Of a stretch of 64,000 nucleotides of DNA, positions 1 to 64,000 are shown piece after piece. The stretch lies in contig OY969557.1 in the NCBI GenBank assembly GCA_963701025.1, forward strand, positions 36,849-100,848, written 5' to 3'. A program made the position numbers and the translations under genes. The notes beneath the pieces are model-generated. The model was not told the DNA's origin. It did no database searches and worked only from the letters and a program-made list of their open reading frames with translations. The stretch is from an uncultured bacterium (lineage in GTDB: Bacteria > Patescibacteriota > Minisyncoccia > Phycocordibacterales > PALSA-1337). The stretch's first letter is position 1; every line of letters begins with the position of its first letter.

Positions 1-483
1 CTTCACCGTGATCTTCTCGATGTTAAGCTTTTCCAATTCCTTGTCGAGGTCGAACTGCTCCTCGGTGCCTTCGTCTTCGAAAATCGAATCGAGCTCCTCG
101 GAATCGAAGCCGATCTGCGAGAGCAGCGTTTCGTCAAAGGTGGCGAGGAGTTCCAAGTCCCAATCGCCTTGGTTCTTGTTGAGCCGGATGCAAAGTTCTT
201 TTTCCTGCTCAAGGTCGGGAAGATTGATGAAGACGACAGGCACTTTCTGGAAGCCCATTTCCTTCAAGATTTTTGCTCGGAAGTTCCCTCCGATGATGAT
301 TCCTTTGCGCTCGGGTGCGCAGTTGACGAGAAGCGGGTCGACCACGCCATACCGCTTGACGCTCTCTTTCAGCTGCGCCGTCGCTTCCTCGTCCCAGACG
401 CGGGGATTGTAGTCCGGCGATCTTAATTCTGATATGGGAACGTACTCGATCTTCAAGTTGCGTTCGGTTTTTGTATCTTGCAT
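1..483 (-). CDS. ParB-like nuclease domain protein (ParB/Sulfiredoxin fold), 3'-truncated by window edge; N-terminus reads MQDTKTERNLKIEYVPISELRSPDYNPRVWDEEATAQLKESVKRYGVVDPLLVNCAPERKGIIIGGNFRAKILKEMGF...
   Basis: Translated the minus strand by hand; ATG is the revcomp of 481-483. NPR...DPLLV...IIGGNxR motifs are typical of ParB N-terminal nuclease domains, which are often fused to DNA methyltransferases in phage and mobile elements. Not in the ORF track because it runs off the window. Confidence 0.6.
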   Translation of the reverse strand, partial: MQDTKTERNLKIEYVPISELRSPDYNPRVWDEEATAQLKESVKRYGVVDPLLVNCAPERKGIIIGGNFRAKILKEMGFQKVPVVFINLPDLEQEKELCIRLNKNQGDWDLELLATFDETLLSQIGFDSEELDSIFEDEGTEEQFDLDKELEKLNIEKITVK

Positions 484-1009
484 ATTACTTTTTCTATTAA
501 CTGATAATGGGTGCAGTATGAGCTGCGATACTGAACAAAAAGTGTGCATTACTTTTCGCCCCACCGAATCATGCAGTACATTTGTTGAAAAACAGGGTGT
601 ACTGCTTTTTACGGCCGTATCTCATGCTACTGGGCATAAAATGAAATTTTACGTTCATTACTTTTGCCGTGTCTCAATGGTATGGCTGAAAAAACTACAA
701 TCGGTGGGTATTGAAAAGCGTAGCGGACCAAAGGCGGTCCGTCCGGTGGTACAAGCTGCTAGAGTACGGATATCGAAATTAGTCCAGTGAAATGTTGCAG
801 AGGGCCTTCTCGTGTCACATTTGTAACATTTTCGCCAAACGGCCCTTGTTTTTCCTCAATCCGCAAAAAAGCCGAGACCTATGCTGAGGCCTCGGCAACG
901 AAGTGGAAAATGAGCTAAAATACCCTTGTGGTGTCTGACCTCAAAAGTTTGAAACCCGACTAGCCCGCAACACGAGTTAGTTCGAGTGTCAAGAGGTAGT
1001 CGGTAAATT

Positions 1010-2100
1010 CTAACCTGAAACGCAACACCCCCGTGGTACTGTAGCGGTATACCATTACCAGCTAAATTACACACGAGGATGTCGCACAAACAATTTAACA
1101 GAGATACTAGAGTAGAGCTAGCGATACTTTTAAGTGCAAGAAAGAGCCAGACTGAATGCGCCAGGATACTTGGCATGCAGAGAAGCAATGTCTGTCTTGA
1201 AATCAGTCGAAACAAAGATCCTGATGGTATATATCGAGGTGGTCATGCGCACAAAAGATATCTGGCAAGAAGAAGACGTGTAAAAATACTAGAGAGAAAG
1301 ATCGAAAACGACAGGAAACTACGGCGTCACATCGTCCGCAAATTGAAGCGATTATGGTCACCCGAACAAATTGCAGGAAGACTGAAAATGATGACCGGAA
1401 GAACGATTGTATGTCACGAAACGATCTACACTTTTGTGTACGAGAAAAGACCGGACCTTGTAAAGTATCTGCGGCATCAGAAGTGCAAGTACCGGAAGAA
1501 AAGAGGTTCAAAAGCCCGTATGGAGCTTGCTAGAGCCATGAAAGTGAGAAGGATCGAGGAAAGACCAAAGGAAGTGGACGAACGCTCACGCCTCGGAGAT
1601 TGGGAAGATGATACTGTCATCGGCAAGGAAAGAGTTCAAAGGATCTGGAGCTGTGTTGAAAGAAAGAGCGGATACGCCATGGCCGAGAAACTTGAGGTGG
1701 TGAGCGCAGAGATCATCAACAAAAAAGCAGTGTCTCGATTCGTAGCGTTGCCAAAATATTTACGAAGGACTCTAACCAGAGACAACGGAACTGAGGTCAG
1801 CGGATATGACAGTTTACTTGAAGAGAAAACCGGACTCGATGTATATCATGCGACCGCGTACCATTCGTGGGAGCGAGGGACAAATGAAAACTGGAATGGA
1901 TTGCTCAGGCAATTCTTTCCTAAAGGCACTTACTTTGCTACCATTACCCCATACCAAGTTCAACGTGCAGTACGAATGTTGAATGACCGGCCGAGAAAGC
2001 GGCTGGGCTACAGAACACCAAGGGAGGTATTCAGAGGGTGTATTGATTCAGATTAGAACTTGAGGTCGAGCACGTGAGGTGCGTGAAAATTTTGAGTATT
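1010..2100 (+). mobile_element. IS30-family insertion sequence (approximate boundaries; terminal inverted repeats not confidently resolved)
   Basis: Contains a single IS30-type DDE transposase ORF. Composition is lower in GC than the flanking core genes by eye. There is weak similarity between 1016-1034 (gaaacgcaacacccccgtg) and the reverse complement of 2072-2091. Confidence 0.45.
1079..2056 (+). CDS. IS30 family transposase (DDE)
   Basis: 325 aa. An N-terminal HTH is followed by a DDE catalytic core with GDWEDDTV, TRDNGTE and HSWERGTNEN motifs characteristic of IS30 transposases. Confidence 0.85.
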   Translation: MSHKQFNRDTRVELAILLSARKSQTECARILGMQRSNVCLEISRNKDPDGIYRGGHAHKRYLARRRRVKILERKIENDRKLRRHIVRKLKRLWSPEQIAGRLKMMTGRTIVCHETIYTFVYEKRPDLVKYLRHQKCKYRKKRGSKARMELARAMKVRRIEERPKEVDERSRLGDWEDDTVIGKERVQRIWSCVERKSGYAMAEKLEVVSAEIINKKAVSRFVALPKYLRRTLTRDNGTEVSGYDSLLEEKTGLDVYHATAYHSWERGTNENWNGLLRQFFPKGTYFATITPYQVQRAVRMLNDRPRKRLGYRTPREVFRGCIDSD

Positions 2101-2125
2101 CTAGAGTAGGTTATACTTACATAGT

Positions 2126-2971
2126 ATGCAAATATCAAAAGATTTTGAAAGACTAAGTAAAACTGCAGCCCCAGTTGTTTATGGAAGAACATTTTCGGAC
2201 ATTCCGTATAGCAAAGAATTGGCAGAGATCTGTCGTGTTGACTCACTGATAAGCGATTCGTACCGCAAGACCAATCGCCTGATTGCGCCATACATTGAAG
2301 CTCGTTTCAAAGCACTTTCAAATATACTAAGACAAAGCGGTATAAAAAATATCATTGAAATAGGATCGGGACTTTCTCAAAGAGGCCTCATTATGACTAA
2401 AGATAAAACGATTCATTATGTTGAAACAGATCTTCCGGACATGATACGTTACAAAAGAGAAGTTCTTCAGAAATTACTAGATCAGAAAAATAGACATTTT
2501 CCAGAAAATCTACATTTGTATGAATTGAACGCTTTAGACAAAAAAACTTTTAAGGAAATAGTATCAAAATTGCCTCCAGGTCCAGTGGCTATTGGTTGTG
2601 AAGGTTTCTTGGCACACCTTACACGAGGAGAAAGAGCAAAGTCGGCTAAAATTATTAGAGAGATTTTAGATGAACGAGGTGGGATCTGGGTTACTCCTGA
2701 TGTCTTCACCCGCACACAACTTCAAACTTTACTGAGTGGAAAGTCAGAGCGCGAAGTGACTATTGAGGTGACTAAGAGTACAGGTAGGAACTATAATAGC
2801 AATTCGTTTGAAGACGAAGGCAACGCTAGAAAGTTTTTCAGTGATCTAGGATTTAAATACCAAGTTCAAACATTAGGTCGAACAGCGGGAGAACTCAATT
2901 CAATTAAGATCGGTCTCAATGAAGAAAGTGTCAAGAATCAGCTTGCATTGAATATTTTTACGTTGAAATAA
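2126..2971 (+). CDS. class I SAM-dependent methyltransferase, LCM/TcmP (leucine carboxyl / polyketide O-methyltransferase) family
   Basis: 281 aa. The IIEIGSGLSQRGLIM motif matches the VVSLGAGLDTRAYRL signature of the LCM/TcmP family. AT-rich relative to neighbours and adjacent to the IS30 element, so probably accessory. Confidence 0.55.
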   Translation: MQISKDFERLSKTAAPVVYGRTFSDIPYSKELAEICRVDSLISDSYRKTNRLIAPYIEARFKALSNILRQSGIKNIIEIGSGLSQRGLIMTKDKTIHYVETDLPDMIRYKREVLQKLLDQKNRHFPENLHLYELNALDKKTFKEIVSKLPPGPVAIGCEGFLAHLTRGERAKSAKIIREILDERGGIWVTPDVFTRTQLQTLLSGKSEREVTIEVTKSTGRNYNSNSFEDEGNARKFFSDLGFKYQVQTLGRTAGELNSIKIGLNEESVKNQLALNIFTLK

Positions 2972-2975
2972 GTTT

Positions 2976-3557
2976 TCACTTCGTCGCTCTCGCCGAAGAG
3001 CGGCCTTTTGAATTCGACAACGGAAGCCACATCCCGCATGACTTCGCGTTTTCTTTCATCATCCACTTTATGCCGGGAAAACAGCACAGCCGTCGCTTGC
3101 CGGATGCGAGCATGTCGCATGCTTTCTCGATCCGGCGCGTGCGTGTTTCCGCCTGCTTGGCCGAGCATATCGAGAATATCCAGTCCCGCCGGGCCAATGG
3201 CGTGATATCTGCCCACGAATGTTTCGCCGAGGAGGTTTTCGCAAGGGCTGTGCGCAGATCAGATGGTACTCTGGTCTCCGGTTCGTTTCCCACTCGCGTG
3301 ATCTCCGCTTTTACCGTGTCTCCGGCGTCTATGCCCATAGCTTCACGCATGGCGCCGCTGACTTTGAGCCGATGGCTTCCTGTGCCGCTCCGCTCGAGAG
3401 CGGCTCGAAAAGGGAAGTTATTCAGCATTCCCTCGATCATCACGTCCTTTCCCGGGAGCTTCGCGCTCGCGCTCTTGGGCAAAGTCAGAAAGCGTTGAGA
3501 CAATGCGGCGCTAAAGCGGATCGTCGGTTTGGTTTTGTGCGGCGTAGTAGATTTCAT
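2976..3557 (-). CDS. DUF1905 + YdeI/OmpD-associated (bacteriocin-protection) family protein
   Basis: The N-terminal DUF1905 region (PGKDVMIEGMLNNFPFRAALERSGTGSHRLKVSGAMREAMGI) and C-terminal YdeI-like region match known families. ATG chosen at 3557; the ORF track extends to a TTG at 3575. Confidence 0.6.
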   Translation of the reverse strand: MKSTTPHKTKPTIRFSAALSQRFLTLPKSASAKLPGKDVMIEGMLNNFPFRAALERSGTGSHRLKVSGAMREAMGIDAGDTVKAEITRVGNEPETRVPSDLRTALAKTSSAKHSWADITPLARRDWIFSICSAKQAETRTRRIEKACDMLASGKRRLCCFPGIKWMMKENAKSCGMWLPLSNSKGRSSARATK

Positions 3558-3626
3558 ATATTGGTATACTAGCAAATAAAACGATTTTCCAACATTGTGA
3601 TATCATAAAACCATTCGTTTGTTCCC

Positions 3627-4790
3627 ATGTCCCACCCTATCATCGCCATCAGGAATTCCGTTGTGAGCGGCGTATACCGCGGCGTCTTCAGGCCAATCCT
3701 ATTCAGGTTCGACCCGGAGAATGTCCATGACCGGTTCATCTGGATGGGCGCGGTGCTGGGCGCGACTGCTTTCGGTCGGGCATTCATGCGCGGGCTCTTC
3801 GGCTACAAAGACGCCATGCTCGAACAGGATATCCTCGGCATTCATTTCGATAATCCGATCGGCCTGGCCGCGGGCTTCGACAAGGATGCCGAGCTCACGC
3901 GGACATTGCCGTCGATCGGCTTCGGCTTCATGGAAGTCGGATCGATCACGGGCAAGGCGTGCGCGGGCAATCCGAAGCCGCGTCTCTGGCGCCTGCCACG
4001 GTCGCGCGGACTCGTCGTCCATTACGGTCTGAAGAACCAGGGATGCGAGGCCGTGAGCACGCGACTCGCGAGAGAGCTCGAAGAAAAATCTTTTTCCATC
4101 CCGGTCGGCATATCCGTGGCCATGACCAATTGCGCGGAGAATATGGATATCGACAATGCCATCCGCGACTACGAACATGCCTTTCGTATGATGGAGCCGA
4201 TAGGGGATTACATGACGGTTAACATAAGTTGCCCGAATGCCGTCTCCGGTCAGCCATTCCTTCTTCCAGACAATATCGACCGCCTGTTCCGGACGCTTGA
4301 CGTCATTCCCACGGCCAAGCCAATCTTCGTCAAAATGTCGCCGGATCTCTCTACAAGCGAAACAGACGCCATCCTCGCCGTCTTAGAGAAGCATCGCGTC
4401 CACGGCATCATCACTTCGAACCTGACCAAGAGGCGCGACAATCCGCGTATCATCGATCCCGCTGTGCCGGAGAGGGGCGGCATGAGCGGCAAAGTGGCCG
4501 AGGAATCGTCGGACCGGATGCTCGAGCATATATATAGAAGACAGATGTCCCGGAAGACTGATGGCGCGGTCAACAAGGACTTCATCCTCATCGGTTGCGG
4601 TGGGGTATTCTCGGCCGAAGACGCTTATCGTAAGATCCGCCTTGGCGCCTCGCTAATCCAGATGATAACAGGCATGATATTCGAAGGCCCGCAGGTCATA
4701 AGCGAGATCAATCGCGGCTTAGGCAGGTTGCTCGCCCGCGACGGCTTCACCCATATAAGCCAAGCTATAGGGGCCGATATCCGTTGGTAG
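3627..4790 (+). CDS. pyrD: dihydroorotate dehydrogenase (quinone), class 2
   Basis: 387 aa with an N-terminal membrane-associated extension. Motifs GLAAGFDKDAE, GFGFMEVGSITGKACAGNPKPRLWRL and a GCGGV-type C-terminal FMN-binding region are present. Confidence 0.85.
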   Translation: MSHPIIAIRNSVVSGVYRGVFRPILFRFDPENVHDRFIWMGAVLGATAFGRAFMRGLFGYKDAMLEQDILGIHFDNPIGLAAGFDKDAELTRTLPSIGFGFMEVGSITGKACAGNPKPRLWRLPRSRGLVVHYGLKNQGCEAVSTRLARELEEKSFSIPVGISVAMTNCAENMDIDNAIRDYEHAFRMMEPIGDYMTVNISCPNAVSGQPFLLPDNIDRLFRTLDVIPTAKPIFVKMSPDLSTSETDAILAVLEKHRVHGIITSNLTKRRDNPRIIDPAVPERGGMSGKVAEESSDRMLEHIYRRQMSRKTDGAVNKDFILIGCGGVFSAEDAYRKIRLGASLIQMITGMIFEGPQVISEINRGLGRLLARDGFTHISQAIGADIRW

Positions 4791-4812
4791 GGATATCTGT
4801 TAGAATAAGGAA

Positions 4813-5817
4813 ATGGAAAATAGAACGGCTATTCCGAGCGGCACGCCCAAAAAGGTCTTCATCACCCGACTCATCCCAGAGATAGGATTGAAAATGTTGC
4901 GCGACAAGGGATACGCAGTCGACGTGCGCGCCGAAGATTCCATGCCCACAGCCCGCGAGCTCGTTCGTGCCCTAAAAGCGAAGCCGTACGATGCAGTTGT
5001 CTCGTCATGGCCGGAACCTATCGGCGCCGAGACTTTCGACATGTTCCCGTCGGTCCGGATATTCGCCAACTTCACCATCGGCTATGACAACATCGATATC
5101 GCCGAAGCCAAGAAGCGAGGGATCACGGTGACCAACGCGCCGGCAGTGTCGGCCACCGAAGCAGTCGCCGAGCACGCCATCGCTCTCATGCTGGCTTTGG
5201 CCGCCCGTATCGTCGAAGCCGACGAATTTATCCGTCGTGGAAAATATAAAGGCTGGTCTGCTATGGGTTTCATCGGAACCGATGTCCTCGGCAAGACGCT
5301 CGGTCTCATCGGCGCCGGCAGGATCGGCGAACGAGTGGCGCACTACGCGAGCGGCCTCGGCATGAAAATCATATATACCGATGTCGTCAGGAACGAACGC
5401 ATGGAGAAAGAGTGCGGCGCGATCTATTTCGATACTCCGGAAGAAGTCCTCCGTCAAGCAGATAGCGTCAGCCTTCACGTGCCGCTCCTTGACTCGACTA
5501 GGCATCTTGTCAATGCTGAGCGCCTTCGGCTGATGAAGCCGACGGCATTCCTCGTGAACACTTCTCGCGGTCCGGTCATCGATGAGACAGCCCTCGTGGC
5601 CGCTCTCAAGGAAAGAGTAATCGCCGGCGCGGGCTTAGACGTCTTTGAGTTCGAACCGAAGCTCGCTCCCGGACTGGTCAAATTACAGAACGTCATCCTC
5701 ACCCCTCACATCGCTTCCGCCAGCGACGCCGCCCGGGACGAAATGTCGCGGCTCGTCGCCGATAACATCATCGACTTCTTCGAAGGCCGCATGCCAAAGA
5801 ATGTTGTGAATGGATGA
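4813..5817 (+). CDS. D-isomer-specific 2-hydroxyacid dehydrogenase (glycerate dehydrogenase / hydroxypyruvate reductase-like)
   Basis: NAD-binding GLIGAGRIGERVA motif; catalytic region LVNTSRGPVIDETAL...AGLDVFEFEP...TPHIAS. Confidence 0.8.
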   Translation: MENRTAIPSGTPKKVFITRLIPEIGLKMLRDKGYAVDVRAEDSMPTARELVRALKAKPYDAVVSSWPEPIGAETFDMFPSVRIFANFTIGYDNIDIAEAKKRGITVTNAPAVSATEAVAEHAIALMLALAARIVEADEFIRRGKYKGWSAMGFIGTDVLGKTLGLIGAGRIGERVAHYASGLGMKIIYTDVVRNERMEKECGAIYFDTPEEVLRQADSVSLHVPLLDSTRHLVNAERLRLMKPTAFLVNTSRGPVIDETALVAALKERVIAGAGLDVFEFEPKLAPGLVKLQNVILTPHIASASDAARDEMSRLVADNIIDFFEGRMPKNVVNG

Positions 5818-5880
5818 TTGATCTTCCTCTTCCTCCATTCTTTTATACCTTTATACATTTATACTTTTATACTATATTCC

Positions 5881-6696
5881 ATGTTCCGCTCCCGTGCACA
5901 GATCATCGCCACTCTCGGCCCGTCGTCGAATGACGTGAAGACCATCCTGGCCATGGCCCAGAAGGGCATGGACGTGGCCAGGCTGAATTTCTCGTGGGGC
6001 ACTTTCGCCGAACGCGCTCAACAGATCGCCTGGGTCAGGGAAGCCGAAAAAGCCCTCAATATAAGCCTCTATATCATGGCCGATCTTCCCGGACCTCGTG
6101 TCCAAAATGGCGCGGAACACAGCTATGATCACGCCGAAACATCGTCTCTCACCGCGCATGACAGGGAATGCATAGCTTTTGGCGTTGAAAATGGCGTCGA
6201 TTGCTTCGCCATGTCTTTCGTCGGTTCCGCCGCCGATGTCGAGTCCTGCAGGGCGGCCATCCGCGAGCGTGGCGGCACGCAGGCCGTCGTCGCCAAGATA
6301 GAAAGATCCGCCGCGGTCGAGCACATGAAAGAGATTATCACAGCGGCGGATGCCGTCATGGTCGCCCGCGGAGACCTCGGCCTCGAAGTTCCGGTCGAGC
6401 GCATACCGTTCGTCCAGGCCGATATCATCCGCGCGGCCAACGCTTCCGGCAAACCGGTCATCACCGCGACCGGCATGATGATGTCCATGATCGATTCTCC
6501 GGAGCCGACTCGCGCCGAAGTGTCCGACATCTCCGACGCCATCACCGAAGGTTCCGACGCCGTCATGCTCTCCGACGAAACGGCGAGAGGCAAGTATCCC
6601 GTCGAAGCTGTCGCCATGATGGAGAAGATCGTCTCCGAAGCCGAGAGGCACGCTGACGGCAGTCGAGTCTTCAATCTCCTCGAGAAGCGCCGATGA
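5881..6696 (+). CDS. pyk: pyruvate kinase, minimal form: A (TIM-barrel) domain only, lacking the B (lid) domain and the C-terminal effector domain
   Basis: IIATLGPSS...GMDVARLNFSWG...ADLPGPRV...AMSFV...VVAKIER...MVARGDLGLEVP...MLSDETARGKYP align to canonical PK core motifs. There are only about 20 residues between GPRV and the AMSFV strand where the ~100-aa B domain normally sits. The ORF ends right after the last A-domain helix, and its stop overlaps the next gene start (ATGA). Confidence 0.7.
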   Translation: MFRSRAQIIATLGPSSNDVKTILAMAQKGMDVARLNFSWGTFAERAQQIAWVREAEKALNISLYIMADLPGPRVQNGAEHSYDHAETSSLTAHDRECIAFGVENGVDCFAMSFVGSAADVESCRAAIRERGGTQAVVAKIERSAAVEHMKEIITAADAVMVARGDLGLEVPVERIPFVQADIIRAANASGKPVITATGMMMSMIDSPEPTRAEVSDISDAITEGSDAVMLSDETARGKYPVEAVAMMEKIVSEAERHADGSRVFNLLEKRR

Positions 6697-7286
6697 ATCG
6701 ATTCACTATCCAACTCATCGCCTTCGCCGCCGGTTGCGTCATACTTTTCGTCATTGCAAAAAATCTCATCGCTGATCACCAAGTCCCTTCTCTGTCCGAT
6801 CTCATCGCCAGCTCGACTGCACTCTCGGCAAGTTCGACGGCAAGCCTGATCTCATCTCTAGCGAGCTCGACTGTGCCGACGGCAAGCTCGACCGTGGAGA
6901 TAGCGAACGCGACATCGTCAGCGCTTCTTACTCCTCTCTATGCGCCGCGGGGCACTGTTCACGCCATGATCGCCGACACGGACGCCTCCCGCGAGCAGGG
7001 ATTGAGCGGTCATGCTCCGCTTCCGGCGAATGCCGGCATGCTTTTCGTCTTTGATACGCCCGGTCAATACGGCTTTTGGATGAAGGACATGAATTTTTCT
7101 CTGGATATGGTCTGGATTAACGCTGACAAGACCGTCGCTGGCGTGACCAAGGACCTCTCACCCGACACATACCCGTCTATTTTCATGCCGCCGAACCCGA
7201 TCCAGTACGTCCTGGAGATCGATGCCGGTTCCGCGGACTCTCTCGGCCTCGTTCCTGGAGCATCCGTGCGGTTCAATTTGCCGTAG
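6693..7286 (+). CDS. DUF192 (COG1430) domain protein with N-terminal membrane anchor and Ser/Thr-rich linker
   Basis: MLFVFDTPGQYGFWMKDMNFSLDMVWINADKTVAGV matches the DUF192 core. It is translationally coupled to pyk. Confidence 0.6.
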   Translation: MNRFTIQLIAFAAGCVILFVIAKNLIADHQVPSLSDLIASSTALSASSTASLISSLASSTVPTASSTVEIANATSSALLTPLYAPRGTVHAMIADTDASREQGLSGHAPLPANAGMLFVFDTPGQYGFWMKDMNFSLDMVWINADKTVAGVTKDLSPDTYPSIFMPPNPIQYVLEIDAGSADSLGLVPGASVRFNLP

Positions 7287-7304
7287 AAGATATTTTAAAT
7301 AATT

Positions 7305-7340
7305 TCCCACCGGAAAAACTCCCAGTGGGAGATTTTTATC
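7305..7340 (+). terminator. hairpin followed by a T-run downstream of the DUF192 gene
   Basis: tcccac-N14-gtggga with an inner ctccc/gggag stem, followed by atttttat. Confidence 0.4.
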
Positions 7341-7587
7341 GGAAGGGAAGCGATTCTGTGGATAACTCGGTATCTCTTCCGAAAAAAGTTGCGTAATTTT
7401 GTCCCCGACGCGGAAAATTTTTCGCTGCCGCTGGCTCCAATCCCTTGAAAGCTCCTTTCATTACGCCAACGCCTCTTCACAGGCGATGATTTTGCATTTG
7501 AAATGAGTCTTTTGGCGCGATATGCCGCGCAAGTCCTCCATATCTCTTCCCATGTCGTCGGACCTGCGCTACAATTGAGAGCATATC

Positions 7588-9933
7588 ATGCCACAGAAAA
7601 AGAAAAACGCACCGGCTCCGTCCATATCTGCCGTCAAGCAGGCGAAAGCGCCGACTATACCGACGATCGTCAAGAGAGACGGGCGGATCGTGCCGTTCGA
7701 CCTTGAAAAGATCACCAATGCCATCTGGAAGGGCATGAATACCATGCATGAGGGCTCGCTGGAAGAGGCCCGCATGGTCGCGAATCAGGTTCTGGCCGAG
7801 CTTTTCCGCGTCAAGAAGAAATTCAAGAACTTCCTGCCGACCGTCGAGGGCGTCCAGGACACGGTCGAACAGGAATTGATGCGCTCCGACTACGTCAAGA
7901 CCGCCAAACACTACGTCCTCTACCGCGAGGAGCGCTCCAAGATCCGCGCCCAAGGACTGGAAGTGCCGGAGCACGTGCGCAAGCTTGCCACCGATTCAAA
8001 AAAATATTTTAGGAACGCTCTTGGCGAGTTCGTCTACTATCGGACTTATTCCCGCTGGATCGACAAAGAGTCCCGCCGCGAGACTTGGATCGAGACAGTC
8101 GACCGTTACATGGGGTTCATGCGCGAGAACCTCGGCAACAAGATGAAAGAGGCCGAGTACAAGGAGATCCGCGAATACATTTTGAATCAAGAGGCCATCC
8201 CTTCGATGCGCTTGTTGCAGTTCGCCGGTCCCGCTGCGCGGAGAACGAATGTCTGCGGCTATAATTGCGCGTACATCGCTCCGGAATCTTTTCAAGACTT
8301 GTCGGAGATCATGTACGTATCCATGAACGGCACCGGCATAGGTTTCTCGGCCGAGTCCGCCAACGTCCAAAAATTCCCCCAGATACTCATGCAGACCGGA
8401 GAAAAGCTTCCGACTCACGTCGTCGCCGATTCCAAGGAGGGCTGGTGCCAGGCATTCGTCGCTGGCGCCACCGCCTGGGCCTCTGGCAAAGACGTCGATT
8501 TTGATTTCTCATTGGTCCGGCCGCTTGGGGCGCGCTTGAAGACTGGCGGCGGCAAGGCTTCCGGGCCAGCGCCTCTCGAGCGCCTTTTAGCTTTCACACG
8601 CCAGATCATGTTCGACCGACAAGGCAGGCGCATGCGCAACATAGACGTGCATGACATCATTTGCATGATGGGAGAATGCATAGTAGCCGGCGGCGTCAGG
8701 AGGAGCGCCCTTATTTCCTTGTCGGACCTGGATGATCCGGAGATCCGTGACGCCAAGAAAGGCGCTTTCTATATGACCCACCCGCACCGTTCTTTGGCTA
8801 ATAATTCGGCCGTATACGTCAGCAAACCGACGAACGAGGAATTCCTGAAAGAATGGATGGCCCTTATAGAGAGCCGTTCCGGCGAGCGGGGCATATTCAA
8901 TCGCGGTTCATTGGCCACGACCCTGCCGTCGCGCCGCATCAAGGCCTTGAAGGGATACAAGGGCTATTTCGATTCATCAGGACAGCACATCATCGGCTTG
9001 ATCGGCGTCAATCCATGCGGCGAGATCATCCTCCAGTCCAAGCAGTTCTGCAATCTGTCGGAAGTCGTCGCCCGCGCGGACGACACCTTCGCCACTCTCA
9101 TGAAGAAAGTCCGCATCGCCGCCATCCTCGGCACTTATCAGTCGATGCTGACCCATTTCGAATACTTGTCTAAAGAATGGAAAGAACATTGCGAGAAGGA
9201 ACGGCTGCTCGGCGTCTCCATCACAGGTCAGTGGGACTGTCCGGCCGTGCAAAAGCCAGAGGTCATGAGGAAGCTTCGCGACGAGGCTATCAAAGTGAAC
9301 AAGGAATATGCCAGACGTTTCGGCATCAGCGAATCGACCGCCGTGACCTGCGTCAAGCCTTCCGGCAACGGTTCCCAGACCTTCGACTGTTCGTCCGGCA
9401 TGCATCCGCGCCACGCCAAATATTATATCCGCCGCGCCCGTATCGCTTCGACGGACTCTCTGTTCAAGATGCTTCGGGATCAGGGCGTGCCGTATCACCC
9501 GGAGGTCGGACAGACTATGGAGAACGCGACTACGTTCGTCCTAGAATTCCCGGTCAAGGCTCCCCAGGGAACTACGAGGTTCAAGAATGATCTCACGGCC
9601 ATCGAGCAGTTGGAATATTGGAAGATGGTCAAAGTCAATTTCACCGAGCATAATCCGTCAGTGACCATATCCGTCGGCAACGACGAGTGGATCGCCGTGG
9701 CCGACTGGGTCTATGAGAACTGGGACATCGTCGGCGGCCTGTCGTTCCTGCCGCGCGAGGACCACGTCTATCAGCTGGCTCCATACGAGGCCATCGACGA
9801 GAAGCGTTATAAAGAGCTCTCCAAGCGCCTGGAGCACATCGACTATTCCAAGATCATCACCTATGAAAAGCAGAACGAGACCGATCTCAAGAAAGAGCTG
9901 GCATGCGTGGCTGGGGTTTGTGAGGTCGTGTAG
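7588..9933 (+). CDS. ribonucleotide reductase large subunit with N-terminal ATP-cone, most consistent with the class II (adenosylcobalamin-dependent) type; no nrdB partner adjacent
   Basis: 781 aa. ATP-cone (VKRDGRIVPFDLEKITNAI), an NPCGEIIL active-site thiyl-radical cysteine region, and a C-terminal CxxxxC (ACVAGVCEVV) redox pair. No small-subunit gene lies downstream; RNase P RNA follows instead. Confidence 0.6.
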   Translation: MPQKKKNAPAPSISAVKQAKAPTIPTIVKRDGRIVPFDLEKITNAIWKGMNTMHEGSLEEARMVANQVLAELFRVKKKFKNFLPTVEGVQDTVEQELMRSDYVKTAKHYVLYREERSKIRAQGLEVPEHVRKLATDSKKYFRNALGEFVYYRTYSRWIDKESRRETWIETVDRYMGFMRENLGNKMKEAEYKEIREYILNQEAIPSMRLLQFAGPAARRTNVCGYNCAYIAPESFQDLSEIMYVSMNGTGIGFSAESANVQKFPQILMQTGEKLPTHVVADSKEGWCQAFVAGATAWASGKDVDFDFSLVRPLGARLKTGGGKASGPAPLERLLAFTRQIMFDRQGRRMRNIDVHDIICMMGECIVAGGVRRSALISLSDLDDPEIRDAKKGAFYMTHPHRSLANNSAVYVSKPTNEEFLKEWMALIESRSGERGIFNRGSLATTLPSRRIKALKGYKGYFDSSGQHIIGLIGVNPCGEIILQSKQFCNLSEVVARADDTFATLMKKVRIAAILGTYQSMLTHFEYLSKEWKEHCEKERLLGVSITGQWDCPAVQKPEVMRKLRDEAIKVNKEYARRFGISESTAVTCVKPSGNGSQTFDCSSGMHPRHAKYYIRRARIASTDSLFKMLRDQGVPYHPEVGQTMENATTFVLEFPVKAPQGTTRFKNDLTAIEQLEYWKMVKVNFTEHNPSVTISVGNDEWIAVADWVYENWDIVGGLSFLPREDHVYQLAPYEAIDEKRYKELSKRLEHIDYSKIITYEKQNETDLKKELACVAGVCEVV

Positions 9934-9985
9934 GGAAATCCGAATCTACGAATAGCATCCGAATGCTACGAATGGCGAATAAAAA

Positions 9986-10011
9986 GCGAGCCTTGAATGG
10001 GCTCGTTTTTT
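9986..10011 (+). terminator. rho-independent terminator after the RNR gene
   Basis: gcgagcc-ttgaatg-ggctcg followed by tttttt. Confidence 0.7.
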
Positions 10012-10077
10012 AGAGGATTGTGGTGCGGGCGACTAAGAAGTAAGGTACCAGTGGCAAGTTCATTTTGGTTACTTTCC

Positions 10078-10104
10078 AAAAGTGTCAAGAAAGTTGTCAC
10101 TTTT
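10078..10104. repeat. palindromic motif AAAAGTGTCAA-GAAAG-TTGTCACTTTT (member of a recurring family)
   Basis: Near-perfect inverted repeat. The same arm sequences recur at 15307-15331 and 61965-61991, and relatives occur at 26146-26210 and 61864-61927. Confidence 0.6.
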
Positions 10105-10304
10105 AATGAGTAAAGGGTATGGGATATCTATGATCGGACCCCCCGTTTTCAAAACCGTATATCTATACGGAATACACACTGCACCCCACGATTCATAGCA
10201 GTTGATATGATGTTTTATGTCCTGAATCGTATGGTTATACGGATTTGAGAATAGGATGTCGGAGAGAGAGGTGTCCCGTCTCGCCGGATAAAAAAGCCGC
10301 TTTC

Positions 10305-10333
10305 TTGTCAAGGCTCCTTAAATCTGCTATATT
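10305..10333 (+). promoter_or_regulatory. sigma70-like promoter for RNase P RNA (TTGTCA-N17-TATATT)
   Basis: The -35 and -10 hexamers have 17-bp spacing and sit immediately upstream of the rnpB 5' end. A similar TGCTATATT -10 context lies upstream of lepA. Confidence 0.4.
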
Positions 10334-10339
10334 GCCCCC

Positions 10340-10792
10340 AGCTGTACCAGACGACCGCGCCGCGCCTTTTTGGAGCCTAAAAAATTTCGGCTTCGAAAAG
10401 GCGCGGTGAGGAAAGTCCGAACACCGGCTTTGTGGGGACATCAAAGCGATCGCTCCCATAAAGCAGACGAGTAGCAGGTAACGCCTGTCAGGGTAACGCC
10501 CAGAGGTGCGAACAGTGACGCCCGAGCCGAAAGGCGGAGGCTCCGCGATATTCGCCGGTCGAAAGGCTGGCGGATGAGGCGGATGAATTCCTTGGCGACA
10601 GGGAAGTGCAACGGCAAAATCCTTACTTCGGTGCAAGACCGCGTCCCGCGAGGCCCTCAAAAGCCGAACGGGAAGAGTCGCTCGAGGTCGGCAGTGATGC
10701 CGATCCCAGATATATGGTTGTCCCGTCCGTTCGCCCTTCGCCGCTTGGCGGAGGCGGATGGATAGACAGAATTCGGCTTACGGTACGGCCAG
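10340..10792 (+). ncRNA. rnpB: RNase P RNA (bacterial type A), approximate ends
   Basis: The conserved P4 strands GAGGAAAGTCCG (10407-10420) and ACAGAATTCGGCTTA (10766-10780) are present, together with GGTAACGCC and AAGTGCAACGGCAAA internal motifs. A P3-like hairpin gcgcctttttggagcc...cggcttcgaaaaggcgc lies near the 5' end. Confidence 0.8.
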
Positions 10793-10907
10793 GAGATCCC
10801 CGTTTCGTTCCCGTCATTTTGACGGCGGACGAGCGGGGATTTCCGTTGGCGCTTGCCGAGCGGTTTGCTATACTTACAGGGCATTTTACCAGCACTAATT
10901 TTCCCAC

Positions 10908-13340
10908 ATGCCCATGAACCCAGAGTCCTCATCGAGTCGCGAACTTTCAAGGATCGAGGCATGGGCCTATCGCGTCCTCGTTGCCGCCGTATTCCTGGTC
11001 CCGCTCGCATTCCTGCCGACTAACTATGTCTCTCTTGATTTGGTAAAGACGGTCATCATCGTTCTTGCCGTTGCCGCTTCGGCTGTCCTCTATGTTTTCG
11101 TCGCTTGGAAGGAGAAGGCGGCCGTACTGCCGCCTCGCGCCATCCTCTGGTCGTCTGCGGCGATCATCGTCTCGGTCGTGGCGTCCGCGCTCGCCGTCCA
11201 TCCGATCTCGAAGTCGTTCTTCGGCCAAGGGTTCGAGACCGACACGGTCGGCTTCATTCTCGTCCTCTTCGGTGCTCTCTGCGTCTCCTATACGGCGATC
11301 GTCCGTCGCCCGGAGCACGCCGTCGGCCTTTATGCCGCCGTCGTCGCGTCTTTTTTCGTACTTGAAATATTCCACGCTCTGCGCTTCATCTTTGGCCAAG
11401 GTTTCGCTTCGCTAGGCATACTCTCATCTGTGACCGCGACTGCATTGGGAAGCTGGTATTCCATAGGAGACTACGCTCTTATCGTGTTCATCATCGTTAT
11501 CACTGCCCTTACTCTCCTGCCTCTGTCGCGCGTCATGAAGATAGTCTATGGTCTTGTCGCTCTCGCTGCTTTTGTCGGGGTGTTTTTCGTCAATGATATG
11601 CGCGCATGGGCTGTTGCCGCCGTGGTATTTTTGGGCTTTGCTCTCTGTGCCACTTTTTCTCGGCCTAGCCCAGAACCTGATCGTGCCAAAAGTGATCAAT
11701 CAGGAAAGAGCATGTCTATTGTCCGCGTCTGGCTCATTCGGATTGCCTGGTTGCCGTTCGTGGCCTTCATCGTCTGTGCGGGCTTTGCCTGGAAGGGAAG
11801 CGTTATTGCCAGCCCAGCCATCGGCGCGATCGGCGCTAACTATTCGGAAGCGCAGTTGCCGTGGCAGCAGACTCTCGACGTCGGGGCCGGAGCGATCAAA
11901 GATTCACCGATCCTTGGGGCCGGGCCCAACCGATTCACCCAAGCCTATATCGCCCACAAGCCGGCCGAGGTCAATGCGACCGACGCCTGGAGCGTTGAGT
12001 TCAGCTCCGGCTCCGGCTTCATACCGACCCTCTTCGTCACGGAAGGACTCTTTGGCATCGTCGCCTGGATCGTCTTCCTGGTCTTCCTCGGCATCGTCGG
12101 TGCCCGTGCATTGCGCTACGTCGGCCGGCGGACCGCCGATCCCCGTGAGCGTTTCATCCTTATCTCTTCCTATGCCGTCTCGGTCTTCCTTTGGCTTATG
12201 CTCATAGTCTCGGTCCAGCCTCACGCGCTCATCTTTCTCACATTCGTAGTCATGGGCGTTTTTCTAGGTTCGTCGGTTTCATTCGGCGCCGCTTCAGGAT
12301 GGGTGATTCCGTTCGAGGCAGGAAGGCGCGCCAGGATCTCTCCTTACGCTCTCGGGCTTGTCGTCTTTCTAGCCGCGGCGGTTTCAGTGATCTATATCAA
12401 GGATGCCGTAGCTCTCGCGTATTTCGGCGCTGGCATCAGAGAGTTGAACGTTTCGTCTGATGCCCCGGCCGCCGATGCCGACTTTTCCCGGGCGCTTGCT
12501 CTCCATGATTCAGATATCTTCTGGCAGGCGCGCGCCGAAGCCGGCATATCCGCTGCGCAGAAAGTAATATCTTCGGTTACGCCGTCGTCGCCGGCTTCGA
12601 CCACGCAGGCCGCCGCGACCGCGGTCGCGGCGATCATCAATCGATCTCTCGGCTATGCGGAAAAAGCCGTGGCCTACGATCCGTCGTATTATTCCAATTA
12701 CCTTTCCGAAGCTCGCGTATCGGCCCAGGCCGCTAGCGTCGGCATGACAGGTGCGTACGACACCGCCGTCGCCGCCTACACCCAAGCCTCGCGTCTCGAT
12801 CCGGGGAACCCGTCCATATATCTCTCTCTGGCGCAACTCCAAGCGCAGATGAATAAGCTTCCTGACGCTCTTCAGACGCTAGGTTCCGCCCTTCAGGTCA
12901 AGAACAATTACCTCGACGCCATATATCTCCTGTCGCAGGTCGAGGCGGCTCAAGGCAACTTGAAAGACGCCATAACCGCCGCCGGAGTGGCCATACAGAT
13001 CAACCCGCAAAACCCTCTTCTCTTTTTCCAGCTCGGCCTTCTGGAATACAATAACGCCGCCTATAGTGACGCTGTTGCCGCGCTCGAAAAAGCAGTCGCC
13101 CTCGAGTCAGATTACGCCAATGCGCGCTACTTCCTGGCCCTCTCCTACGCCCGTTTGGGCAGGACCGCCGACGCCCTCACCCAGTTCAACCAACTGGCCG
13201 TCTCCAATCCCGGCAACCAGACGGTCCAGTCCGCCATAACTGCTCTCAAGTCTGGCAAGTCCATATTCGCTCCTGCTACGGCTTCCGCTGCCGCCGCGGC
13301 CAAAAATCCCCAGCTTCCTCTCAAGGAAAAGAGCCAATAG
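10908..13340 (+). CDS. polytopic membrane protein, O-antigen ligase (Wzy_C)-like with C-terminal TPR repeats
   Basis: 810 aa with about 12 predicted TM helices, then repeated AxxYxxLAxxY-type TPR-like motifs (e.g. ANARYFLALSYARLGRTADAL). Confidence 0.5.
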   Translation: MPMNPESSSSRELSRIEAWAYRVLVAAVFLVPLAFLPTNYVSLDLVKTVIIVLAVAASAVLYVFVAWKEKAAVLPPRAILWSSAAIIVSVVASALAVHPISKSFFGQGFETDTVGFILVLFGALCVSYTAIVRRPEHAVGLYAAVVASFFVLEIFHALRFIFGQGFASLGILSSVTATALGSWYSIGDYALIVFIIVITALTLLPLSRVMKIVYGLVALAAFVGVFFVNDMRAWAVAAVVFLGFALCATFSRPSPEPDRAKSDQSGKSMSIVRVWLIRIAWLPFVAFIVCAGFAWKGSVIASPAIGAIGANYSEAQLPWQQTLDVGAGAIKDSPILGAGPNRFTQAYIAHKPAEVNATDAWSVEFSSGSGFIPTLFVTEGLFGIVAWIVFLVFLGIVGARALRYVGRRTADPRERFILISSYAVSVFLWLMLIVSVQPHALIFLTFVVMGVFLGSSVSFGAASGWVIPFEAGRRARISPYALGLVVFLAAAVSVIYIKDAVALAYFGAGIRELNVSSDAPAADADFSRALALHDSDIFWQARAEAGISAAQKVISSVTPSSPASTTQAAATAVAAIINRSLGYAEKAVAYDPSYYSNYLSEARVSAQAASVGMTGAYDTAVAAYTQASRLDPGNPSIYLSLAQLQAQMNKLPDALQTLGSALQVKNNYLDAIYLLSQVEAAQGNLKDAITAAGVAIQINPQNPLLFFQLGLLEYNNAAYSDAVAALEKAVALESDYANARYFLALSYARLGRTADALTQFNQLAVSNPGNQTVQSAITALKSGKSIFAPATASAAAAAKNPQLPLKEKSQ

Positions 13341-13360
13341 CCACAGCGTCACCCGTATAC

Positions 13361-15038
13361 ATGGTCAAGAAATGGTTCTCATTCATCGGCAAGGAAATAC
13401 GCGGTCTTCATGAGGCCGCGTATCTTCTGGCGATTTTCGCCCTCCTTTCCCAACTTCTCGGCCTCGTCCGGGACAAGCTCTTGGCTTTCACTTTCGGCGC
13501 CGGACACAGTCTCGATATCTACTACGCGGCGTTCCGGATACCTGATCTCATATTCGCCTCGGTCGGCTCTCTGGTCTCCGCTTCCATTCTCCTTCCGTAT
13601 TTCATCGAGCGCTTCGGACGGAATTCAGAAGAGGGCCGAGCCTTTTCCGACGCCATATTCACCATATTCTTCGGCCTGATGATCGTCGTCTCGGTCATCA
13701 TGTTCGCCATCGCCCCGTGGCTCATCCCCCGTGTCATACCCGGCTTCGCCCACGACCCGTCCCTGCCGGACCTCATCTTCTCCATGCGCATCATGCTCCT
13801 GTCGCCATTCTTCCTCTCCCTTTCCAATCTCTTCTCCAGCCTGACCCAGATGAGACATCGCTTCCTGGTCTACGCGGCGTCGCCGGCTCTCTATAACATC
13901 GGCATCATCGCCGGTACGCTCCTCATATATCCTCTGCTCGGCGTCCGCGGCTTGGCCATCGGCGTGGCCATCGGCGCCTTCCTCCACATGGGCATACAGA
14001 TGCCGTTCCTCTCCGGCGAGAAGCTCATGCCGCGCTTCACTCGCGCCATCGATTGGCCGCACGTGAAGGCCGTCCTCTACTCGGCTCTTCCGCGCACGGT
14101 CACCCTGTCGGCCAACCAGATCGCCTCTTTCGTCCTCGTCTCGCTGGCTTCGCTCATGACGGCCGGCTCCATCTCCATATTCAATTTCGCTTTCAATCTC
14201 CAATCGGTGCCCTTGACCATCATCGGCGCCAGTTATTCGTCCGCCGTCTTTCCGACATTGTCTCGCCTGTATTTCGATAAGAACATAAAGGAGTATCCTG
14301 GAGAAGATGATCGCATCGGCCAGGCACATCATCTTCTGGTCCATGCCCATCATGGTGCTCTTCATCGTCCTGCGCGCCCAGATCGTCCGCACGGTCTTGG
14401 GCGCCGGTAAGTTCGATTGGGCCGATACCCGGCTCACCGCCGCCATGCTGGCTCTCTTCACCATCTCGACCATCGGCCAGAGCCTGATCGTGCTTTTCGT
14501 CCGTGCCTTTTACGCCGAGGGCAAGACCAGCAAGCCGCTCCTCATCAACGCCATTTCCGCGACGCTCATCGTCGTCTCCGGTTTTGGATTCATACGTCTT
14601 TTCCAGATGTACCCGATATTCCAATATTTCATCGAAAATCTCCTCAAGGTCGATGGCCAGACCGGCACCATCGTGCTCACGCTGGCTCTGGCATATTCGC
14701 TCGGCGTCATCGTCAACACGGTCCTGCATTGGTGGACGTTCGCTCGGACGTATCCCGGATTTACCAAACCGGTCATGTCGACCCTGTTCCACAGCTTTGC
14801 CGCCTCGGTCATCATGGGCTATGCCGCGTTCCAGGGCTTGCGCCTGTTCTCCTTCTTCCCGCAGGAGAAGGTCTGGGGCATATTCATGCAGGGCTTCTGC
14901 GCCGGGCTGTCAGGACTCATTATCGGCGTCGCCGTCCTCATCCTGCTCAAGAACAAGGAGCTCGCCGAAGTCTGGCGCACTCTCCATCACAAGATATGGA
15001 AAGCCAATGTGCCGCCGGCGGAGGTGGAGCATTTGTAG
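13361..15038 (+). pseudogene. murJ: murJ (lipid II flippase, MviN family) interrupted by a single +1 frameshift near 14297
   Basis: ORF 13361-14410 carries the MurJ N-terminus (LGLVRDKLLAFTFGAGHSLDIYYAAFRIPDLIF). ORF 14307-15038 carries the C-terminal half in the +1 frame. Removing one C at tatCCtgg restores ...DKNIKEYLEKMIASARHII... Could be a sequencing indel. Confidence 0.6.
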
Positions 15039-15306
15039 GGAAGCGCGCGTAAATCCTCAGAGATTTCTGTCGATATAATGCGTGGCTTTTTGATACATCC
15101 ATTTCGTGCGCTTTTCCGTGGTCGATCTTCGGGCAATTTTTCTCTTTTCGAATTTCTTCAGGATATAAAGCGTCGTTGTCCTTGGAAGTTTTGCTTGCCG
15201 AGCTACGACAGAGACATCTGCATATAAGGACTGTCAATCAAATAGGCGGCACTTGCAAATGATGCTTAGGGGCGGGGGAGAGGACATGTATTTTGCTCAC
15301 CCAGTG

Positions 15307-15331
15307 AAAGTGTCAAAAAAGTTGACACTTT
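15307..15331. repeat. perfect palindrome AAAGTGTCAA-AAAAG-TTGACACTTT (motif family), about 100 bp upstream of lepA
   Basis: Seen directly; both strands contain the TTGACA hexamer. Confidence 0.6.
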
Positions 15332-15428
15332 GCGGGAAATACACAAACCCAACACCCTACCCCCGTCTAGTTTATATGGCCTAAATACTTTTTGTAAATC
15401 AGCCTGAATACTGCTATATTCACTGCAC

Positions 15429-17288
15429 ATGACCCCCTCCCATATCCGCAACTTCAGCATCATCGCCCACATAGACCACGGCAAGTCCACTCTTGCCGAC
15501 CGCTTGCTTGAGATCACGGGAACGATCGAAAAACGGAAGATGCAGGAGCAAGTGCTCGATAGCATGGAATTGGAAAGGGAACGGGGCATCACCATCAAGC
15601 TTCAACCGGTGCGTATGATGTGGCGGCCCGGCGGGACGGACAAGACCGGAACAAAAGGCGATGAATACATGCTTAATCTGATCGACACACCCGGCCACAT
15701 CGATTTCTCATATGAAGTTTCGCGCGCGCTCAAGGCCGTCGAAGGATCTCTATCTTCTAGTCGATGCCACGCAGGGCGTCCAGGCCCAGACCCTGACTAC
15801 TTTGAATATGGCCAGGGAAGTCGGGACTTGCCATAATTCCCGTCGTCTCCAAGATAGATTCGCCGTTGGCGCGCACCGATGAAGTGGTAAAAGAAGTCAG
15901 CCAGCTCCTCGACTGCGCCGAATCTGACGTCGTTAAAGTCTCTGGTAAGACCGGCGAAGGCGTCGAGCATCTTCTAGACGAGATCATCAGAAGGATTCCC
16001 GCGCCTCAAAGTCCTCCACCCTCTATCCTCCACCCTCTATCCTCCACCCTCCACCCTCCACCCTCTACTTTCCGCTCCCTCATCTTCGACTTCCAATACT
16101 CCAACCACATTGGCGTCATCGTCTATGTCCGTGTCATGACCGGTTCGGTCAAGCGCCACGACAAGCTTGTATTCAAAGTATCCGGAAGGGAATTCGAGGC
16201 CATCGAAGTCGGCATATTCAAGCCTGACGAAACAGTCGCCGAGTCGCTCTCCGCCGGCGAGATAGGCTACATCGTCACCGGGATAAAAGAGCCGGGCATC
16301 GCCTCGGTCGGAGACACCATAGCTTCGGTCAAGGACACCTTGCCGCCGCTACCAGGCTATCAGACGCCGCGGCCGGTCGTTTGGGCCTCGCTCTATCCGG
16401 AATCGCAGGACGATCTGCCGCTCCTGCGCCAGGCCTTGAGCCGGCTCAGGCTGTCCGATTCGTCCTTCACCTATGAAGAAGAGGCTTCCGGCACCCTCGG
16501 CAAAGGCTATCGTTGCGGCTTCCTCGGCATGCTCCACCTCGAGATAGTGACCGAGCGCCTGCGCCGGGAATATCACATCGAGCTCGTCATCACCATGCCG
16601 ACCATCACTTATGCGGTCGAGCTCAAGAATGGCAAGAGATCAATCGTGTATTCGCCGTCACTGTTTCCTGACGAGAATGAAGTGCAAAAGTCTCCGAACC
16701 GATAATGACCATGAAGATAATCACGCCGCCGCAATATCTCGGTGGCCTGATGAAGCTCATATACGACCATGAAGGAGAGATACTCTCCACCGATAATTTC
16801 GGCGACAATCGGACTCTCCTCACGCTGCAGATGCCCTTGCGCGAGCTCATGCGCAATTTCTTCGACGAAGTCAAGAGCGTCTCATCCGGCTATGCTTCGA
16901 TATCCTACGACATCACCGAGAGCGGACCGGCCGACGTCGTGCGCATGGATATCCTGGTCGCCGACGAGCCGGTGGCGGCATTTGCCCGCATAGTCTCGCG
17001 CCGCCGAGCAGAGGAAGAAGCCGAGAAGCCGTCGAGCGTCTCTACGACATCATGCCGCGCGAGCTCTTCACCTATAAGATCCAGGCCAAAGCTCTCGGCC
17101 GCATCATATCCTCGCGCACGATATCCGGCAAGAAGAAAGACGCCGCCGCCACGCTCTCCGGAGGCGATATCACCCGCAAGATGAAATTGCGCGAGAAGCA
17201 AAAAGAGGGCAGGAAGCGCCTCAAGGAGCACGGCTCGGTCATCATCCCGCAGGAAGTCTTCGTAAAGATGATGCGGTCGGGGGAATGA
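15429..17288 (+). pseudogene. lepA: lepA (elongation factor 4) with at least 4 frameshifts plus an in-frame CCTCCACCCT-type tandem-repeat expansion
   Basis: Four successive ORFs (15429-15836, 15866-16705, 16705-17184, 17052-17288) tile the LepA sequence. It runs from [11 protein letters not shown] through [16 protein letters not shown] and TITYAVELK to the ELFTYKIQAKALGRIISSRTISGKKKDAAATLSGGDITRKMKLREKQKEGRKRLK...VIIPQEVFVKMM end. Single-nt insertions lie near 15758 and 15824 and single-nt deletions near 16688 (A4 tract) and about 17040. The repeat tract 16012-16072 inserts about 13 extra residues (PPPSILHPLSSTLHPPPSTF). Confidence 0.7.
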
Positions 17289-17430
17289 TCCTTATCTCTG
17301 CCATAAAGCAGGGAAATAGAGCATGATCATGCTCACGATGACCAGGATGCCGATGAACGATGAAGCCGACCCCGGCGATCTTGCGGGTTTTTTCGTGAAA
17401 TAGCATAGTCCGTGTAGTATACTGTGAAGC

Positions 17431-17814
17431 ATGGCATACGGCAACCGCTCTCCCTGGAAAAGATTCATATATTCGCCGGCTGGCATCCTTATCGGCTGTA
17501 TCGGCCTCTTCATTCTCGTGCGCGCCGCCTGGAATATCCATGAGAAAGCGGCGGCCGCCGGAGAGCGCCTGGCGCAGGCCCAATCGGAGCTTTCGAGTCT
17601 CGAACAACAAAAGAAATCGCTCTCGGATTCCATCGCCTATCTTTCCACCCCCGCCGGCGTCGAAGCCACCCTTCGCGACAAATATCATGCCGTCAAGCAA
17701 GGGGAATCGGTAGCCGTCATCGTGGATGATTCGTCCGGCGACGCTTCTTCCACAGCTTCGTCGACCACATCGGAATCATGGTGGGGCAGGTTCTTGGGCT
17801 TCCTCGGCTTTTGA
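17431..17814 (+). CDS. FtsB/DivIC-like septum formation initiator (single TM + coiled coil)
   Basis: N-terminal TM helix, a coiled coil (LAQAQSELSSLEQQKKSLSDSIAYL) and a typical LRDKYHAVKQGESVAVI C-terminal motif. Confidence 0.6.
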   Translation: MAYGNRSPWKRFIYSPAGILIGCIGLFILVRAAWNIHEKAAAAGERLAQAQSELSSLEQQKKSLSDSIAYLSTPAGVEATLRDKYHAVKQGESVAVIVDDSSGDASSTASSTTSESWWGRFLGFLGF

Positions 17815-17853
17815 TACTTCATATCCTCATACTATATACTTCATACGTTCCCT

Positions 17854-17924
17854 GCGGGTATGGTTTAGTGGCAGAACGCGACCTTCCCAAGGTTGAGACG
17901 CGAGTTCGATTCTCGCTACCCGCA
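17854..17924 (+). tRNA. tRNA-Gly (anticodon CCC)
   Basis: Cloverleaf: acceptor GCGGGTA/TACCCGC, anticodon stem CGACC/GGTTG with loop TTCCCAA, T-arm GCGAG-TTCGATT-CTCGC. No encoded CCA. Confidence 0.85.
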
Positions 17925-17983
17925 CAGCAACCCTCACAGCAAAAAACCGCCGGGGAACCCCGGGAGAAATTCACTGACTGATA

Positions 17984-18238
17984 TCACTTGATCCCCAACG
18001 TCGAGCGGAGCTTGGCCTCATCGAAGCCGACGACGATCTCGCCGCCGATGTCGATGACGGGCACGCCCATCTGGCCGGTCTTGTCGATCATCTCCTTGCG
18101 CTTCTCCAGGTCGGACGCGACATTGTACTCCGTGTACCCAACCGAGTTGGCCTTGAAGAAAGACTTGGCCATGTTGCAGTAGACGCACGTAGGGGTGGAA
18201 TAAATGGTGACGTTTTTCATAGAGCCATAGTATATCAC
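17984..18238 (-). CDS. glutaredoxin-like protein (NrdH/Grx family, CVYC active site)
   Basis: TIYSTPTCVYCNMAKSFF...GVPVIDIGGEIVVGFDEAKL. The start may be the internal Met at 18220. Confidence 0.75.
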   Translation of the reverse strand: MIYYGSMKNVTIYSTPTCVYCNMAKSFFKANSVGYTEYNVASDLEKRKEMIDKTGQMGVPVIDIGGEIVVGFDEAKLRSTLGIK

Positions 18239-18257
18239 ATGGTATAATCCAAGTTCA

Positions 18258-19541
18258 ATGCACTATACGGCCCTTATCCACATTTTTTCCTATTTTACGG
18301 ATAATCTAGCCGGTTGGATCGCCGCCGGAGGCTATCCGCTCCTCTTTCTCACCGTCGTATTGGAAGGCCTGCCGCTCATCGGCACGGCCGTACCGGGCCA
18401 TGTCACGGTATTCATCGCCGGATTCCTGGCCAAGATCGGCATTCTGAACCTGTGGTGGGTGCTCGTCATCGCCGTTGTCGCCGCCATCCTTGGGGATTCC
18501 ATCGGCTTCTTCCTCGGCCGGAGATATGGACTGTCGCTCATCGACCGCTTGAAGCCATTTTTTTTCATAACTGACGAACATATATCCAAAGCCCAAGGCT
18601 TGCTCGCCAAGCATACCGGCAAGTCCATGATCATCGGCAGGATGAATCCGGTCACGCGCTCTCTTATGCCGTTCCTCGTGGGAACTGGCGGAACGTCCGT
18701 CGGAAAATTCTGGTTCTTCAATATCATCGGCGGCGCGCTTTGGGCCGGAAGCTCGGTCGCCATAGGTTACGCTCTCGGTTTCGGCTATCACGCCGCCGCC
18801 GGCTACTTCGGCCGGGCTATCGTCATATCCGTCATCGCCGCGGCCATCATCATCTGGGGCTATCGCTTCGTCAACATGCGCTTCCATATATTCCGCCGCT
18901 ATGAACTCTTTGCCCTCATTCTCAATCTGCTCTCGCTCTGGGCTCTGGCCGAGATGATCAGGGATGCTTTGTCCCCGACACCTTTCATGGCGGGTTTCGA
19001 TCTCTGGGTCAATGGATATATGGCTTCGCATGTGGGACCGTTCACAGCCGGGTTGGCGAATGCCGTGACTACCATAGGCGGGACCGTCGTGACCGGTGGC
19101 GTCGGGCTTTTGCTGGCCGTGGTCTTCGCCGTCCGTGAAAGGTGGCGTTCGGCGGCTGTCATGTTCGTGTCCGTCTGCTCCGCGAGCATCATCGTCGCTT
19201 TCCTGAAAGAATTCTTCATGCGCGTCCGTCCGTCGTATGGTCTCATCCCCGTAGACCCGACCGACTGGAGCTTTCCCTCCGGCCACGCCGCATTGGCCGC
19301 CGCGTTCTTCGTCGTTCTAGCCTACCTCTTCGCCCCCAAGCTGAAAAAATGGGTCACGCGCGAGCTCTTCATCGTGGCGTGCGTCATCGCTATTCTCGCC
19401 ATCGGCCTGTCGCGCGTCATATTGAACGTGCACTGGGCTTCGGATGTCATCGCCGGCTGGTCCCTCGGTGTATTTTGCGCTACCGCTTCAATCCTTTTGG
19501 TCAGGTATGTCGGGGCGTTGGTGAGGGGGAGGGGGAGGTGA
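18258..19541 (+). CDS. DedA-family (SNARE-associated) membrane protein fused to a C-terminal PAP2 phosphatase domain
   Basis: DedA motifs VTVFIAGFLAKIGILN and GDSIGFFLGRRYG at the N-terminus. PAP2 motifs RPS...PSGHA...SRVILNVHWASDV at the C-terminus. Confidence 0.75.
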   Translation: MHYTALIHIFSYFTDNLAGWIAAGGYPLLFLTVVLEGLPLIGTAVPGHVTVFIAGFLAKIGILNLWWVLVIAVVAAILGDSIGFFLGRRYGLSLIDRLKPFFFITDEHISKAQGLLAKHTGKSMIIGRMNPVTRSLMPFLVGTGGTSVGKFWFFNIIGGALWAGSSVAIGYALGFGYHAAAGYFGRAIVISVIAAAIIIWGYRFVNMRFHIFRRYELFALILNLLSLWALAEMIRDALSPTPFMAGFDLWVNGYMASHVGPFTAGLANAVTTIGGTVVTGGVGLLLAVVFAVRERWRSAAVMFVSVCSASIIVAFLKEFFMRVRPSYGLIPVDPTDWSFPSGHAALAAAFFVVLAYLFAPKLKKWVTRELFIVACVIAILAIGLSRVILNVHWASDVIAGWSLGVFCATASILLVRYVGALVRGRGR

Positions 19542-19555
19542 GGATTATTTCTTCC

Positions 19556-20153
19556 ATGAAAGATTCTATTGTTTTTCGCAGGAAATCATTTGGTAAACTC
19601 GCCAGGGATTATCAGAAGTATAGGAGGCCTTACGATCCGCGTTTGTACAAACGGTTCTTTTCTATCTTGAAAAATTCCAAGACTTCTCTTCGAATTCTTG
19701 ATATCGGTTGCTGGTACGGCTTTTCATTGGTTTGCGACAAAAGAGGCATTTCTCGAGATGTCCAGAGTTATGAGGTCGGGAGCCATATTCATGGTCTTTT
19801 GGAAAGGTCCGACCAATATAACCTATAAAGGAGAGATCGTCGGGAGAGAAATCTATTGTAAATATAAATGCACCTCTGTGATTAAACTGTGGCGGAATGT
19901 TGAGAGAACCAAAAGATTATTTGTCAGTGGTGGTTTCAGGTGGTTTAAGACGTTTACAATGTATGAGTTCCAAAGGGACACTATTGATGATTTGATTGGT
20001 GGACACAGGACTAATTCAAAATACGCCGCGTTGGATGCCGTGAATCGTAAGAAATTTCTTCAGGAAATATCTGCTGCTTATAAGGTAGCGCTTGGTGATA
20101 AAAAATATTTTATTACCAAGAGAGAAACTACGGCGTGTTATGCCTTTAAATAA
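19556..20153 (+). pseudogene. class I SAM-dependent methyltransferase remnant with an internal deletion/frameshift
   Basis: Frame a (19556-19828) gives ...RRPYDPRLYKRFFSILKNSKTSLRILDIGC (motif I). The overlapping frame b (19698-20153) gives ISVAGTAFHWFATKEAFLEMSRVMRSGAIFMV (post-II/III motifs). Both motifs read from the same gatatcggttgctgg nucleotides. This implies loss of roughly 60-70 intervening codons by recombination between short repeats. Confidence 0.5.
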
Positions 20154-20194
20154 GCGATTTTCTCATGTTCGGCTGGAGGCATCTTTTTCGGAAC

Positions 20195-20236
20195 CCCCAT
20201 TTTCAAATCTTGCCATGGCAAGATTTGAAAATGGGG
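20195..20236. repeat. 42-bp perfect palindrome CCCCATTTTCAAATCTTGCCATGGCAAGATTTGAAAATGGGG
   Basis: Verified as self-complementary by eye; centred on CCATGG; no flanking T-run. Confidence 0.7.
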
Positions 20237-20276
20237 TATGGTAGGGATATACCCCTCCTCTGTCTTAACAAGGCAA

Positions 20277-20308
20277 AATTTCCCCCTAGCTGTAGCTAGG
20301 GGGAAATT
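20277..20308 (-). terminator. 14-bp-stem hairpin (aatttccccctagc-tgta-gctagggggaaatt) followed on the minus strand by a T-run; probable gpmI terminator
   Basis: Perfect inverted repeat. The minus-strand downstream sequence is ttttgcc. It lies just 3' of the gpmI stop. Confidence 0.55.
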
Positions 20309-20317
20309 CGTCCCGAT

Positions 20318-21912
20318 CTATGAGAACAACACCCTCCCGGTCATCTCTTTCGGCACCGGTAGTCCGAGCAAGCTCAAAACCGTCGGGGCCACGTCTGAAA
20401 GTCCGCCATCGTGGAGCTTTACGGCGTCCTTAACAGCAGCTCCCGCTAGAATGCACGGCACGGGACTGGTCGTATGAGAGGTATGTCTCACGCCGGTCGC
20501 GGGATCGACGTTGATCTCCGCATTGCCATGATCGGCGGTTATGAGAGCGGTGCCGCCGGCGGCTTCCAAGGCCGTGATGACGCGTTTTAACTGCGCGTCG
20601 ATCTTTTCCACCGCGACAATTATAGCCGGAACGTTGGCGGTATGGCCGACCATGTCCGCGTTGGCGAAATTTATGAATATAAAAGGCGTGCCGCTCTTGA
20701 TCTCGGCGATGGCCGTGTCGGCAATGGCCTCGGCCCGCATCTCCGGAGCCTGATCGTGAGTCTTTATATCCTTACGGCTGGGGATTAGAATGTCGCGCTC
20801 GCCCTGGTACGGCTTCTCGCGCCCGCCGTTCAGGAAATAAGTGGCGTGGGCGAATTTTTCCGTCTCGGCGATGTGTGCCTGGCCGAGCCCGGCCCTAGCG
20901 ACTTCTTGGCCTATGGTCGTGCCGACCACGGTTGGCGGGAAAGCCACGATACAGTCGAAATCCGCGCTGTATTCGGTCAGTGTGACGAACATGATATTAT
21001 CGTTCTTTCCCCTAGAGATGAGTTTCTCCGAGAGCATGCGAGCCCGGTCGGCCCGGAAATTGAAGAAGAAAACAGCGTCATTCTTCTCTATGGCACAGCC
21101 ATTCGCCGTCGACCCGTCTCCTTGCGGAATGACGCATACGGCAGGTTCCATGAATTCATCGCTTTTGCCGGTCTCGTATTGGTCTTCCATGTATGCCGAT
21201 GGTTTTATCGAACAAACATTGCCCACGCATTCGAACATTGCCTGTTCGGTTTTGGCCAGCCGGTCCCAGTTATGATCGCGATCCATGGCATAATAGCGGC
21301 CGGAAATCGTGGCTATGAAAAAATGCGGTGGCACCGAGTATGTCGGCAGATATAGGATGGATAGTCGGCATTGAGCTCGGCCAATACCGCCTCCAGTTCT
21401 TTCAGATATTCCGAAGCGCTCTGCGGCGGCGTGTCGCGGCCGTCGGTGAAGACGTGGATGGCTACTTTTTGCGCGCCTTTTTCCTTGGCAAGGCGCAGGA
21501 AAGCATAAAGATGCTCCTGATGGCTGTGGATGCCGCCGGGGGAGACTAGACCTTGGACATGCAAGGTGGAGTCGTATTTCTTCACATGCTCGAACAGGCC
21601 GAGGATAGCCGGATTTCTGGCGAAAGCGCCGGAGTGTATGGCTTTGTCTATGCGCACGAGATCGCTGTCCACTATGGTGCCGGCGCCAATGGTCATATGG
21701 CCGACCTCGCTATTGCCCATGACGCCTTTCGGAAGGCCGACCGCCGGTCCGGAAGCCTGAAGCAGGCAATGAGGGTATGTCTTCCAAAGATGATCGAAGA
21801 ACGGTTTTTTCGCCGCCGCGATGGCATTGTCTTTCGTGTCCGCGCGATAGCCCCAGCCGTCGAGGACGATGAGCATGACGGGTTTTTTCGGCAAAGAGAT
21901 TTCTTTCGTCAT
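20318..21912 (-). CDS. gpmI: 2,3-bisphosphoglycerate-independent phosphoglycerate mutase, split by a frameshift at an A6 homopolymer (21318-21323)
   Basis: The N-terminal ORF 21313-21912 (LIVLDGWGYR...NSEVGHMTIGAG...) and C-terminal ORF 20318-21334 (...IATISGRYYAMDRD...ITADHGN...) are in frames differing by one. Adding one T to the 6-T run on the coding strand fuses them. Confidence 0.8.
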
Positions 21913-21934
21913 AAAGGTTGATTATAGCATTACG

Positions 21935-21962
21935 CACGCAAAACCCCCCGAAGGGGGTCGTG
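21935..21962 (-). terminator. hairpin cccccttcggggg + T-run on the minus strand downstream of eno
   Basis: The plus strand reads aaaaccccccgaagggggt. Confidence 0.5.
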
Positions 21963-22173
21963 CGCCATAGGTAGGCCGTACTGAAGAGAGAAATTCCAAA
22001 AATTCAAAGTGGTGTCCTTACGCCGGGAGTACCGGCATTTTGTGTGGACCCTATATGGTGAGTTAAGGATTCTCTCCTAGACAAGCCTGCGTTAATTGTG
22101 AACCACTTTTTTTTGAAGTCAACCTCTAGCGCGGGAATTTCAGGGGAAATGCTGTGCACAATCGGTGCATAAC

Positions 22174-23571
<1,398 letters not shown>

Positions 23572-24777
23572 TCAATTCGTATCCTTTATCGTCAATGTCG
23601 GTATCAGAGCCAACAGACAGATAGTCCCGATGACGGCGAACATATGAGCATTGGTCGTGAACATCAGTCCGATGATGGCGACTAAAGGCGCTATGAAATA
23701 TGACAGAGGCCTGGTGATGCGGAAGACGCCCAAGGCCGCCGCATCGCGGGGGGAAACGGTCTTGAAAAAGTAAGTCTCTATCATGATCTCCGCCGCGGCC
23801 GCTCCGACGCGGGTGGCGAAAAGAGCGATGGCCCAAATGGCGATGTTCGGCACGGCGATGAAGGCTAGAGCTATCGTCGAGATGCCCATCAGAGCGAAGC
23901 CGAGCGTCATGATCTCCTTCTCGCCGTATTTTTTGTCGGCAAGCCTGCCCAATGGATATTGGATGAGCGGGAATGGCAGGAGCATGATGACCAATATGAT
24001 GCCGATTTCCTCCCAACCGAAGCCCATGGTCTGATGCAGATAGATCGGGCTGTAGACGACCATCCAGGCGTAAAAAGTCTGGAGTATTAGATTGGCGGCG
24101 AAAAGCTTGTCCCAATTCTTATTCCGCGATATGTGCTTGACCAGCTGTAGCGGAGACAGGTGGGTGTAATTCGGGTCCTTGAAGCGGGGAAAGTTCCGAT
24201 ATATGAGGTAGAAAAGAGGAACGAGCATGGCCAATCCGGCGACATAGGTGTTGTGATAATCATTGCTGCCGTTTATGAGCATGCTTCCGATGAGGGGGGC
24301 TATGACCCAGGAGGCGTTCAAGGTGGCGTTATAAAGGCCGCGGACGGAGCCGACATTGGTAGTATCGGTGTACACTTCCAAGAAGACGTCGAAAGTCAGA
24401 CTGATCATGGCGATGATCGCCGTTTGGGCGATGAAGAAGAAAGCTATGAGCGACGGCGACGTCGAAGCGATCAAGCCATAGAACAGGATGATCTGGATGA
24501 GTACGAGCCACAAAGCCACGGTATAGTTTCCAAGCTTGCGTATGATCGATGGTATCAGGAGAAAACCAAGGATTGTCACTGCCCCGCCTATCATGTATAT
24601 GTAGCTTACCGTTTGCTCGCTGGCGAAGAGGGATAGGAAGCTCGAATTTGAGTACATCGGTATCACTTCATGCAGGGTATATATAAAGCCTATAAGAGCG
24701 ATCGTATACACTGCGTGGCTTCTGGGTATCGGACGCGATGCGCGAGAGAGAGGAGGCTGGTTCATAAGAGGTGACAT
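23572..24777 (-). CDS. MFS transporter
   Basis: 401 aa, 12 predicted TM helices, MFS-like loop motifs. Confidence 0.6.
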   Translation of the reverse strand: MSPLMNQPPLSRASRPIPRSHAVYTIALIGFIYTLHEVIPMYSNSSFLSLFASEQTVSYIYMIGGAVTILGFLLIPSIIRKLGNYTVALWLVLIQIILFYGLIASTSPSLIAFFFIAQTAIIAMISLTFDVFLEVYTDTTNVGSVRGLYNATLNASWVIAPLIGSMLINGSNDYHNTYVAGLAMLVPLFYLIYRNFPRFKDPNYTHLSPLQLVKHISRNKNWDKLFAANLILQTFYAWMVVYSPIYLHQTMGFGWEEIGIILVIMLLPFPLIQYPLGRLADKKYGEKEIMTLGFALMGISTIALAFIAVPNIAIWAIALFATRVGAAAAEIMIETYFFKTVSPRDAAALGVFRITRPLSYFIAPLVAIIGLMFTTNAHMFAVIGTICLLALIPTLTIKDTN

Positions 24778-24854
24778 TATATCAAGATTATCCGTTCACA
24801 CCAATATACGGATCATTTGTATATTTGTGCGTGATATGATAAATTACTCCAATC

Positions 24855-25121
24855 ATGAAAAAGGATATCCACCCGCAAAACTATCGTCCGGTCATCTTCG
24901 CCGACAATTCCAGCGGGGCTAAATTTCTGATCGCTTCGACGATCGAGACGAAAGAGACGGCGAAATGGATGGATGGAAAAGAGTATCCGGCTTTCCATGT
25001 CGAGATCTCGAGCGCTTCGCATCCTTTCTATACCAATCAGGAGAAGATCGTCGATACCGCCGGCCGCGTGGAGAAGTTCAAGACCCGCCAGTCAAAGGCC
25101 AAAGGAGCTAACAAGAAGTAG
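24855..25121 (+). CDS. rpmE: 50S ribosomal protein L31
   Basis: [35 protein letters not shown]...[12 protein letters not shown]. Confidence 0.85.
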
Positions 25122-26078
25122 ATGAATCTAGAACCATTCAAGGAGAACCCTAAAACCTCCTTCCTTGCCGGTCTCTACGAAAAGCTAGAAAAAGACGAAA
25201 AAGAGGTCCGGGCGATGATGGAGAAAGACCCGGCTTTAAAGGAGATGGCCGAGCATGATCTGGCTTCTATTTTGGATCAGAAGAAGTCACTGGAAAACCA
25301 GATGGAGGAGATCGTCAAGGCCGACGTCGAGGAAGAAGAAAAACCAAGAGAAGTCATACTTGAAGTCCGAGCCGGTGCCGGCGGGGATGAGGCGGCTCTT
25401 TTTGCCGCCGAACTTCTCGATATGTACAAGCGCTACGCCGAGATCCGTGGCTGGAAAAGCAAGGTCAGCGACGATCTCACTCTCGAACTCAAAGGTTTGG
25501 GCGTCTACGAAGACCTGCGCTGGGAGACAGGCGTTCATCGGGTTCAGCGCGTGCCGGAGACGGAGAAAATGGGACGCATACATACTTCGACTGCTTCAGT
25601 GGCGATCATGCCTATTCGCAAGAAGTCTAAGTTCGTCATCAATCCTGCCGACCTGGAGATGGAATTCTCCCGTGCCGGCGGCAAGGGTGGACAGAATGTG
25701 AACAAGGTCGAGAGCGCCGTGCGACTCATCCATAAGCCTACGGGTCTAGCCGTCCGTTCGACCGTTGAGCGAAGCCAGAGCGCTAACAGGGAACACGCCT
25801 TGACTATTTTGACCGCCAAGTTGGATGCTCTCCAGCAAGAGGAAGAAGCCAAGAAATTCGCCGCCAACCGCAAAGGTCAAATAGGCACAGGCGACCGTTC
25901 AGAGAAGATCCGCACGTATAATTTTCCGCAAGACCGCGTGACCGATCACCGCATAAAAGAATCCTGGCACAACATACCCGGCATCATGGACGGGAAGATA
26001 CAGCCTATTGTCGATGCGCTGCATGATTTTGAGAAGACGGGGAAGGCAGGGGGTGATAGTAGTGATAAAGGAGAGTAA
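25122..26078 (+). CDS. prfA: peptide chain release factor 1
   Basis: A GGQ motif (SRAGGKGGQNVNKVESAVRLIHKPTGL) and a PET tripeptide in the RF1-type PxT position (RVPETEKMGRIHTSTASVAIMP). Start is adjacent to the rpmE stop. Confidence 0.8.
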   Translation: MNLEPFKENPKTSFLAGLYEKLEKDEKEVRAMMEKDPALKEMAEHDLASILDQKKSLENQMEEIVKADVEEEEKPREVILEVRAGAGGDEAALFAAELLDMYKRYAEIRGWKSKVSDDLTLELKGLGVYEDLRWETGVHRVQRVPETEKMGRIHTSTASVAIMPIRKKSKFVINPADLEMEFSRAGGKGGQNVNKVESAVRLIHKPTGLAVRSTVERSQSANREHALTILTAKLDALQQEEEAKKFAANRKGQIGTGDRSEKIRTYNFPQDRVTDHRIKESWHNIPGIMDGKIQPIVDALHDFEKTGKAGGDSSDKGE

Positions 26079-26142
26079 TATAATCAACTCAAAAAGTACG
26101 CTAAATTTTTATGGAGTCTCCCCTTGCATTGTCCTGCTCAAG

Positions 26143-26210
26143 GTAGGGGTGACGAAAAATTTTCGTCAGTGGCTTAAAATAAGGGTTGACGAAAAAAGTT
26201 CGTCACCCCT
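26143..26210. repeat. ~70-bp structured repeat, copy A (GGGGTGACGAA-aaatt-TTCGTCA...GTTGACGAA-aaaag-TTCGTCACCCC)
   Basis: About 90% identical to 61860-61928. It contains two TGACGAA/TTCGTCA hairpins, and its outer ends are complementary. Confidence 0.7.
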
Positions 26211-26289
26211 TGATTGGTGGTAAAATGTCTGTTCCCCTGCCCACAAATCCATAAATCTCTTTTTAATCAAATTATTTAACTTCGACTGA

Positions 26290-26634
26290 TTGATCATCAT
26301 GAGCCATGACGACTATTACAGATCAATAAAAGGAGTCCTAACTGTTATCGATTTTTCGCCGAAAGAACAGGAGATACTAATAATTCTTTTGGAATTAAAA
26401 AGCGGCGTTAGCGCTTCATTAGCCGCACAGGAGCTTGAGGTTCCGCGCCAAACGGCCTATTCGCTCCTCAAGAAACTATCTGATAAAGGCGCGGTCAGTA
26501 TTGGGACGATCCGTAAAGAAGGGAATAACAGCGCCATATTCCTGACAAGCAAAGAACATCTATCAAAATTCATAGATGATCGTTGCGCTGCATTGCAATC
26601 CGCCAAAACCGCTCTATTAAAGAGCATTATTTGA
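26290..26634 (+). CDS. small winged-helix (TrmB/MarR-like) DNA-binding protein
   Basis: EQEILIILLELKSGVSASLAAQELEVPRQTAYSLLKKLSDKGAV is HTH-like. Confidence 0.4.
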   Translation: MIIMSHDDYYRSIKGVLTVIDFSPKEQEILIILLELKSGVSASLAAQELEVPRQTAYSLLKKLSDKGAVSIGTIRKEGNNSAIFLTSKEHLSKFIDDRCAALQSAKTALLKSII

Positions 26635-26670
26635 CTTCATTACGATATCTTGATAAGCTGTCTTTCTCAT

Positions 26671-27363
26671 ATGTCGACCCAAACCAACCCGACCATAGAC
26701 GGAATGTTCAGCGCCGGAGCGCATTTCGGTCTTGGCCGTTCGCGCAGGCATCCAACGGTCGTGGCATACATCTTCGGCACCAAGAACCGCACCGACATAT
26801 TCGATCTGGAGAAGACCGCCCGCTTGCTCGACGCCGCCAAAGCCTATATCGCTTCGCTCGCCAAGGAGGGCAAGACCATCCTCTTCGTCGGCGGCAAGAA
26901 AGAGGCTTCGGCCGCGGTCATGTCGTCCGCCCAGTCCCTCAACATGCCGTATGTCGAAGGACGCTGGATCGGCGGCACCCTCACCAATTTCGGCAATATC
27001 AGGAAGCGCATCGAGCGCCTCGAGAAACTCACTTCCGACCGCGAAAAGGGGGAACTGGCCAAATACACCAAACGCGAGCGCATGCTTTTCGACAAAGAGA
27101 TAGCCAAGCTGGAACGGATGTTCTCCGGCGTCGTCTCCCTGAAGAAGATGCCCGACGCTCTGTTCATCGTCGATCCCCGCAAAGAGCAGAATGCCGTCAG
27201 TGAGGCCGCCCACATGAAGATACCAACCATCGCCATAGCCGGTTCCGACTGCGACATCGCCGAGATACGCTATCCGATCGTCGGCAATGACGGATCCAAG
27301 GCCAGCATCCAGTTCTTCCTCGCTGAAGCGACCAAGGCGTATCAAGAAGGCAAGAAGATTTAA
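26671..27363 (+). CDS. rpsB: 30S ribosomal protein S2
   Basis: MSTQTNPTIDGMFSAGAHFGLGRSRRHPTVVAYIFG... The ATG at 26671 is preferred over the ORF-track TTG at 26650. Confidence 0.9.
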   Translation: MSTQTNPTIDGMFSAGAHFGLGRSRRHPTVVAYIFGTKNRTDIFDLEKTARLLDAAKAYIASLAKEGKTILFVGGKKEASAAVMSSAQSLNMPYVEGRWIGGTLTNFGNIRKRIERLEKLTSDREKGELAKYTKRERMLFDKEIAKLERMFSGVVSLKKMPDALFIVDPRKEQNAVSEAAHMKIPTIAIAGSDCDIAEIRYPIVGNDGSKASIQFFLAEATKAYQEGKKI

Positions 27364-27364
27364 A

Positions 27365-27976
27365 ATGGTAATCACCACCGAACAAGTAAAGAAGCTCCGC
27401 GACATGACCGGTATTTCCGTCATGCAATGCAAGAAAGCCTTGGAAGAGGCCGGCGGCGACATGGAGAAAGCCATCGTCATACTGCGCAAAAAATCTGGCG
27501 AGCTTTCGGCCAAGAAGGGGGACCGCACCTTCCGTTCCGGCACCGTACAATCTTACATTCACGCCAACAGCTTGGTCGGAACGATCGTAGAGCTCGATTG
27601 CGAGAGCGATTTCGTCTCCGGCAACGACGAGTTCAAAGCTCTGGCCCGCGACATCGCCATGCATGCCACTGCCACCAATCCGAAATTCATCAGGAAGGAG
27701 GACATAACTGAAGCAGACATGAGGTCCGCCAAGGCCGTCTTCGCCGATGAGATAAAGAGCCTGCCTGCCGGCAAACAGGGCAAGCCCGCGGCCATGAAAG
27801 ACAAGATCCTCCAAGGCAAGCTCGACACCTATTTCGCCGACATGGTCCTCATGGATCAGCCTTTCATCAAGAATCCCGATATGACCATCCAAGGTCTCAT
27901 CGACGCCGCCGTCCAGAAATTCGGCGAGAAGATCGCCGTCGCCCGGTTCAATCGCTTTAAAGTCTTGGAGAGCTAG
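27365..27976 (+). CDS. tsf: elongation factor Ts (short form)
   Basis: MVITTEQVKKLRDMTGISVMQCKKALEEAGGDMEKAIVILRKK... The start is 1 nt after the rpsB stop. Confidence 0.85.
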   Translation: MVITTEQVKKLRDMTGISVMQCKKALEEAGGDMEKAIVILRKKSGELSAKKGDRTFRSGTVQSYIHANSLVGTIVELDCESDFVSGNDEFKALARDIAMHATATNPKFIRKEDITEADMRSAKAVFADEIKSLPAGKQGKPAAMKDKILQGKLDTYFADMVLMDQPFIKNPDMTIQGLIDAAVQKFGEKIAVARFNRFKVLES

Positions 27977-28002
27977 CCACGGGCGCTTCCGCGCGCCTTC
28001 CC

Positions 28003-28389
28003 ATGTATACCCTCATCACAATCTTCTACGTGTCGCTCGTCGGGATCATAGTCATGATCCTGTGGAAACGGCATGAATTGAAGACTGGCCGCCCGTCGCT
28101 CGTCTCGCGCCTGGGGCAGGGCAGCGATCATATCTTCCACGCTTTTTTTTCCGGCATACATCGCGGCGTCTCTTATGTAAATAAGCATACGTTCATAGCG
28201 CTCGCCCAGTGGCTGGCTTTCCGTGCCCTCGTCCCCGTGAGGAAAGTCTACGTCGAGGTCAAACACAAAGCCCTCACCAATCCCCACGGCAAGAAAGTCA
28301 TCGATGCCGTCCGCGGCAAAGGCGAGATCACCGAGCATGGCGCGTCGTTCTATCTGCGCAGGATTGCGAAAGAAGAAGGTAGAAAGTAG
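28003..28389 (+). CDS. hypothetical small membrane protein
   Basis: 128 aa, one N-terminal TM helix, native-like GC composition. Confidence 0.35.
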   Translation: MYTLITIFYVSLVGIIVMILWKRHELKTGRPSLVSRLGQGSDHIFHAFFSGIHRGVSYVNKHTFIALAQWLAFRALVPVRKVYVEVKHKALTNPHGKKVIDAVRGKGEITEHGASFYLRRIAKEEGRK

Positions 28390-28414
28390 AGAGTAGTATG
28401 TCTAAAAGTTATGA

Positions 28415-28549
28415 AAATCTGAAAGTCTCTTGCATATTGCACAAGAACTGGGATACTTATCGCAGAAAGAATTCGATCAACTTAAGGGGAAAGTTGAGGC
28501 ACTCGGTATAAAGACAGGAGCTTTCAAGAAATATCTGAATAAGGAGTAA
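28415..28549 (+). pseudogene. C-terminal remnant of a four-helix-bundle protein (23S rRNA IVS-protein family)
   Basis: ...LHIAQELGYLSQKEFDQLKGKVEALGIKTGAFKKYLNKE matches the characteristic C-terminus of that family. There is no N-terminal portion or start codon. Confidence 0.4.
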
Positions 28550-28553
28550 TCAC

Positions 28554-28626
28554 GCCACCTTAGCTCAATTGGCAGAGCGCCGCTTTTGTAAAGCGGATGT
28601 TCCCGGTTCAAGTCCGGGAGGTGGCT
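28554..28626 (+). tRNA. tRNA-Thr (anticodon TGT)
   Basis: Acceptor GCCACCT/AGGTGGC, anticodon stem CCGCT/AGCGG with loop TTTGTAA, T-arm CCCGG-TTCAAGT-CCGGG. Confidence 0.85.
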
Positions 28627-28632
28627 CAGTAA

Positions 28633-28700
28633 AGAGGGTAGAAAGTGGAGGGTGGAAAGTTGAAAATAAAGCTGAGCTTACTACTTTCCACCTTCTACTT
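28633..28700. repeat. long imperfect inverted repeat (23-bp arms gtagaaagtggagggtggaaagt / actttccaccttctactttctac) immediately 3' of tRNA-Thr
   Basis: Seen directly. A third copy of the arm (ggtagaaagtagagag) lies at about 28376-28392. It may act as a bidirectional terminator. Confidence 0.5.
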
Positions 28701-29375
28701 TCTACTTGCTGTACTTGTCGCCACCGTGCTCGAAGCCATCTTTGCAAGTTCCGGCATGAGCTTTTCGATATCGGCCAATGACTTCAAGCCGTATGTCGGC
28801 TTGTCGTGGATGACCAAGGCCGGGAATTCCGCCTTGACGCCGTATATGTTTTCCAGCGTTTGCACCGCCGAAACGGCCGAATTGTAATCGAACGAATAGA
28901 CGCGCACTTCGGGATAATCTTCCCGCAAGGCCGTGAGCACCGCGCCGGCGAGGGCACAGTCGGGACAATCGCCCTTATTCGAATAGAAATAGAGCACGAA
29001 GACCGGCTTGCCGCCGCATTTCTCCGTCATATTTTGCATGAGGATATAATCTTTTATCTCGAGAAGGGCGTATTCCTGCTTGAGCTGTATGACTTGAGGA
29101 TCATCTGATCCGCGGGTATTCTCCAGATACGACACCTGCGCGCCCAAGCCGTCCAATTCCTGCGACAGGGAAGAATTGCTCACGTCCTCGCACGGCGTCT
29201 CTTTCAATAGGTCGAACTGTGTCTCCGACGACAATATGTTCATGGAAATGCCGTCTTGGATGGATTTGATCTCGTTCACCCGCTGATTATCAAAATAATT
29301 ACTGACCAAGGTAACGCCGATGAATATGACGGCGGTGATGACGAAGGCGGTGAGGTATTTGCGGTAGGGATGCAT
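28695..29375 (-). CDS. membrane-anchored thioredoxin-fold thiol-disulfide oxidoreductase (CPDC motif)
   Basis: N-terminal TM helix, a coiled-coil segment, and a C-terminal VFVLYFYSNKGDCPDCA...EFPALVIHDKP thioredoxin-like region. Confidence 0.5.
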   Translation of the reverse strand: MHPYRKYLTAFVITAVIFIGVTLVSNYFDNQRVNEIKSIQDGISMNILSSETQFDLLKETPCEDVSNSSLSQELDGLGAQVSYLENTRGSDDPQVIQLKQEYALLEIKDYILMQNMTEKCGGKPVFVLYFYSNKGDCPDCALAGAVLTALREDYPEVRVYSFDYNSAVSAVQTLENIYGVKAEFPALVIHDKPTYGLKSLADIEKLMPELAKMASSTVATSTASRK

Positions 29376-29416
29376 GGGGAGACATTAACACATAATAGGT
29401 TATAATTAAAATCCCT

Positions 29417-29824
29417 ATGAACACCTTTCAATTATTTGCCGAGCCTTGGTGGGTGAACCTGGTTATCGTTATACCTTTTGCCGCCTATTTTTTCTGGCGT
29501 AAGAAAGGTCTATCTGTAACCTGGAATGTTTTGATTGCAGCGGCCATATTTGGCATGGCTTTTGGTTTCAACGAGGCGGTAGTAGTCGTCTATCTGCGAG
29601 GAGTTATCGGAGCTCTTCCCGGTCTTGTCAATAACAATGATTTTCTATCGGATCTATCACCGATATTCGCACAGATCGAGTTCTGGCGCGAAGCCGCGAC
29701 TATGGTCATGCTTGTGTGTATTGCCATGCTTTCAGTTAAGACCATACGAGAGCGCACGGCAGTCTTCCTGTGGACATTCGCCTTTTGGGATATCTTTTAC
29801 TATTTGCAAGAAAAAAGTAGCTGA
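29417..29824 (+). CDS. hypothetical integral membrane protein
   Basis: 135 aa, 4 predicted TM segments. Confidence 0.35.
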   Translation: MNTFQLFAEPWWVNLVIVIPFAAYFFWRKKGLSVTWNVLIAAAIFGMAFGFNEAVVVVYLRGVIGALPGLVNNNDFLSDLSPIFAQIEFWREAATMVMLVCIAMLSVKTIRERTAVFLWTFAFWDIFYYLQEKSS

Positions 29825-29931
29825 AGAATATCGCCTTGACACGCATGATATAATTGCATGCATGGCCGATAATCAAAAAATCAGATCATCAGCAATAAGG
29901 CGACGATGAGACCGCAAAGGAGTTCGAATCA

Positions 29932-30354
29932 TTGAAAGAGGCCGGTTGCATCGTCAAGACTAGAACAGTCTTTTCATACAAAAGACCGGACAAGACCATC
30001 TCCATAAAATGTGTCGGTTGTGGAAAAGATAACGCCGAAGTCGTGGACATGGGCTACAACCGAAAATCGAATTGTGATGTCGATCTGACCGTCGATGCTA
30101 TGGAATACGTCGGACCGGACAAAGAATTCTTGATCTTCACTGGTGACGGCGACTTTGATTATCTGATCGAGAGGCTCGTGAAAAAGGGCATAAAGGTCTA
30201 CATAGTATCTTCAAATGCCGGTATAAAGAAGCCTGGTCTTAACACCAGGAGGTTCTCTACAAGGTTGAAAGAAATTATAAAACAACATGAAAAAGGTAAA
30301 GTCGACCTGATCAACATCGATAGTTGGAAAATGAAGATACAGAAAGAGATATAA
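29932..30354 (+). CDS. NYN/LabA-like (PIN-like) domain protein, apparently lacking the N-terminal half of the domain; has a Cys4 cluster at the N-terminus
   Basis: NCDVDLTVDAMEYVGPDKEFLIFTGDGDFDYLIERLVKKGIKVYIVS matches the C-terminal half of NYN domains. The upstream frame closes at a stop at 29896. Confidence 0.45.
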   Translation: MKEAGCIVKTRTVFSYKRPDKTISIKCVGCGKDNAEVVDMGYNRKSNCDVDLTVDAMEYVGPDKEFLIFTGDGDFDYLIERLVKKGIKVYIVSSNAGIKKPGLNTRRFSTRLKEIIKQHEKGKVDLINIDSWKMKIQKEI

Positions 30355-30438
30355 ATACAAACCGCCACGAAGCGTGGCGGCCTGCGAATGACATTGAGTA
30401 TACTAGCAAAACAGGTGTCAAAAGTCAATAGGCGATAA

Positions 30439-31680
30439 TCACCTCCAACTCCCCACATTCTTCGTAACCGCCCGTCCCCACGATATCGCCACCCACACCG
30501 GCGCAAGGAAACCGTAGAGGAAGGCGTAGGCAAACATGTCACGCGACGGCTTCCATGAGCCGCTGGCTATGCGCTTGCCGAAGAAGATGAAGACGACGGC
30601 CATAGCGACGAGAGCCATGGTCAGCAGGCGGATCTCGGTGGTATTGAAGAAGAATAATTGGAAAGTCGGCCAATGCCATGACCAACCTATGAGCCGCCAG
30701 CGTTCGATGGTATCGGCGGCAGTCGTGGCGGCATTGACCAGGGAATATCCGGCGAAGAAGATGATTGTGACCAACGACAGGACGCCGGCAGGCAGGGTGA
30801 AGGTGCCTATCTGTCCGTGCCTGCGGCTGAATAGGAGATCGCGGTAATCGCGTAGGTTGAGCAGGAAGCCGGTCGTCCATCGGACGCGCTGTTTGACCAA
30901 AGCGCGCACGGTCGCCGGCGGCGTGGTGTAGACATACGCATGTTCCGCGTTTTCTATCTTCAAGTTGTGCCGATGCAGGCGAAGGGCCATCTCCAGATCC
31001 TCGGTATTGTGGGCGCTCTTGAAAGGTCCCACGATGCCGAAAACGGAGCGTCGGAACATGGAGAAAGGCCCGGGCGTGACGTGGATGGCATTCAAGGTGC
31101 TGTACATCTTGCGCAGGAATATGCCGATATTGTATTCGGCGTGCTGGATATGTTCCAGTATGTTCCGGGGCGACCGGACCTTTATGGCGGGAGTCACGGC
31201 CATGACGGCCGAGTCGGCGAACAAAGGCACCATCCGGTTCAGCGCCTCCGGATGTACGAAAGAATCTGCATCCAAGCAGCCGACTATGTCGCTCGCGCTA
31301 TTCTCTATGCCGAGATTGACGGCAGTATGCTTGCCCCCGTTTTTCTTTTGAAGGACCTTTATTTGCGGGTCATTTTCATATCTTTGGAGATAAGACAGCG
31401 TATCGTCCGTCGAGCCGTCATCAACGGCGATGATCGAGAGCTTGTCTTGCGGGTAATTCAATCTTTTCAGCGAGTCGATAGTTCCGACAATGGTGGCTTC
31501 TTCGTTGAAGCACGGGACGATGACGGAAACGGTCGGCAAGACGCCGTAATCGAACACGGCTTTGCTCGGCTTACTCTTCAAGCTATCGCGGTGCTCGATG
31601 AGGGTTATTATCAGGAATACCTGTATATATAGGGAAGCAAACAGGAATATCTCGACTGTAGTCGAAAGGACGGGATTCAT
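30439..31680 (-). CDS. family 2 glycosyltransferase, processive type (QxxRW), with flanking TM segments (PgaC/NodC/cellulose-synthase-like)
   Basis: VSVIVPCFNEE...AVDDGSTDDT...LDADSF (DxD)...QRVRWTTG. Confidence 0.75.
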   Translation of the reverse strand: MNPVLSTTVEIFLFASLYIQVFLIITLIEHRDSLKSKPSKAVFDYGVLPTVSVIVPCFNEEATIVGTIDSLKRLNYPQDKLSIIAVDDGSTDDTLSYLQRYENDPQIKVLQKKNGGKHTAVNLGIENSASDIVGCLDADSFVHPEALNRMVPLFADSAVMAVTPAIKVRSPRNILEHIQHAEYNIGIFLRKMYSTLNAIHVTPGPFSMFRRSVFGIVGPFKSAHNTEDLEMALRLHRHNLKIENAEHAYVYTTPPATVRALVKQRVRWTTGFLLNLRDYRDLLFSRRHGQIGTFTLPAGVLSLVTIIFFAGYSLVNAATTAADTIERWRLIGWSWHWPTFQLFFFNTTEIRLLTMALVAMAVVFIFFGKRIASGSWKPSRDMFAYAFLYGFLAPVWVAISWGRAVTKNVGSWR

Positions 31681-31763
31681 AGGGATAGATTGTATTACAA
31701 ATGCGCCATTTTTTCAATCACTAGGATTTGTACGGATGAAGGAAGCGTGATACATTTTCCTTC

Positions 31764-32906
31764 ATGAGAAAGGTCATCACCATCACCGACCCGAAGGAAA
31801 AGGAGCTTCTGGCGCGGCTCGAAAAACAGACCGACTTCAAAAGTCTGCGCATCAAGAGGCTTTTGGCTTTGCCGGACTTGACCAAGAAATCTCATTCGCC
31901 GGTCAAGATCTTGGTCGACCAAATATTGAAATTGCCGCGCTTCGAGGATTTCGATATCGTGGATTTCCCGCGTATAGTCACTGTCGAGCAGGACTTCGAC
32001 CTATTGAACACGCCGAAAGAACATCCTAGCAGAAAGGAAACGGACACGTATTATCTCAACGATAAATATCTTTTGAGGACGCAGATGACGGCGTTCTGGT
32101 CTTTTTATTTGAAAGACGAGGAAGTCTTGAAAAGGCTCGAAACGGAAGGGGAGATAAAGGCTTTGGCACCTGGCATAGTCTACAGAAAAGACGAAATAGA
32201 CCGCCATCATTTTCCGGCTTTTCACCAGATAGACGGTCTGCTTATCTGCAAGAAGACAAAGAGGGTCATCACCCAGGATGATCTGAAGGATGTTCAGGCC
32301 GATCTGGCGAAAGGAATATTCGGTGCGGACATCAAGTACCAATTCTTGGACGATGAATTTCCGTATACGGTTGAAAGTCTCGAGATGGACATCATGTTCA
32401 ACGGAAAGTGGCTCGAAGTCAACGGCGCCGGCCTGGTCAATCCCGTGGTCTTGAAGAATTTCGGCCTTAACCCGGAGATATACAATGGCTGGGCCTTCGG
32501 CTTCGGCGATAGATTGGCCATGATAAAAATGGGCATCCCTGATATCCGCATCCTCTGGTCCGAAGACCCACGCATCACCGGACAATTCAAGGATATAGAC
32601 AGTAAGTTCAAGGAAGTCAGCAAATATCCGTCCACTCTGCGCGATATATCGTTTATCGTGGACAAGAGCGTCAGCTTGAACAATTATTATGAGATCGTGC
32701 GCGAATATGCCGGAAATCTGATCGAAGAGGTGAAACTTCTGGACAAGTATGAAAACGCAGAAAAATTTGGCGAGGATAAGACCAGCTACACCTTCCGTAT
32801 CGTCTATTGCTCGCCTGAGAGGACTCTGACCAATGAAGAGGTGAATGTCGTACAGGAAAAGATCATAGATAAGACCAAGGTGGAATTAAAAGCGATTGTG
32901 AGATAA
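31764..32906 (+). CDS. pheS: phenylalanine--tRNA ligase alpha subunit fused to a C-terminal FDX-ACB anticodon-binding domain (mitochondrial-type monomeric PheRS architecture)
   Basis: PheS motifs HPSRKETDTYYL, LLRTQMTA, YRKDEIDRHHFPAFHQIDGL and GWAFGFGDRLAMIKMGIPDIR are present. Then comes KYPSTLRDISFIVDKSV...YTFRIVYCSPERTLTNEEVNVVQEKII, which matches the FDX-ACB domain normally found at the C-terminus of PheT. No pheT gene is adjacent. Confidence 0.75.
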   Translation: MRKVITITDPKEKELLARLEKQTDFKSLRIKRLLALPDLTKKSHSPVKILVDQILKLPRFEDFDIVDFPRIVTVEQDFDLLNTPKEHPSRKETDTYYLNDKYLLRTQMTAFWSFYLKDEEVLKRLETEGEIKALAPGIVYRKDEIDRHHFPAFHQIDGLLICKKTKRVITQDDLKDVQADLAKGIFGADIKYQFLDDEFPYTVESLEMDIMFNGKWLEVNGAGLVNPVVLKNFGLNPEIYNGWAFGFGDRLAMIKMGIPDIRILWSEDPRITGQFKDIDSKFKEVSKYPSTLRDISFIVDKSVSLNNYYEIVREYAGNLIEEVKLLDKYENAEKFGEDKTSYTFRIVYCSPERTLTNEEVNVVQEKIIDKTKVELKAIVR

Positions 32907-33554
32907 ATTAAAAATACCTCTCCGTATGGTGGTGGAGAGGGCGATAAATACAAAATATAAATGATTAGGGCCCGGTCCGCTTCGACTTGGTGTCGTGCGC
33001 TACCGGGACCCCGTCTCGTGCTGTATTTGCTCGAAGGATGTGATTGCCCAAGCAAATTCGGCGGGCGTAACATCAATCGAATTCCTCATTCGCTTTGCAT
33101 AGCGAAGGGCACCTCGGAGATCAGACAACAGTTGCAATACATGTCATCTGGTCAGGTGGACCGACGGTTTTCAAATGAGCCTCCCCAGCGTTCGCACCAA
33201 CCTGGCGCGATTTAGAGGGGGTTCCCATGAACCGTCACAGCACATGGCCTTGCTACTTTTGCCGATGAACATCGCGCGTCACAATTGACCGCACGGTGAC
33301 CAAATAAACCTAGAACTCAAGCTCCCTGGTCACTTAGGTTTCAAGGTAACTTAAGCTTCGTACGATAGTGTAACATACCCACATCATTTGTCAAGCCCTA
33401 AAATAAATCAATCATCTACACACCTCAAACAGGTCCACAATGTGTATAAGAATCCCTTTATTTTAAGCCACATTTTCACTATTTTGAGGCGTGCATTTTA
33501 GGTTTGAATTTGGTACAATGAGGGCACAAAAGCTTTCCGCTTTTTTCGTTATAG

Positions 33555-35779
<2,225 letters not shown>

Positions 35780-36082
35780 GATTGATAATTATTTTGTTAA
35801 ATAGACGCTTAGGATCCAGCACAACAAGGACAATATTACGCCCCCGGCAACCAATATAAAGTTTGCACTATGCCCGACGATAGGTTCGATCAGGATTGAG
35901 GCAAAGAAAACCTGACCGACGTCGTTCAATACGTCTTTGATGGTCTCGCTTCTTTTCTGTGTGATAAAAATCATTGAACGACGGGCATATGTTAACGAAC
36001 TAAGACGTGACCTGACCAGTCACGCCATAATGATATTCCCTAAAAATTTTCAGTCAATATGTACTGGCGGATTAAATTGTGA

Positions 36083-36568
36083 TCAAATCGTCTTCACCTT
36101 CAATTTCGACTCGCGCTTCTTGTCGAGCCTCGGCAATTTCAATATGAGAAGGCCATGCTTCTCGACGGCCTCGGCTTCATCGACGTCTATCTCTTCAGGC
36201 AGGGAAACGGTGCGGGAGAACGAGCCCCAGTAGAGTTCGCGGGTCAAGTAGTCGCCTTCGCCGGCTACGCGTTCCTCCTCGCGATGGCCGCGGATAGTGA
36301 CCAGGTCGCGAGTGATGGATACGTCGAGGTCTTCCGGCCGCACTCCGGCGATCATGCTCTTGACCACGATCATCTCCGGCGTCTGATAGACGTCTACGGT
36401 GAGCTCGCCGTCGCTCTCGGTCTCCTCCATCCACGAGTCGCCTTCCACGGAGAGCTTCCGACCGCCGTTGCCGTTATGGCTGGCCTTTTTGACTGATGAA
36501 GGAGCGTCGTCTTCCATGCGCACCGCGCCGGTCAACCGCTCGAAGAATGATCTCTTGTCTTTGGTCAT
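36083..36568 (-). CDS. Hsp20/alpha-crystallin family small heat-shock protein
   Basis: LTVDVYQTPEMIVVKSMIAGVRPEDLDVSITRDLVTIRG...GSFSRTVSLPEEIDVDEAEAVEKHGLLILKLPR. Confidence 0.8.
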   Translation of the reverse strand: MTKDKRSFFERLTGAVRMEDDAPSSVKKASHNGNGGRKLSVEGDSWMEETESDGELTVDVYQTPEMIVVKSMIAGVRPEDLDVSITRDLVTIRGHREEERVAGEGDYLTRELYWGSFSRTVSLPEEIDVDEAEAVEKHGLLILKLPRLDKKRESKLKVKTI

Positions 36569-37257
36569 GATAGTTGTGGATGGACTGCTTTTATCTCTTC
36601 AAATAATATGATGACTATGACCACCGCGCCCCAGACCCAGCCGAAAGTCTTCAGGGTATCAGTGGAATTTGCGCTTATTATAGACAAATTGAAGGCCGCG
36701 TGCAATGCGATGGCCCCTGCAAGGCCGACAATGGCGGCCAGCGATTTGGCTATATAGCGGTGATAGAAGGCGTAGCCCAGCGTGAAGCCGATGAAGCTCG
36801 ACGATACCACGTGGACCAGGGTAGCCCCGATGAAGCGCATATTGCCGGTGACGATGGCCTGGGAGACGGCGCCGTTCGACAGGGGCCCCAAGATGAAAAG
36901 GGTGTTCTCCACCGCGGCGAAGCCGAGAGCGACCGTGGCGCAATAGATCATGGCGTCGATAGGTTCTTCATTCGCCCGGGTGTGGAGAGCTACGGCCATG
37001 ACCACGATGAATTTCAGGATCTCCTCCGTCGCCGCCCAGAGCGTGTAGCGAAGCGAAATATCCGAAACGGCGTCGGCGATGGCTTTCTCGGCGAATACGG
37101 CGATGATGACCGCCGCCATGCCGCCCAGGAAACAGCCGAATATGATACTGCGGTGGCGTCTGTGCGCTTGATCTTCGTGGACGAAGAAGAAGAGCCAGAG
37201 AAGAGAAGGCAGGAGTCCGGCGATGAGAGAGTAAAGGAAGGAGTTAAAGGCCATATT
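36565..37257 (-). CDS. PrsW-family intramembrane protease
   Basis: Multi-TM with an EExxK (ATEEILKF) motif and AAVENTLF / LHAAFN motifs. It overlaps the hsp20 start (ATGA), so the two form a likely operon. Confidence 0.6.
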   Translation of the reverse strand, partial: NMAFNSFLYSLIAGLLPSLLWLFFFVHEDQAHRRHRSIIFGCFLGGMAAVIIAVFAEKAIADAVSDISLRYTLWAATEEILKFIVVMAVALHTRANEEPIDAMIYCATVALGFAAVENTLFILGPLSNGAVSQAIVTGNMRFIGATLVHVVSSSFIGFTLGYAFYHRYIAKSLAAIVGLAGAIALHAAFNLSIISANSTDTLKTFGWVWGAVVIVIILFEEIKAVHPQLS

Positions 37258-37423
37258 GGCTCTATTATACGATTTTCGCCGCCGGTATGCATGGGCTTGA
37301 CAATATAACCTATCTTTGATAGAAAGAGGGCTGAAATAATTTAGGCACAAATATCAGGAATCGGAGTTTGCCGTGTGGCAATATCTTCAGGAACTGAAAT
37401 TTGATGGCAACACACATTGACAT

Positions 37424-38446
37424 ATGAAAAAGAACAGTCTCCCCATGACGGGGAAATCGGTCGTTGCTATTCTGGCGACCTTGGTTTCCATAACCTTCGC
37501 AATCCAACCCGCTTTGGTACGGGCCACCAACGTCTCGTGGTTCTCGGTACCGGTATCGCTTCCCAATGACGCGAGTCCGCCGTTCCCGACTGCACGCGAC
37601 CTGTTGCTGAATGGGCTTGCGCTTCACGGCGGCAATCCCATCGCCACCGGCTCCCGTTCGAATAATGCCGCGGGAGTCGAGCTCAAGAGCTGCTTCGAAG
37701 CCGGCGACGCCATCGTCGTCGACCCGAACCAGACGACGAATCGGATATGGCGCGGAGTTCTGAACTTATCCAATCCCTTCTATACCAACCTCTTGGGCAA
37801 TCGTATCTATGACACGGTCCTCGTGGTTGGGAACGGACAAAAAGTCTCGTTACGCGGCTTGAGTTGCAGCGTCATCGACACTGGCGGTGTGATGGATAAC
37901 AACACTTCGTTGATAACCAACGACATGAGCGTGAGCAGGATCGGCATCATTCGCGGTTCACAAGGCGGATTGTACGATAATGACGCCCAGGTCCTCACGT
38001 CTGGTTCCGGCGATATGCAAGTTGATGCCATCTTGTGGATTGGCGCCCGGGCAGCCGTAAGCGTTACGAGCCAAACCGGCATTGACGCTTTCAACGCCTA
38101 CATCGGGACGGGAAAGACCATAAGGTTCGTCTATTCCTACACGGGGACAAACAATTCCGGGACATACACCGAAAAATACGAGCGGGATGCGTATCTCTTT
38201 CAGCAGGGTCAGATTCCAGCGCGTTGCCAGGGGATGGAAATATTCCTTATGTCCGGTGGTGAACTGTTCTCACTCGTCAACTTCAGTGAGGCCGACACCT
38301 TCACGGTCTGGACCGGTCGAAATCTGCTTATTCCATTGGGTCTGCAGACGACAATCGCCACGACTGGTTTCTCGGTCATGATCCCGTTCACATACAATGG
38401 GACGAATGATCAGGGGTATGTTCACTGCGTACTAAATACTCCGTAA
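37424..38446 (+). CDS. secreted hypothetical protein (signal peptide, beta-rich)
   Basis: An N-terminal signal peptide, then a Gly/Thr/Asn-rich sequence. No recognised domain. Confidence 0.4.
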   Translation: MKKNSLPMTGKSVVAILATLVSITFAIQPALVRATNVSWFSVPVSLPNDASPPFPTARDLLLNGLALHGGNPIATGSRSNNAAGVELKSCFEAGDAIVVDPNQTTNRIWRGVLNLSNPFYTNLLGNRIYDTVLVVGNGQKVSLRGLSCSVIDTGGVMDNNTSLITNDMSVSRIGIIRGSQGGLYDNDAQVLTSGSGDMQVDAILWIGARAAVSVTSQTGIDAFNAYIGTGKTIRFVYSYTGTNNSGTYTEKYERDAYLFQQGQIPARCQGMEIFLMSGGELFSLVNFSEADTFTVWTGRNLLIPLGLQTTIATTGFSVMIPFTYNGTNDQGYVHCVLNTP

Positions 38447-38469
38447 ATTCAGCCTGTTTGCTCATTACA

Positions 38470-38505
38470 CACATGCAAAGCCGCCCCCGAGCGACTTTGC
38501 ATTTT
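38470..38505 (+). terminator. rho-independent terminator (atgcaaag-N14-ctttgcat + ttttt)
   Basis: Perfect 8-bp stem followed by a T-run. Confidence 0.65.
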
Positions 38506-38593
38506 TACTTGACAAAGTTATGTTTTATGATAGAGTCGAAATCTCTCTGAACAAGAGTATTATAAATCAATGAGTCATTACTATATAACTATT

Positions 38594-39589
38594 ATGAAGA
38601 ATAAATTGAATATTCTCGCTGGCATGGGCATTTTGGGCGCCACGGCCCTCTGCTTGGCCTTTTCTTATCCAATTATAACTCTTGCGTCCGATGACGCTTC
38701 AGCCAGTTTTAGCTCTGATTCTTCGACGAACCTGAATCAGGATGCTGTCCCTGCCGCCATTATTCCAAGCCCGGTCACTCCTGATCCGTCTACGACCCTT
38801 AATCAGGATTCGACGGGAAGTTTTACGTCTGATCCTTCTACCAATTTGAATCAAGACGCGGCCGGCAGTTTCTCTTCAGATCCTTCGACAAATCTGAATC
38901 AGGATAGCTCAGGCTCGACTGTTCCTCCCGCCACCCCTCCTTCTAACGGAGGCGGTTCAAGCTCGTCTTCCGGCGGCTCATCCGTCTCCGGTAGCGGTTC
39001 ATCTGGCAGCGGCTCTTTCCTCGGCGGCTCCGGTAGCAGTGGCGGCTTTGTCCCGCTCGCTTTCGTGGCCTCATCTGCCACGACATCGTGTCCGCTCATC
39101 ACTTCATATCTCCAATTCGGCGCGGATAATGACGGTTCACAAGTGGCCAAGCTTCAGGCCTTCCTCAAGGATAGCCAGGGCCTCGACGTCGCCGTGACCG
39201 GTACCTTCGACCAGAAGACCGAGGACGCGGTCAAGGCATTCCAGGTGAAATATCTCCCCGATGTCATGGGCCCGTGGGGCGCCACGCAAGGCTCCGGATT
39301 TGTCTATATCACTACCTCCAAGAAGATCAACGAGCTCGCCTGTAACGCGCCGCTCACTTTGACTCCTGGTGAGACCGCTATCATCAATGCGTACAAGAAC
39401 GCGGAAGCCAACGGCCAGAATGGAACCAGCACTGTCGGTCCTGCCGTTCCGGGCACGCTGAACGCGACCGGCACGCCGCTTATCGGCGTCGCTCCGGGTA
39501 ACAGCGCTAATAACCAGGCCAATACGGCATCCGTCGTGAATGCCTCGATCCTCCAGCGTCTCTGGAGCTTCATCAAAGGCCTCTTCTAA
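38594..39589 (+). CDS. secreted protein with tandem S-x-SD-x-STNLNQD repeats, a Gly/Ser linker and a putative peptidoglycan-binding (PG_binding_1-like) domain
   Basis: Signal peptide; four ~13-aa repeats encoded by 42-bp tandem DNA repeats (38690-38900); QVAKLQAFLKDSQGLDVAVTGTFDQKTEDAVKAFQVKY. Confidence 0.5.
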   Translation: MKNKLNILAGMGILGATALCLAFSYPIITLASDDASASFSSDSSTNLNQDAVPAAIIPSPVTPDPSTTLNQDSTGSFTSDPSTNLNQDAAGSFSSDPSTNLNQDSSGSTVPPATPPSNGGGSSSSSGGSSVSGSGSSGSGSFLGGSGSSGGFVPLAFVASSATTSCPLITSYLQFGADNDGSQVAKLQAFLKDSQGLDVAVTGTFDQKTEDAVKAFQVKYLPDVMGPWGATQGSGFVYITTSKKINELACNAPLTLTPGETAIINAYKNAEANGQNGTSTVGPAVPGTLNATGTPLIGVAPGNSANNQANTASVVNASILQRLWSFIKGLF

Positions 39590-39613
39590 AAGACTTAATT
39601 CTCTAAAGATGGA

Positions 39614-40828
39614 CTAGGCCAATTTCTTTGTCCCGTCCGCGCGAAGCTCTCGACTACCGGTCGTGTCCATGTTTAAACTGCCCGCTATGGCGATCATGAG
39701 AGCGTTATCGCCGGATATGTGCCGCGATGGCATAAACAAAGGGATATCATATTCCTTCGCTACGCTCTCAAATCGCGCCCGCAGGACATGGTTGGCCGCC
39801 ACGCCACCGCCGATCGCGATGGCGCGTGCGCCGATCTTGTCCACTGCCGCCCGTAGTTTTGCGTCGAGAACGTCGGCTACCGCCTGTTCGAATTCGTATG
39901 ACAAGCCCTTCTTGAATGTATCCGAAAGCGTTTCGCCGTTCTTCTTCACTTCGTCGCGAACGGTATAGAGTACCGCTGTCTTGAGGCCGGAAAACGAGAA
40001 GTCCAGATCGCCGCTTTTGATCATCGGCCGCGGCAATTTTATCTGCAAAGCGGCCACCGCTTCATGAAGGGCTCCATGACGCGAGGCCTGACAGGCTTCA
40101 TGCGCGAGTCTGGCAATATGCGGTCCGCCGGGATAAGGCAAGCCGAGAAGCCGCGCGGCCTTGTCGAAAGCTTCTCCCACGGCGTCGTCTTTGGTCTGGC
40201 CGATAATGTCATACTTGCCGATAGGTTTGATCGAGACCAATTCTGTATGTCCACCGCTTATCAAAAGGGCGATAGCCGGAAGAGGAAGCTCTTTCAACTT
40301 TTGCCACGCGCCGTACGGCTCATCGGAAGCGAGGAGCGACCCGACGATATGACCCTCCATGTGGTCGATCGGAATGATGGGAATACCCCATAGTGCGCCC
40401 AAGACTCTGGCAAAATTGATGCCAACCCACAATGCCGGCTCCAGACCAGGGCCCTCGGTCACTGCGATCGAGTCTATGGCCGGTATATTTTTCAGGAAAT
40501 CGGCGTGTATCAGTGATTCATATAGATCGGGATTGGACTTTTCTAGTTCTGGCTCGAATGAGTCGAGGATGTCTTTGAATCGTCCGTCCGTCAGCTTGCC
40601 TCGCGTAGGAATGTCTTCCAAGATCCTTTCCAGCAATGGCGCTAGATTCTTGCCGTGCTCGCGCTTGGCAAGAGTAGGGAAGACGCCGCCATATGCGCTG
40701 TGAAGCTCCGCCTGCGAATGCACCAGCGATTGGATAACGCGGCATTCGAGCCCATCATTCGTGCCGCGCGCCTCTATGAGAGCGAGCGCCGTCTCATCGC
40801 ATGAGGTTTCGATGCCCAAGATGATCAT
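39614..40828 (-). CDS. tsaD: tRNA N6-adenosine threonylcarbamoyltransferase TsaD (Kae1/Gcp family)
   Basis: MIILGIETSCDETALALI...HMEGHI...GGVAANHVLR. Confidence 0.8.
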   Translation of the reverse strand: MIILGIETSCDETALALIEARGTNDGLECRVIQSLVHSQAELHSAYGGVFPTLAKREHGKNLAPLLERILEDIPTRGKLTDGRFKDILDSFEPELEKSNPDLYESLIHADFLKNIPAIDSIAVTEGPGLEPALWVGINFARVLGALWGIPIIPIDHMEGHIVGSLLASDEPYGAWQKLKELPLPAIALLISGGHTELVSIKPIGKYDIIGQTKDDAVGEAFDKAARLLGLPYPGGPHIARLAHEACQASRHGALHEAVAALQIKLPRPMIKSGDLDFSFSGLKTAVLYTVRDEVKKNGETLSDTFKKGLSYEFEQAVADVLDAKLRAAVDKIGARAIAIGGGVAANHVLRARFESVAKEYDIPLFMPSRHISGDNALMIAIAGSLNMDTTGSRELRADGTKKLA

Positions 40829-40901
40829 ATAGAAATTATCTTTGTGCGCGCTGTGGGACGATATTAGAACGGAATTAACAGAAAATTCTACACCTATCTT
40901 T

Positions 40902-42104
40902 TTATATAGAATGCGCTAACTTCATTGTCAGTCCCAAATCAAACTTCCATACACCATTTTCTTCAACAAAACCCCATCGCATATTCCCAGAGACACCACT
41001 ACTACTAATCGTATTTAGTACTACTGAGACTTCATTATTATTGGTGTAATACGATGGTCTACAAGAACTATTGCAAAAAGTTATTTGCTTGATAGTTATT
41101 TCTTTAAAAGAAGTATTTAATTGACTGATCTTTAGTGTGCCTTGAGTTGCAGCTGAAGAGTATTCCAACACACCCTGTTGATCAGCATTTAGAAACGCTT
41201 GTTTGAAGGCATTCACCGTAGTTGTTATAGCTGAAATATCTGAATTAGATAATGTTCCAGGTGTATTACCTGATGGACTGCTTGAAACACTACTAGTTGT
41301 GCTAGCAATAGAATTAGTTTGGGTGGATGGACTTTGACCGAAAGTACTTATTATAGTCGGTGAAATATCAGTAAGAGTAAAATTATTTAACACATTATTT
41401 TCAAACCATGTAGTGAATTGGGAACTATCTGGTGTGTTGTCAACAAGAGTAGTAATCAAATAACAAGATGAGTTACTACGATAAATCAGATAGTTGCGAG
41501 TAGGGCCTAATCCTTGGTTAAACGAAGGTTGTCCAGGATTGGGATTAAAATAAACAGTTTTACCACTAATAGTACTGGTTGAGGCTTTGGAATTTTGGAA
41601 ACCACCTAAATATCCTGGACAAGTCTCGCCAATAGAATCAATTGTGAATGAAGCTGTAGCATTGCTATAAATACCTATGTCATAAAGATGAAATTGGAAT
41701 GTCGGACTACTACTTACAAAAATATGATCAGGATCGCTTGGTGCTTCTGTGAGAATTGACTGTCCAGGATACATAACTGAATATCCAGCATCATTCGAAT
41801 ACGATTTCTCTAGTTGGTTCGATAGAATGATTCTAGTTTTTTGATAATAAACTACACCTCCAATTAACACTAATAAGATAACTACAACAGTAATAGATAT
41901 GGAAAGAATATGAGATTTCTTTACGCCAGGTATAACATTAGAAGAAACTGGTACGCCTTGATTAACACCTAGAGTAGAAAAAACTTCGGTAATATCTGAA
42001 AGATTCCAACCTCCTGCAGAGATTAAATTTTGTTGTATCGTTTCTTTACTTAATCCTTGAGCTAACTGTTTCTTGATGTAATCAAGCAATTGGGGATTTA
42101 CCAT
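40902..42104 (-). CDS. AT-rich Ser/Thr/Asn-rich membrane-anchored surface protein (hypothetical)
   Basis: 400 aa, one TM helix near the N-terminus, composition strikingly lower in GC than flanking genes, adjacent to tRNA-Val. Confidence 0.45.
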   Translation of the reverse strand: MVNPQLLDYIKKQLAQGLSKETIQQNLISAGGWNLSDITEVFSTLGVNQGVPVSSNVIPGVKKSHILSISITVVVILLVLIGGVVYYQKTRIILSNQLEKSYSNDAGYSVMYPGQSILTEAPSDPDHIFVSSSPTFQFHLYDIGIYSNATASFTIDSIGETCPGYLGGFQNSKASTSTISGKTVYFNPNPGQPSFNQGLGPTRNYLIYRSNSSCYLITTLVDNTPDSSQFTTWFENNVLNNFTLTDISPTIISTFGQSPSTQTNSIASTTSSVSSSPSGNTPGTLSNSDISAITTTVNAFKQAFLNADQQGVLEYSSAATQGTLKISQLNTSFKEITIKQITFCNSSCRPSYYTNNNEVSVVLNTISSSGVSGNMRWGFVEENGVWKFDLGLTMKLAHSI

Positions 42105-42315
42105 AATAAGGAAAGTATATCAAATCTACACTTAATAAGCTTACATACTGTTGATATCGTTTACTCAGGAAAGTAATCAAGAAGAAAAAAGAAGAATGCT
42201 CGAAAAACTACTTTCGAACCTTTCGGTGAAAAATAAAAGTATGGCTAACTATCAATTCAAAAGTCCGTATCAGGTATTAGCAAAAACACCTAAAAATGCC
42301 AATATCGAACTATTG

Positions 42316-42388
42316 TGCGCGGTATAGGATTCGAACCTATGACCCTTCCCACGTCAAGGGAATGCTCTACCAACTGAGCTAACCGCGC
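42316..42388 (-). tRNA. tRNA-Val (anticodon GAC)
   Basis: The reverse complement gives GCGCGGTTAGCTCAGTTGGTAGAGCATTCCCTTGACGTGGGAAGGGTCATAGGTTCGAATCCTATACCGCGCA. The anticodon loop is TTGACGT. Coordinates are ±2. Confidence 0.8.
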
Positions 42389-42469
42389 GGATTATTTATG
42401 TGGGGACACTATAGCAGAAACGGCGGAAAAATCTATGGGAGCCGATGGCCGACAGTTTCAGCTCTGAAT

Positions 42470-43450
42470 CTATTGCGTAATCGTCTCCTTCTTCTCGATC
42501 TGTTGTCCATTCTTCGTATAGATGCTGTGGTCATTCTGGGCTAACGCGACGGTGATGATGTGCGTCCCCGGTTGAAGATCATCCAAGTGATACCACAGTC
42601 CGTAGACGACATGGAGCGTATCGTCGACATACAGATGGACATGGCCTTGATCAGGAACGGGTGCTCCGTTCACGTCTTGCGGAGTGAAGAGAAAGTTTGT
42701 GGTCGTGATATGCACGTCCCATCCTCCCATCGAAACCGGGTCTCGGGTGATGGTAAAATCGACCGTAGGAGTCGGATATGCCGCCGGAATCTCGTAAGTC
42801 TTGAGCATCATGCCCATGGGCGCCATGGCGCCCGGTCCCGTTTTTACGGACGATTGCGACGGGAATACGGTGACGAGGAGCATCGATCCCAAAACCACCA
42901 CCGTAAGGATCAAGACTCTGGTAAGGCGCGGTGTTGCCTCAGCGACGCTCTTATCTTTAGCGACATCTCTCCACAGGAAAAAATCCGGCCATCTCCGTGA
43001 TAAAAATGAATCCAAACTGTATGTCCTCCAGCTCGCCCCGACGAATAGGGCTATCAGGACAAATGCGTAAATGATCGCCGCGCCTATATCAGTCGAGCCG
43101 GGTCCATATGGACCGCCGAATCCTTCGCCTATAGACCAGATGAGAAGCGAGAAGGCTATGCCGACGATGAGTCCGACCCTAGTCAGCAGACCGAAGATGA
43201 GGCTTATGGCGATCGCCGATTCTATAAGCGCGACGAGCACGGCGAGCAGGTGTGGATGCCAGCTCGCTATTCCCGCCCACATATCTATCCAGGACATCAC
43301 CCATGCCGGCTGGCCGCTCGTCATCGAAGAGATCTGATCATATAGACCGTCGAGAAAAGCGGGTTGCCATTTCATGTACGCGTCGATCAGCCAAATAAAG
43401 CCGAAAGCGATGCGCAAGAGGGCAAACCGTCGTTCCATCTTCATGACCAT
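42470..43450 (-). CDS. DoxX-family membrane protein with a C-terminal extracytoplasmic beta-domain (HxHxxxDD motif)
   Basis: The N-terminal half has 4 TM helices typical of DoxX. The C-terminus reads GHVHLYVDDTLHVVYGLWYH. Confidence 0.45.
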   Translation of the reverse strand: MVMKMERRFALLRIAFGFIWLIDAYMKWQPAFLDGLYDQISSMTSGQPAWVMSWIDMWAGIASWHPHLLAVLVALIESAIAISLIFGLLTRVGLIVGIAFSLLIWSIGEGFGGPYGPGSTDIGAAIIYAFVLIALFVGASWRTYSLDSFLSRRWPDFFLWRDVAKDKSVAEATPRLTRVLILTVVVLGSMLLVTVFPSQSSVKTGPGAMAPMGMMLKTYEIPAAYPTPTVDFTITRDPVSMGGWDVHITTTNFLFTPQDVNGAPVPDQGHVHLYVDDTLHVVYGLWYHLDDLQPGTHIITVALAQNDHSIYTKNGQQIEKKETITQ

Positions 43451-43471
43451 AGTATAGCGTATATCGTGAAA

Positions 43472-44002
43472 TTAAGGCCGTGCATGAGCGCACCGCTTGC
43501 AAACCCCGAAGAGCTCGAGCGAATGGGTGTTGATGCTTTGGAATGTTGAATGCTTCAAGATGCCTCTAGTCGCATTCTCCACATCGCATCCCTCAAAATC
43601 CTCGATCATGCCGCATTCCGTGCATACGATGTGGTGATGATGGTCCAGGGCGAGCTCATAATACGCCGATTCTTTATGTATATCCAAGCGTCGTATGATG
43701 TCGGCCGCTTCAAAAGAGGCGAGCGTGCGGTATATGGTCACAAGGTTGACGTCTCTTTTCTTCAGCTTCTCGCGGATATGATCCGCGTTAATGGGTCTGC
43801 GGTCGGCAGAAAATACATCAAGGATAGCCCACCTAGCCGGTGTGTTCTTCAGGCCATTTTCTTTGAGCATGGCGGAGAAGTCTTTTGACATATACGAACA
43901 TATTAAGCCATCGGCCTCTGTGGATGTCTTGTTATATTCAGCGTACTGGCGCAACAGCGTATTCAACTTTCCTTTTGTTTGCGGTGATTGAGAATGCTTC
44001 AT
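43472..44002 (-). CDS. Fur-family metalloregulator (probably Zur)
   Basis: ARWAILDVF...NLVTIYRTLASFEAADIIRRL...HHHHIVCTECG...CKRCAH. Confidence 0.75.
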   Translation of the reverse strand: MKHSQSPQTKGKLNTLLRQYAEYNKTSTEADGLICSYMSKDFSAMLKENGLKNTPARWAILDVFSADRRPINADHIREKLKKRDVNLVTIYRTLASFEAADIIRRLDIHKESAYYELALDHHHHIVCTECGMIEDFEGCDVENATRGILKHSTFQSINTHSLELFGVCKRCAHARP

Positions 44003-44003
44003 G

Positions 44004-44837
44004 TTATTTCTTTTTCCCTACAATAATGGTATTGATAATGTCTTTTGATCTTCCGCTTCTGCGCACCACATCGATATTTTTAAGATGCTCGGCCGTGATC
44101 TCTGGGTAGAGGAGCGTGCCAAGATCGCTCACGCTTCGCATGACGATATGGGTGTTTACGGCACTCTTTCCGGCGATATGATCGATTATCTTTTTCTTTT
44201 CCTCGTCAGTCTCTCCCGCCAGAGCGGCAATGAAAATCGTCTGATATTTTGAGATATTTACCATATCGAGGATATTCCCCTTTATGACGCGGATTCTCTC
44301 CGAGAGACCCGACTTATTGACAAGGCTCTGCGAGAGTTTGCACGCCTCATCATCCATATCGAGATTGTCTATCAAGGCATCGCATTTTCTCGCCATCATG
44401 ATCGATGAGAGGGGTAGCGGTCCAGAGCCCACAAAAAGCACGCTATGCCCGTCATGTATGTCGCATAATCTCATGCTCTCGATCTCAAGGTCGGTCATGC
44501 GTTCGTAGTTCGAGTAATACGGAAAGAAGCGCAATATTTTGTCCGCGTCTCTCGACCGGAGAGCGCTTTTTACCCAGAATAGTTCGAGCTCCGTCTCGGC
44601 CTTTGCCGACATTTTACGGAGCCCGTTTTTAATCGAGCGTATTTCTTTGTCCTCCAAAATGTCTTTTGAATGATCCGCTGGAGTGTCGAGGACTATGCCC
44701 ACTAGTTCTCTAAAAGTGGAATTTATCTTTTCCGACGGTTCAAGGCTCTTTGCAGACAAAAGCTTCCCGTGAATGCCGAGAATTTTATCCCTTTTCTTTT
44801 GTGAAATTGCCCGTGTCATTTTGTATAAAAACTGCAT
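44004..44837 (-). CDS. nicotianamine synthase-like protein (NAS/CntL-like aminobutyryl transferase)
   Basis: LFVGSGPLPLSSIMMA and TIFIAALAGETDEEKKKII match the conserved NAS SAM-binding and core motifs. Confidence 0.6.
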   Translation of the reverse strand: MQFLYKMTRAISQKKRDKILGIHGKLLSAKSLEPSEKINSTFRELVGIVLDTPADHSKDILEDKEIRSIKNGLRKMSAKAETELELFWVKSALRSRDADKILRFFPYYSNYERMTDLEIESMRLCDIHDGHSVLFVGSGPLPLSSIMMARKCDALIDNLDMDDEACKLSQSLVNKSGLSERIRVIKGNILDMVNISKYQTIFIAALAGETDEEKKKIIDHIAGKSAVNTHIVMRSVSDLGTLLYPEITAEHLKNIDVVRRSGRSKDIINTIIVGKKK

Positions 44838-44873
44838 GATCCTGATCGGTCAAAGATCATGCAGGTGGATCTA

Positions 44874-46538
44874 TTAATCGTTACCACACGGTCTGCTCAT
44901 GAGTTTGATTGCGATTGTTTCGGATTCGCGAATCCTCTTCAGAGCCTCTTGCCACTTGACGCGAAGTTCTGGCGTGTATGCAAGAGATAAGCAGTGTTCA
45001 GCGGCTCTCCGTGCGTGCGACGGATAATCCCCATGCTCGATACCATAGAGCAAGACTTCTAGGATTTCGTCACATTGCCACGATGCCCGCTCAGGATCGG
45101 AGTTAAGGCTCTTGAGGGAGTGAATCCCTTCGGCCGCCATAGCTCCAGGTTTCAGCCTTTCGACTGTCGAGACGAGTCCCTGTCCGAAGAAGTCTCCGTG
45201 GCGGTTTGTCCACCACACCATCGATACGCCGAGCTCGCGCTGGTTGGTCGCAAGTTCATGGGGGACGATCTCGGCTTTCCGGTTTCTCACGATCTCCGCG
45301 CACGAAACCCAATATTCCATACAGTGCTTCAGGACCCTCGGGAACCATTCGTCAATGACGTACGGTCTCCGCGACATCTCCTTCACGAGTTGGAGCTCTT
45401 CCGGGTGAGTGATGATGCTGATCCCCTTACTGGAAGGGAGCACTATCGCCTCATGAGGGATCTTTGCCAGGATGGCCTTGATGGCTTCGACGGTCTCTTC
45501 CCGAGTCGCAGTCTCCTTGCGTAGAAGCTGGTAGCCTTGGCCTTCCTCGCCTGGCATTTTCTTCATGGCAACAAGTGTTGCCAATTCAGGAAGATCCTGC
45601 TTGATATCCACTTTCCTTGAAGTATAGAACGTCACGAACCGCCGTGAGTCTTCGACTGTCTGCTCCCAATCGCCGTGCACCTCGTTGAAAAGATGACCGT
45701 CGATTGCTCCCTTGATCCTAAGCAGGAAATCTTTCCCGGCAAACGCCTTTCGGAGATCGTAAAGAGTCGTTTCCTGACCAAGATCGTAGAAGTAGGGATA
45801 CATATTATGAACATGATGTTCGTGATGAGCGTGATTATGGTGATGACCGCAACTGCATCCCGCGTGATGCTCATGGCCATGATGATGGTCCGTCCGACTT
45901 ACCGAAAGCCCCATTCTCCGTTTCGCCCCTTTCTCAAAGAGGTTAAGGATTAGATCCGGAATCTCGGGACCATTCGGAATATGGACGACCGGGATACCAG
46001 GGTTCTCCTGTGCCACGAATTCCAGCACGCCACCCGATTCATCCCAATCCAAGAGGGTGTGAATCTGGTGCATGTGCTTGGTAAGGCCCACTGCCAAGGT
46101 TGCTGCCCTTACTTGGCTCTTGATCACATCGGCATATCTTACAAGATCGAGCCGGTGGTGCTTTTGCGAAAGCAGGCAGAGGATATGGAACGGATACGGG
46201 CACGATTCGAGGAAATCCCTAGTCTCGTTTCCGGCCGTGATGCCGAAGCCTTCCAAGAATACCCAAGTGATATGCGATTTCTCGAGTTTCGCGAGGGTGT
46301 CCTTGAGGTCCGCGGTATCGGAACAAGTAAAGCATCCGTTGGTCATTGCGACCACTTCGGCTGACCTGCGCGCGAGCTCGCCGTCGATCAGGGCACCCTC
46401 GTCATTTACGACGTAGGCGACCTTATCTCTGGTGGGGAATCCACGGGATTCCAGAGCCTGAATTACGTTCAGGACAAACGTCGTCTTGCCGGCTCCCAGG
46501 GGGCCGACAGCGGCGAATAACTGCATGGCTTTTTTCAT
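44874..46538 (-). CDS. COG0523-family metallochaperone GTPase (CobW/YjiA/ZigA-like) with a His-rich segment and a ~200-aa C-terminal extension
   Basis: P-loop GPLGAGKTT; NGCFTCS (CxCC-like) motif; His-rich tract HHHGHEHHAGCSCGHHHNHAHHEHHVH. Confidence 0.7.
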   Translation of the reverse strand: MKKAMQLFAAVGPLGAGKTTFVLNVIQALESRGFPTRDKVAYVVNDEGALIDGELARRSAEVVAMTNGCFTCSDTADLKDTLAKLEKSHITWVFLEGFGITAGNETRDFLESCPYPFHILCLLSQKHHRLDLVRYADVIKSQVRAATLAVGLTKHMHQIHTLLDWDESGGVLEFVAQENPGIPVVHIPNGPEIPDLILNLFEKGAKRRMGLSVSRTDHHHGHEHHAGCSCGHHHNHAHHEHHVHNMYPYFYDLGQETTLYDLRKAFAGKDFLLRIKGAIDGHLFNEVHGDWEQTVEDSRRFVTFYTSRKVDIKQDLPELATLVAMKKMPGEEGQGYQLLRKETATREETVEAIKAILAKIPHEAIVLPSSKGISIITHPEELQLVKEMSRRPYVIDEWFPRVLKHCMEYWVSCAEIVRNRKAEIVPHELATNQRELGVSMVWWTNRHGDFFGQGLVSTVERLKPGAMAAEGIHSLKSLNSDPERASWQCDEILEVLLYGIEHGDYPSHARRAAEHCLSLAYTPELRVKWQEALKRIRESETIAIKLMSRPCGND

Positions 46539-46718
46539 TCAGTCTCTCCTAATGGTTGGTTGTGAAATGATCAATCAATGCAAATGTTTGCATCTGAGTA
46601 GCACTGTACACTACAATTTATCTAATTGCAAATGGTTAACACTTGAGTTGCCATACTATTTATGAAAAAGGATTTCAGATTGATTTTGAAATCTGTTTAA
46701 TCTGTTATACTTCAGTCG

Positions 46719-47882
46719 ATGAGACTTCAGACTAAACAGGCCATCTCTCTGGCGATCTTTCTTGCCGGGAGCTTTCTTGTATGTGATACCGCCCACGCAC
46801 AACAGCCTAGTTCTGACCAGACGACCGTGATGAAGGCGCAAGTCATCCAGGTCATAAGCCAGAAGATGGAATATGTTCCAAGCACGACCACTGATCAGAT
46901 GCTCCAGGTAAGGATCATCAACGGTTCTGAAGAAGGGAAGACCGTAACCGTCGAAAACGACTCGATCATCTTCAAGGCGGGTGATATCGTCTATCTGACC
47001 CATCAGGTCGATTCTCTTGATAACCTAGATACGTATTATATTTCCGACGCGTATCGCTTGCCTTGGATATACGGTCTCGTCGGGCTTTTTGTTCTTTGCG
47101 TGCTCATGGTCGGCGGCAAGCAGGGATTACGAGGGCTGGTCTCTCTCGCCTTGAGCTTCTTCGTGATCGCGTACGTGCTTTTCCCCTCGATCATCCACGG
47201 GTTTTCTCCGGTTCTCATGAGCATCGGAGTGGCGTCGCTCATGATCATACTCGGCTCGTATATCACGCACGGTTTCAACAAGGTCACGACGTCCGCGGTG
47301 ATCGGCATGGTTCTGACCATCATATGCACCGGTCTTCTCGCGTATATATCGATCCACGGCGCCAAATTGACCGGTTTTTCCAGCGATGAATCCCTGTCCC
47401 TTAACATAGATACCAACGGATCGATCGATCTTGCCGGGCTTCTTCTTGGCGGTATCATCATCGGACTGCTCGGCGTGCTATATGACGCCGCCATCGGCCA
47501 GGCGGTCGCGGTGGACGAACTGCACAAGATCGGACCTCATTTATCGAAGAATGTCATATTCAAGCGGGCCCTTCGCATGGGACGTGAACATATTGGCGCT
47601 CTCGTCAACATCCTGGCCATTGCCTATGTCGGCGCTTCGTTGCCCCTCCTGCTCCTATTCTATCAATCCGGCGCTGATTTCAGTCTGACCGTCAATAGCG
47701 AGATATTTGCCACGGAGATCATACGTGCAATGGTCGGTTCTATAGGCTTGATCTTGGCAGTGCCCGTTACGACCGCCATCGCTGTCTTCATGCTGATAAA
47801 AAGGAAGAAAGCTAGCCTCGAGGATCCGCACATCATCGCCGGTGAAATGCGGAAAGTCGATGAGTTAGAGCATGTGCATTGA
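46719..47882 (+). CDS. YibE/F-family membrane protein with an N-terminal secreted domain, divergent from the COG0523 gene
   Basis: Signal peptide + ~110-aa extracytoplasmic domain + YibE/F-like multi-TM region. Confidence 0.5.
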   Translation: MRLQTKQAISLAIFLAGSFLVCDTAHAQQPSSDQTTVMKAQVIQVISQKMEYVPSTTTDQMLQVRIINGSEEGKTVTVENDSIIFKAGDIVYLTHQVDSLDNLDTYYISDAYRLPWIYGLVGLFVLCVLMVGGKQGLRGLVSLALSFFVIAYVLFPSIIHGFSPVLMSIGVASLMIILGSYITHGFNKVTTSAVIGMVLTIICTGLLAYISIHGAKLTGFSSDESLSLNIDTNGSIDLAGLLLGGIIIGLLGVLYDAAIGQAVAVDELHKIGPHLSKNVIFKRALRMGREHIGALVNILAIAYVGASLPLLLLFYQSGADFSLTVNSEIFATEIIRAMVGSIGLILAVPVTTAIAVFMLIKRKKASLEDPHIIAGEMRKVDELEHVH

Positions 47883-47902
47883 TTTGAAAGGAAAGGTTCA
47901 TG

Positions 47903-47974
47903 TAGCCCTACGGGGAATCGAACCCCGATTACAGCCTTGAAAAGGCCGTGTCCTGACCGTTAGACGATAGGGCC
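47903..47974 (-). tRNA. tRNA-Glu (anticodon TTC)
   Basis: The reverse complement is GGCCCTATCGTCTAACGGTCAGGACACGGCCTTTTCAAGGCTGTAATCGGGGTTCGATTCCCCGTAGGGCTA. The anticodon loop is TTTTCAA. Confidence 0.75.
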
Positions 47975-48038
47975 ATAGCGTGGCACCACAGTATCATTTT
48001 TTTGAAAAATCGGCAAAAGATGCTAAGGTTGTACGCAC

Positions 48039-48128
48039 GGAGAGGTGGCAGAGTGGTCGAATGCACCGCTTTCGAAAAGCGGCAGGGGCGCAAGCTCCTC
48101 GGGAGTCCGAATCTCCCCCTCTCCGCCA
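48039..48128 (+). tRNA. tRNA-Ser (anticodon CGA), type II with long variable arm, CCA encoded
   Basis: GGAGAGGTGGCAGAGTGGTCGAATGCACCGCTTTCGAAAAGCGG...CCTCTCCGCCA. Confidence 0.85.
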
Positions 48129-48146
48129 GCTGAAATCAATGGTCTA

Positions 48147-49070
48147 TTATTGTGCGTGTAAATACAGATAGATGTCTTCTACTGCCTTGACGGCGTCTCC
48201 GGCGGCTATGTTGTTCTGGTGGAACAAGCCGTCTGTGGCGTCTCCGGCGGCCCAGACGCCATCCACTGACGCGCGCTGATCCTTCGGGTCCGTGACGATG
48301 CGATTATACTCGTCCAGTTTGACGATGTCCTTGATGAAACCGGTATTCGGTAGAGAGCCGATCTCCGCGAATATGCCTGTCACTGGTAACTCCGTGTCCT
48401 TGCCGGTCTTGGCATCAGTGTAGACGATAGACGCCACGAATTTTCCGCCCTTGACCTCTTTCGGTATCGCGTTCGTGACGATCTTCACCCGGGGATTCTT
48501 GGAGACGGCCTCTATCGTGCCCGGATCAGCCTTGAAGTTTTCGGAACGATTCAAGAGGGTGACGCTCTTGCAGTAGGCCATGAGCTGGGCGGCCGTCTCG
48601 AAAGCCGCGTTGCCTCCGCCCACGACCGCCACGTCCTGGTCGGCATATAGCGGGCCATCGCAGGAAGCGCAGTAGACCACGCCTTTATTGTCGTATTCGG
48701 CTGCGCCTGGGATGGGAAGCTTGCGCCTGCTCGAGCCGGTCGTGACCAGAACTGTCTTGGCCTCGTATGAGCCCTTATCAGTCGTTATGTTGAATCCTGT
48801 CGAAGCCTTGGCGACGCCCTTCGCCAGTTCTCCTTCCTTGAAATCTATTATGCCGGTTGCATAAGCCTTGGCATGTGCTTCCAGTGCTTTCGTCAGGTCC
48901 AGGCCGCTTAGCTTGACTGTGCCGATCCAATTCTCCACGCCTTCGGAGACATAACTCTGGCCGAGCCAGTCCTTGGTTATGAAAACTGTCCGCAGGCGCT
49001 TCCTGGCGGCATATACCGCCGCCGCCGCTCCCGCCGGTCCGCCGCCGATGATAGCAAGGTCGTAGGTCAT
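48147..49070 (-). CDS. trxB: thioredoxin-disulfide reductase
   Basis: AIIGGGPAGAAAAVYAAR...CASCDGPLY...VAVVGGGNAAFE. Confidence 0.85.
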   Translation of the reverse strand: MTYDLAIIGGGPAGAAAAVYAARKRLRTVFITKDWLGQSYVSEGVENWIGTVKLSGLDLTKALEAHAKAYATGIIDFKEGELAKGVAKASTGFNITTDKGSYEAKTVLVTTGSSRRKLPIPGAAEYDNKGVVYCASCDGPLYADQDVAVVGGGNAAFETAAQLMAYCKSVTLLNRSENFKADPGTIEAVSKNPRVKIVTNAIPKEVKGGKFVASIVYTDAKTGKDTELPVTGIFAEIGSLPNTGFIKDIVKLDEYNRIVTDPKDQRASVDGVWAAGDATDGLFHQNNIAAGDAVKAVEDIYLYLHAQ

Positions 49071-49086
49071 GTAATATGAGAGTTCC

Positions 49087-50322
49087 TTACTTCAATCTGC
49101 TTCTCCTCAAGAACGCCGGCACGGCACCCCAGTCATCGTCATCGTTGGCTTCGGGCTTTTCTGATTTTGCTTCCTTGCGCGCCATAGAAGCGGATTCGGC
49201 TTTTATGGCCGCGGGTGCGGCTTCTTTTTCCTTGCGGAGATCGGAGAAGGTATTGAATATCTTGCCACGCTCTTTGACGGCTGGGCGTTCGGCGCCGCGG
49301 GCGAATGGGCTAGCCGTAGCTTCTTCCGAAGCCGCGGGGCGAGCCGCCCGAGCCGCGGCCATGCTCGTCTCGGGAAAGCCGGTGGCTATGACCGTGACTC
49401 TGACCTCATTCTTCTTGAGCTTGTCGTCTCGCACGGTTCCGAAGATGATCTTGGCCTCGGGATCTATGGATTCGGTTATGACCTTGGCGGCATCTTGGAT
49501 CTCGAACATGGTCAGGTCCTCGCCGCCGGCGATGGAGAAGAGCACGCCCTTGGCTCCAGTGATGGAAACGTCGAGCAAAGGCGAATTGATGGCGGCCTTG
49601 GCGGCTTCGATGGCGCGGTTCTCTCCGGTGGCCGAGCCGATGCCCATCAAGGCCGAACCGGCATTCTCCATAACCGTACGGATGTCGGCAAAGTCTATGT
49701 TGATGAGGCCGGGGGTGGTGATGAGGTCTGATATGCCCTCGACGGCATGGCGCAATATCTCGTCGCACATGGCGAAGGCGTTCTTTACGGTGGTGTCTTT
49801 GGAGACAGACGAGAGCAGTCGGTCGTTAGGTATGACGATGATGGCATCTACCTCCTTGCGAAGCTCTTCTAGGGCCGTTTCGGCTATACGAGAGCGCTGG
49901 CGTCCTTCGAAGAAGAACGGCTTTGTGACTACGGCAACGGTCAAACATCCTAGCTCCTTGGCTACGCGGGCGATCATAGGGCTGGCGCCTGATCCAGTGC
50001 CTCCGCCTTCACCGCAGGTGACGAAGACCATGTCCGCTCCTTTTATGGCTTCTTGAATCTCGTCCCGGGTCTCTTCGGCGGCCCGTCGTCCGAGATCAGG
50101 GTTCATGCCAGTGCCGAGGCCTCGGGTGATGTTCTTGCCTATATGGATCTTCTTCTTGGCGAGAGAACCGTGAAGGTCCTGGGCGTCGGTATTTACGACG
50201 ATGAAATCCACGCCTCTGACCTTGGCGTTGATCATGTGATTGACGGCATTACGGCCGGAGCCGCCCACGCCGAGGACTTTGATGCGGGCGAACGTCTCGA
50301 TATCTGGAGTGATGTGGGGCAT
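49087..50322 (-). CDS. ftsZ: cell division protein FtsZ
   Basis: GVGGSGRNAVNHM...TCGEGGGTGSGASPMIA... Confidence 0.9.
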   Translation of the reverse strand: MPHITPDIETFARIKVLGVGGSGRNAVNHMINAKVRGVDFIVVNTDAQDLHGSLAKKKIHIGKNITRGLGTGMNPDLGRRAAEETRDEIQEAIKGADMVFVTCGEGGGTGSGASPMIARVAKELGCLTVAVVTKPFFFEGRQRSRIAETALEELRKEVDAIIVIPNDRLLSSVSKDTTVKNAFAMCDEILRHAVEGISDLITTPGLINIDFADIRTVMENAGSALMGIGSATGENRAIEAAKAAINSPLLDVSITGAKGVLFSIAGGEDLTMFEIQDAAKVITESIDPEAKIIFGTVRDDKLKKNEVRVTVIATGFPETSMAAARAARPAASEEATASPFARGAERPAVKERGKIFNTFSDLRKEKEAAPAAIKAESASMARKEAKSEKPEANDDDDWGAVPAFLRRSRLK

Positions 50323-50414
50323 GGAAAAAGGGGATTAGTCTGGGGTATAGATAAGGGTTATATTAGCATATGAGGGGCGGTGCGCAAGAATGAAGAAGCC
50401 GCCGCCTTAGTTGA

Positions 50415-50948
50415 CTAAAGCGATGAAAGCAGAAGACAAGCTCCGGCCAGACTCACGATCATTTCCAACCAAAAAGATATCGTCTTCATATATACGCCGG
50501 TGACATATTTGAAATGGTGCGATGGTGACCCAGGTCGCGCGGCGATATTCTCCGGCGGCACTTCCTTCTTTAGAACAAAGCTCTTGCTCGATATCGGCCA
50601 AAGCCACATCACCCCGTATTCAATGGAGTCTAACATCAGATGGCTCCATGAACCAGCTAAGACGAGCCACCCGACCCATTCGGTGAAAAGCGATCCGAAG
50701 AAATATCCGGCGGCAGCGATCGCGAGGCTTATCAGAAGCCAAAAAAACGGAGCATGCGTGAAATAATCACGGTGATCTCCTTTGGCATCAAAATACCATC
50801 GGACAAGGTCGATATCCGGTAGTTCTCCGGCGAGCGTGCCGATGATGAGCAGAGTATCGGTCTCGGCGACGCTGAATCCGGGATGAGAGATCGCGAGCAA
50901 TGCCCGTGTCGCCAAGTATCCTCCCGCTAAATGTCCAGGCAGTACCAT
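50415..50948 (-). CDS. membrane-bound metal-dependent hydrolase (DUF457/YdjM family), located between ftsA and ftsZ
   Basis: MVLPGHLAGGYLATRALL...GSWSHLMLDSIEYG. The ORF track's 375-aa version is an Arg-rich out-of-frame upstream extension overlapping ftsA, trimmed here. Confidence 0.6.
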   Translation of the reverse strand: MVLPGHLAGGYLATRALLAISHPGFSVAETDTLLIIGTLAGELPDIDLVRWYFDAKGDHRDYFTHAPFFWLLISLAIAAAGYFFGSLFTEWVGWLVLAGSWSHLMLDSIEYGVMWLWPISSKSFVLKKEVPPENIAARPGSPSHHFKYVTGVYMKTISFWLEMIVSLAGACLLLSSL

Positions 50949-50986
50949 GTTCGTAGCATTCTGATACGATTCGTTGATTCTTATTA

Positions 50987-52168
50987 CTATGGCAGGAATC
51001 TTCTGACCCAACGGATGGCCGCTTTCCAAGCGCTTTTCAATATCTTGGCCGAGCCGTCGATCTCGCTTCCTTCGTCGGTGTGGAGGCCCCAGATGCAGAG
51101 GCCGTAAGCCACGGCCCAAGTGCCGTCCTTGAACGAGGCCTTGTTCCCATTCTCGCTCACGGTGCCGATCCTTGACGGCAGGCGCAGAGCCAGACGGGCC
51201 ATGTCGTCGAGCGAATGCATACCAGAGCCGCCGCCGGTGATGACGATGCCCGCTGGCAGTAGGCCGTTCCGGCCGATCTTCTTCAAGTGCGCTTCGATGA
51301 GGTCGAACATGTCGGAGACGCGCGCCGAGATGATTTCTTCGAGCTTCTTCCTCGGATACGACGAGCCGGTGATGGCGCCGATCTTGATCTGCTCGGCTTC
51401 CTCCAGAGGCACCTTGAGACCGAGGGCGATGTCGTTGGTGATGTCGGTCGAGCCGATGGGAAAGACTTCGAGCGAAGTCGGGATGTTGTTCTCGAAGACG
51501 GCGATGGATACGGTCTCGGCGCCGATGTTGGCGAGAACGCAACCGGCGATCTTCTGGGCTTTGGACAGAGTGACGAAACCGGCCACGACCGGAGCGGCCA
51601 TGACGTCCTCGACCTGCACGCCTGCTTCATTGACGGCCTGTATGAGATCGGCTACGTGGTGGTCGAGGCAGGTGATGAAGAGGGTGGAGAGTTCTAGCTT
51701 ATTGCCGGAGAGGCCTTCCGGGTTGCCAAGGGAAGGGACGCCGTCAATAGTATATTGCAGGGGAATGCTGTATATGATGCGGCGGTTGGCGATGCCGGAG
51801 CGGGGGATGTCTTTCTCGCACTGCTCATGCAGGTGTCCCAAGTCCATGGAAGTGATCTCGGCGTCCGCCCGGGAAGTCATGATGGAACTTGAGACGATGA
51901 TGCCGGAGAGGCCGATGCCGCCTACGCCGACGAAAGCCTTCTTGACCTTGACCCCGGCTTTATTCTCGGCGATCGCGAGCGCGCGACGGATGCTCTCGGC
52001 CACGTCTTCGACATTGGTCACGTAGCCGTGACGCAAGCCGTGAGAGTCGGCCATACCGACGCCTACGACTTTGGGCAGGCCCTTGTCGTTCTTTTCCCGT
52101 GCGTCGGCGATGACGACTTTGACATGATAGGTGCCGACGTCTATTCCGGTGATGATATTGCGGGCCAT
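50987..52168 (-). CDS. ftsA: cell division protein FtsA
   Basis: Actin-fold ATPase: GIDVGTYHVKVVIA...VGVGGIG...ITGGGS. Confidence 0.85.
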   Translation of the reverse strand: MARNIITGIDVGTYHVKVVIADAREKNDKGLPKVVGVGMADSHGLRHGYVTNVEDVAESIRRALAIAENKAGVKVKKAFVGVGGIGLSGIIVSSSIMTSRADAEITSMDLGHLHEQCEKDIPRSGIANRRIIYSIPLQYTIDGVPSLGNPEGLSGNKLELSTLFITCLDHHVADLIQAVNEAGVQVEDVMAAPVVAGFVTLSKAQKIAGCVLANIGAETVSIAVFENNIPTSLEVFPIGSTDITNDIALGLKVPLEEAEQIKIGAITGSSYPRKKLEEIISARVSDMFDLIEAHLKKIGRNGLLPAGIVITGGGSGMHSLDDMARLALRLPSRIGTVSENGNKASFKDGTWAVAYGLCIWGLHTDEGSEIDGSAKILKSAWKAAIRWVRRFLP

Positions 52169-52183
52169 GAGTGGGTAGGAAGC

Positions 52184-52582
52184 CTAAACGCCGAATTTCC
52201 GGCGTATTTGAGCCTCTATACCATCCATTGTACTCCCATGATCGTATCCTTTCAAATGTGCACAACCATGGATGAAAAGGTACGCGAAGAAATTCTCATA
52301 GGTACGTCCAAATCTTTTCGCTTCTTTTTTCGCCTCACCCGGGCAGATGTATATCTCGCCTTCGGTCTCTGAAAGAGGAAAGCTCAAGATATCGGTGACA
52401 ATCTCTTTGTCGCGATAAATAGTGTTGAGTTTTTTTATTCGCGCCGGACTGGTGACGATCAGAATCAAATCGTAACGCTTGCCGAGAATGGCGACCTTCA
52501 CCTTCTCAAATGAAAAAGGCGGCGTCTTGCCGCGAGTCTCATTGATAAGTCTGAAGTGTTTATTGACCGATCTTTCAATCAT
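52184..52582 (-). CDS. ybeY: rRNA maturation RNase YbeY
   Basis: DILSFP...HGCAHLKGYDH (metal-binding H-motif). Confidence 0.8.
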   Translation of the reverse strand: MIERSVNKHFRLINETRGKTPPFSFEKVKVAILGKRYDLILIVTSPARIKKLNTIYRDKEIVTDILSFPLSETEGEIYICPGEAKKEAKRFGRTYENFFAYLFIHGCAHLKGYDHGSTMDGIEAQIRRKFGV

Positions 52583-52613
52583 TCAATTTTCCAATCTTCC
52601 AATATTTAATCTA

Positions 52614-52862
52614 CTACCTGCGTCCGCCGCGTTCCGGCTTGACCGGGGCCTTGCCCTGCTTGACCAGTTCGGCGAGATCCGACTTGCGCTTGATGGCCTT
52701 GAGAGCTTTTTGTTTGACCTTATAAGGGGATTGCGTGCGGCCGGAATAGCGGATCGAGCGCTTACGGCCGATGACGCCGGATGATTGGACTTTTCTGGAG
52801 AAGCGTCGGAGCATACTGATAGCATTCTCGCCGGCGTTGCGGGTGATCTCTACGTTTATCAT
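52614..52862 (-). CDS. rpsU: 30S ribosomal protein S21
   Basis: MINVEITRNAGENAISMLRRFSRKVQSSGVIGRKRSIRYSGRTQSPYKVKQKALKA. The ORF-track upstream extension was rejected. Confidence 0.7.
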   Translation of the reverse strand: MINVEITRNAGENAISMLRRFSRKVQSSGVIGRKRSIRYSGRTQSPYKVKQKALKAIKRKSDLAELVKQGKAPVKPERGGRR

Positions 52863-52912
52863 TGTTAGGACAGAATAACACAGGTTAGAGTAGGGTGCAA
52901 ATATGTCGCACT

Positions 52913-54148
52913 TCATCTACCCCACCAATCAGTCTCCGCCCTCTTCATGTACTTGGCCAATTGATCGAGAGGCACGACATCCTGGGCGTGAGTATCGGTG
53001 CGGCGGACGATGGCGGTCTTCTCGACAGCCTCCTTCTTTCCCATGACTATGGAATAGGGAGTGTGGTGTTTTTCGTTAGCCGACACTTGGGCGCCGAGGC
53101 GGTCTTTAGCCAGGCACAGATAGAGGGGGATCTTGACCTGGCGGAGGCGCTCGATGACGTTGAGGGATATGAGCTTGGACTCCATGCCGAGCTGCATGAA
53201 CGAGGCCACCGGCCGCTTCATCTTGGATACCGGTTTGCGGAGGGACGCGCTCTCGCCCTTCACCAAGAGCGACATGCCGAGGCCTTGAATGTCACGCTTC
53301 ATGCCGAGCCTGCGGGCCAGGCCGTTATAACGCACGCCTATACCCAGGATGCGCTGGTCTTTGGCCGTGGCGGACGTGTCCACGATGGCGAATATAGTCT
53401 CGCTACAATACTTGCGGTTGCCGATGAGGCTGTTGTTGATGGTGTAAGGGATATCGAGGGTCTCGCAATATTCGAGAACTTCCTCTAGATGGCGACGACT
53501 GGTCTCGGAAAGGAAGTCGATGGAACGCGGCGCCTTGCCGTTGAGCTCTTTCTCGGATTCGTCGTGCGACGCGAGCAGGTCGAAAGCGTCGCGCTTGAAG
53601 AGCTGGCGCGCCTCCGGGGTCATGTCGTTGATGTTCTTGCGGTAGTAGGCGGTGAGCTCGCGGGCGAAGCGAGCTATGGAGTCGCGGTCGCCGAGGGAAT
53701 TCACTTCCACCGCCGTCTCGTTGTAGCCCTCTTCGGCGAGCATAGCCCGGGCGGCCTGGATGAGAGTCGCTTCGGCGATGGAGCCGGACGCGCCAAGGAT
53801 CTCAAGGTCGGCATAGCGGTGATAGCCGCTTCTCTTCACCGAGCCCTTGTACGGATCCTTGAAATAGAGCATGACCGGCTGTGGCTCGCTGTGCCAAGAG
53901 GTCTCTTGGTAGGTGCGGATGAGAGCGATCTTCTCCTCGGCATGGAGAGGCAGGCGGCCCTTCTTGCCCATCTCGTCGTCGACGAAGTCTCCTTCCATTA
54001 TGCCTTTGGCCGCGTCGAGGTCGCTCTTCTCGATGGCTGGGCTTTTGGCCGGCCTGAAGCCGTAATAGACGGCCGTCTCGCCGATCTTGTCGAGGTGCTC
54101 GTACGATATGAATTTACCGTCGGATTTCTTTTTATTCGGTTTTTTCAT
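52913..54148 (-). CDS. histidyl-tRNA synthetase-family protein (HisS-like, with class-II anticodon-binding domain; catalytic motif 2 divergent)
   Basis: GRLPLHAEEKIALIRTY aligns to the GRSLTLRPEGT region. FKDPYKGSVKRSGYHRYAD is a degenerate counterpart of FRYERPQKGRYRQFHQ. IGVRYNGLARRLG...GLGMSL aligns to the motif-3 region. The C-terminal ~90 aa fits the HisRS anticodon-binding domain. Confidence 0.5.
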   Translation of the reverse strand: MKKPNKKKSDGKFISYEHLDKIGETAVYYGFRPAKSPAIEKSDLDAAKGIMEGDFVDDEMGKKGRLPLHAEEKIALIRTYQETSWHSEPQPVMLYFKDPYKGSVKRSGYHRYADLEILGASGSIAEATLIQAARAMLAEEGYNETAVEVNSLGDRDSIARFARELTAYYRKNINDMTPEARQLFKRDAFDLLASHDESEKELNGKAPRSIDFLSETSRRHLEEVLEYCETLDIPYTINNSLIGNRKYCSETIFAIVDTSATAKDQRILGIGVRYNGLARRLGMKRDIQGLGMSLLVKGESASLRKPVSKMKRPVASFMQLGMESKLISLNVIERLRQVKIPLYLCLAKDRLGAQVSANEKHHTPYSIVMGKKEAVEKTAIVRRTDTHAQDVVPLDQLAKYMKRAETDWWGR

Positions 54149-54182
54149 GTTTGTATCATTCGAATTGGTCCGTCGATTCGCA

Positions 54183-54782
54183 TTACAATTTTTCCTCTCC
54201 CGGCAGTATCGATATGTTATTTATGGGCAGGAGCCGGACGATCGGCCTACCGATGATGAAATGCCGATCGAGCGGACCCCAGACGCGCGAGTCGGAGCTC
54301 TGGGCGCGATTGTCGCCCATGACGAAATAGTGCGTGGCATCCATGGTGGTGGTGGCGATATTGTCGTATGACGAGTGGTCTGCCGCTACGAAGGAGCTGT
54401 CCACGATGAAGCCTTTGGGATGCGCCGCATTCGCCACGAATACTTTGCCGTCCGTGACGGAGAAGCTCTCTTTCGGAAGGACGATGATGCGCTTTATATA
54501 GTAGATCGAAGGATCATTCGGATACTCAAAGACGATGACATCTCCCCTCTGCGGCGGCTCGAAGCGATAGGTCAGACGATCTACAATGAGAAATTGGCCC
54601 GTGGCGAAAGTCGGATCCATAGAGGCCCCGTTCACGATGAATGGCTCGGCCACCAGCCACCGTATCGGCAGGGCTATTATGAGGGCGATGATGATGACCT
54701 GTACCCACTCGCGCACGGCATGCCAGAAGGGATGCTTATTCGGGGTACTGGCTTGTGGTGCCGCCTCAGAGTCAGGGCTCAT
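54183..54782 (-). CDS. lepB: signal peptidase I
   Basis: NGASMDPTF (catalytic Ser)...YIKRIIVLP (Lys box)...GDNRAQSSDSRVWGP. Confidence 0.85.
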   Translation of the reverse strand: MSPDSEAAPQASTPNKHPFWHAVREWVQVIIIALIIALPIRWLVAEPFIVNGASMDPTFATGQFLIVDRLTYRFEPPQRGDVIVFEYPNDPSIYYIKRIIVLPKESFSVTDGKVFVANAAHPKGFIVDSSFVAADHSSYDNIATTTMDATHYFVMGDNRAQSSDSRVWGPLDRHFIIGRPIVRLLPINNISILPGEEKL

Positions 54783-55212
54783 GATTGGCGTATTGTACTA
54801 CCAAGAGGGGTTTGACACAAGAGGTTGGAGTGTGATGTGGGCTTTTTATGGAAAATTTTTCTATGATTTTGGGCGGATAGGAAGACGGATAAGAAAGCGG
54901 ATAAGAAGGCGCAGTGAAGAAAAAAATTGAATGAGGAGATTTTAGCGAGATAGTGAGGGGTGGTTCTGTCTCCTAAAGGTGGTCGTGTGGGATGTTATAC
55001 GAACTGAATTATGTAACTATTTGTGATATATCACTGTCTCTTCTAACGAATCAATCAAAAGGGTCCTATTAAGGTGAAAACGGCTCAAAACAAGGGTATA
55101 TTGATATTTTTAGTATAAAATGACACTTTTATGTCAAAAGTGCTTGACTTTTAAACTTTAATAGAATAGTATATAAGTATTATTACAAAATAATGTAATT
55201 TTAAACAAATCC

Positions 55213-56484
55213 ATGTTAATCACAAGAATTAAAGCTAGTAATTTCTATGGGATAAAAGACCCAATAGAAGTATCTTTCACCGAAGGGGGTGAGAAAGAAA
55301 AAATTGGATATGCGAACAAAGGAAAAGAGAGAATCTCGCTTATCTCTGGTTTTTATGGTGCAAATGCTTCAGGCAAAAGCACTGTCTTAAATATCATTGA
55401 CACAATAATTCGAATTATGCTCGCACGACAGCAAGAATTTGTACTCGCACCTAATGGTATAAAGCAAGAGACTATTATCTGTCTTCCCAATTACCATAAA
55501 AGTATGGTATCAAAACCGATCGTGATGGAGATGGATTTTATAATTAGTGAGGATAAATACAATTATTCGATCTCAATTATAAATGAGGGTAAAGAAATTG
55601 CAGAAGAAGTCTTATATAAAAACAATAAAAAAATATTCAATAGAAAGGATAATGCTATTTCTTTTGAATCAAATGTGGAAAAAAAGATGGGCGATTTAGC
55701 AAAAAATATTGTTGCACCAAAGAAGTCATCTTTTCTCTCTGTCGTTTTAGATGAAAGCTCTGATATATCAGTGTTCGCTAATCTCAAGGAAGAAATAGGT
55801 ATTTCTGAGATTAAACATATAAAAAACAAGATCTGCTTTATCACTGATAAAAGATCAGTTCAGATGGGGCAAAACAACATAAATGGTTTAGTAGCTTTTG
55901 CTGTTGATTATCTTAATGACATCAAAAATCAGAATGCAAAACTTAGTGCTGTTAATTCCATAGTTAAATATTTTGAACCTTCCTTTGAAAGTCTTATCAT
56001 TAAAAAAGAGGGAGACAACAATCAGGTCAATAAGTCTTTTGCTTTCACCTATGAAGCAAAATATAGCGACTTCTATAAGAATCTCGGCATTATGGAACTT
56101 TCTGCTGGAACAAGAGAGCTTATTTCTTATATAGGCGATGTTCTTAAGATCATAAAGTCAGGCGGCGTTATTATATATGATGAGACAAGCAAGTATTACC
56201 ATCCGGATATGGAAATGGCTATATTAAATCTCTTCAAAGATAAAGATATAAACAAGCATAATGCTCAGATATTTTTCTCATCGCATAATCATGAGACTTT
56301 TGATCTTTTACAAAATGATCAAGCTCATATCTTAGAAAAAAAGGACAATAATATAACCGTTGCAAAAGTATCGGACTACGATGTAAAGGAAAGAGATAAC
56401 GTAAAAAGAATATATCGTCTTGGCTCTCTTGGCGGAATTCCTAATACTATTGATTTCAATAGAATAATAAATAATCTCTTATAA
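55213..56484 (+). CDS. OLD/ABC-type ATPase (AAA_15/AAA_21-like; RloA/AbiLi/AriA-like)
   Basis: N-terminal IKASNFYGIKDPIEV...GFYGANASGKST (Walker A), LSAGTRELISYIGDV (ABC-signature-like), VIIYDETS (Walker B) and FFSSHNHE (H-loop). Strongly AT-rich. Confidence 0.7.
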   Translation: MLITRIKASNFYGIKDPIEVSFTEGGEKEKIGYANKGKERISLISGFYGANASGKSTVLNIIDTIIRIMLARQQEFVLAPNGIKQETIICLPNYHKSMVSKPIVMEMDFIISEDKYNYSISIINEGKEIAEEVLYKNNKKIFNRKDNAISFESNVEKKMGDLAKNIVAPKKSSFLSVVLDESSDISVFANLKEEIGISEIKHIKNKICFITDKRSVQMGQNNINGLVAFAVDYLNDIKNQNAKLSAVNSIVKYFEPSFESLIIKKEGDNNQVNKSFAFTYEAKYSDFYKNLGIMELSAGTRELISYIGDVLKIIKSGGVIIYDETSKYYHPDMEMAILNLFKDKDINKHNAQIFFSSHNHETFDLLQNDQAHILEKKDNNITVAKVSDYDVKERDNVKRIYRLGSLGGIPNTIDFNRIINNLL

Positions 56485-56488
56485 GCTT

Positions 56489-57055
56489 ATGAATAAAAAG
56501 AAAAGCTTTAAAGTATATTATTTATTGATCAGTGAAGGGACCACTGAATTCAATCTATTCGGTTACTTAACGACCAAAAAATTTAAAGAGGATTTTGTAA
56601 AATCTAACATTCAGTTCAGTATCAAGGTAGAAATTGTAGAAATCTCAGTGTCTCAAGGTAAATTAGGTGGTGTTAGTGATGTTAAGGGCTTTAAATCAAA
56701 GTACGATTTAATTAAAGAAAGATATGACGGGCAAAAACGTTTTTTCCTCCTAGACAAAGACCTCGATGATTCTTCAGCTATAGAAGCTCTTATCAAACAA
56801 AATAATGATATTGTGCAATTTATAGAACATAATTCAGAATATCTATTATTGAAACTTTCTGGTAAGAATCCTAAAGATCCTTCTAATTTCACCAACCTGG
56901 CTGAATTTAGGAACTATTGCAAATCTGAATTTCAAAAGCATTTCAGCAAAAAGGCCTCTGATTTCAAAGACACTGACTTTGATTCCATATTTAACAATAT
57001 TACAGATAAAGAAATAAAGGCCAGTTTTATTGAGTTATTCTCAACCCTATCATAA
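56489..57055 (+). CDS. RloB-type TOPRIM-like protein (AbiLii/AriB-class nuclease partner)
   Basis: YYLLISEGTTEFNLFGYL (the vcEGxTE TOPRIM glutamate motif), FFLLDKDLDD (DxD-like motif) and IEHNSEYLLLKLSG (a SNPxFExWLLLH-like C-terminal motif). Starts 5 bp after the ATPase stop. Confidence 0.65.
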   Translation: MNKKKSFKVYYLLISEGTTEFNLFGYLTTKKFKEDFVKSNIQFSIKVEIVEISVSQGKLGGVSDVKGFKSKYDLIKERYDGQKRFFLLDKDLDDSSAIEALIKQNNDIVQFIEHNSEYLLLKLSGKNPKDPSNFTNLAEFRNYCKSEFQKHFSKKASDFKDTDFDSIFNNITDKEIKASFIELFSTLS

Positions 57056-57148
57056 AGGGGTGTTTAAGAAGAAGATACACTGACCTCTCCTTTTATTTCA
57101 AATGATTATATCCTTTCGGCTGTTTATGCGATCATCATCGTAGTTGCG

Positions 57149-57355
57149 TTGGCGATCAGGCGAGAAAAGAACGATATCGCGATCTTGCTTTTCGGCTTCT
57201 TCATCATGATCGTCTCTGAATACCTCTTTATCTCCACCGGCGTCGAGACCTTCCAAAAAAACAGCTTATTCGGCATAATGCCCATGTGGCTCCCGTTCCT
57301 GTGGGCCTATGGATTCGTCGCCATAAAGAGATCAGTAGAAATCCTCGGCCGATAA
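57149..57355 (+). CDS. possible small membrane protein (frame open from 57068, no ATG)
   Basis: About 95 codons, hydrophobic, native-like GC content. Speculative. Confidence 0.25.
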   Translation: MAIRREKNDIAILLFGFFIMIVSEYLFISTGVETFQKNSLFGIMPMWLPFLWAYGFVAIKRSVEILGR

Positions 57356-57404
57356 GTGCTCTCGACTTTACACTTTGCATTTTTAACTTTAAACTGAATA
57401 CACT

Positions 57405-57998
57405 ATGCCTTACATCATCGCCGGCCTCGGCAATCCCGGAAAAGAATATGAGGATACGCGCCACAACACTGGCCGTATCGTCTTGGATGCGGTTAGGAAA
57501 GAATTTGGCGGAGAATTAGAATTCGACAAGAAGCTGAACGCGCAGATCGCCGAAGTGAAGATCGGCAAAGAAAAAATCATTTTAATAGCACCGGACACGT
57601 TCATGAATAAGTCCGGCAAGGCCATCGGCCAATTAGTCAAGAGTGTAAAAGCTGCCGAGAAGCTAATAGTCATCTACGATGATTTTCAATTGCCCATAGG
57701 CCGTGCCAAGATTTCCTATAACAAGAGCTCCGGCGGCCACAACGGTCTGGAATCCGTCATCAAGGCAGTCAAGACCGAAGCCTTTCCGCGCATCCGTATC
57801 GGTACTGCCGCTGCTGATGCCAAAGGCAACGCAAAGGTTCCTCATGGCGACGACAAGATAGAGAAGTTCATACTTGGCGATTTCAAGCCGGATGAATTGA
57901 AAGTATTGAAGAAAGTCGCCAAAAGAACTGCCGAAGCCGTAGGGATGATCGTCAAAGAGGGAAGAGAGAAGGCAATGTCGGTCTTCAATCAGGGGTAA
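57405..57998 (+). CDS. pth: peptidyl-tRNA hydrolase
   Basis: IIAGLGNPGKEYEDTRHNTG...SSGGHNGLESV. Confidence 0.85.
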   Translation: MPYIIAGLGNPGKEYEDTRHNTGRIVLDAVRKEFGGELEFDKKLNAQIAEVKIGKEKIILIAPDTFMNKSGKAIGQLVKSVKAAEKLIVIYDDFQLPIGRAKISYNKSSGGHNGLESVIKAVKTEAFPRIRIGTAAADAKGNAKVPHGDDKIEKFILGDFKPDELKVLKKVAKRTAEAVGMIVKEGREKAMSVFNQG

Positions 57999-59357
57999 TC
58001 ACTTCACCCCCACGAACGACAACGCCATCTTTTGCTCCTTGGGATCGAAGACGGTTATTTTGAACGGATAAGTCTTGCCGAGCTCGAGAGCCTTGCGGAG
58101 CTTCTCTTCGGAACCGAACTCGGAGACGTGGACCAGACCGGCCACGCCTTCCTCGATGGAGGCCAGGGCGCCGTGCTTGTTGAACTTGATGATGACGCCG
58201 GTCACCGACATGTCCTTGGCGTATTTTTTGGCCGCTTCTTTCCACGGGTTTGGCCGGAGCTGTTTCATCGACAGGGAGATCTTGCCGTCCTTGATTTCTA
58301 TGATCTTGACCTTCACTTTCTGGCCGACCTTGACGAAATTCTTCGGGTTTTCCACTAGGCCCCAGTCGATCTCGGAGATATGCACGAGGCCCTCGAGGCC
58401 CTCCTCCAGCTTTATGAAGACGCCGAAATCCACGACGCCGGTGGCGGTGCCTTCGACCTCGTCGCCGATCTCGTACTTGCTGACGATCTTTTCCTTCTCT
58501 TTGGACTCGGAACCCTTCTCGGAGAAGATGAGCTTGCCTTCCTTGGGATCGGCCGTGATGATCGAGACCGACAAGCGCGTTCCCACGAGCTTTTTCAGCT
58601 CGTCGAGGATCTTGTCCTTGTCGCCGTCGCCCACCTTGGGATAATGGTCGCCTTTGAGCTGGGAGGCCGGCAGGAAGCCGACGATACCCTGCCAATCCAT
58701 GAGAAGGCCGCCCTTGTTGGCTTCCTTGACCAGGATGTCGAGCACCTTCTTCTCCTTGATGGCTGATTCGGCTTCGCTCCAAATGAGCGCCTGACGGGCT
58801 TCCTTCAATGACAGCTCGTAATAACCTTCGGGATGCGCATCATCGACGATCTTGGCGGCGATGGTGTCTCCGAGGTTTATCTTCTTGATGACGTCGCGGG
58901 CGATGATGAATTCGCGGCCGTATATGATGCCGGTGCCGAAGGGTGCCAGGTCGACGAATATGGACGACTTCTCTATGGCGATGACCGGGCCTTCGACGAG
59001 ATCGCCCACCTGTGGCGGGTTCTTCATGGAACCGACCATCTTGCCCATGAGAGTCAGTTGCTGCTCGTCGGAGAGCTTCATGGCCTCGTTCCTCTTCGCT
59101 ACGCGTCGAGCCTCCGACGCCTCTGCGTCGGTCATGCCGGGATGATTGGCGGCTACGCGTGTGCGGGCGGCCGGTGCAGGCGCCGCTTTCTTTTCTTGGG
59201 CTTTCTTCTCGGTCTTTTCCGGCACTTTTTCCGAGACCTCGGTTGACTTTTCGCTTGCTTTCTTAGTCAGGCCGATCTTTTCATCCGCCTCACTTTTTAT
59301 ATTTTTCGATTGATCTTTCTTCGAACCGGACAGAGTCTCCCTTAATTTTTTGAACAT
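57999..59357 (-). CDS. rpsA: 30S ribosomal protein S1 (four S1 domains, Lys/Glu-rich N-terminal extension)
   Basis: Repeated S1-fold motifs (VGDLVEGPVIAIEKSSIFVDL..., VGTRLSVSIITADPKEGKLIFS..., VEGTATGVVDFGVFIKL...). Confidence 0.8.
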   Translation of the reverse strand: MFKKLRETLSGSKKDQSKNIKSEADEKIGLTKKASEKSTEVSEKVPEKTEKKAQEKKAAPAPAARTRVAANHPGMTDAEASEARRVAKRNEAMKLSDEQQLTLMGKMVGSMKNPPQVGDLVEGPVIAIEKSSIFVDLAPFGTGIIYGREFIIARDVIKKINLGDTIAAKIVDDAHPEGYYELSLKEARQALIWSEAESAIKEKKVLDILVKEANKGGLLMDWQGIVGFLPASQLKGDHYPKVGDGDKDKILDELKKLVGTRLSVSIITADPKEGKLIFSEKGSESKEKEKIVSKYEIGDEVEGTATGVVDFGVFIKLEEGLEGLVHISEIDWGLVENPKNFVKVGQKVKVKIIEIKDGKISLSMKQLRPNPWKEAAKKYAKDMSVTGVIIKFNKHGALASIEEGVAGLVHVSEFGSEEKLRKALELGKTYPFKITVFDPKEQKMALSFVGVK

Positions 59358-59591
59358 ATATTCTCTCGCGCCCCGCTTTTTAATTGATAATGAGGCCGAT
59401 GTATGTCTCGGCCAGAAGTGCGGGATGACACGTAGTGATTAAAACGAACCGCAAAACGAACCTGGTGATACTAGCGCATTTAAGGGTTTTTGTCGAATTT
59501 GCGGGTGTGTTTCAGATAGTGAAGATTTTCAGATAAAAAAGTGCCACCCGCAACTTGCGAGTGGACTTTTGTGAACCGATAATGGCGGCGT

Positions 59592-60014
59592 TCATGCCGC
59601 AGTTAAAGCTGGGGCATTGGCTAGGAAGAGACATCCCTTGACTGTTTCGACCAATTCCTCGATCTTGAAGGGCTTTACCAGGTATGCGCGCAACCCGTGC
59701 AACCGTGCCATCTGGCCTGCATTCTCCTCTGGAGCACCGGTAGCCATGATCACCGGCAAGTTAGGGAACCGCTTAGCCGCCCTCGCGACTGAGTACCCAT
59801 CAATTCCACCGGGCATTTGCCGATCAGTGATCAGCAGATCGAGAGTAGGACCTTCGGGCCCTTCGAGGTATGCAATCGCCTCTGTCCCATTTTTGCAAAT
59901 GATGAGGCTGATTTCCCCGAGCTGATTTTGAACGCTTTCGCTTTTAAAAACGTCCTCGGCCAACATTCTGAGGATTTCCTCGTCGTCGACGTACATTACT
60001 TTTATTGTCTTCAT
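59592..60014 (-). CDS. single-domain response regulator (CheY-like receiver)
   Basis: VMYVDDEE...LLITDRQMPGGIDG...YLVKPF. Confidence 0.7.
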   Translation of the reverse strand: MKTIKVMYVDDEEILRMLAEDVFKSESVQNQLGEISLIICKNGTEAIAYLEGPEGPTLDLLITDRQMPGGIDGYSVARAAKRFPNLPVIMATGAPEENAGQMARLHGLRAYLVKPFKIEELVETVKGCLFLANAPALTAA

Positions 60015-60068
60015 AACTTTATTTCAACTCCCACCTCCCACTATGTTTGCCCTCAATGGTAGCATATC

Positions 60069-60773
60069 ATGCACTATAAGTCAATAGAGCGCAAAGACAC
60101 AGATTTTGCTACCATAAGCCGCATGATCATCACTTTTCTCGGAGGCGAATCATTCAAGGTCTCGTTCGGCGATACGACGCTCGCTTTCAATCCCATTTCC
60201 AAGGATTCAAAATTGGCTACCGCCAAGTTCGGCGCGGACATCGTCCTTTCGAGCATCAATCATCCGGACATGAACGGCGTAGACCAAGTGTCATTCGGCG
60301 AGAAGAAGGCCTTCGCCGTGACCGGCCCGGGCGAATATGAGGTTAAGGGAGTCTTCATCAAGGGTTTCGGTTCGGAGTCGCACTATGACGGATCCGTCAA
60401 AGCGAGCGGTGAGAAGCGCATTAACACTATCTATTCGGTCTCGCTCGAAGGCATGAACATTTGTTTCCTCGGCGCGCTCGACCAGATCGAGCTTCCCAAG
60501 GATGCCGACGAGGGTCTCGACGGCGTGGATATATTGTTCGTGCCTATCGGCGGCAATGGTGTCCTCGACCCGGCTAAGGCCTATAAACTAGCAGTATCGC
60601 TCGAGCCGAAACTCATCATTCCCATGCATTACGGCGACATCGGCGGCAAAGACGCCTTGAAGGCCTTCCTCAAAGAAGCCGGCGAGAATCCCAAGCCGGT
60701 GACCAAGCTGACCCTGAAGAGGAAAGACCTCGAAGGCAAGGATGCCGAGGTTGCAGTCCTCGAGAAAGAGTAG
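60069..60773 (+). CDS. MBL-fold metal-dependent hydrolase (Lactamase_B_3 / UlaG-like)
   Basis: TFLGGESFKV...GDTTLAFNP...DILFVPIGG...LIIPMHY. Confidence 0.65.
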   Translation: MHYKSIERKDTDFATISRMIITFLGGESFKVSFGDTTLAFNPISKDSKLATAKFGADIVLSSINHPDMNGVDQVSFGEKKAFAVTGPGEYEVKGVFIKGFGSESHYDGSVKASGEKRINTIYSVSLEGMNICFLGALDQIELPKDADEGLDGVDILFVPIGGNGVLDPAKAYKLAVSLEPKLIIPMHYGDIGGKDALKAFLKEAGENPKPVTKLTLKRKDLEGKDAEVAVLEKE

Positions 60774-60785
60774 TATAATGTCGCC

Positions 60786-61079
60786 ATGACTATCCAATCA
60801 TATTTGGAAACTCTCCGCGCCAAGCCCGAGGGCGCTCGTAAGCAGATCGCTTTCTGGTCGTCGTTCGGCATAACCGCCATCATCTTCGTCTTCTGGCTGG
60901 CGTCATTCAATGTCTTCGGCGCCGCCGGAACGACCGTTGCCCAGGCGGTTAATAAAGCCGGCACCCCGTCGCAGTCCCTCATCGCCAGCGTCGGCGGATT
61001 CTTCGGCGATATCAAGGATCTCTTCTTCGCCCCGCGCAAAGTGACGTATACCGATATACAGGTAAGTCCTGGGAAGTAA
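60786..61079 (+). CDS. hypothetical small membrane protein
   Basis: 97 aa, one TM helix. Confidence 0.3.
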   Translation: MTIQSYLETLRAKPEGARKQIAFWSSFGITAIIFVFWLASFNVFGAAGTTVAQAVNKAGTPSQSLIASVGGFFGDIKDLFFAPRKVTYTDIQVSPGK

Positions 61080-61114
61080 GGAGCTCGGCGCCAATCGTGT
61101 AGCACTTTCTAGTT

Positions 61115-61399
61115 TTATATAACAGTAAGTTTCAGTCCCAGTCCGGCTGTTATTTTTTGCAGGAAAGAAAGTGTAGGGTTAGTTCTGCCGGATTCGAAGC
61201 GCGCGAGGGCCGATTGGGCTATACCAAGTTTCGCCGCTAATTGCTTTTGAGTGAGCTTCTTTTCGATGCGGGCTTTGGCCATGGCATGGTGTATCTTGAA
61301 TTCCAACTCAAGACTGTCGTAAGCTTTTTTATTTTCTGGGTCTGAAAGAAACTCTTTCATGAATTGTTTGTGTGTGGTGAATTGTTCGTGTGTTTTCAT
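61115..61399 (-). CDS. higA: HigA-like antitoxin (XRE-family HTH)
   Basis: LTQKQLAAKLGIAQSALARFESGRTNPTLSFLQKI. Confidence 0.7.
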   Translation of the reverse strand: MKTHEQFTTHKQFMKEFLSDPENKKAYDSLELEFKIHHAMAKARIEKKLTQKQLAAKLGIAQSALARFESGRTNPTLSFLQKITAGLGLKLTVI

Positions 61400-61428
61400 A
61401 GTGTTATCAGTATATCATATATGTTATA

Positions 61429-61746
61429 TCAAGCAATGTTAATAATCTCTTTTTGAACTTGTCTGGCATAATGAATGTCTCTAATATTTATTTTCCAGGC
61501 CTTTTTAACAAAACCGTGAATGATCCAAGCTCTATCTTTATGGAAGATATATAATATTCTTACTTTAACTTTTCCCTGAGTTCTCAATTCAAATAGACCC
61601 TTACCTAAACTCTTTGAGTCGGGCATATCCAGTAAATTCCCGTATTCTTCTAAGAGATTGATGGATCCTCTCGCACGGGAAGATGTAATATTGTCCAATT
61701 CATCTATAAATTTCTCTACTTTTTTGTTCCAATAAATGATTTCCAT
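61429..61746 (-). CDS. higB: HigB-like toxin (RelE/ParE superfamily, phage Gp49-like)
   Basis: GKGLFELRTQGKVKVRILYIFHKDRAWIIHGFVKKAWK matches the Gp49/HigB family. Toxin gene upstream of the antitoxin gene is the HigBA arrangement. AT-rich. Confidence 0.7.
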   Translation of the reverse strand: MEIIYWNKKVEKFIDELDNITSSRARGSINLLEEYGNLLDMPDSKSLGKGLFELRTQGKVKVRILYIFHKDRAWIIHGFVKKAWKINIRDIHYARQVQKEIINIA

Positions 61747-61859
61747 ACCTAGAGCGTATCAGGTCGAGATAAAGAAACGCTCAAAAAGTGATAAAGAAAA
61801 GCCTAATTTTCGATCAAAATTTGCCGAAGATCGATGGGGGGGCGCATGTTAGTGTGTAA

Positions 61860-61928
61860 GTAGGGGTGACGAAAAATTTTCGTCAATGGCTCAGAATATG
61901 GGTTGACGAGAAAAGTTCGTCACCCCCA
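61860..61928. repeat. ~70-bp structured repeat, copy B (about 90% identical to 26143-26210)
   Basis: Aligned by eye: gtaggggtgacgaaaaattttcgtcaatggctcagaatatgggttgacgagaaaagttcgtcaccccc. Confidence 0.7.
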
Positions 61929-61964
61929 GTGAGGAGGAGAGGAGCGTTCCCCCGGACACTTATC

Positions 61965-61991
61965 AAAAGTGACAAAAAAGTTGCCACTTTT
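61965..61991. repeat. palindromic motif AAAAGTGACAA-AAAAG-TTGCCACTTTT (motif family)
   Basis: Seen directly; it lies 37 bp after repeat copy B. Confidence 0.6.
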
Positions 61992-62526
61992 AAGGAGTGT
62001 AAAAGAGGTCTGTAGACAAAAAATGCGCCAACCAATTAAAGTTGGCACATTGTGATTGATGAGAGGGAATTCAATTTCCCAATCTGCCGAAGTAGAGCTG
62101 GCCACCCTTGGCAAAAACCGTGTAGGATATGTTGGTCCCAACGGTCAAGGTTTCCGGCGTCAAATCCTTGTCCAACTTGATGCCGTCCAAGGCGTAGACC
62201 TTCTCGTCCTTGTCGTAGACGAGAATACGGTGCTCGGTGATGGTGAGGGCTATAGGAGTGAAGGTGTGGCCCTCAAGATTTTGTTTCCAGGTGTATTTCT
62301 CTGGACACCCAGTGGCTTCCTTTCAAAAAGCCTTTAACCAGTGAGCTTTCAACGAGCTCTTTGTTTACTGCTGGCACCACCCTAACATATTACAATAATC
62401 TTGTCAACTCGCCTCCCGACCCAAATTTTGCTATAATTAGGTCACAATTAAGGATATGAAATTGGATAATTGAAGGGTTATTTTGTAATCTTTCAATTTT
62501 CAATTTTAATTTTTCAATTCTTACCC

Positions 62527-64000
62527 ATGCCCAAGAAGCGCGATAAAACAGAAGATTCCGCCGAATCCGCGCCAGTCCGCCCCGAAGGCGCCGGCATCAT
62601 CAGTCGCTCTATCACTACCGAGATGCGCGAGTCTTTCCTCGACTATGCCATGTCGGTCATCACCGACCGCGCACTGCCGGACGTTCGCGACGGCTTAAAA
62701 CCCGTGCATCGCCGCATCCTCTATGCCATGCACGAAGCCGGCTTGACGGCATCGTCCAAATTCCGCAAGTCAGCCGTGCCGGTAGCCGACACTATGGGCA
62801 ATTATCACCCGCACGGCGACGTGGCCATTTATGATTCATTGGTAAAGATGGCCCAGCCGTTCACTATGCGCTATCCGTTGGTCCAGGGCCAGGGTAACTT
62901 CGGTACCGTTGACGGAGATCCGCCGGCCGCCATGCGTTATACGGAAGCTCGCATGTCCCGTCTGACTGCCGAGGTCTTGCGCGACATAGACAAGGATACG
63001 GTTGATTTCAGTCCGAACTACGACGGTAGCAAAAAAGAGCCGTCGGTATTGCCGACCGCCGTGCCGAATCTGCTTTTGAACGGCACGCTCGGCATCGCCG
63101 TCGGCATGGCCACAAATATCCCGCCGCACAACTTACGCGAAGTCATCGATGCCACCGTCCACCTCGTGGATAACTCCGACGCCACCACCGAAGACCTGCT
63201 CGGCTTCATCAAAGGTCCCGACTTTCCTCTGGGCGCCGTCATGTACGGCGAGAAGGACATCCATCACGCCTATGCCACCGGCCGCGGCGGCATCGTCGTG
63301 CGCGGCGAAGCCGAGATCACCGAAGACAAGAAGGGCCAATACCAGATCGTCATCACTTCCATCCCGTTCCGGGTGAACAAGAGCGAGCTCATCATGAAGA
63401 TAGCCGACCTCGTTCGCGAGAAGACCATCGAAGGCGTCAAAGCCCTGCGCGACGAATCCGACAAGGATATCCGCATAGTCATAGACCTGAAGCAGGGCTC
63501 ATTCCCGGAGAAGGTCCTCAATCTAATCTATAAGCACACCCAGCTCGAGGAATCGTTCCACATGAATATCGTGGCCCTGGTCCACGGCGTGCCTCAAACT
63601 CTCGGTCTGAAGTCTATTCTGGAAGAATTCGTCAAGCATCGCATCGATGTCATCCGCCGCAGAACCAAGTTCGACCTCAATGCGGCCGAAGCGCGCGAGC
63701 ACATTCTGCTGGGCTTAAAGAAGGCCCTTGACCATATAGACGAGATCATCACGCTCATCCGCGCCTCCAAGGATGTCGCCGAAGCCCATGCCGGCTTGAT
63801 GAAGAAGTTCAAGTTCAGCGATCTGCAGGCTACGGCCATCCTGGAGATGCGCCTGTCCAAGCTCGCCGGCCTCGAGCGCAAGAAAGTCCTCGATGAACTG
63901 AAAGAAGTCCAGGCTCTCATAGAAGAATTGAAGAGCATCCTCGGCTCCGAAAAGAAAGTCCGCGGCATCATCAAGACCGAGCTTGCCGATATCACGCGCC
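62527..64000 (+). CDS. gyrA: DNA gyrase subunit A, 3'-truncated by window end
   Basis: [11 protein letters not shown]...[29 protein letters not shown]...GNYHPHGD...QGNFGSxD-type motifs. It runs to the window edge, so it is absent from the ORF track. Confidence 0.9.

Follow-up and report, generated by a model that had tools for sequence, protein, structure and literature searches.

The stretch of DNA analysed here (the window, 64,000 nucleotides from an uncultured bacterium of the Patescibacteriota) raises the question of what the near-identical palindromes in its spacers are, for which the initial annotation had offered three options: binding sites of a global dimeric regulator, a REP/MITE-like repeat family or recombination sites. 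Three AAAGTGTCAAAAAAGTTGACACTTT palindromes with 0-2 mismatches each, all on the plus strand, are real features of the window, where none was expected by chance and 100 shuffles gave 0 matches, so that their frequency does exceed what base composition predicts. With a covariance model derived from 27 copies, the three score 44-49 bits (E<1e-10), and only these three reach such significance in the window. That they are merely compositional palindromes of separate origin is next to inconceivable: metagenomes are rich in hairpins that share these arms, have random loops and are unrelated, and A-tract/stem/T-tract hairpins are common, but three copies stand against none expected, and a 23-nt identity is common to distant genomes of the candidate phyla radiation (CPR) and to copies lying in one frame inside ORFs. 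The features of this family in the window are as follows.

10079-10103, plus strand: copy 1, core hairpin AAAGTGTCAA-GAAAG-TTGTCACTTT; 46.9 bits
15270-15368, plus strand: copy 2, long form, imperfect palindrome of ~95 nt, GGGGCGGGGGAGAGGACAT ... CCCTACCCCC
61956-62000, plus strand: copy 3, core AAAGTGACAA-AAAAG-TTGCCACTTT at 61966-61990; 48.8 bits
62022-62051, plus strand: possible diverged relative of the family, AATGCGCCAAC-CAATTAAA-GTTGGCACATT, 32 nt 3' of copy 3

Copy 1, which carries a T.T mismatch at the variable stem pair, lies in a spacer with the ribonucleotide reductase terminator (~9985-10012) on one side and the predicted rnpB promoter (10305-10333) on the other. Copy 2 has a perfect core (AAAGTGTCAA-AAAAG-TTGACACTTT, 15307-15331) and is found in the murJ-lepA spacer, ~60 nt 5' of the predicted lepA promoter (15392-15420); its long form folds at -37.4 kcal/mol (z -3.2). 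Copy 3, with an A.C mismatch at the variable pair and an outer stem ACACTT/GAGTGT, is flanked by a Gp49/HigB-like and HTH toxin-antitoxin pair on the minus strand and by gyrA (start near 62527). An accessory neighbour is thus present only at copy 3, and the proposed rule that copies mark boundaries between core genes and accessory or decayed DNA fails for copy 1 (reductase gene/RNase P RNA) and copy 2 (murJ/lepA). The palindrome at 62022-62051, overlooked earlier, may tentatively be regarded as a member of the family, as its right arm AAAGTTGGCACATT agrees with it at 13 of 14 bases; its loop is longer, it folds at -7.3 kcal/mol as DNA, and the covariance model search of the window did not pick it up.

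The core pattern can be written AAAGTG-N-CAA / RAAAG / TTG-N'-CACTTT, an apical hairpin of 25 nt with a 10-bp stem, a 5-nt loop N-AAAG and one variable stem pair (N/N'), at which covariation is seen (UA in 13, AU in 7, CG in 2 and GC in 1 of 27 copies). In some copies this core is the tip of an imperfect palindrome of ~95 nt, which is G-rich at its 5' end (GGGGGAGGGACAT) and C-rich at its 3' end. Such long forms have terminal inverted repeats (GGGGGAGGGAC / GTCCCTCCCC-like ends) that the short forms lack, and the length of the element ranges from 36 to ~95 nt. A strict 23-nt pattern scanned over 185,579 species genomes was found at 20 loci, mostly in Patescibacteria (Saccharibacteria, Paceibacterota), with 1-4 matches per carrier genome and only about eight CPR species genomes having any; the few non-CPR matches (Poriferisocius, Syntrophales) are of uncertain kinship. 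Because the loop and most of the stem bases were preset in the strict scan, family-wide invariance at these positions is partly built in, a bias from which the codon tests given below are free; in a metagenome scan run without loop constraint, [AG]AAAG was the most frequent loop class (14 of 122 rows). The source genome (876 kb) holds at least three intergenic copies and two more inside ORFs (Dus and RsmI). One copy falls in about every 20-200 kb, and no additional or degenerate copies were found in the 208 kb searched around 31 seed copies. Roughly one locus in three is intragenic. Orientation is sense in all in-ORF copies and in about 10 of 13 intergenic ones, and in the latter, runs of A4-6 and T4-6 tend to flank the stem.

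Nine CPR sites lie within ORFs, in eight kinds of housekeeping gene, all of them in sense and in a single frame.

In-ORF hosts: Dus (two sites), RsmI, GltX, LeuS, TruB, RecO, TopA and a class-V aminotransferase

The core encodes the peptide S-V/D-K-K-V-D/V-T, and such in-frame copies in unrelated ORFs, with one orientation and a conserved peptide, are what defines an element like the Rickettsia palindromic elements (RPEs). By Pfam coordinates the sites fall in loops or inter-domain linkers, and in the structural model of Dus from the window genome (P0045) residues 258-298, which follow the TIM barrel and precede the C-terminal helices, have pLDDT values <50. Judging from these coordinates and this model, the inserts occupy structurally tolerated regions of the host proteins.

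Comparison across relatives, proposed earlier as a way of telling conservation from mobility, gave signs of both. Since the orthologous spacer of L036 and L152-L157 lacks copy 1, this copy appears to be a lineage-specific gain. Copy 2 has an orthologous copy in L036 and L097, but inverted, and with the perfect core retained. Of the 9 closest Dus homologues, 8 have the insert, as does P0045, and P0007 and about 110 others lack it; the empty/filled pair (L148 vs L144 and L146) shows no clear target-site duplication, with a 3' arm that resembles native Dus and boundaries that are uncertain. On the other hand, the cores of orthologous in-gene copies are kept. Among 7 Dus orthologues sharing 72-81% nucleotide identity, 5 of the 6 stem codons do not vary, compared with 16% of the 192 columns that are comparable (P ~5e-4), and among 4 RsmI orthologues this holds for 5 of 8 codons, as against 22% (P ~0.016). 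The aligned copies show outer arms that decay or are deleted after insertion and a 25-nt core that stays constant even at synonymous codon positions, and it would be the nucleotide sequence of the element, not the peptide, that selection preserves. Gene conversion among copies was also considered as the cause of core conservation and is judged unlikely, with tracts of 25 nt and about 5 copies per genome.

In our opinion, the three palindromes are probably copies of a small RPE/MITE-like palindromic insertion element that occurs sporadically in Patescibacteria (CPR). Its copies lie in spacers and, in frame, in the loops or linkers of housekeeping proteins, and comparison of close relatives shows that it is gained or lost and can be inverted in place. 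Its apical hairpin would be under sequence-specific selection through a putative trans-acting protein recognising the sequence of the arms and some of the loop; this protein may be the mobilising enzyme of the element or a host factor that co-opted it. The window copies would be such insertions, copy 1 recent and copy 2 old, and are unlikely to be promoters or terminators of the adjacent genes. Among the options offered at the outset, the REP/MITE-like family is favoured because of the lineage-specific presence or absence, the in-place inversion, the in-frame copies in unrelated genes and the copy-specific extension of the palindrome. A more specific reading, possible although we would not count on it, is that the 25-nt hairpin is a horizontally spreading cis-module under purifying selection, even in essential genes, read by a putative conserved protein. 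It would then be a mobile binding site wiring housekeeping genes and spacers into a common DNA- or RNA-level process, for which chromosome organisation, replication or recombination and post-transcriptional control are candidates.

Some observations remain against an insertion element, namely the low copy number, the patchy taxonomic distribution, the absence of a visible target-site duplication in the single empty/filled pair and the lack of a linked mobilising gene. In this last respect, no transposase or other mobilising gene linked to the element was found, no Y1 transposase was seen among the window proteins scanned or inspected, and the only transposase-like gene in the window (IS30-like, 1079-2056) has no matching inverted repeats and was discarded as a parent. 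Purifying selection on single orthologous copies is also unlike what would be predicted for a purely selfish repeat. A phage or plasmid origin was rejected, as searches of 50,697 phage and 72,556 plasmid records gave only marginal partial matches, and the 2 matches in a scan of viral contigs have loops that differ from those of the family.

Among the other readings, it is unlikely that the palindrome is the operator of a dimeric DNA-binding regulator, with the 10-bp arms as half-sites and the copies marking a small regulon. The strictly conserved arms with a single free but symmetric position, the low copy number, the retention of the core at orthologous intergenic and genic sites and the extra half-sites often found near metagenomic palindromes that have these arms but are unrelated would all suit an operator. 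However, the nine in-frame copies in unrelated housekeeping ORFs, with a single orientation and frame, are hard to square with a global regulator, as is the fact that the family keeps no fixed place with respect to promoters (copy 1 has a terminator on one side and the rnpB promoter on the other, copy 2 is ~60 nt 5' of the lepA -35), and a transcription-factor operator was set aside on the same grounds. Moreover, close relatives lack copy 1, loop positions 2-4 are conserved where a mere spacer would not need it, and the sites come as insertions with additional palindromic flanks. The -35 hexamers thought to be embedded in the arms do not act as such in the predictions: the promoter scan found no -10 partner 16-18 nt from any hairpin arm, and the predicted rnpB and lepA promoters lie elsewhere, so that no promoter-like site uses a hairpin arm and the sigma-70 -35 box reading was dropped. 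Likewise, a resemblance to the sigma-54 consensus (TGGCA-N6-TTGC) is confined to the G/C variants of non-CPR metagenomic matches and does not extend to the T/A and A/T variants present here.

Similarly improbable is a chromosome-level cis site, either parS/matS-like or a site at which a tyrosine recombinase acts, with 9-bp arms and a 7-bp asymmetric centre as its core. A spacing of about one site per 20-200 kb (the 876-kb genome has at least 5), the presence in both ORFs and spacers, a nucleotide conservation in excess of the needs of the protein, the asymmetric centre and the location of three copies in the same 64 kb as gyrB and gyrA would be in keeping with it. Nevertheless, a strict match occurs in only about eight CPR species genomes, no recombinase adjoins any window copy, the orientation of in-ORF copies tracks the gene, and the decaying outer arms and the long form suggest insertion rather than an origin by point mutation. 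An element acting at the RNA level, whose transcript hairpin would serve as terminator, processing or stability site or protein-binding stem-loop, has an equally small chance of being the answer. It would explain the sense bias, the A4-6 and T4-6 runs around intergenic stems, the two stem changes of L149, both giving G.U pairs, and the copy located 3' of ligA in L010, which provides the ligA stop codon. Against it, copy 1 is probably untranscribed because it follows the reductase terminator and precedes the rnpB promoter, the inverted orthologue of copy 2 still has a perfect core, and the A.C mismatches that copy 3, L008 and L017 carry speak for the opposite strand. In addition, the stems are weak (3 G-C pairs of 10, followed by T3-4 only; -6 to -9 kcal/mol as DNA), the terminator scan did not call the core hairpins, and a terminator within essential ORFs would be harmful, for which reasons an intrinsic terminator was rejected. 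Searched against Rfam 15, copy 1, copy 3 and the ~70-bp repeat described below had no match at E<=1, and nothing in the window as a whole reached the gathering score.

If the palindromes are insertions of an RPE/MITE-like element, the closest parallel would be the RPE, whose in-frame insertion into unrelated genes is described in a later summary (Ogata et al. 2000, in PMC10969869). Both appear as short palindromic repeats in intergenic DNA and in frame in unrelated housekeeping genes, where a conserved peptide seems to be added in tolerated surface regions, and both are hosted by host-dependent bacteria with small genomes. The likeness is one of analogy only, as taxon and core sequence differ and there is no sequence similarity: the CPR element measures 36 to ~95 nt instead of ~100-150 nt, has a handful of copies instead of dozens, and spans very distant CPR lineages instead of one genus. 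Its 25-nt core is also under synonymous-site constraint; we know of no report of such a constraint on RPEs. With the REP/REPIN-RAYT system it shares an imperfect palindrome of 20-40 nt recognised as a hairpin, a strand-specific core and the long-term maintenance of some copies, and doublets exist there that the ~70-bp repeats resemble. However, REPs are extragenic and species-specific, with tens to hundreds of copies, a 5' GTAG and a RAYT gene, none of which was seen here, and membership was rejected given 1-4 strict matches per genome, about a third of loci intragenic and no GTAG. MITEs such as Correia/NEMIS and ERIC are likewise small and non-coding, with terminal inverted repeats (here in the long form), variable presence between relatives and occasional in-frame fusions, whereas the CPR element has a low copy number, no identified target-site duplication or parent IS, and conservation at the apex instead of the termini. 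DUS/USS and parS/matS sites are also sequence-specific motifs retained at orthologous positions, tolerated in ORFs, where certain frames are preferred, and at times placed as inverted repeats. Nevertheless, parS/matS sites are symmetric and of point-mutational origin, as opposed to an insertion with an asymmetric centre, and DUS/USS occur about once per kb, the CPR element being 100-fold less dense than DUS; a DNA uptake sequence was dismissed for this low density (3 copies per 64 kb, none beyond the seeds in 208 kb). A cyanobacterial HIP1-type repeat was discarded too, as the window is not cyanobacterial and has only 5 GCGATCGC.

In a full-text literature search, 'palindromic element' and Patescibacteria did not occur together in any paper, nor did four representative 19-nt core sequences turn up in one. 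The tiny, streamlined genomes of these organisms are almost undescribed as to repeat biology, and an element giving housekeeping enzymes of eight kinds one and the same seven-residue peptide would add an independent second example of what RPEs do. The inserts account for part of the length variation and 'extra loops' of CPR proteins and can break assemblies. With CPR organisms becoming cultivable, the 25-nt core could serve as bait for the putative nucleic-acid-binding activity.

A last point concerns the repeats and minor sites of the window that had been grouped with the core palindromes.

26143-26210, plus strand: ~70-bp repeat, copy A, a double-hairpin palindrome of ~67 nt, GGGGTGACGAAAAATTTTCGTCA ... 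TTGACGAAAAAAGTTCGTCACCCC, between prfA and a TrmB-type HTH gene
61860-61928, plus strand: ~70-bp repeat, copy B, 37 nt upstream of copy 3

These two repeats are 92.5% identical and, as claimed, each contains two TGACGAA...TTCGTCA hairpins, the whole folding as one long hairpin (-35 kcal/mol, z -7.8 for A; -37 kcal/mol, z -8.5 for B). Their kinship with the core hairpin did not stand, since the covariance model fails to detect them; they are a separate palindromic family, sharing only an A-rich centre, and a third copy was sought in about 0.94 Mb of related DNA and not found. A single family uniting them with the degenerate sites has no statistical support either: 55133-55155 (E 0.26) and 535-559 (E 1.6) are not significant by the model, TTGACAC at 54812 is an isolated heptamer, and 59536-59570 (59534-59573 in the model, E 6.3) failed to align with the L009 copy 5' of rpsA, whose orthologue it might have been. 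This last site reads as an intrinsic terminator because the hairpin is richer in G+C, carries a T6 run and comes immediately after the stop of the response-regulator gene at 59592-60014 on the minus strand.

The core of the palindrome family can be described by the pattern AAGTGNCAANNNNNTTGNCACTT (two mismatches tolerated). A search at up to three mismatches finds exactly three matches in the window, copies 1 to 3, and none in 100 dinucleotide-preserving shuffles of it. These three reach 44-49 bits (E<1e-10) under a covariance model derived from 27 copies.

10079-10103, + strand: copy 1, AAAGTGTCAAGAAAGTTGTCACTTT
15307-15331, + strand: copy 2, AAAGTGTCAAAAAAGTTGACACTTT
61966-61990, + strand: copy 3, AAAGTGACAAAAAAGTTGCCACTTT
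62022-62051: diverged relative of the main family, missed by the initial annotation

Each copy forms a 10-bp stem closed by a 5-nt (A/G)AAAG loop. The hairpin of copy 2 is perfect, and the one stem position that varies is mismatched in copies 1 and 3. The initial annotation had proposed a wider set of similar palindromes, of which these three hold, while all the other listed sites are insignificant by the covariance model, including those at 55127-55155 (55133-55155, E 0.26), about 536-557 (535-559, E 1.6) and 59536-59570 (59534-59573, E 6.3). The last, located immediately past the stop of the response-regulator gene 59592-60014 (- strand), combines a hairpin of higher G+C content with a T6 run after it, and therefore reads as an ordinary intrinsic terminator. 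On the other hand, the two 70-bp repeats at 26143-26210 and 61860-61928, previously regarded as related palindromes, are real (92.5% identical), each ~67-nt repeat folding as one long hairpin (z -7.8 and -8.5), but they have only an A-rich centre in common with the main family. They are treated here as a second palindromic family with two copies in the window, and no further copy was found in about 0.94 Mb of related DNA.

The window belongs to a Patescibacteria (CPR) genome and its proteins map to one 876,331-bp contig. It shows synteny with a Saccharibacteria-labelled MAG at 49.5-59 kb and with two metagenome contigs, L036 and L097, at 9.9-17 kb (~78% nucleotide identity). Copy 1 lies between the terminator of the class II ribonucleotide reductase gene and the promoter of the RNase P RNA gene, copy 2 in the murJ-lepA spacer, with the predicted lepA promoter ~60 nt downstream, and copy 3 between a toxin-antitoxin pair and gyrA, whose start is found ~540 nt beyond.

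10305-10333: promoter of the RNase P RNA gene, TTGTCA-17-TATATT, conserved
10339-10795, + strand: RNase P RNA gene, bacterial class A (74.8 bits, E 1e-22)
61115-61746, - strand: genes for a Gp49/HigB-like toxin and an HTH_3 antitoxin, immediately upstream of a 70-bp repeat and copy 3

The score of the RNase P RNA gene is below the Rfam gathering score of 100, so that a default scan missed it; the gene is about 78% identical to its counterparts in L036 and a second metagenome locus (L044), with an extra hairpin at about 10358-10408 relative to L036. The earlier suggestion that the palindrome arms supply -35-like hexamers is not borne out, as the window promoter scan found no -10 partner for any arm of copies 1-3, and the terminator scan of the window called no core hairpin.

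The pattern AAGTGNCAANAAAGTTGNCACTT, which fixed the loop and most stem bases in advance, was run against 185,579 species, each represented by a single genome, and returned 20 loci, at 1-4 per genome. Most belong to Saccharibacteria, Paceibacterota or other Patescibacteria, and the few matches outside CPR fall in Poriferisocius and Syntrophales, with single ones in Streptacidiphilus, Sedimentibacter and a Chloroflexi MAG, the last of them doubtful. The free stem position covaries, being UA in 13, AU in 7, CG in 2 and GC in 1 of the 27 copies, and unpaired in 4. When metagenomes were scanned with the loop left free, many unrelated random-loop hairpins appeared, in DNA of 25-70% G+C, and the best reading of these is as A-tract/stem/T-tract hairpins of a generic kind and operators. 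The commonest loop class was nevertheless [AG]AAAG (14 of 122 rows, about 10 distinct loci), and these loci share the G-run and C-run flanks of the window copies. Relatives were examined as 8-kb loci, and the covariance model detected no extra or degenerate copies in 208 kb around 31 seed copies; the element is therefore low-copy and lacks a halo of decayed relatives.

Among the metagenome loci (L023-L142), palindromes of the form AAAGTGGCAA-N5-TTGCCACTTT are frequent in non-CPR DNA such as human gut contigs and show the GG-N10-GC spacing of sigma-54 promoters, and others look operator-like, with extra half-sites nearby; none of them is likely to be related to the CPR element. In one Saccharibacteria MAG, similar sequence extends for >70 nt downstream of both hairpins up to the contig end (L010 1985-2310 and L017 1-117), and several further copies are no more than a few hundred bases away from a contig end, a placement that would be expected if assemblies break at the element or at its neighbours.

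At nine CPR sites the core resides inside an otherwise intact ORF, the hosts being Dus (two positions), RsmI, GltX, LeuS, TruB, RecO, topoisomerase I and a class-V aminotransferase. All nine cores follow the orientation of the gene and are read in a single frame, S-(V/D)-K-K-V-(D/V)-T. The core is also open in a further sense frame and in at least one antisense frame, and these are never used. The sites correspond to loops or inter-domain linkers. The window genome carries such copies in its Dus (P0045) and RsmI (P0126) proteins, and in the AlphaFold model of P0045 a part of the insert, residues 258-298, has pLDDT below 50 and is placed after the TIM barrel and before the C-terminal helices. 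In locus L010, the stop codon of ligA comes from the element. This in-frame residence in genes matches the behaviour described for Rickettsia palindromic elements, or RPEs (PMC10969869).

Several comparisons indicate that the element is an insertion, gained or lost among relatives and able to invert. Among 120 Dus homologues, the insert at site 2 is present in P0045 and eight of its nine closest homologues, but missing from their clade-mate P0007 and from about 110 proteins further removed, and that at site 1 is found in P0063 only. The short form adds ~12 aa (36 nt) and the long forms 30-50 aa, with a G-rich 5′ arm translated G-R-G-E/K. RsmI homologues show intact copies, one point-mutated copy and apparently decayed inserts, and in one of them (P0127) a second, G+C-rich palindromic insert is nested in the loop of the core hairpin. 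Between genes, copy 1 is missing from the orthologous spacer of L036 and from six contigs with a reductase of 90% identity or more, and copy 2 is present in the orthologous spacers of L036 and L097 with the whole ~95 nt inverted, its loop being CTTTC instead of AAAAG and its GGACAT arm lying on the opposite side. One empty/filled pair was compared, which gives no clear sign of a target-site duplication and is too few to define the ends of the element. Stems are often lengthened by complementary flanks particular to each copy, and in the Dus long form the 5′ arm is complementary to sequence resembling native Dus, which suggests that palindromes may grow by fold-back copying.

The core itself is strongly conserved. 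In seven insert-bearing Dus orthologues (72-81% nucleotide identity) it is encoded as AGT GTC AAR AAA GTT GAC ACT, with five of the six stem codons identical in all seven and AGC in one sequence only, against a gene-wide background of 31 codon-invariant columns among 192 degenerate, amino-acid-conserved ones (16%; binomial P about 5e-4). The first loop position varies freely among A, G and T, and positions 2-4 remain AAA although AAG is synonymous. Of the 8 core codons in four RsmI orthologues, 5 are invariant, versus a 22% background (P about 0.016), and the two C-to-T changes of the one divergent sequence (L149) both yield G.T(U) pairs. The core of intergenic copy 2 is likewise perfect across relatives whose flanks are 65-78% identical. 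The orthologues compared were located by protein homology or synteny, independently of the DNA pattern, and this conservation is therefore not an artefact of ascertainment; nor is it predicted by a purely selfish, decaying repeat.

The best-supported reading, which we consider reasonably probable, is that the core belongs to a mobile RPE/MITE-like palindromic insertion element of Patescibacteria. The 25-nt apical hairpin would be a sequence-specific recognition site held by selection, while the outer arms decay, and the candidates for reading it would be the enzyme that mobilises the element, a DNA-binding protein of the host and a protein that binds RNA. A function of the core as RNA or as a single strand would agree with the sense bias and with the G.U-compatible substitutions of L149. 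Two observations speak against a role as RNA: copy 1 is probably untranscribed, and the core is retained in the inverted orthologue of copy 2. An RNA element, an operator and a chromosome site each appear unlikely. Features diagnostic of REP/RAYT, of intrinsic terminators, of sigma-70 promoters and of uptake sequences were also looked for and not found. The assignment to MITEs is partial: the CPR element has terminal inverted repeats, but no parent IS was found for it in the window. Full-text literature searches found neither a description of such an element in CPR nor a paper containing any of four representative 19-nt core sequences.

Other short, variable in-frame inserts occur in the same and other loops of the Dus and RsmI homologues (P0001-P0240; e.g. 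L001 about 7000-7040, and P0127), among them G+C-rich palindromes such as CTGCCGGCAG, read (I/L)PAG..., and CPR proteins may quite generally carry palindromic inserts in frame. In the window, a run of short CGAAT-containing repeats (AATCCGAATCTACGAATAGCATCCGAATGCTACGAATGGCGAATAA) at 9935-9985, right after the reductase stop codon, is kept in L036 and missing from contigs L152-L157. Single-base frameshifts affect three genes and may represent assembly errors (possibly long-read) or real gene decay.

13361-15038: murJ, split in two
15429-17184: lepA, in three reading frames through single-base indels, of which two fall in a stretch of about 100 nt near 15760-15830
20318-21912: phosphoglycerate mutase gene, split in two

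Two perfect palindromes, TCAAATCTTGCCATGGCAAGATTTGA and TTCCCCCTAGCTGTAGCTAGGGGGAA (20203-20228 and 20280-20305), lie ahead of the phosphoglycerate mutase gene, in a convergent spacer, and are probably bidirectional terminators. At the window end, a ParB_N gene adjoins an IS30-family transposase-like gene (within 1-2056), called by eye, for which Pfam gives a weak HTH_23 match only and terminal inverted repeats were looked for and not found. Finally, a low-G+C island at 54800-57100 (39-41% versus about 52%) looks like an acquired defence-type module, in which the 188-aa ORF adjoining the ATPase gene has no Pfam match and the weak palindrome at 55127-55155 lies upstream of the island genes.

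1-564, - strand: ParB_N-domain protein gene, cut by the window end
55213-56484: AAA_21 (AbiEii-like) ATPase gene, in the low-G+C island

Follow-up and report, generated by a model that had tools for sequence, protein, structure and literature searches.

A probable single-chain, mitochondrial-type phenylalanyl-tRNA synthetase in Parcubacteria and its replacement of pheS-pheT in related genomes

Introduction

In bacteria, phenylalanyl-tRNA synthetase (PheRS) is the textbook obligate (αβ)2 synthetase, and its two genes, pheS and pheT, serve as universal single-copy markers. To our knowledge, a single-chain PheRS has so far been described only for mitochondria and plastids. The mitochondrial enzyme (human FARS2, yeast MSF1; TIGR00469, pheS_mito), named PheRS-M by AARS Online (PMC11580382), is nuclear-encoded and targeted to the organelle, and carries on one chain a PheS core followed by an FDX-ACB domain. 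In plastids, the (αβ)2 PheRS has been displaced several times by this monomer type (PMC4494062, PMC6367104), the taxa concerned being diatoms, cryptophytes, eustigmatophytes and plants (Gile et al. 2015, PMC4494062; PMC6367104). A literature search returned no report of a monomeric, single-chain or mitochondrial-like PheRS in bacteria, CPR/Parcubacteria or huge phages, and none on SrmL (NCBIfam NF051887); the only remark made by Méheust et al. is that both PheRS subunits, alpha and beta, fall into a single family. Here we describe a gene with the mitochondrial architecture in a bacterium of the candidate phyla radiation (CPR), located in a stretch of 64,000 nucleotides (hereafter the window), and compare it with these systems.

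Domain architecture and genomic context

The single-chain PheRS gene extends over positions 31764..32906 of the forward strand, from an ATG start to a stop codon at 32904-32906, and encodes a protein of 380 residues. It was delimited by its ORF and identified by its two-domain architecture, its AF2 model, its match to FARS2 and its dN/dS. Pfam assigns residues 39-275 (31878..32588, forward strand) to the class-II PheS catalytic core, tRNA-synt_2d (PF01409, E 2e-52), and residues 286-380 (32619..32903, forward strand) to the B8-type anticodon-binding domain FDX-ACB (PF03147, E 2.2e-24), the latter over the full profile (1-94/94); these domain matches far exceed chance. The C-terminal domain, in which the peptides SKYPSTLRDISFIVDKSV... 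and YTFRIVYCSPERTLTNEEVNVVQEKII are located at residues 286-368, also aligns with positions 696-798 of TIGR00472 (pheT_bact), that is, with the C-terminus of PheT. A preliminary description had read the ORF as a PheS core continued in frame by an FDX-ACB domain, and the profiles bear this out.

The canonical (αβ)2 PheRS (pheS/pheT; TIGR00468/TIGR00472) possesses a catalytic core and an FDX-ACB (B8) domain homologous to those of the window protein, and presumably catalyses the same reaction, but it consists of two chains whereas the window enzyme consists of one. PF02912, tRNA_bind, B3_4 (editing), B5 and the beta catalytic-like domain (tRNA_synthFbeta), which are seen in canonical CPR PheS and PheT, gave no Pfam match in the 380-residue protein. 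Its score on TIGR00468 is 159 bits against a cutoff of 237.45, and it shares only 25-32% identity with resident CPR PheS and PheT.

Upstream, the nearest neighbour is a divergent GT2 glycosyltransferase gene (30439-31680). Further upstream on the forward strand lie two synteny markers, rpsB (about 26650-27363) and tsf (about 27287/27368-27976), placed within 26650..27976 by the ORFs and by tblastn with S2 and Tsf from the related locus L001. Downstream, and outside the enzyme, gyrB was recognised by Pfam at 33573..35681 (forward strand). No pheT was found within the window, where the only two PheT-sized ORFs encode a class II ribonucleotide reductase and a TPR protein; likewise, the sole match obtained by tblastn of the window with E. 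coli PheT and full CPR PheT was the FDX-ACB domain inside the single-chain gene. The gene is followed by gyrB and has no adjacent pheT, as first described.

Among 8000 candidates scored, 4629 database proteins matched at E<=1e-10, and all 120 relatives among the matches listed, 77-88% identical to the window protein, have the same two domains. The gene is carried by at least 565 species-representative genomes of the Parcubacteria/Paceibacteria, including Taylor-, Staskawicz-, Nealson-, Moran- and Wolfebacteria. Sequences bearing it include Ga0480574_000002 of JGI 3300044823 (858 kb), JBBTWE010000001.1 (702 kb), JAUXUT010000149.1 (649 kb) and LBQD01 (Moranbacteria GW2011_GWE2_35_2-). Its context is one of housekeeping genes, namely, rpsB, tsf and gyrB: gyrB follows it in most related loci, and the order S2-Tsf...gene-gyrB is common to L001, L012-L016, L020, L024, L032, L034, L043, L045, L052 and L055.

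Comparison with mitochondrial PheRS

The AF2 model of the protein (pLDDT 94.9, pTM 0.90) was compared by Foldseek with known structures, and the top six matches, which include 3CMQ, 5MGW and 5MGU, are crystal structures of FARS2, with a TM-score of 0.78-0.80 and an rmsd of about 3 Å (2.8-3.6 Å) over about 388 columns. The comparison with human FARS2 that had been proposed at the outset thus gave a full-length match, and the modelled likeness is to the closed form of the mitochondrial enzyme (3CMQ, 5MGW), the predicted FDX-ACB domain superposing on the FARS2 anticodon-binding domain in its closed state. Bacterial PheS structures cover only the core of the model (TMq about 0.55). Sequence comparison with the PDB gave the same ranking, with human mitochondrial PheRS as the best match (E 4e-55 versus 1.6e-39 for bacterial PheS), so that the mitochondrial architecture claimed for this ORF holds for both sequence and predicted fold.

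The two enzymes share the order of domains on one chain as well as the residues of the Phe pocket and of the motifs, GWAFG included, and the window protein, like its mitochondrial counterpart, is devoid of the alpha coiled coil and of the B1-B7 modules, and hence of the editing domain. They differ in that the window gene is bacterial and chromosomal, identity is about 31-35%, and the protein has 380 residues compared with the 405-415 crystallised ones of mitochondrial PheRS. Because the window protein is shorter, its core is aligned in one stretch, and that of FARS2 in two. On TIGR00469, it scores 241 bits, under the curated cutoff of 258.35, whereas eukaryotic mitochondrial sequences reach 434-446 and phage-type ones 260-308.

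Active-site residues and selection

The class-II motifs that had been reported for the PheS part were confirmed, motif 2 (GIVYRKDEIDRHHFPAFHQIDG) and motif 3 (GWAFGFGDRLAM) both being intact. The landmarks of the core are HPSR/DTYY (residues 87-97), R141 and FHQIDG (153-158) of motif 2, the Phe-pocket segment FPYT (199-202) and GWAFGFG-DR (242-250) of motif 3. In a residue-by-residue alignment, equivalents of E. coli PheS H149, R195, Q208, F248, F250(Y), T251, A294 and R301 are all present, with R141, FHQIDG, FPYT and GWAFG...R250 pairing with R195, Q208, F248/F250/T251, A294 and R301. These catalytic and Phe-pocket residues are common to the single-chain protein, E. coli PheS and the mitochondrial enzymes. 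Two deviations were noticed: Asp157 occupies the position of E. coli Glu210, and one residue preceding the motif-3 arginine is deleted in the subclade of the window protein. Comparison with close relatives gave a dN/dS of 0.05-0.06 for the single-chain gene which, as judged from these sequences, is under purifying selection.

Relationships of the two domains

Taken separately, the core of the window protein shares 27-32% identity with resident CPR PheS and its FDX-ACB domain 25-27% with resident CPR PheT, compared with 47-50% and 48-51%, respectively, for the single-chain proteins P0121 and P0122; the values for a phage-type single-chain protein are 40% and 50%. In a neighbour-joining distance tree without support values, the CPR clade groups with P0121, P0122, P0125 and P0126, while the eukaryotic and phage-type sequences form a different clade; the window's clade is sister to SrmL, and not to the mitochondrial sequences, in this rough tree. 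The closest non-CPR relative, P0122, sits in an Oligoflexia MAG. Of the representatives, P0225 is the canonical PheS that most resembles the window protein; it belongs to an organism that is Gram-negative and carries an Mla operon, and was for this reason rejected as a seed for canonical CPR PheS.

The same two-domain architecture is found in PheRS-like genes of huge phages (P0133/P0277 on a 341-kb contig; LR745206.1, 635 kb). Their products are shorter (about 350 residues), phage-borne and pass the pheS_mito cutoff, and they would be auxiliary to the host PheRS rather than a replacement for it.

Replacement of pheS-pheT in related genomes

In Moranbacteria of the canonical type, the gene order is SecD-SecF-TyrS-(NUDIX)-pheS-pheT-Sig70/HARE-DUF8128-TrwB-MnmA, and pheT codes for a product of 820-835 residues with all domains present. 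At the related locus L022, the order is SecD-SecF-TyrS, a pheT stump of 142 residues, the single-chain gene, then Sig70/HARE-DUF8128-TrwB-MnmA, with flanking proteins 58-74% identical to those of the canonical-type Moranbacteria. The single-chain gene thus occupies the slot held in some relatives by canonical pheST, between tyrS and the sigma-factor gene, and this slot has no space for pheS or the remaining pheT. The upstream half of the arrangement is common to seven further loci. The stump, roughly 140 residues long, corresponds to the B1/B2 tRNA-binding domain only, and its identity of 51-78% with the N-terminal part of resident CPR PheT marks it as a remnant of the old pheT. When such a mini-PheT was used as a search seed, the 120 matches listed were all short stand-alone proteins; one longer match, P0404, led to a canonical pheS-pheT operon.

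In related Parcubacteria, the single-chain gene has therefore replaced pheS-pheT in situ. This lends strong, though indirect, support to the conditional proposal of the preliminary description, namely, a streamlined PheRS devoid of editing if the genome has no pheT. The gene of the window lies beside gyrB, outside the slot once held by pheST, and for this reason we infer displacement in the window lineage from its relatives.

The event is the same as in plastids, where a bacterial-type (αβ)2 PheRS was lost and a single-chain enzyme took over its job. However, in the plastid case, a nuclear-encoded protein was retargeted to the organelle, whereas in Parcubacteria the exchange took place within a bacterial chromosome and at the very locus of pheST, and some lineages, unlike those of the plastid displacement, keep a stand-alone B1/B2 stump of PheT.

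Alternative readings

Of the competing explanations, an extra copy is the one that survives best, although we consider it unlikely. The gene would then be a paralog or xenolog coexisting with a canonical pheS-pheT located elsewhere, and its product, rather than being the housekeeping enzyme, would be a back-up PheRS or would serve some special purpose such as resistance to stress or to an inhibitor. Canonical pheST does occur in some Parcubacteria, on contigs of up to 922 kb, so that the absence of pheT is a matter to be settled genome by genome, and the Oligoflexia, which harbour P0122, are a group normally expected to have pheST. On the other hand, at L022 and its relatives the single-chain gene stands in place of pheS-pheT at their own locus, with the pheT stump left behind, and neither the window nor 1.19 Mb of related loci yielded a second PheS or a full PheT that could serve as partner. 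A comparison of the longest contigs behind the canonical-PheS matches with those behind the single-chain matches, covering the 120 listed for each, showed no contig in common, but it is given no weight. The distribution over at least 565 species, the housekeeping context and a dN/dS of about 0.05 also speak for a main enzyme. In addition, CPR genomes are small, and redundant synthetases are seldom retained in them.

A second reading, which we regard as very improbable, denies that the protein is a tRNA synthetase and makes it an SrmL-like 'PheS-related mystery ligase', in which the PheS fold would carry out a different ligation. SrmL proteins have a similar length and a comparable layout of PheS core and C-terminal domain, their clade lies beside that of the window protein in the neighbour-joining tree, and NF051887 (SrmL) is by a hair its best NCBIfam match (242.1 bits, E 8.8e-72, versus 241 for pheS_mito). 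This score is nevertheless well under the cutoff of 300, while the true member P0182 reaches 415.3. The substrate pocket of true SrmL is remodelled: DSISR/GNPGR, YTRY, HPYT and GLASG/GLALG stand where the window protein has HPSR, DTYY, FPYT and GWAFG, which amounts to changes of H to S/N, of D to Y, of the F248 equivalent to H and of AFG to ASG/ALG, and the window protein keeps the PheRS residue at each of these. SrmL moreover lacks a Pfam FDX-ACB match and is encoded among sugar-modification genes (two DegT, two NUDIX and an epimerase at the one SrmL locus compared, L006), whereas the neighbours of the single-chain gene are housekeeping genes, unless it sits in the slot once held by pheST; around the window gene, no sugar-modification cluster is present, and the rpsB-tsf...gyrB context is found instead. 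For these reasons of score, substrate pocket and gene context, the protein was not accepted as an SrmL.

Finally, a recent local fusion, in which loss of the DNA separating pheS from the 3' end of pheT would have created the gene in this lineage, independently of the mitochondrial and phage family, would yield the observed architecture and fits the pheT remnant adjoining the gene in some genomes, but it was rejected as hardly credible, since both domains are far closer to P0121 and P0122 than to the resident PheS and PheT, and the remnant lies upstream of the single-chain gene and not downstream, an order that a simple pheS-pheT deletion cannot give.

Proposed function and implications

Taken together, these data make it quite probable that the gene product is a functional PheRS on a single chain. 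It is most likely the only PheRS of the organism, a member of the CPR Parcubacteria, and would have displaced the ancestral (αβ)2 enzyme. By homology, the PheS core would activate Phe with ATP and transfer it to tRNA-Phe, while the C-terminal FDX-ACB domain would read the GAA anticodon, possibly swinging from a closed to an open state to bind the tRNA, by analogy with human FARS2. The protein lacks the N-terminal coiled coil of the alpha subunit and the beta-subunit modules B1-B7, and for want of the latter it has no B3/B4 editing site. It would presumably act as a monomer, synthesise Phe-tRNA-Phe and perform no editing in vivo, in a genome that probably contains no pheS or pheT elsewhere. As for the stumps, a B1/B2 domain standing alone hints at a trans-acting tRNA-binding helper.

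More tentatively, we can propose that single-chain PheRS was not invented by eukaryotes but stems from a prokaryote/phage pool, in which it might have spread laterally and repeatedly displaced the two-subunit enzyme, sometimes leaving a B1/B2 'mini-beta' as a trans helper in Parcubacteria. The members of this pool would be Parcubacteria, code-25 CPR, Oligoflexia and huge phages. It would also be the source of the mitochondrial enzyme, and translation in a large bacterial radiation would rely on a PheRS devoid of editing; this broader scenario is possible, though we hold it to be doubtful at present.

If a large radiation does run on one chain of 380 residues, the minimal, editing-less solution of organelles would work in free-living or episymbiotic cells as well. 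This would account for the 'missing' pheS/pheT markers and for the 'hypothetical protein' annotations in CPR genomes, and would offer relatives among prokaryotes for testing where the mitochondrial enzyme came from. Where a pheT stump is kept, the locus records the displacement of a synthetase at the very place where the event occurred.

The Single-Chain Gene and Its Surroundings

The single-chain gene (31764-32906, + strand) starts with ATG and encodes a 380-aa protein. Pfam recognises two domains in this one reading frame: PF01409, the class-II core of PheRS, at residues 39-275 (E 2e-52) and, after it, FDX-ACB (PF03147) at residues 286-380 (E 2.2e-24), which is complete. Neither the PheS N-terminal coiled-coil domain nor any other beta-subunit module is recognised. 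The preliminary description had read this ORF as a PheS core carrying FDX-ACB, with gyrB as its downstream neighbour and no adjacent pheT, and all three points are borne out. The gyrB gene lies at 33573-35681, a divergent GT2 glycosyltransferase gene is found upstream, and pheT was not found in the 64-kb window, where, of the two PheT-sized ORFs, one encodes a TPR protein and the other a class II ribonucleotide reductase, and tblastn with E. coli PheT and a full-length PheT from the candidate phyla radiation (CPR) gave as sole match the FDX-ACB part of the single-chain gene.

The window represents unremarkable chromosomal DNA of a CPR (Patescibacteria) bacterium, containing genes for enolase, iPGM, a release factor, FtsZ/FtsA, TsaD, HisRS, Pth, S1, rpsB and tsf, as well as five tRNAs. 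Some housekeeping genes are seemingly broken into adjoining same-strand pieces (15429-17184, +; 20318-21912, -; 13361-15052, +; 5818-6696, +), the EF-G/LepA-like GTPase gene into three ORFs, iPGM into two and MurJ perhaps into two, and the pyruvate kinase is cut down to a 292-aa barrel. Such splitting could stem from indels in the assembly or from true decay of the genes; unlike them, the single-chain gene is intact. A row of genes for a Fur-family regulator, a nicotianamine-synthase-like protein (PF03059, E 1.6e-49) and a CobW-like GTPase (43472-46538, -) forms a metal-homeostasis cluster, unexpected for a reduced CPR genome. A low-GC island (54000-58000; 0.39-0.41 versus ~0.52 in adjoining stretches) may be a mobile or defence element; it harbours an AAA_21/AbiEii-like ATPase gene (55213-56484) and a 188-aa ORF without annotation.

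Structure and Active Site

By sequence, the closest solved structures are those of human mitochondrial PheRS (FARS2; E 4e-55, versus 1.6e-39 for bacterial PheS chains). Mitochondrial PheRS functions without editing. The AlphaFold2 model of the window protein, calculated from an alignment of 44 sequences, is confident throughout (mean pLDDT 94.9, pTM 0.90), and it bears on the comparison with FARS2 proposed in the preliminary description: the six best Foldseek matches of this predicted model in the PDB are all closed-state FARS2 crystal structures (TM 0.78-0.80, rmsd ~3 A, ~388 columns). In its open, tRNA-bound state (3TUP), FARS2 reaches a TM of 0.58, as expected since the anticodon-binding domain is rotated in that form, and bacterial PheS chains match over the core only (TMq ~0.55).

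The ATP- and Phe-binding residues of E. coli PheS are kept, namely, H87/R90 (H149/R152 in E. coli), R141 (R195) and R250 (R301), and so are FHQ 153-155 (Q208) and GWAFG with A244 (A294). In the Phe pocket, FPYT 199-202 corresponds to E. coli F248, F250 (replaced by Y) and T251. Two deviations were noticed, Asp157 at the position of E. coli Glu210 and, in the subclade of the window, the deletion of one residue before the motif-3 arginine. The dN/dS ratio against close relatives is 0.05-0.06. Judged from sequence and model, the architecture, fold and active site appear to be those of a working single-chain PheRS.

Distribution of the Single-Chain Gene and Displacement of pheS-pheT in Relatives

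Among 8000 candidates scored, 4629 database proteins match at E<=1e-10, and all 120 listed homologues (77-88% identity) carry both domains. Its distribution is wide, with at least 565 species-representative genomes carrying it; their labels include Taylor-, Staskawicz-, Nealson-, Moran- and Wolfebacteria as well as Paceibacteria. When the window and 82 related loci (1.19 Mb) were screened with E. coli PheS and PheT, neither a second PheS nor a full PheT was found.

At nine loci outside the window (L022, 9552-9980; L023, L025, L047, L056, L062, L063, L073 and L081), an ORF of 133-152 aa ends ~20 nt upstream of the single-chain gene and matches PheT residues 1-160, with 35-46% identity to E. coli PheT; that of L073 is truncated to 53 aa. 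Since its N-terminus reads MKFLxxWxKK, as in PheT, and its sole Pfam match is tRNA_bind, it constitutes a stand-alone B1/B2 "mini-PheT" (B1 start plus B2 OB-fold). The family comprises 471 database proteins, and all 120 listed are short. Mini-PheT shares 51-78% identity with the N-terminus of resident Parcubacterial PheT and is therefore a remnant of the old pheT, which may now act in trans as a tRNA-binding helper of the single-chain enzyme.

The mini-PheT search also gave one longer match, P0404, and the contig to which it pointed has pheT directly after a canonical pheS (PF02912 plus core). With this PheS as the query, canonical PheS came to light in several MAGs labelled 'Candidatus Moranbacteria' or 'Parcubacteria group', on contigs of up to 922 kb; in each case PheT is full-length (788-835 aa; tRNA_bind, B3_4, B5, tRNA_synthFbeta, FDX-ACB). 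The canonical gene order is SecD-SecF-TyrS-(NUDIX)-pheS-pheT-Sig70/HARE-HTH-DUF8128-TrwB-MnmA. In L022, from a 'Candidatus Paceibacteria bacterium', SecD-SecF-TyrS is followed by mini-pheT, the single-chain gene (10001-11140) and then Sig70/HARE-HTH-DUF8128-TrwB-MnmA, with flanking proteins 58-74% identical to those of the canonical-type locus. Between tyrS, which stops at 9527, and the sigma-factor gene, which begins at 11413, there is no space for further genes. Seven more loci (L023, L025, L062, L063, L068, L073 and L081) share the SecDF and/or TyrS side. In these relatives, the single-chain gene has thus displaced pheS-pheT in situ, and no stronger evidence is available that this enzyme suffices as the PheRS of the cell.

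The context in the window, rpsB-tsf ... single-chain gene-gyrB, differs from the pheST slot and is likewise conserved, being common to the 858-kb contig of a relative and ~15 other loci, and no mini-pheT lies within reach of the single-chain gene in this lineage. A pheST pair might exist elsewhere in the genome of the window organism, alongside the single-chain gene, but we consider this unlikely; for this lineage, we infer displacement from what is seen in the relatives and from the Parcubacterial clade being tight and monophyletic.

In genomes whose neighbouring GyrB shares just 52-56% identity with that of the window, the single-chain protein is still 60-80% identical to the window copy (73-80% in L017, L018, L021, L028, L029 and others); within the GyrB group of the window (GyrB 67-88%), it is 64-87% identical. 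The two adjacent genes thus diverge independently of each other. Moreover, the pheST-slot arrangement is found in several separate branches of the single-chain distance tree. Unusually tight constraint on the minimal enzyme would explain this, and so would its exchange among Parcubacterial orders; distance trees fit both. At L021 (11175-14414) and L028 (3487-6711), the gyrB downstream of the single-chain gene is interrupted by ~1.25 kb near residue 460, probably by an intein.

Origin and Family Assignment

From the gene arrangement, we propose that a foreign single-chain gene inserted into pheT after B2, and that pheS and B3-B8 would then have been lost. A simple deletion within pheS-pheT is rejected, as the remnant lies upstream of the single-chain gene, an order that such a deletion cannot give. 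A recent fusion of resident genes is likewise rejected, the core being 27-32% identical to Parcubacterial PheS and the FDX-ACB domain 25-27% to Parcubacterial PheT. Identities for core and FDX-ACB, respectively, are 47-50% and 48-51% with the database proteins P0121 and P0122, 40% and 50% with a phage-type protein, and 32-35% and 36-39% with mitochondrial enzymes.

The window protein scores below the cutoffs of NF051887 (SrmL, "PheS-related mystery ligase"; 242 bits, cutoff 300), TIGR00469 (pheS_mito; 241, cutoff 258.35) and TIGR00468 (pheS; 159, cutoff 237), and thus sits between the curated families, which is probably why homologues are named "hypothetical protein" at NCBI but "PheRS alpha chain" at JGI. 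When 1.84 billion cluster representatives were searched exhaustively, only 234 matched at E<=1e-30, just one or two of them from the window's own clade. In the distance tree, the CPR clade joins P0121, P0122 (Oligoflexia MAG) and P0125/P0126; the true SrmL clade adjoins this group, and a separate large clade unites eukaryotic mitochondrial sequences (choanoflagellate, chytrid, Vitrella) with a set of ~350-aa proteins.

Relatives are not confined to Parcubacteria. P0126 (L098, 9463-10833), a 456-aa single-chain PheRS translated in the database with code 4, has TGA in frame at 13 codons, including two that fall on invariant glycines of motif 3; such usage indicates genetic code 25 and points to an organism of the Gracilibacteria/Absconditabacteria type. 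The ~350-aa form is represented by P0277 (L009, 10001-11047), on a 341-kb contig with phage hallmarks (GROS21-1 scaffold_19), and a match across both domains occurs in LR745206.1, a 635-kb deposited "uncultured phage" (613881-614882). These huge-phage-like forms pass the TIGR00469 "mitochondrial" cutoff and group with eukaryotic mitochondrial sequences in the NJ tree.

An SrmL identity of the window protein is rejected on score (415 bits for a true SrmL versus 242), on the pocket, remodelled in true SrmL (H to S/N, D to Y, the F248 equivalent to H, AFG to ASG/ALG), and on context: at the one SrmL locus read, L006, the gene comes after those for DegT aminotransferase, NUDIX and epimerase proteins, and its product has no Pfam FDX-ACB match. 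The SrmL of this locus (P0284, 5852-7102), whose PheS pocket is remodelled, closes a DegT-NUDIX-NUDIX-epimerase-aminotransferase cluster and may therefore modify amino sugars or nucleotide sugars, not charge tRNA.

Relation to Known Systems

Monomeric PheRS, composed of an alpha core and a B8 domain, is familiar from mitochondria (FARS2, MSF1) and classed as "PheRS-M" (PMC11580382, PMC10810186), and two-subunit plastid PheRS has repeatedly been replaced by the monomer type (PMC4494062, PMC6367104). In mainly open-access literature, we found no publication that describes a single-chain PheRS from bacteria, its occurrence across CPR or the pheT stump. The mechanism and the single-chain type are known; the host group is unreported and comes with unusually direct displacement evidence. 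The finding is thus relevant to synthetase evolution and CPR biology, and less so to the general reader, because the mechanism itself is not new.

Follow-up and report, generated by a model that had tools for sequence, protein, structure and literature searches.

The closest described counterparts of the locus reported here are the Cnt systems for opine metallophores (staphylopine, pseudopaline, yersinopine and bacillopaline), which combine CntK, CntL and CntM with CntA-F/CntE or CntO/I and are regulated by Zur or Fur. Further points of comparison are the nicotianamine synthases (NAS) of plants and fungi together with the thermonicotianamine synthase MtNAS (PDB 3FPE), the COG0523 GTPases (YjiA, ZigA, Zng1 and CobW), and Nur, a Fur homologue that responds to nickel in Streptomyces coelicolor, whose footprinted box is tTGCaa-N5-ttGCAA (PMC2691836). 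Plant NAS proteins carry an E73-equivalent Glu and a four-residue VGMD loop, both absent from MtNAS (PMC10248798).

The locus lies in a 64-kb stretch of DNA (the whole of which is called the window) and comprises genes for a G3E GTPase, a NAS-family enzyme and a Fur-family regulator, divergent from yibE/F (Table 1). Pfam matches (FUR, NAS, cobW and YibE_F) confirmed these four identities as proposed in the earlier note; its ORF coordinates were also correct, but only 1 nt, not 2, separates the NAS stop codon from the ATG that follows. Like the Cnt systems, the locus centres on a NAS-fold S-adenosylmethionine (SAM) aminobutyryl (ACP) transferase in a putatively metal-repressed operon with a predicted link to a membrane transporter, and a CntK_N-like gene is present in one variant locus from ultrasmall (CPR) bacteria. 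Unlike them, the CPR locus has a G3E GTPase, YibE/F and an uncharacterised protein of about 150 aa (geneC), and no CntM opine dehydrogenase, ABC importer or known exporter: a CntM-type partner was not found among the Pfam matches of the called neighbours, and the locus lacks the exporter and receptor genes that characterise known NA-type metallophore systems.

Table 1. Positions of genes, protein domains and control elements at the locus (window coordinates)
Feature	Position	Strand	Remarks
Membrane protein	42470-43450	-	326 aa; DoxX-like N-terminus, weak DUF4399-like C-terminus
Fur-family regulator ORF	43472-44002	-	176 aa; chimera
Fur proper	43472-43891	-	Met38-Pro176 of ORF; winged helix, HHHH, Cys4 structural site
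geneC remnant	43910-44002	-	codons 1-31; in-frame fusion to fur
NAS-family enzyme	44004-44837	-	277 aa; PF03059
G3E GTPase, COG0523-like	44874-46538	-	554 aa; PF02492
GTPase C-terminal domain	44877-45563	-	residues ~326-554; about 230 aa
GTPase CobW_C-like beta domain	45579-45806		residues 245-320
GTPase His/Cys-rich loop	45810-45926		residues 205-243; disordered
GTPase G domain			residues 1-205
Proximal Fur-type box	46579-46592		TGCAAATGTTTGCA; arms ATGCAAA/TTTGCAT, 46578-46593
-10-like TACAGT	46603-46608	-	17 nt downstream of TTGCAA
-35-like TTGCAA, GTPase operon promoter	46626-46631		within distal box
Distal Fur-type box	46627-46641		TGCAAATGGTTAACA; 2 mismatches to TGCAA-N5-TTGCA
CAGATT-N8-AATCTG inverted repeat	46676-46695		yibE/F leader
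YibE/F-family membrane protein	46719-47882	+	387 aa; PF07907

The NAS-family enzyme and its conserved module

The profile check that the earlier note had suggested for the NAS-like protein bore out its assignment: PF03059 was matched over the full length (169 bits, cut-off 27, E=1.6e-49, profile positions 10-272 of 276), and MtNAS (3fpe) was matched with E=1.7e-11. In the NAS alignment (A5), E85, Y111 and the GSGPLPL motif are invariant, and E85/Y111 correspond to E81/Y107 of MtNAS and E77/Y106 of AtNAS1, the catalytic Glu/Tyr pair (PMC10248798). The protein thus shares its full-length Pfam domain, catalytic pair and SAM motif with plant and fungal NAS and with MtNAS, and its sequence indicates a genuine SAM-dependent 3-amino-3-carboxypropyl transferase of the NAS family. 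Its E81 and GETD loop match the plant-specific Glu and four-residue loop, unlike MtNAS, which lacks both. It differs from plant NAS in its overall sequence (28-34% identity), in a loop that reads GETD rather than VGMD, and in being encoded in a bacterial operon with a chaperone GTPase. The enzyme groups with the plant/actinobacterial clade, not with the CntL clade, and it is not a CntL equivalog, as it reached only 44 bits with that model, whose cut-off is 350.

A comparison of the window with some 25 related loci showed that the conserved module is GTPase–NAS–geneC, accompanied by Fur and often by YibE/F, and that its hosts are so far almost only CPR/Patescibacteria MAGs. NAS lies directly downstream of the GTPase gene in all 17 non-redundant long-form loci that have downstream sequence, 12 of 15 long-form loci have geneC, and Fur lies less than 1 kb away in about 11 non-redundant ones, the module being kept although gene order varies. 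The NAS gene, described earlier as stand-alone, therefore has the GTPase as its constant neighbour and usually geneC as well. The short-form variant, in which Fur stands beside a run of NAS (with or without GNAT), a canonical 302-aa COG0523 protein, geneC and sometimes YibE/F, follows the same logic. Where NAS homologues occur outside CPR, the genes around them are unrelated, so the pairing of NAS and GTPase is peculiar to the CPR group. In variant loci, NAS is fused to a GNAT acetyltransferase and geneC to a methyltransferase-like domain.

The YibE/F protein matched PF07907 (E=1.7e-65, profile positions 1-240 of 241) and consists of an N-terminal signal/TM segment, an extracytoplasmic domain of about 85 aa and a polytopic YibE_F domain. 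Its functional link to the locus, implied in the earlier note, is supported by homologues in the module of nine non-redundant long-form loci (L005, L007, L008, L011, L014, L015, L016, L025 and L028), in three gene orders. A literature search on YibE/F found no paper.

In the window, geneC is reduced to a remnant with 72% identity to residues 1-29 of L005 geneC (tblastn E=7e-9, alignment A1), and a tblastn search with 13 geneC proteins matched only this stretch in the 64 kb. The 1-nt junction typical of NAS-geneC is retained, and the remnant is fused in frame to Fur, which makes a chimera of the 176-aa 'Fur' ORF. The same-strand membrane protein gene beginning 21 bp past fur (DoxX, E=1.6e-4; DUF4399, E=0.011, below cut-off) may be co-transcribed with it; a homologue of its product was not found at E<1e-4 in any other long-form locus (L001-L026), which places the gene outside the conserved module. 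Positions 42353-47931 recur without gaps at 99.96% identity in the independent Logan assembly L030 (run ERR11718638), indicating that the local sequence is not an artefact of the assembly of one contig. Several housekeeping genes elsewhere in the window look split.

The GTPase and the operator

The GTPase matched cobW PF02492 (E=2e-13) over residues 11-105 only, whereas hhalign aligned residues 8-291 with a CobW+CobW_C protein (probability 98.9). The best true PDB match of the family profile was YjiA (1nij, E=3.9e-11), and the AF2 model has a pLDDT of 85. Like COG0523 GTPases, the protein has a P-loop G3E domain, a His-rich linker and a CobW_C-like beta domain in this order, and a Fur-family protein as putative regulator. 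It differs from them in its obligate pairing with NAS, its extra 230-aa C-terminal domain and two motifs: the usual CxCC is replaced by an invariant C-F-T-C, and NKxD is degenerate in the family (TKHM in the window copy, with the Asp lost). The COG0523 assignment made earlier thus holds for the architecture, including the His-rich tract (residues ~215-245) and the C-terminal extension, but not for the two usual defining motifs, and COG0523 metal-site chemistry and GTP specificity cannot be assumed. The motifs GxxGxGKT, NGCFTC, EGFG, TK and R274-x-K276-G are invariant, and the His-rich loop contributes the nearly invariant residues Cys230, His234 and His244. The C-terminal domain, which combines a small alpha/beta unit with a helical bundle, matched no Pfam family and had no specific match among solved structures; its invariant residues are THPE (377-380), Q383, K386, RR (390-391), YW (409-410), E435, WW (442-443) and W487.

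A Fur-type palindrome, TGCAA-N5-TTGCA, is the conserved operator upstream of the GTPase gene. All 19 non-redundant loci have one or more boxes with at most one mismatch in the 250 bp before this gene, and 23 matches in 4.7 kb of upstream sequence against 13 in 190 kb elsewhere amount to a 72-fold enrichment. The consensus in module loci is TAnATGCAAAT-g-ATTTGCAttTA. The box is kept where Fur is not adjacent (L002, L004 and L010), and in short-form loci it sits between Fur and NAS. In the window there are two boxes, which form a direct repeat (D1) with 48-bp spacing. The distal box, 78 bp from the yibE/F start codon, has its equivalent TGTTAATGATTTGCA at the same position in L001, L005, L012 and L013. 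TACAGT, which is below the threshold of the consensus scan, is probably the -10 element of the GTPase operon, as the TTGCAA-17-TAnnnT geometry recurs between the boxes in the aligned upstream regions of L001, L005, L007 and L008. The proximal box, between this element and the GTPase start codon, is the one match in 64 kb (0.04 expected), and perfect orthologous boxes precede the GTPase gene by 56-81 bp in L001, L005, L007, L008, L015, L016, L025 and L026. Its spacer is 1 bp short (5-4-5, against 5-5-5 in every other locus), and the same sequence is found in L030.

The inverted repeat CAGATT-N8-AATCTG, which the earlier note had placed at 46683-46703 as a candidate operator, does exist, but at the position given in Table 1, and it is absent from all related loci searched (L001-L013), the box described above being conserved instead. 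It is one of 10 inverted repeats within 221 bp; the yibE/F leader has an RNA fold z of -1.6 and no match in Rfam.

The regulator and the metal

Fur proper matched PF01475 (E=2.4e-25) and is 51% identical to the divergent Fur of L001 (136 aa). The HHHH...CTEC metal motif noticed earlier is present, as is CKRC. The description of the regulator as Zur-like was not supported: Fur/PerR equivalog models gave 68-75 bits and the E. coli-type Zur model 24, all far below cut-off (167 for Zur), and the closest solved relatives are Fur and PerR (E=1e-18 to 1e-16), ahead of Zur (1e-13). Pro70 takes the place of the N-terminal His that serves as a ligand in Fur, PerR and Nur (mapped on HpFur, BsPerR and EcFur). 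Zinc, nickel/cobalt and iron are possible candidates for the metal sensed.

COG0523 paralogues with His-rich tracts are typically under Zur control, and CntL-type metallophores serve zinc uptake. The locus could accordingly be read, in line with the earlier note, as a Zur regulon for zinc starvation, with a zinc-sensing regulator, a chaperone GTPase of the ZigA/Zng1 type and a NAS product acting as a zincophore or intracellular zinc buffer. The COG0523-type architecture is consistent with this, as is the Cys (DC[KR]P) at the position of the Fur N-terminal His in close orthologues of the regulator, a soft and zinc-compatible ligand. However, the window regulator has Arg at that position, and Glu at a regulatory-site position that is Cys in Zur proteins; together with the model scores, the nearest structures and the change of the CxCC zinc-site motif to CFTC, this makes the zinc reading doubtful.

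Nickel chaperones typically carry long His-rich tracts, and the Cnt system of staphylopine is one of cobalt-nickel transport. A nickel/cobalt system, with a Nur-like regulator, a nickel-handling GTPase like HypB or UreG and a nickel/cobalt chelator like staphylopine, would agree with the operator, whose half-sites, 5-bp spacing and A/T flanks match the Nur box, and with the structural comparison of the G domain, in which zinc-bound HypB (2hf8) was the best match. Unlike the Nur box, though, the box is conserved at its centre too, giving a 7-1-7 or 11-1-11 palindrome as in classical Fur boxes. The regulator has no special sequence affinity to Nur. It lacks the Ni-site His70 and His72 (RRLDIH) and has Pro for the M-site His33, and both Fur and Zur matched it better than S. 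coelicolor Nur did (3eyy, 1.3e-9). Sequence profiles place the G domain nearer to YjiA than to HypB, and no nickel enzyme was found in the 64-kb window. These data render a nickel/cobalt system unlikely.

Proposed function

The reading that we favour, with moderate confidence, is a metal-starvation operon that both makes and handles a nicotianamine-type chelator and is a rearranged copy of the CPR/Patescibacteria module. When metal is plentiful, a dimer of the Fur-family protein would occupy the two boxes, which overlap the GTPase-NAS operon's -35 element and the region of its transcription start, and lie in a control region common to the divergent yibE/F (here) or fur-yibE/F (elsewhere). When metal is scarce, the operon would be derepressed and NAS would convert SAM into a nicotianamine-type poly(aminocarboxypropyl) chelator. 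The GTPase may use its His/Cys-rich loop and C-x-T-C motif to bind metal and may pass it on in a nucleotide-dependent manner, exchanging it between chelator and client proteins or delivering it to a protein bound by its C-terminal domain. For YibE/F we propose transport across the single membrane, either of the chelator or of its complex with metal, in a direction that we can only infer.

Alternatively, NAS, geneC and the GTPase C-terminal domain might make or attach an aminocarboxypropyl small molecule other than a metallophore, for instance a symbiosis factor, an azetidine-type metabolite or a cofactor, with metal control being incidental. Two of these parts, geneC and the C-terminal domain, are without known function, the GNAT and methyltransferase-like fusions and the CntK_N-like gene imply further tailoring chemistry, and other SAM-cyclising enzymes exist in CPR bacteria (PMC11794875). 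On the other hand, metal-handling families account for three of the module's five genes (Fur, the G3E GTPase with its His/Cys loop, and NAS), a Fur-type box is universal, and known metallophore pathways also use CntK, GNAT and tailoring steps, so we regard such a product, whichever it might be, as quite improbable. That the module is a decaying, non-functional relic in the source genome, as the 31-codon geneC, the deviant proximal spacing and the apparently split housekeeping genes could suggest, is very unlikely given full-length GTPase, NAS, Fur and YibE/F ORFs with every family-invariant residue kept, a gapless second assembly, and L004 and L010, which lack an adjacent geneC yet have GTPase, NAS and box.

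The view of the locus as a metal-regulated one in a small-genome bacterium, with a true NAS-family enzyme at its core, is thus upheld. The loss of geneC and the odd operator spacing imply that the system may work in a reduced or altered form in the source genome, where this copy of the module may be impaired. If the locus is read as a metal-starvation operon for a nicotianamine-type chelator, it suggests that minimal CPR cells make their own metal chelator.

Composition and conservation of the module

The locus described in the earlier note contains genes for a Fur-family regulator, a nicotianamine-synthase-family enzyme (NAS), a G3E GTPase and, divergently, a YibE/F protein. All four open reading frames were confirmed at the positions reported there, and the gap between the NAS stop codon and the next ATG, given as 2 bp, was measured as 1 nt. 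Profile searches matched the regulator to FUR (PF01475, E=2.4e-25, 89.5 bits vs 23.1) and the divergent protein to YibE_F (PF07907, E=1.7e-65, 221 bits vs a gathering score of 27.2, profile positions 1-240/241). The proposed NAS identity was upheld by PF03059 (E=1.6e-49, 169.2 bits vs a gathering score of 27.1; residues 17-277, profile positions 10-272/276). The proposed CobW/COG0523 identity of the GTPase held in part: PF02492 matched at E=1.8e-13, over residues 11-105 of 554 only. A second, independent assembly (Logan contig L030, run ERR11718638) matched window positions 42353-47931, with 99.96% identity and no gaps.

Related loci were collected via homologues of the GTPase and annotated against the window proteins. 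The result showed that NAS lies directly 3′ of the GTPase gene in 17 of the 17 non-redundant loci that carry the long (554-aa-type) form of the GTPase and have sequence available, and that NAS is followed in 12 of 15 by geneC, a gene for an uncharacterised protein of ~150 aa without a Pfam match. A Fur-family gene lies less than 1 kb away in about 11 non-redundant long-form loci, and a YibE/F gene is present in nine. Fur is divergent from GTPase-NAS-geneC-YibE/F in L005, L008 and L012; Fur followed by YibE/F is divergent from GTPase-NAS-geneC in L007, L011, L015, L016, L017, L022 and L025; YibE/F precedes GTPase-NAS-geneC on the same strand in L014; and the order is GTPase-NAS-x-geneC-Fur in L009. 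Because membership persists despite this shuffling of gene order, there is good evidence for a functional link among the module genes. The related loci come from metagenome-assembled genomes with titles such as Candidatus Saccharibacteria, Parcubacteria, Paceibacteria and Paceibacterota, and from one 2.5-kb contig binned as 'Gammaproteobacteria'; the window, too, is most likely of CPR/Patescibacteria origin. NAS homologues outside CPR have unrelated neighbours, namely a cupin, a methyltransferase and ABC exporters in Chloroflexi and an ATP-grasp enzyme in Jiangella.

A short-form variant was also found, in which Fur is adjacent to NAS (in some cases fused to GNAT), followed by a canonical 302-aa COG0523 gene, geneC and, in part of the loci, YibE/F. 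The short-form COG0523 has NKxD or TKxD and the metal motif CICC (L027, L029) or FICC (L028), and carries neither the His tract nor the C-terminal domain. Its geneC encodes 179-204 aa, or is fused to a class-I methyltransferase-like domain (439 aa). The fusions and nearby genes lie at 1242-2587 and 6001-9568 in L027 and at 4770-7615 in L028; in one short-form locus, a CntK_N-like (histidine-racemase N-domain) gene, GNAT and HisRS were seen 4 kb upstream. The short-form loci hint at tailored, possibly His-derived products. Two further observations concern single long-form loci. L014 has, beside the module, a second G3E GTPase of ~370 aa and a short Fur-like ORF (4948-6370, minus strand), with a perfect TGCAAGTAGCTTGCA box at 6366, and this may be another member of the same regulon. 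In L017 the NAS gene (4052-4897) is in two ORFs, 4052-4705 and 4709-4897, reflecting either a frameshift or stop in a metagenome contig or a decaying copy.

The module stands among housekeeping genes (TsaD, FtsZ, FtsA, gyrB, PheRS, enolase, RNR, MurJ). An Rfam scan of 42000-48200 returned three tRNAs and nothing further. These tRNAs flank a 5.5-kb block of a DoxX-like gene, Fur, NAS, GTPase and YibE/F, whose GC content (0.49-0.51) is lower than that to its right (0.55-0.58). The block could be an insertion or recombination hot-spot, because the module is often rearranged between genomes. Just past tRNA-Val, in a segment of 0.435 GC, lies a gene whose 400-aa product has a single TM segment and extended Ser/Thr-rich tracts; this protein had no match in Pfam or NCBIfam and is probably a CPR surface protein. 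Elsewhere in the window, a low-GC stretch (0.39-0.41 vs ~0.53 elsewhere) holds an AAA_21/AbiEii-like ATPase and may be a mobile or defence island. Some housekeeping genes are seemingly split, in the regions 20318-21912(-), 15866-17184(+) and 13361-15038(+): two overlapping ORFs together make up iPGM, an EF-G-like protein has its domains II-III and its C-terminus on separate ORFs, and the MurJ ORF spans profile positions 2-273 of 451 only. These are either assembly frameshift errors or real pseudogenes.

Features of the locus and its surroundings (window positions) and domains of the GTPase (residues)
Feature	Position	Strand	Basis or remark
iPGM, two overlapping ORFs	21313-21912; 20318-21334	-
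400-aa Ser/Thr-rich protein	40902-42104	-
tRNA-Val(GAC)	42315-42388	-	Rfam scan
Fur-family regulator	43472-44002	-	confirmed
NAS	44004-44837	-	confirmed
G3E GTPase	44874-46538	-	confirmed
Proximal box, TGCAAATGTTTGCA	46579-46592		single in 64 kb, 0.04 expected
Distal box, TGCAAATGGTTAACA	46627-46641		same degenerate form in L001, L005, L012, L013
YibE/F	46719-47882	+	confirmed
tRNA-Glu(TTC)	47902-47974	-	Rfam scan
tRNA-Ser(CGA)	48039-48128	+	Rfam scan
Low-GC stretch	54001-58000
AAA_21/AbiEii-like ATPase	55213-56484
GTPase, G domain	residues 1-205		AF2 model, pLDDT 85
GTPase, disordered His/Cys-rich loop	residues 205-243		low pLDDT; C230, H234, H244 nearly invariant
GTPase, CobW_C-like beta domain with RxKG	residues 245-320		hhalign; AF2
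GTPase, new C-terminal domain	residues ~326-554		AF2 model, pLDDT 92

The operator and the regulator

Alignment of the upstream regions revealed a palindrome, TGCAA-N5-TTGCA, with the extended consensus TAnATGCAAATgATTTGCAttTA and a perfect 11-1-11 form in L015 and L025. In all 19 non-redundant loci, the 250 bp upstream of the GTPase gene contain at least one such box (≤1 mismatch), and 23 matches in 4.7 kb upstream of the GTPase vs 13 in 190 kb elsewhere amount to a 72-fold enrichment. The box is kept in L002, L004 and L010, which have no adjacent Fur gene, and the short-form loci have it in the interval from Fur to NAS. The usual layout consists of two boxes ~49 bp apart: the distal one includes a -35-like TTGCAA, a TAnnnT hexamer follows 17 nt after it, and the proximal box lies between this hexamer and the start codon. 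The candidate promoter elements, which score below the threshold of a consensus scan, were read from the alignment of upstream regions, and the two-box arrangement would be typical of repression by promoter occlusion. In the window, the proximal box has a spacer that falls one base short of that in all other loci; besides the two boxes, only three 1-mismatch matches occur in the 64 kb, equal to chance expectation. In L011 and L022, a perfect box, TGCAAAGCATTTGCA, is located at the 5′ end of the fur-yibE/F operon (positions 7145 and 2140, respectively), 860 bp from the GTPase gene, which indicates that fur is putatively autoregulated and yibE/F directly controlled in these genomes.

A different operator, CAGATT-N8-AATCTG, had been proposed from the window alone. 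This repeat exists, at 46676-46695 rather than at the coordinates first reported, but as an operator it was rejected: it is a window-only repeat, absent from the related loci searched (L001-L013), and one among ten inverted repeats within 221 bp. As an RNA structure it was unremarkable (fold z=-1.6). A separate 12-nt inverted repeat at 46693-46739, CTGTTTAATCTG / CAGACTAAACAG, 92% complementary and with a 23-nt loop, surrounds the start codon of yibE/F (46719), which it could make inaccessible in the mRNA. The fold of the yibE/F leader as a whole was not significant (z=-1.6), and this leader was found in the window only.

The ORF annotated as Fur in the window proved to be composite. Its codons 1-31 (44002-43910) are the N-terminus of geneC (72% identity to geneC of L005, tblastn E=7e-9), and Fur proper begins to align at Met38 (43891), with 51% identity to the 136-aa Fur of L001, so that the regulator has two candidate translation starts, 44002 (176 aa) and 43891 (139 aa). 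Neither the remaining geneC sequence nor a second copy of geneC was found in the 64-kb window. In the simplest history, the remnant would be what was left after an ancestor whose genes were arranged GTPase-NAS-geneC-Fur, as in the L009 type, underwent an internal deletion.

The earlier note had called the regulator Zur-like. No score against an NCBIfam equivalog came near its cut-off: PerR gave 75 bits, Fur 75 and 68, and Zur 24 (NF008646, 23.8 bits vs 167), a model of E. coli-type Zur only, whose score does not speak for other Zur lineages. Five positions before the HHHH motif the regulator has Glu116 and not the Cys that we take to occupy this position in Zur, and the Zur-like claim was not borne out. 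The closest solved structures were F. tularensis Fur (2.6e-18), H. pylori Fur and B. subtilis PerR, whereas matches to Zur and Nur structures reached ~1e-13 and 1e-9. Residues of the regulator were mapped by alignment onto H. pylori Fur, and its ligands were read from what we take to be the S2, S3 and structural-site positions of that protein. The Cys4 structural site (C127-TE-C130 and C168-KR-C171) is kept in orthologues, an S3-like site (H, H, E, H) is present, and an S2-like site retains Glu116, two His and Asp135. Pro70 replaces the N-terminal-domain His (HpFur H42, EcFur H33, PerR H37, Nur H33); close orthologues have a Cys two residues before this position, where the window protein has Arg. 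Nur binds nickel through His70/His72/His126, has an M-site of His33/86/88/90, and its footprinted box is tTGCaa-N5-ttGCAA (PMC2691836). The half-site and spacing of the Nur box are those of the CPR box. However, Nur H70-A-H72 corresponds to RRLDIH in the window regulator and Nur His33 to Pro70; of the Nur ligands, the window regulator keeps just an equivalent of His126 (H160), together with the HHHH motif. The ligand set is thus mixed and matches none of Fur, PerR, Zur or Nur. As the metal sensed by the regulator, zinc may be named tentatively, nickel or cobalt is doubtful, and iron or manganese is unlikely.

The NAS enzyme and the GTPase

In an alignment of 16 NAS sequences, comprising CPR, Chloroflexi, actinobacterial, plant and archaeal enzymes, Glu85, Tyr111 and the SAM-binding motif G137-S-G-P-L-P-L143 were invariant. 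Glu85 and Tyr111 align with the catalytic pairs E81/Y107 of MtNAS and E77/Y106 of AtNAS1, residues that these enzymes need for activity (PMC10248798). A Glu at AtNAS1 E73 and the VGMD loop are essential in AtNAS1 and absent in MtNAS (PMC10248798). The window NAS has E81 at the position of E73, four residues before the catalytic Glu, and a four-residue loop, GETD, at the VGMD position; it has both features in common with plant and actinobacterial NAS, unlike MtNAS. It is not a CntL equivalog (NF033601, 44.3 bits vs a cut-off of 350), and matched CntL PDB chains at E=6e-6 at best, over 100 residues. The earlier note had suggested a check for cntK/cntM-like partners. No opine dehydrogenase was found in the Pfam matches of the window neighbours, nor CntM in the related loci whose called genes were listed. 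The NAS product is predicted to be an oligo-ACP of the nicotianamine type, not an opine. For nicotianamine itself, three ACP units with an azetidine ring, the plant-type E81 and the four-residue loop are indirect indications only. AzeJ, the subject of a paper that the literature search returned, is of a different enzyme family.

The GTPase family is small, with 42 near-full-length homologues in a word-indexed search. GPLGAGKTT (Walker A) and EGFG (the E-x-x-G switch) are invariant. GCxCC is replaced by an invariant NGCFTC, with Thr for the second Cys, in 28 of 28 aligned members, and NKxD reads TKHM in the window, where T153 and K154 alone are invariant (Asp in 5 of 28 members). CobW_C (PF07683) went undetected by Pfam; hhalign aligned residues 8-291, through RxKG, to a CobW+CobW_C protein (probability 98.9), and the AF2 model has a beta domain at residues 245-306. 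YjiA was the best genuine match of the family profile in the PDB (3.9e-11), and HypB the top-ranked Foldseek structure. Because this kinship to CobW+CobW_C proteins and YjiA is combined with the NGCFTC and TK-only motifs, the GTPase appears to be COG0523-derived and not a standard member.

The C-terminal domain, which has the invariant residues THPE, Q, K, RR, YW, E, WW and W, yielded no Pfam family and no specific fold relative. Its profile matched 82 cluster representatives among 1.84 billion proteins; the domain lies at the C-terminus in matches of ~470-570 aa, and shorter matches may be fragments. Homology between this domain and geneC was ruled out (hhalign probability 0.2%). For geneC itself, neither a Pfam family nor a PDB relative was found, and a set of 89 proteins contained no named homologue.

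Proposed function and significance

In the proposed mechanism, the regulator, once loaded with metal, would occupy both boxes and shut off the GTPase-NAS(-geneC) operon together with the divergent yibE/F or fur-yibE/F transcript. Under metal limitation, NAS would turn SAM into a nicotianamine-type chelator, the GTPase would take up metal via its His/Cys loop and C-x-T-C motif and pass it on in a nucleotide-dependent manner, and transport of the chelator, free or metal-bound, across the membrane would fall to YibE/F. That NAS, GTPase and geneC are strictly paired in two variants of different architecture suggests a GTPase that acts on, or together with, the NAS product. A bolder and, in our estimate, improbable version is a CPR 'metallophore-metallochaperone' machine, in which the C-terminal domain of the derived COG0523 GTPase (THPE/RR/WW site) and geneC would bind the nicotianamine-type product of NAS, and nucleotide hydrolysis would load or strip the metal. 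If true, this would be the first chaperone known for a small-molecule chelator rather than a protein client and the first evidence of genome-minimal episymbionts making their own, possibly genuine, nicotianamine, and YibE/F would be a new class of metallophore transporter.

By the tests run, the module is not Cnt, not canonical COG0523, and not Zur or Nur. It resembles the Cnt, archaeal and plant NAS loci in its nicotianamine-type metallophore logic, which is here joined to a Fur-family-controlled COG0523 chaperone. No description of the NAS-G3E-geneC-YibE/F module, or of a NAS and COG0523/G3E pair, was found in a literature search that left many subscription papers outside, so that a prior mention is possible; with the same scope, none was found of nicotianamine synthesis in CPR/Patescibacteria. 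The search returned nothing on YibE/F function.

The pairing with NAS leads to hypotheses on the function of three families (geneC, the C-terminal domain of the GTPase, and YibE/F), and a defined operator for a CPR Fur-family regulator opens the way to regulon mapping in uncultivated organisms. Biosynthesis of nicotianamine-type chelators would be extended past the Cnt and archaeal paradigms. With its functional steps putative and its window copy lacking geneC, the module gives a concrete handle on the metal economy of uncultivated minimal bacteria. The genomes of CPR/Patescibacteria are very small, and hosts are thought to supply most of their metabolites; SAM spent on a metal-regulated nicotianamine-type chelator would show that they invest in metal acquisition or buffering of their own.
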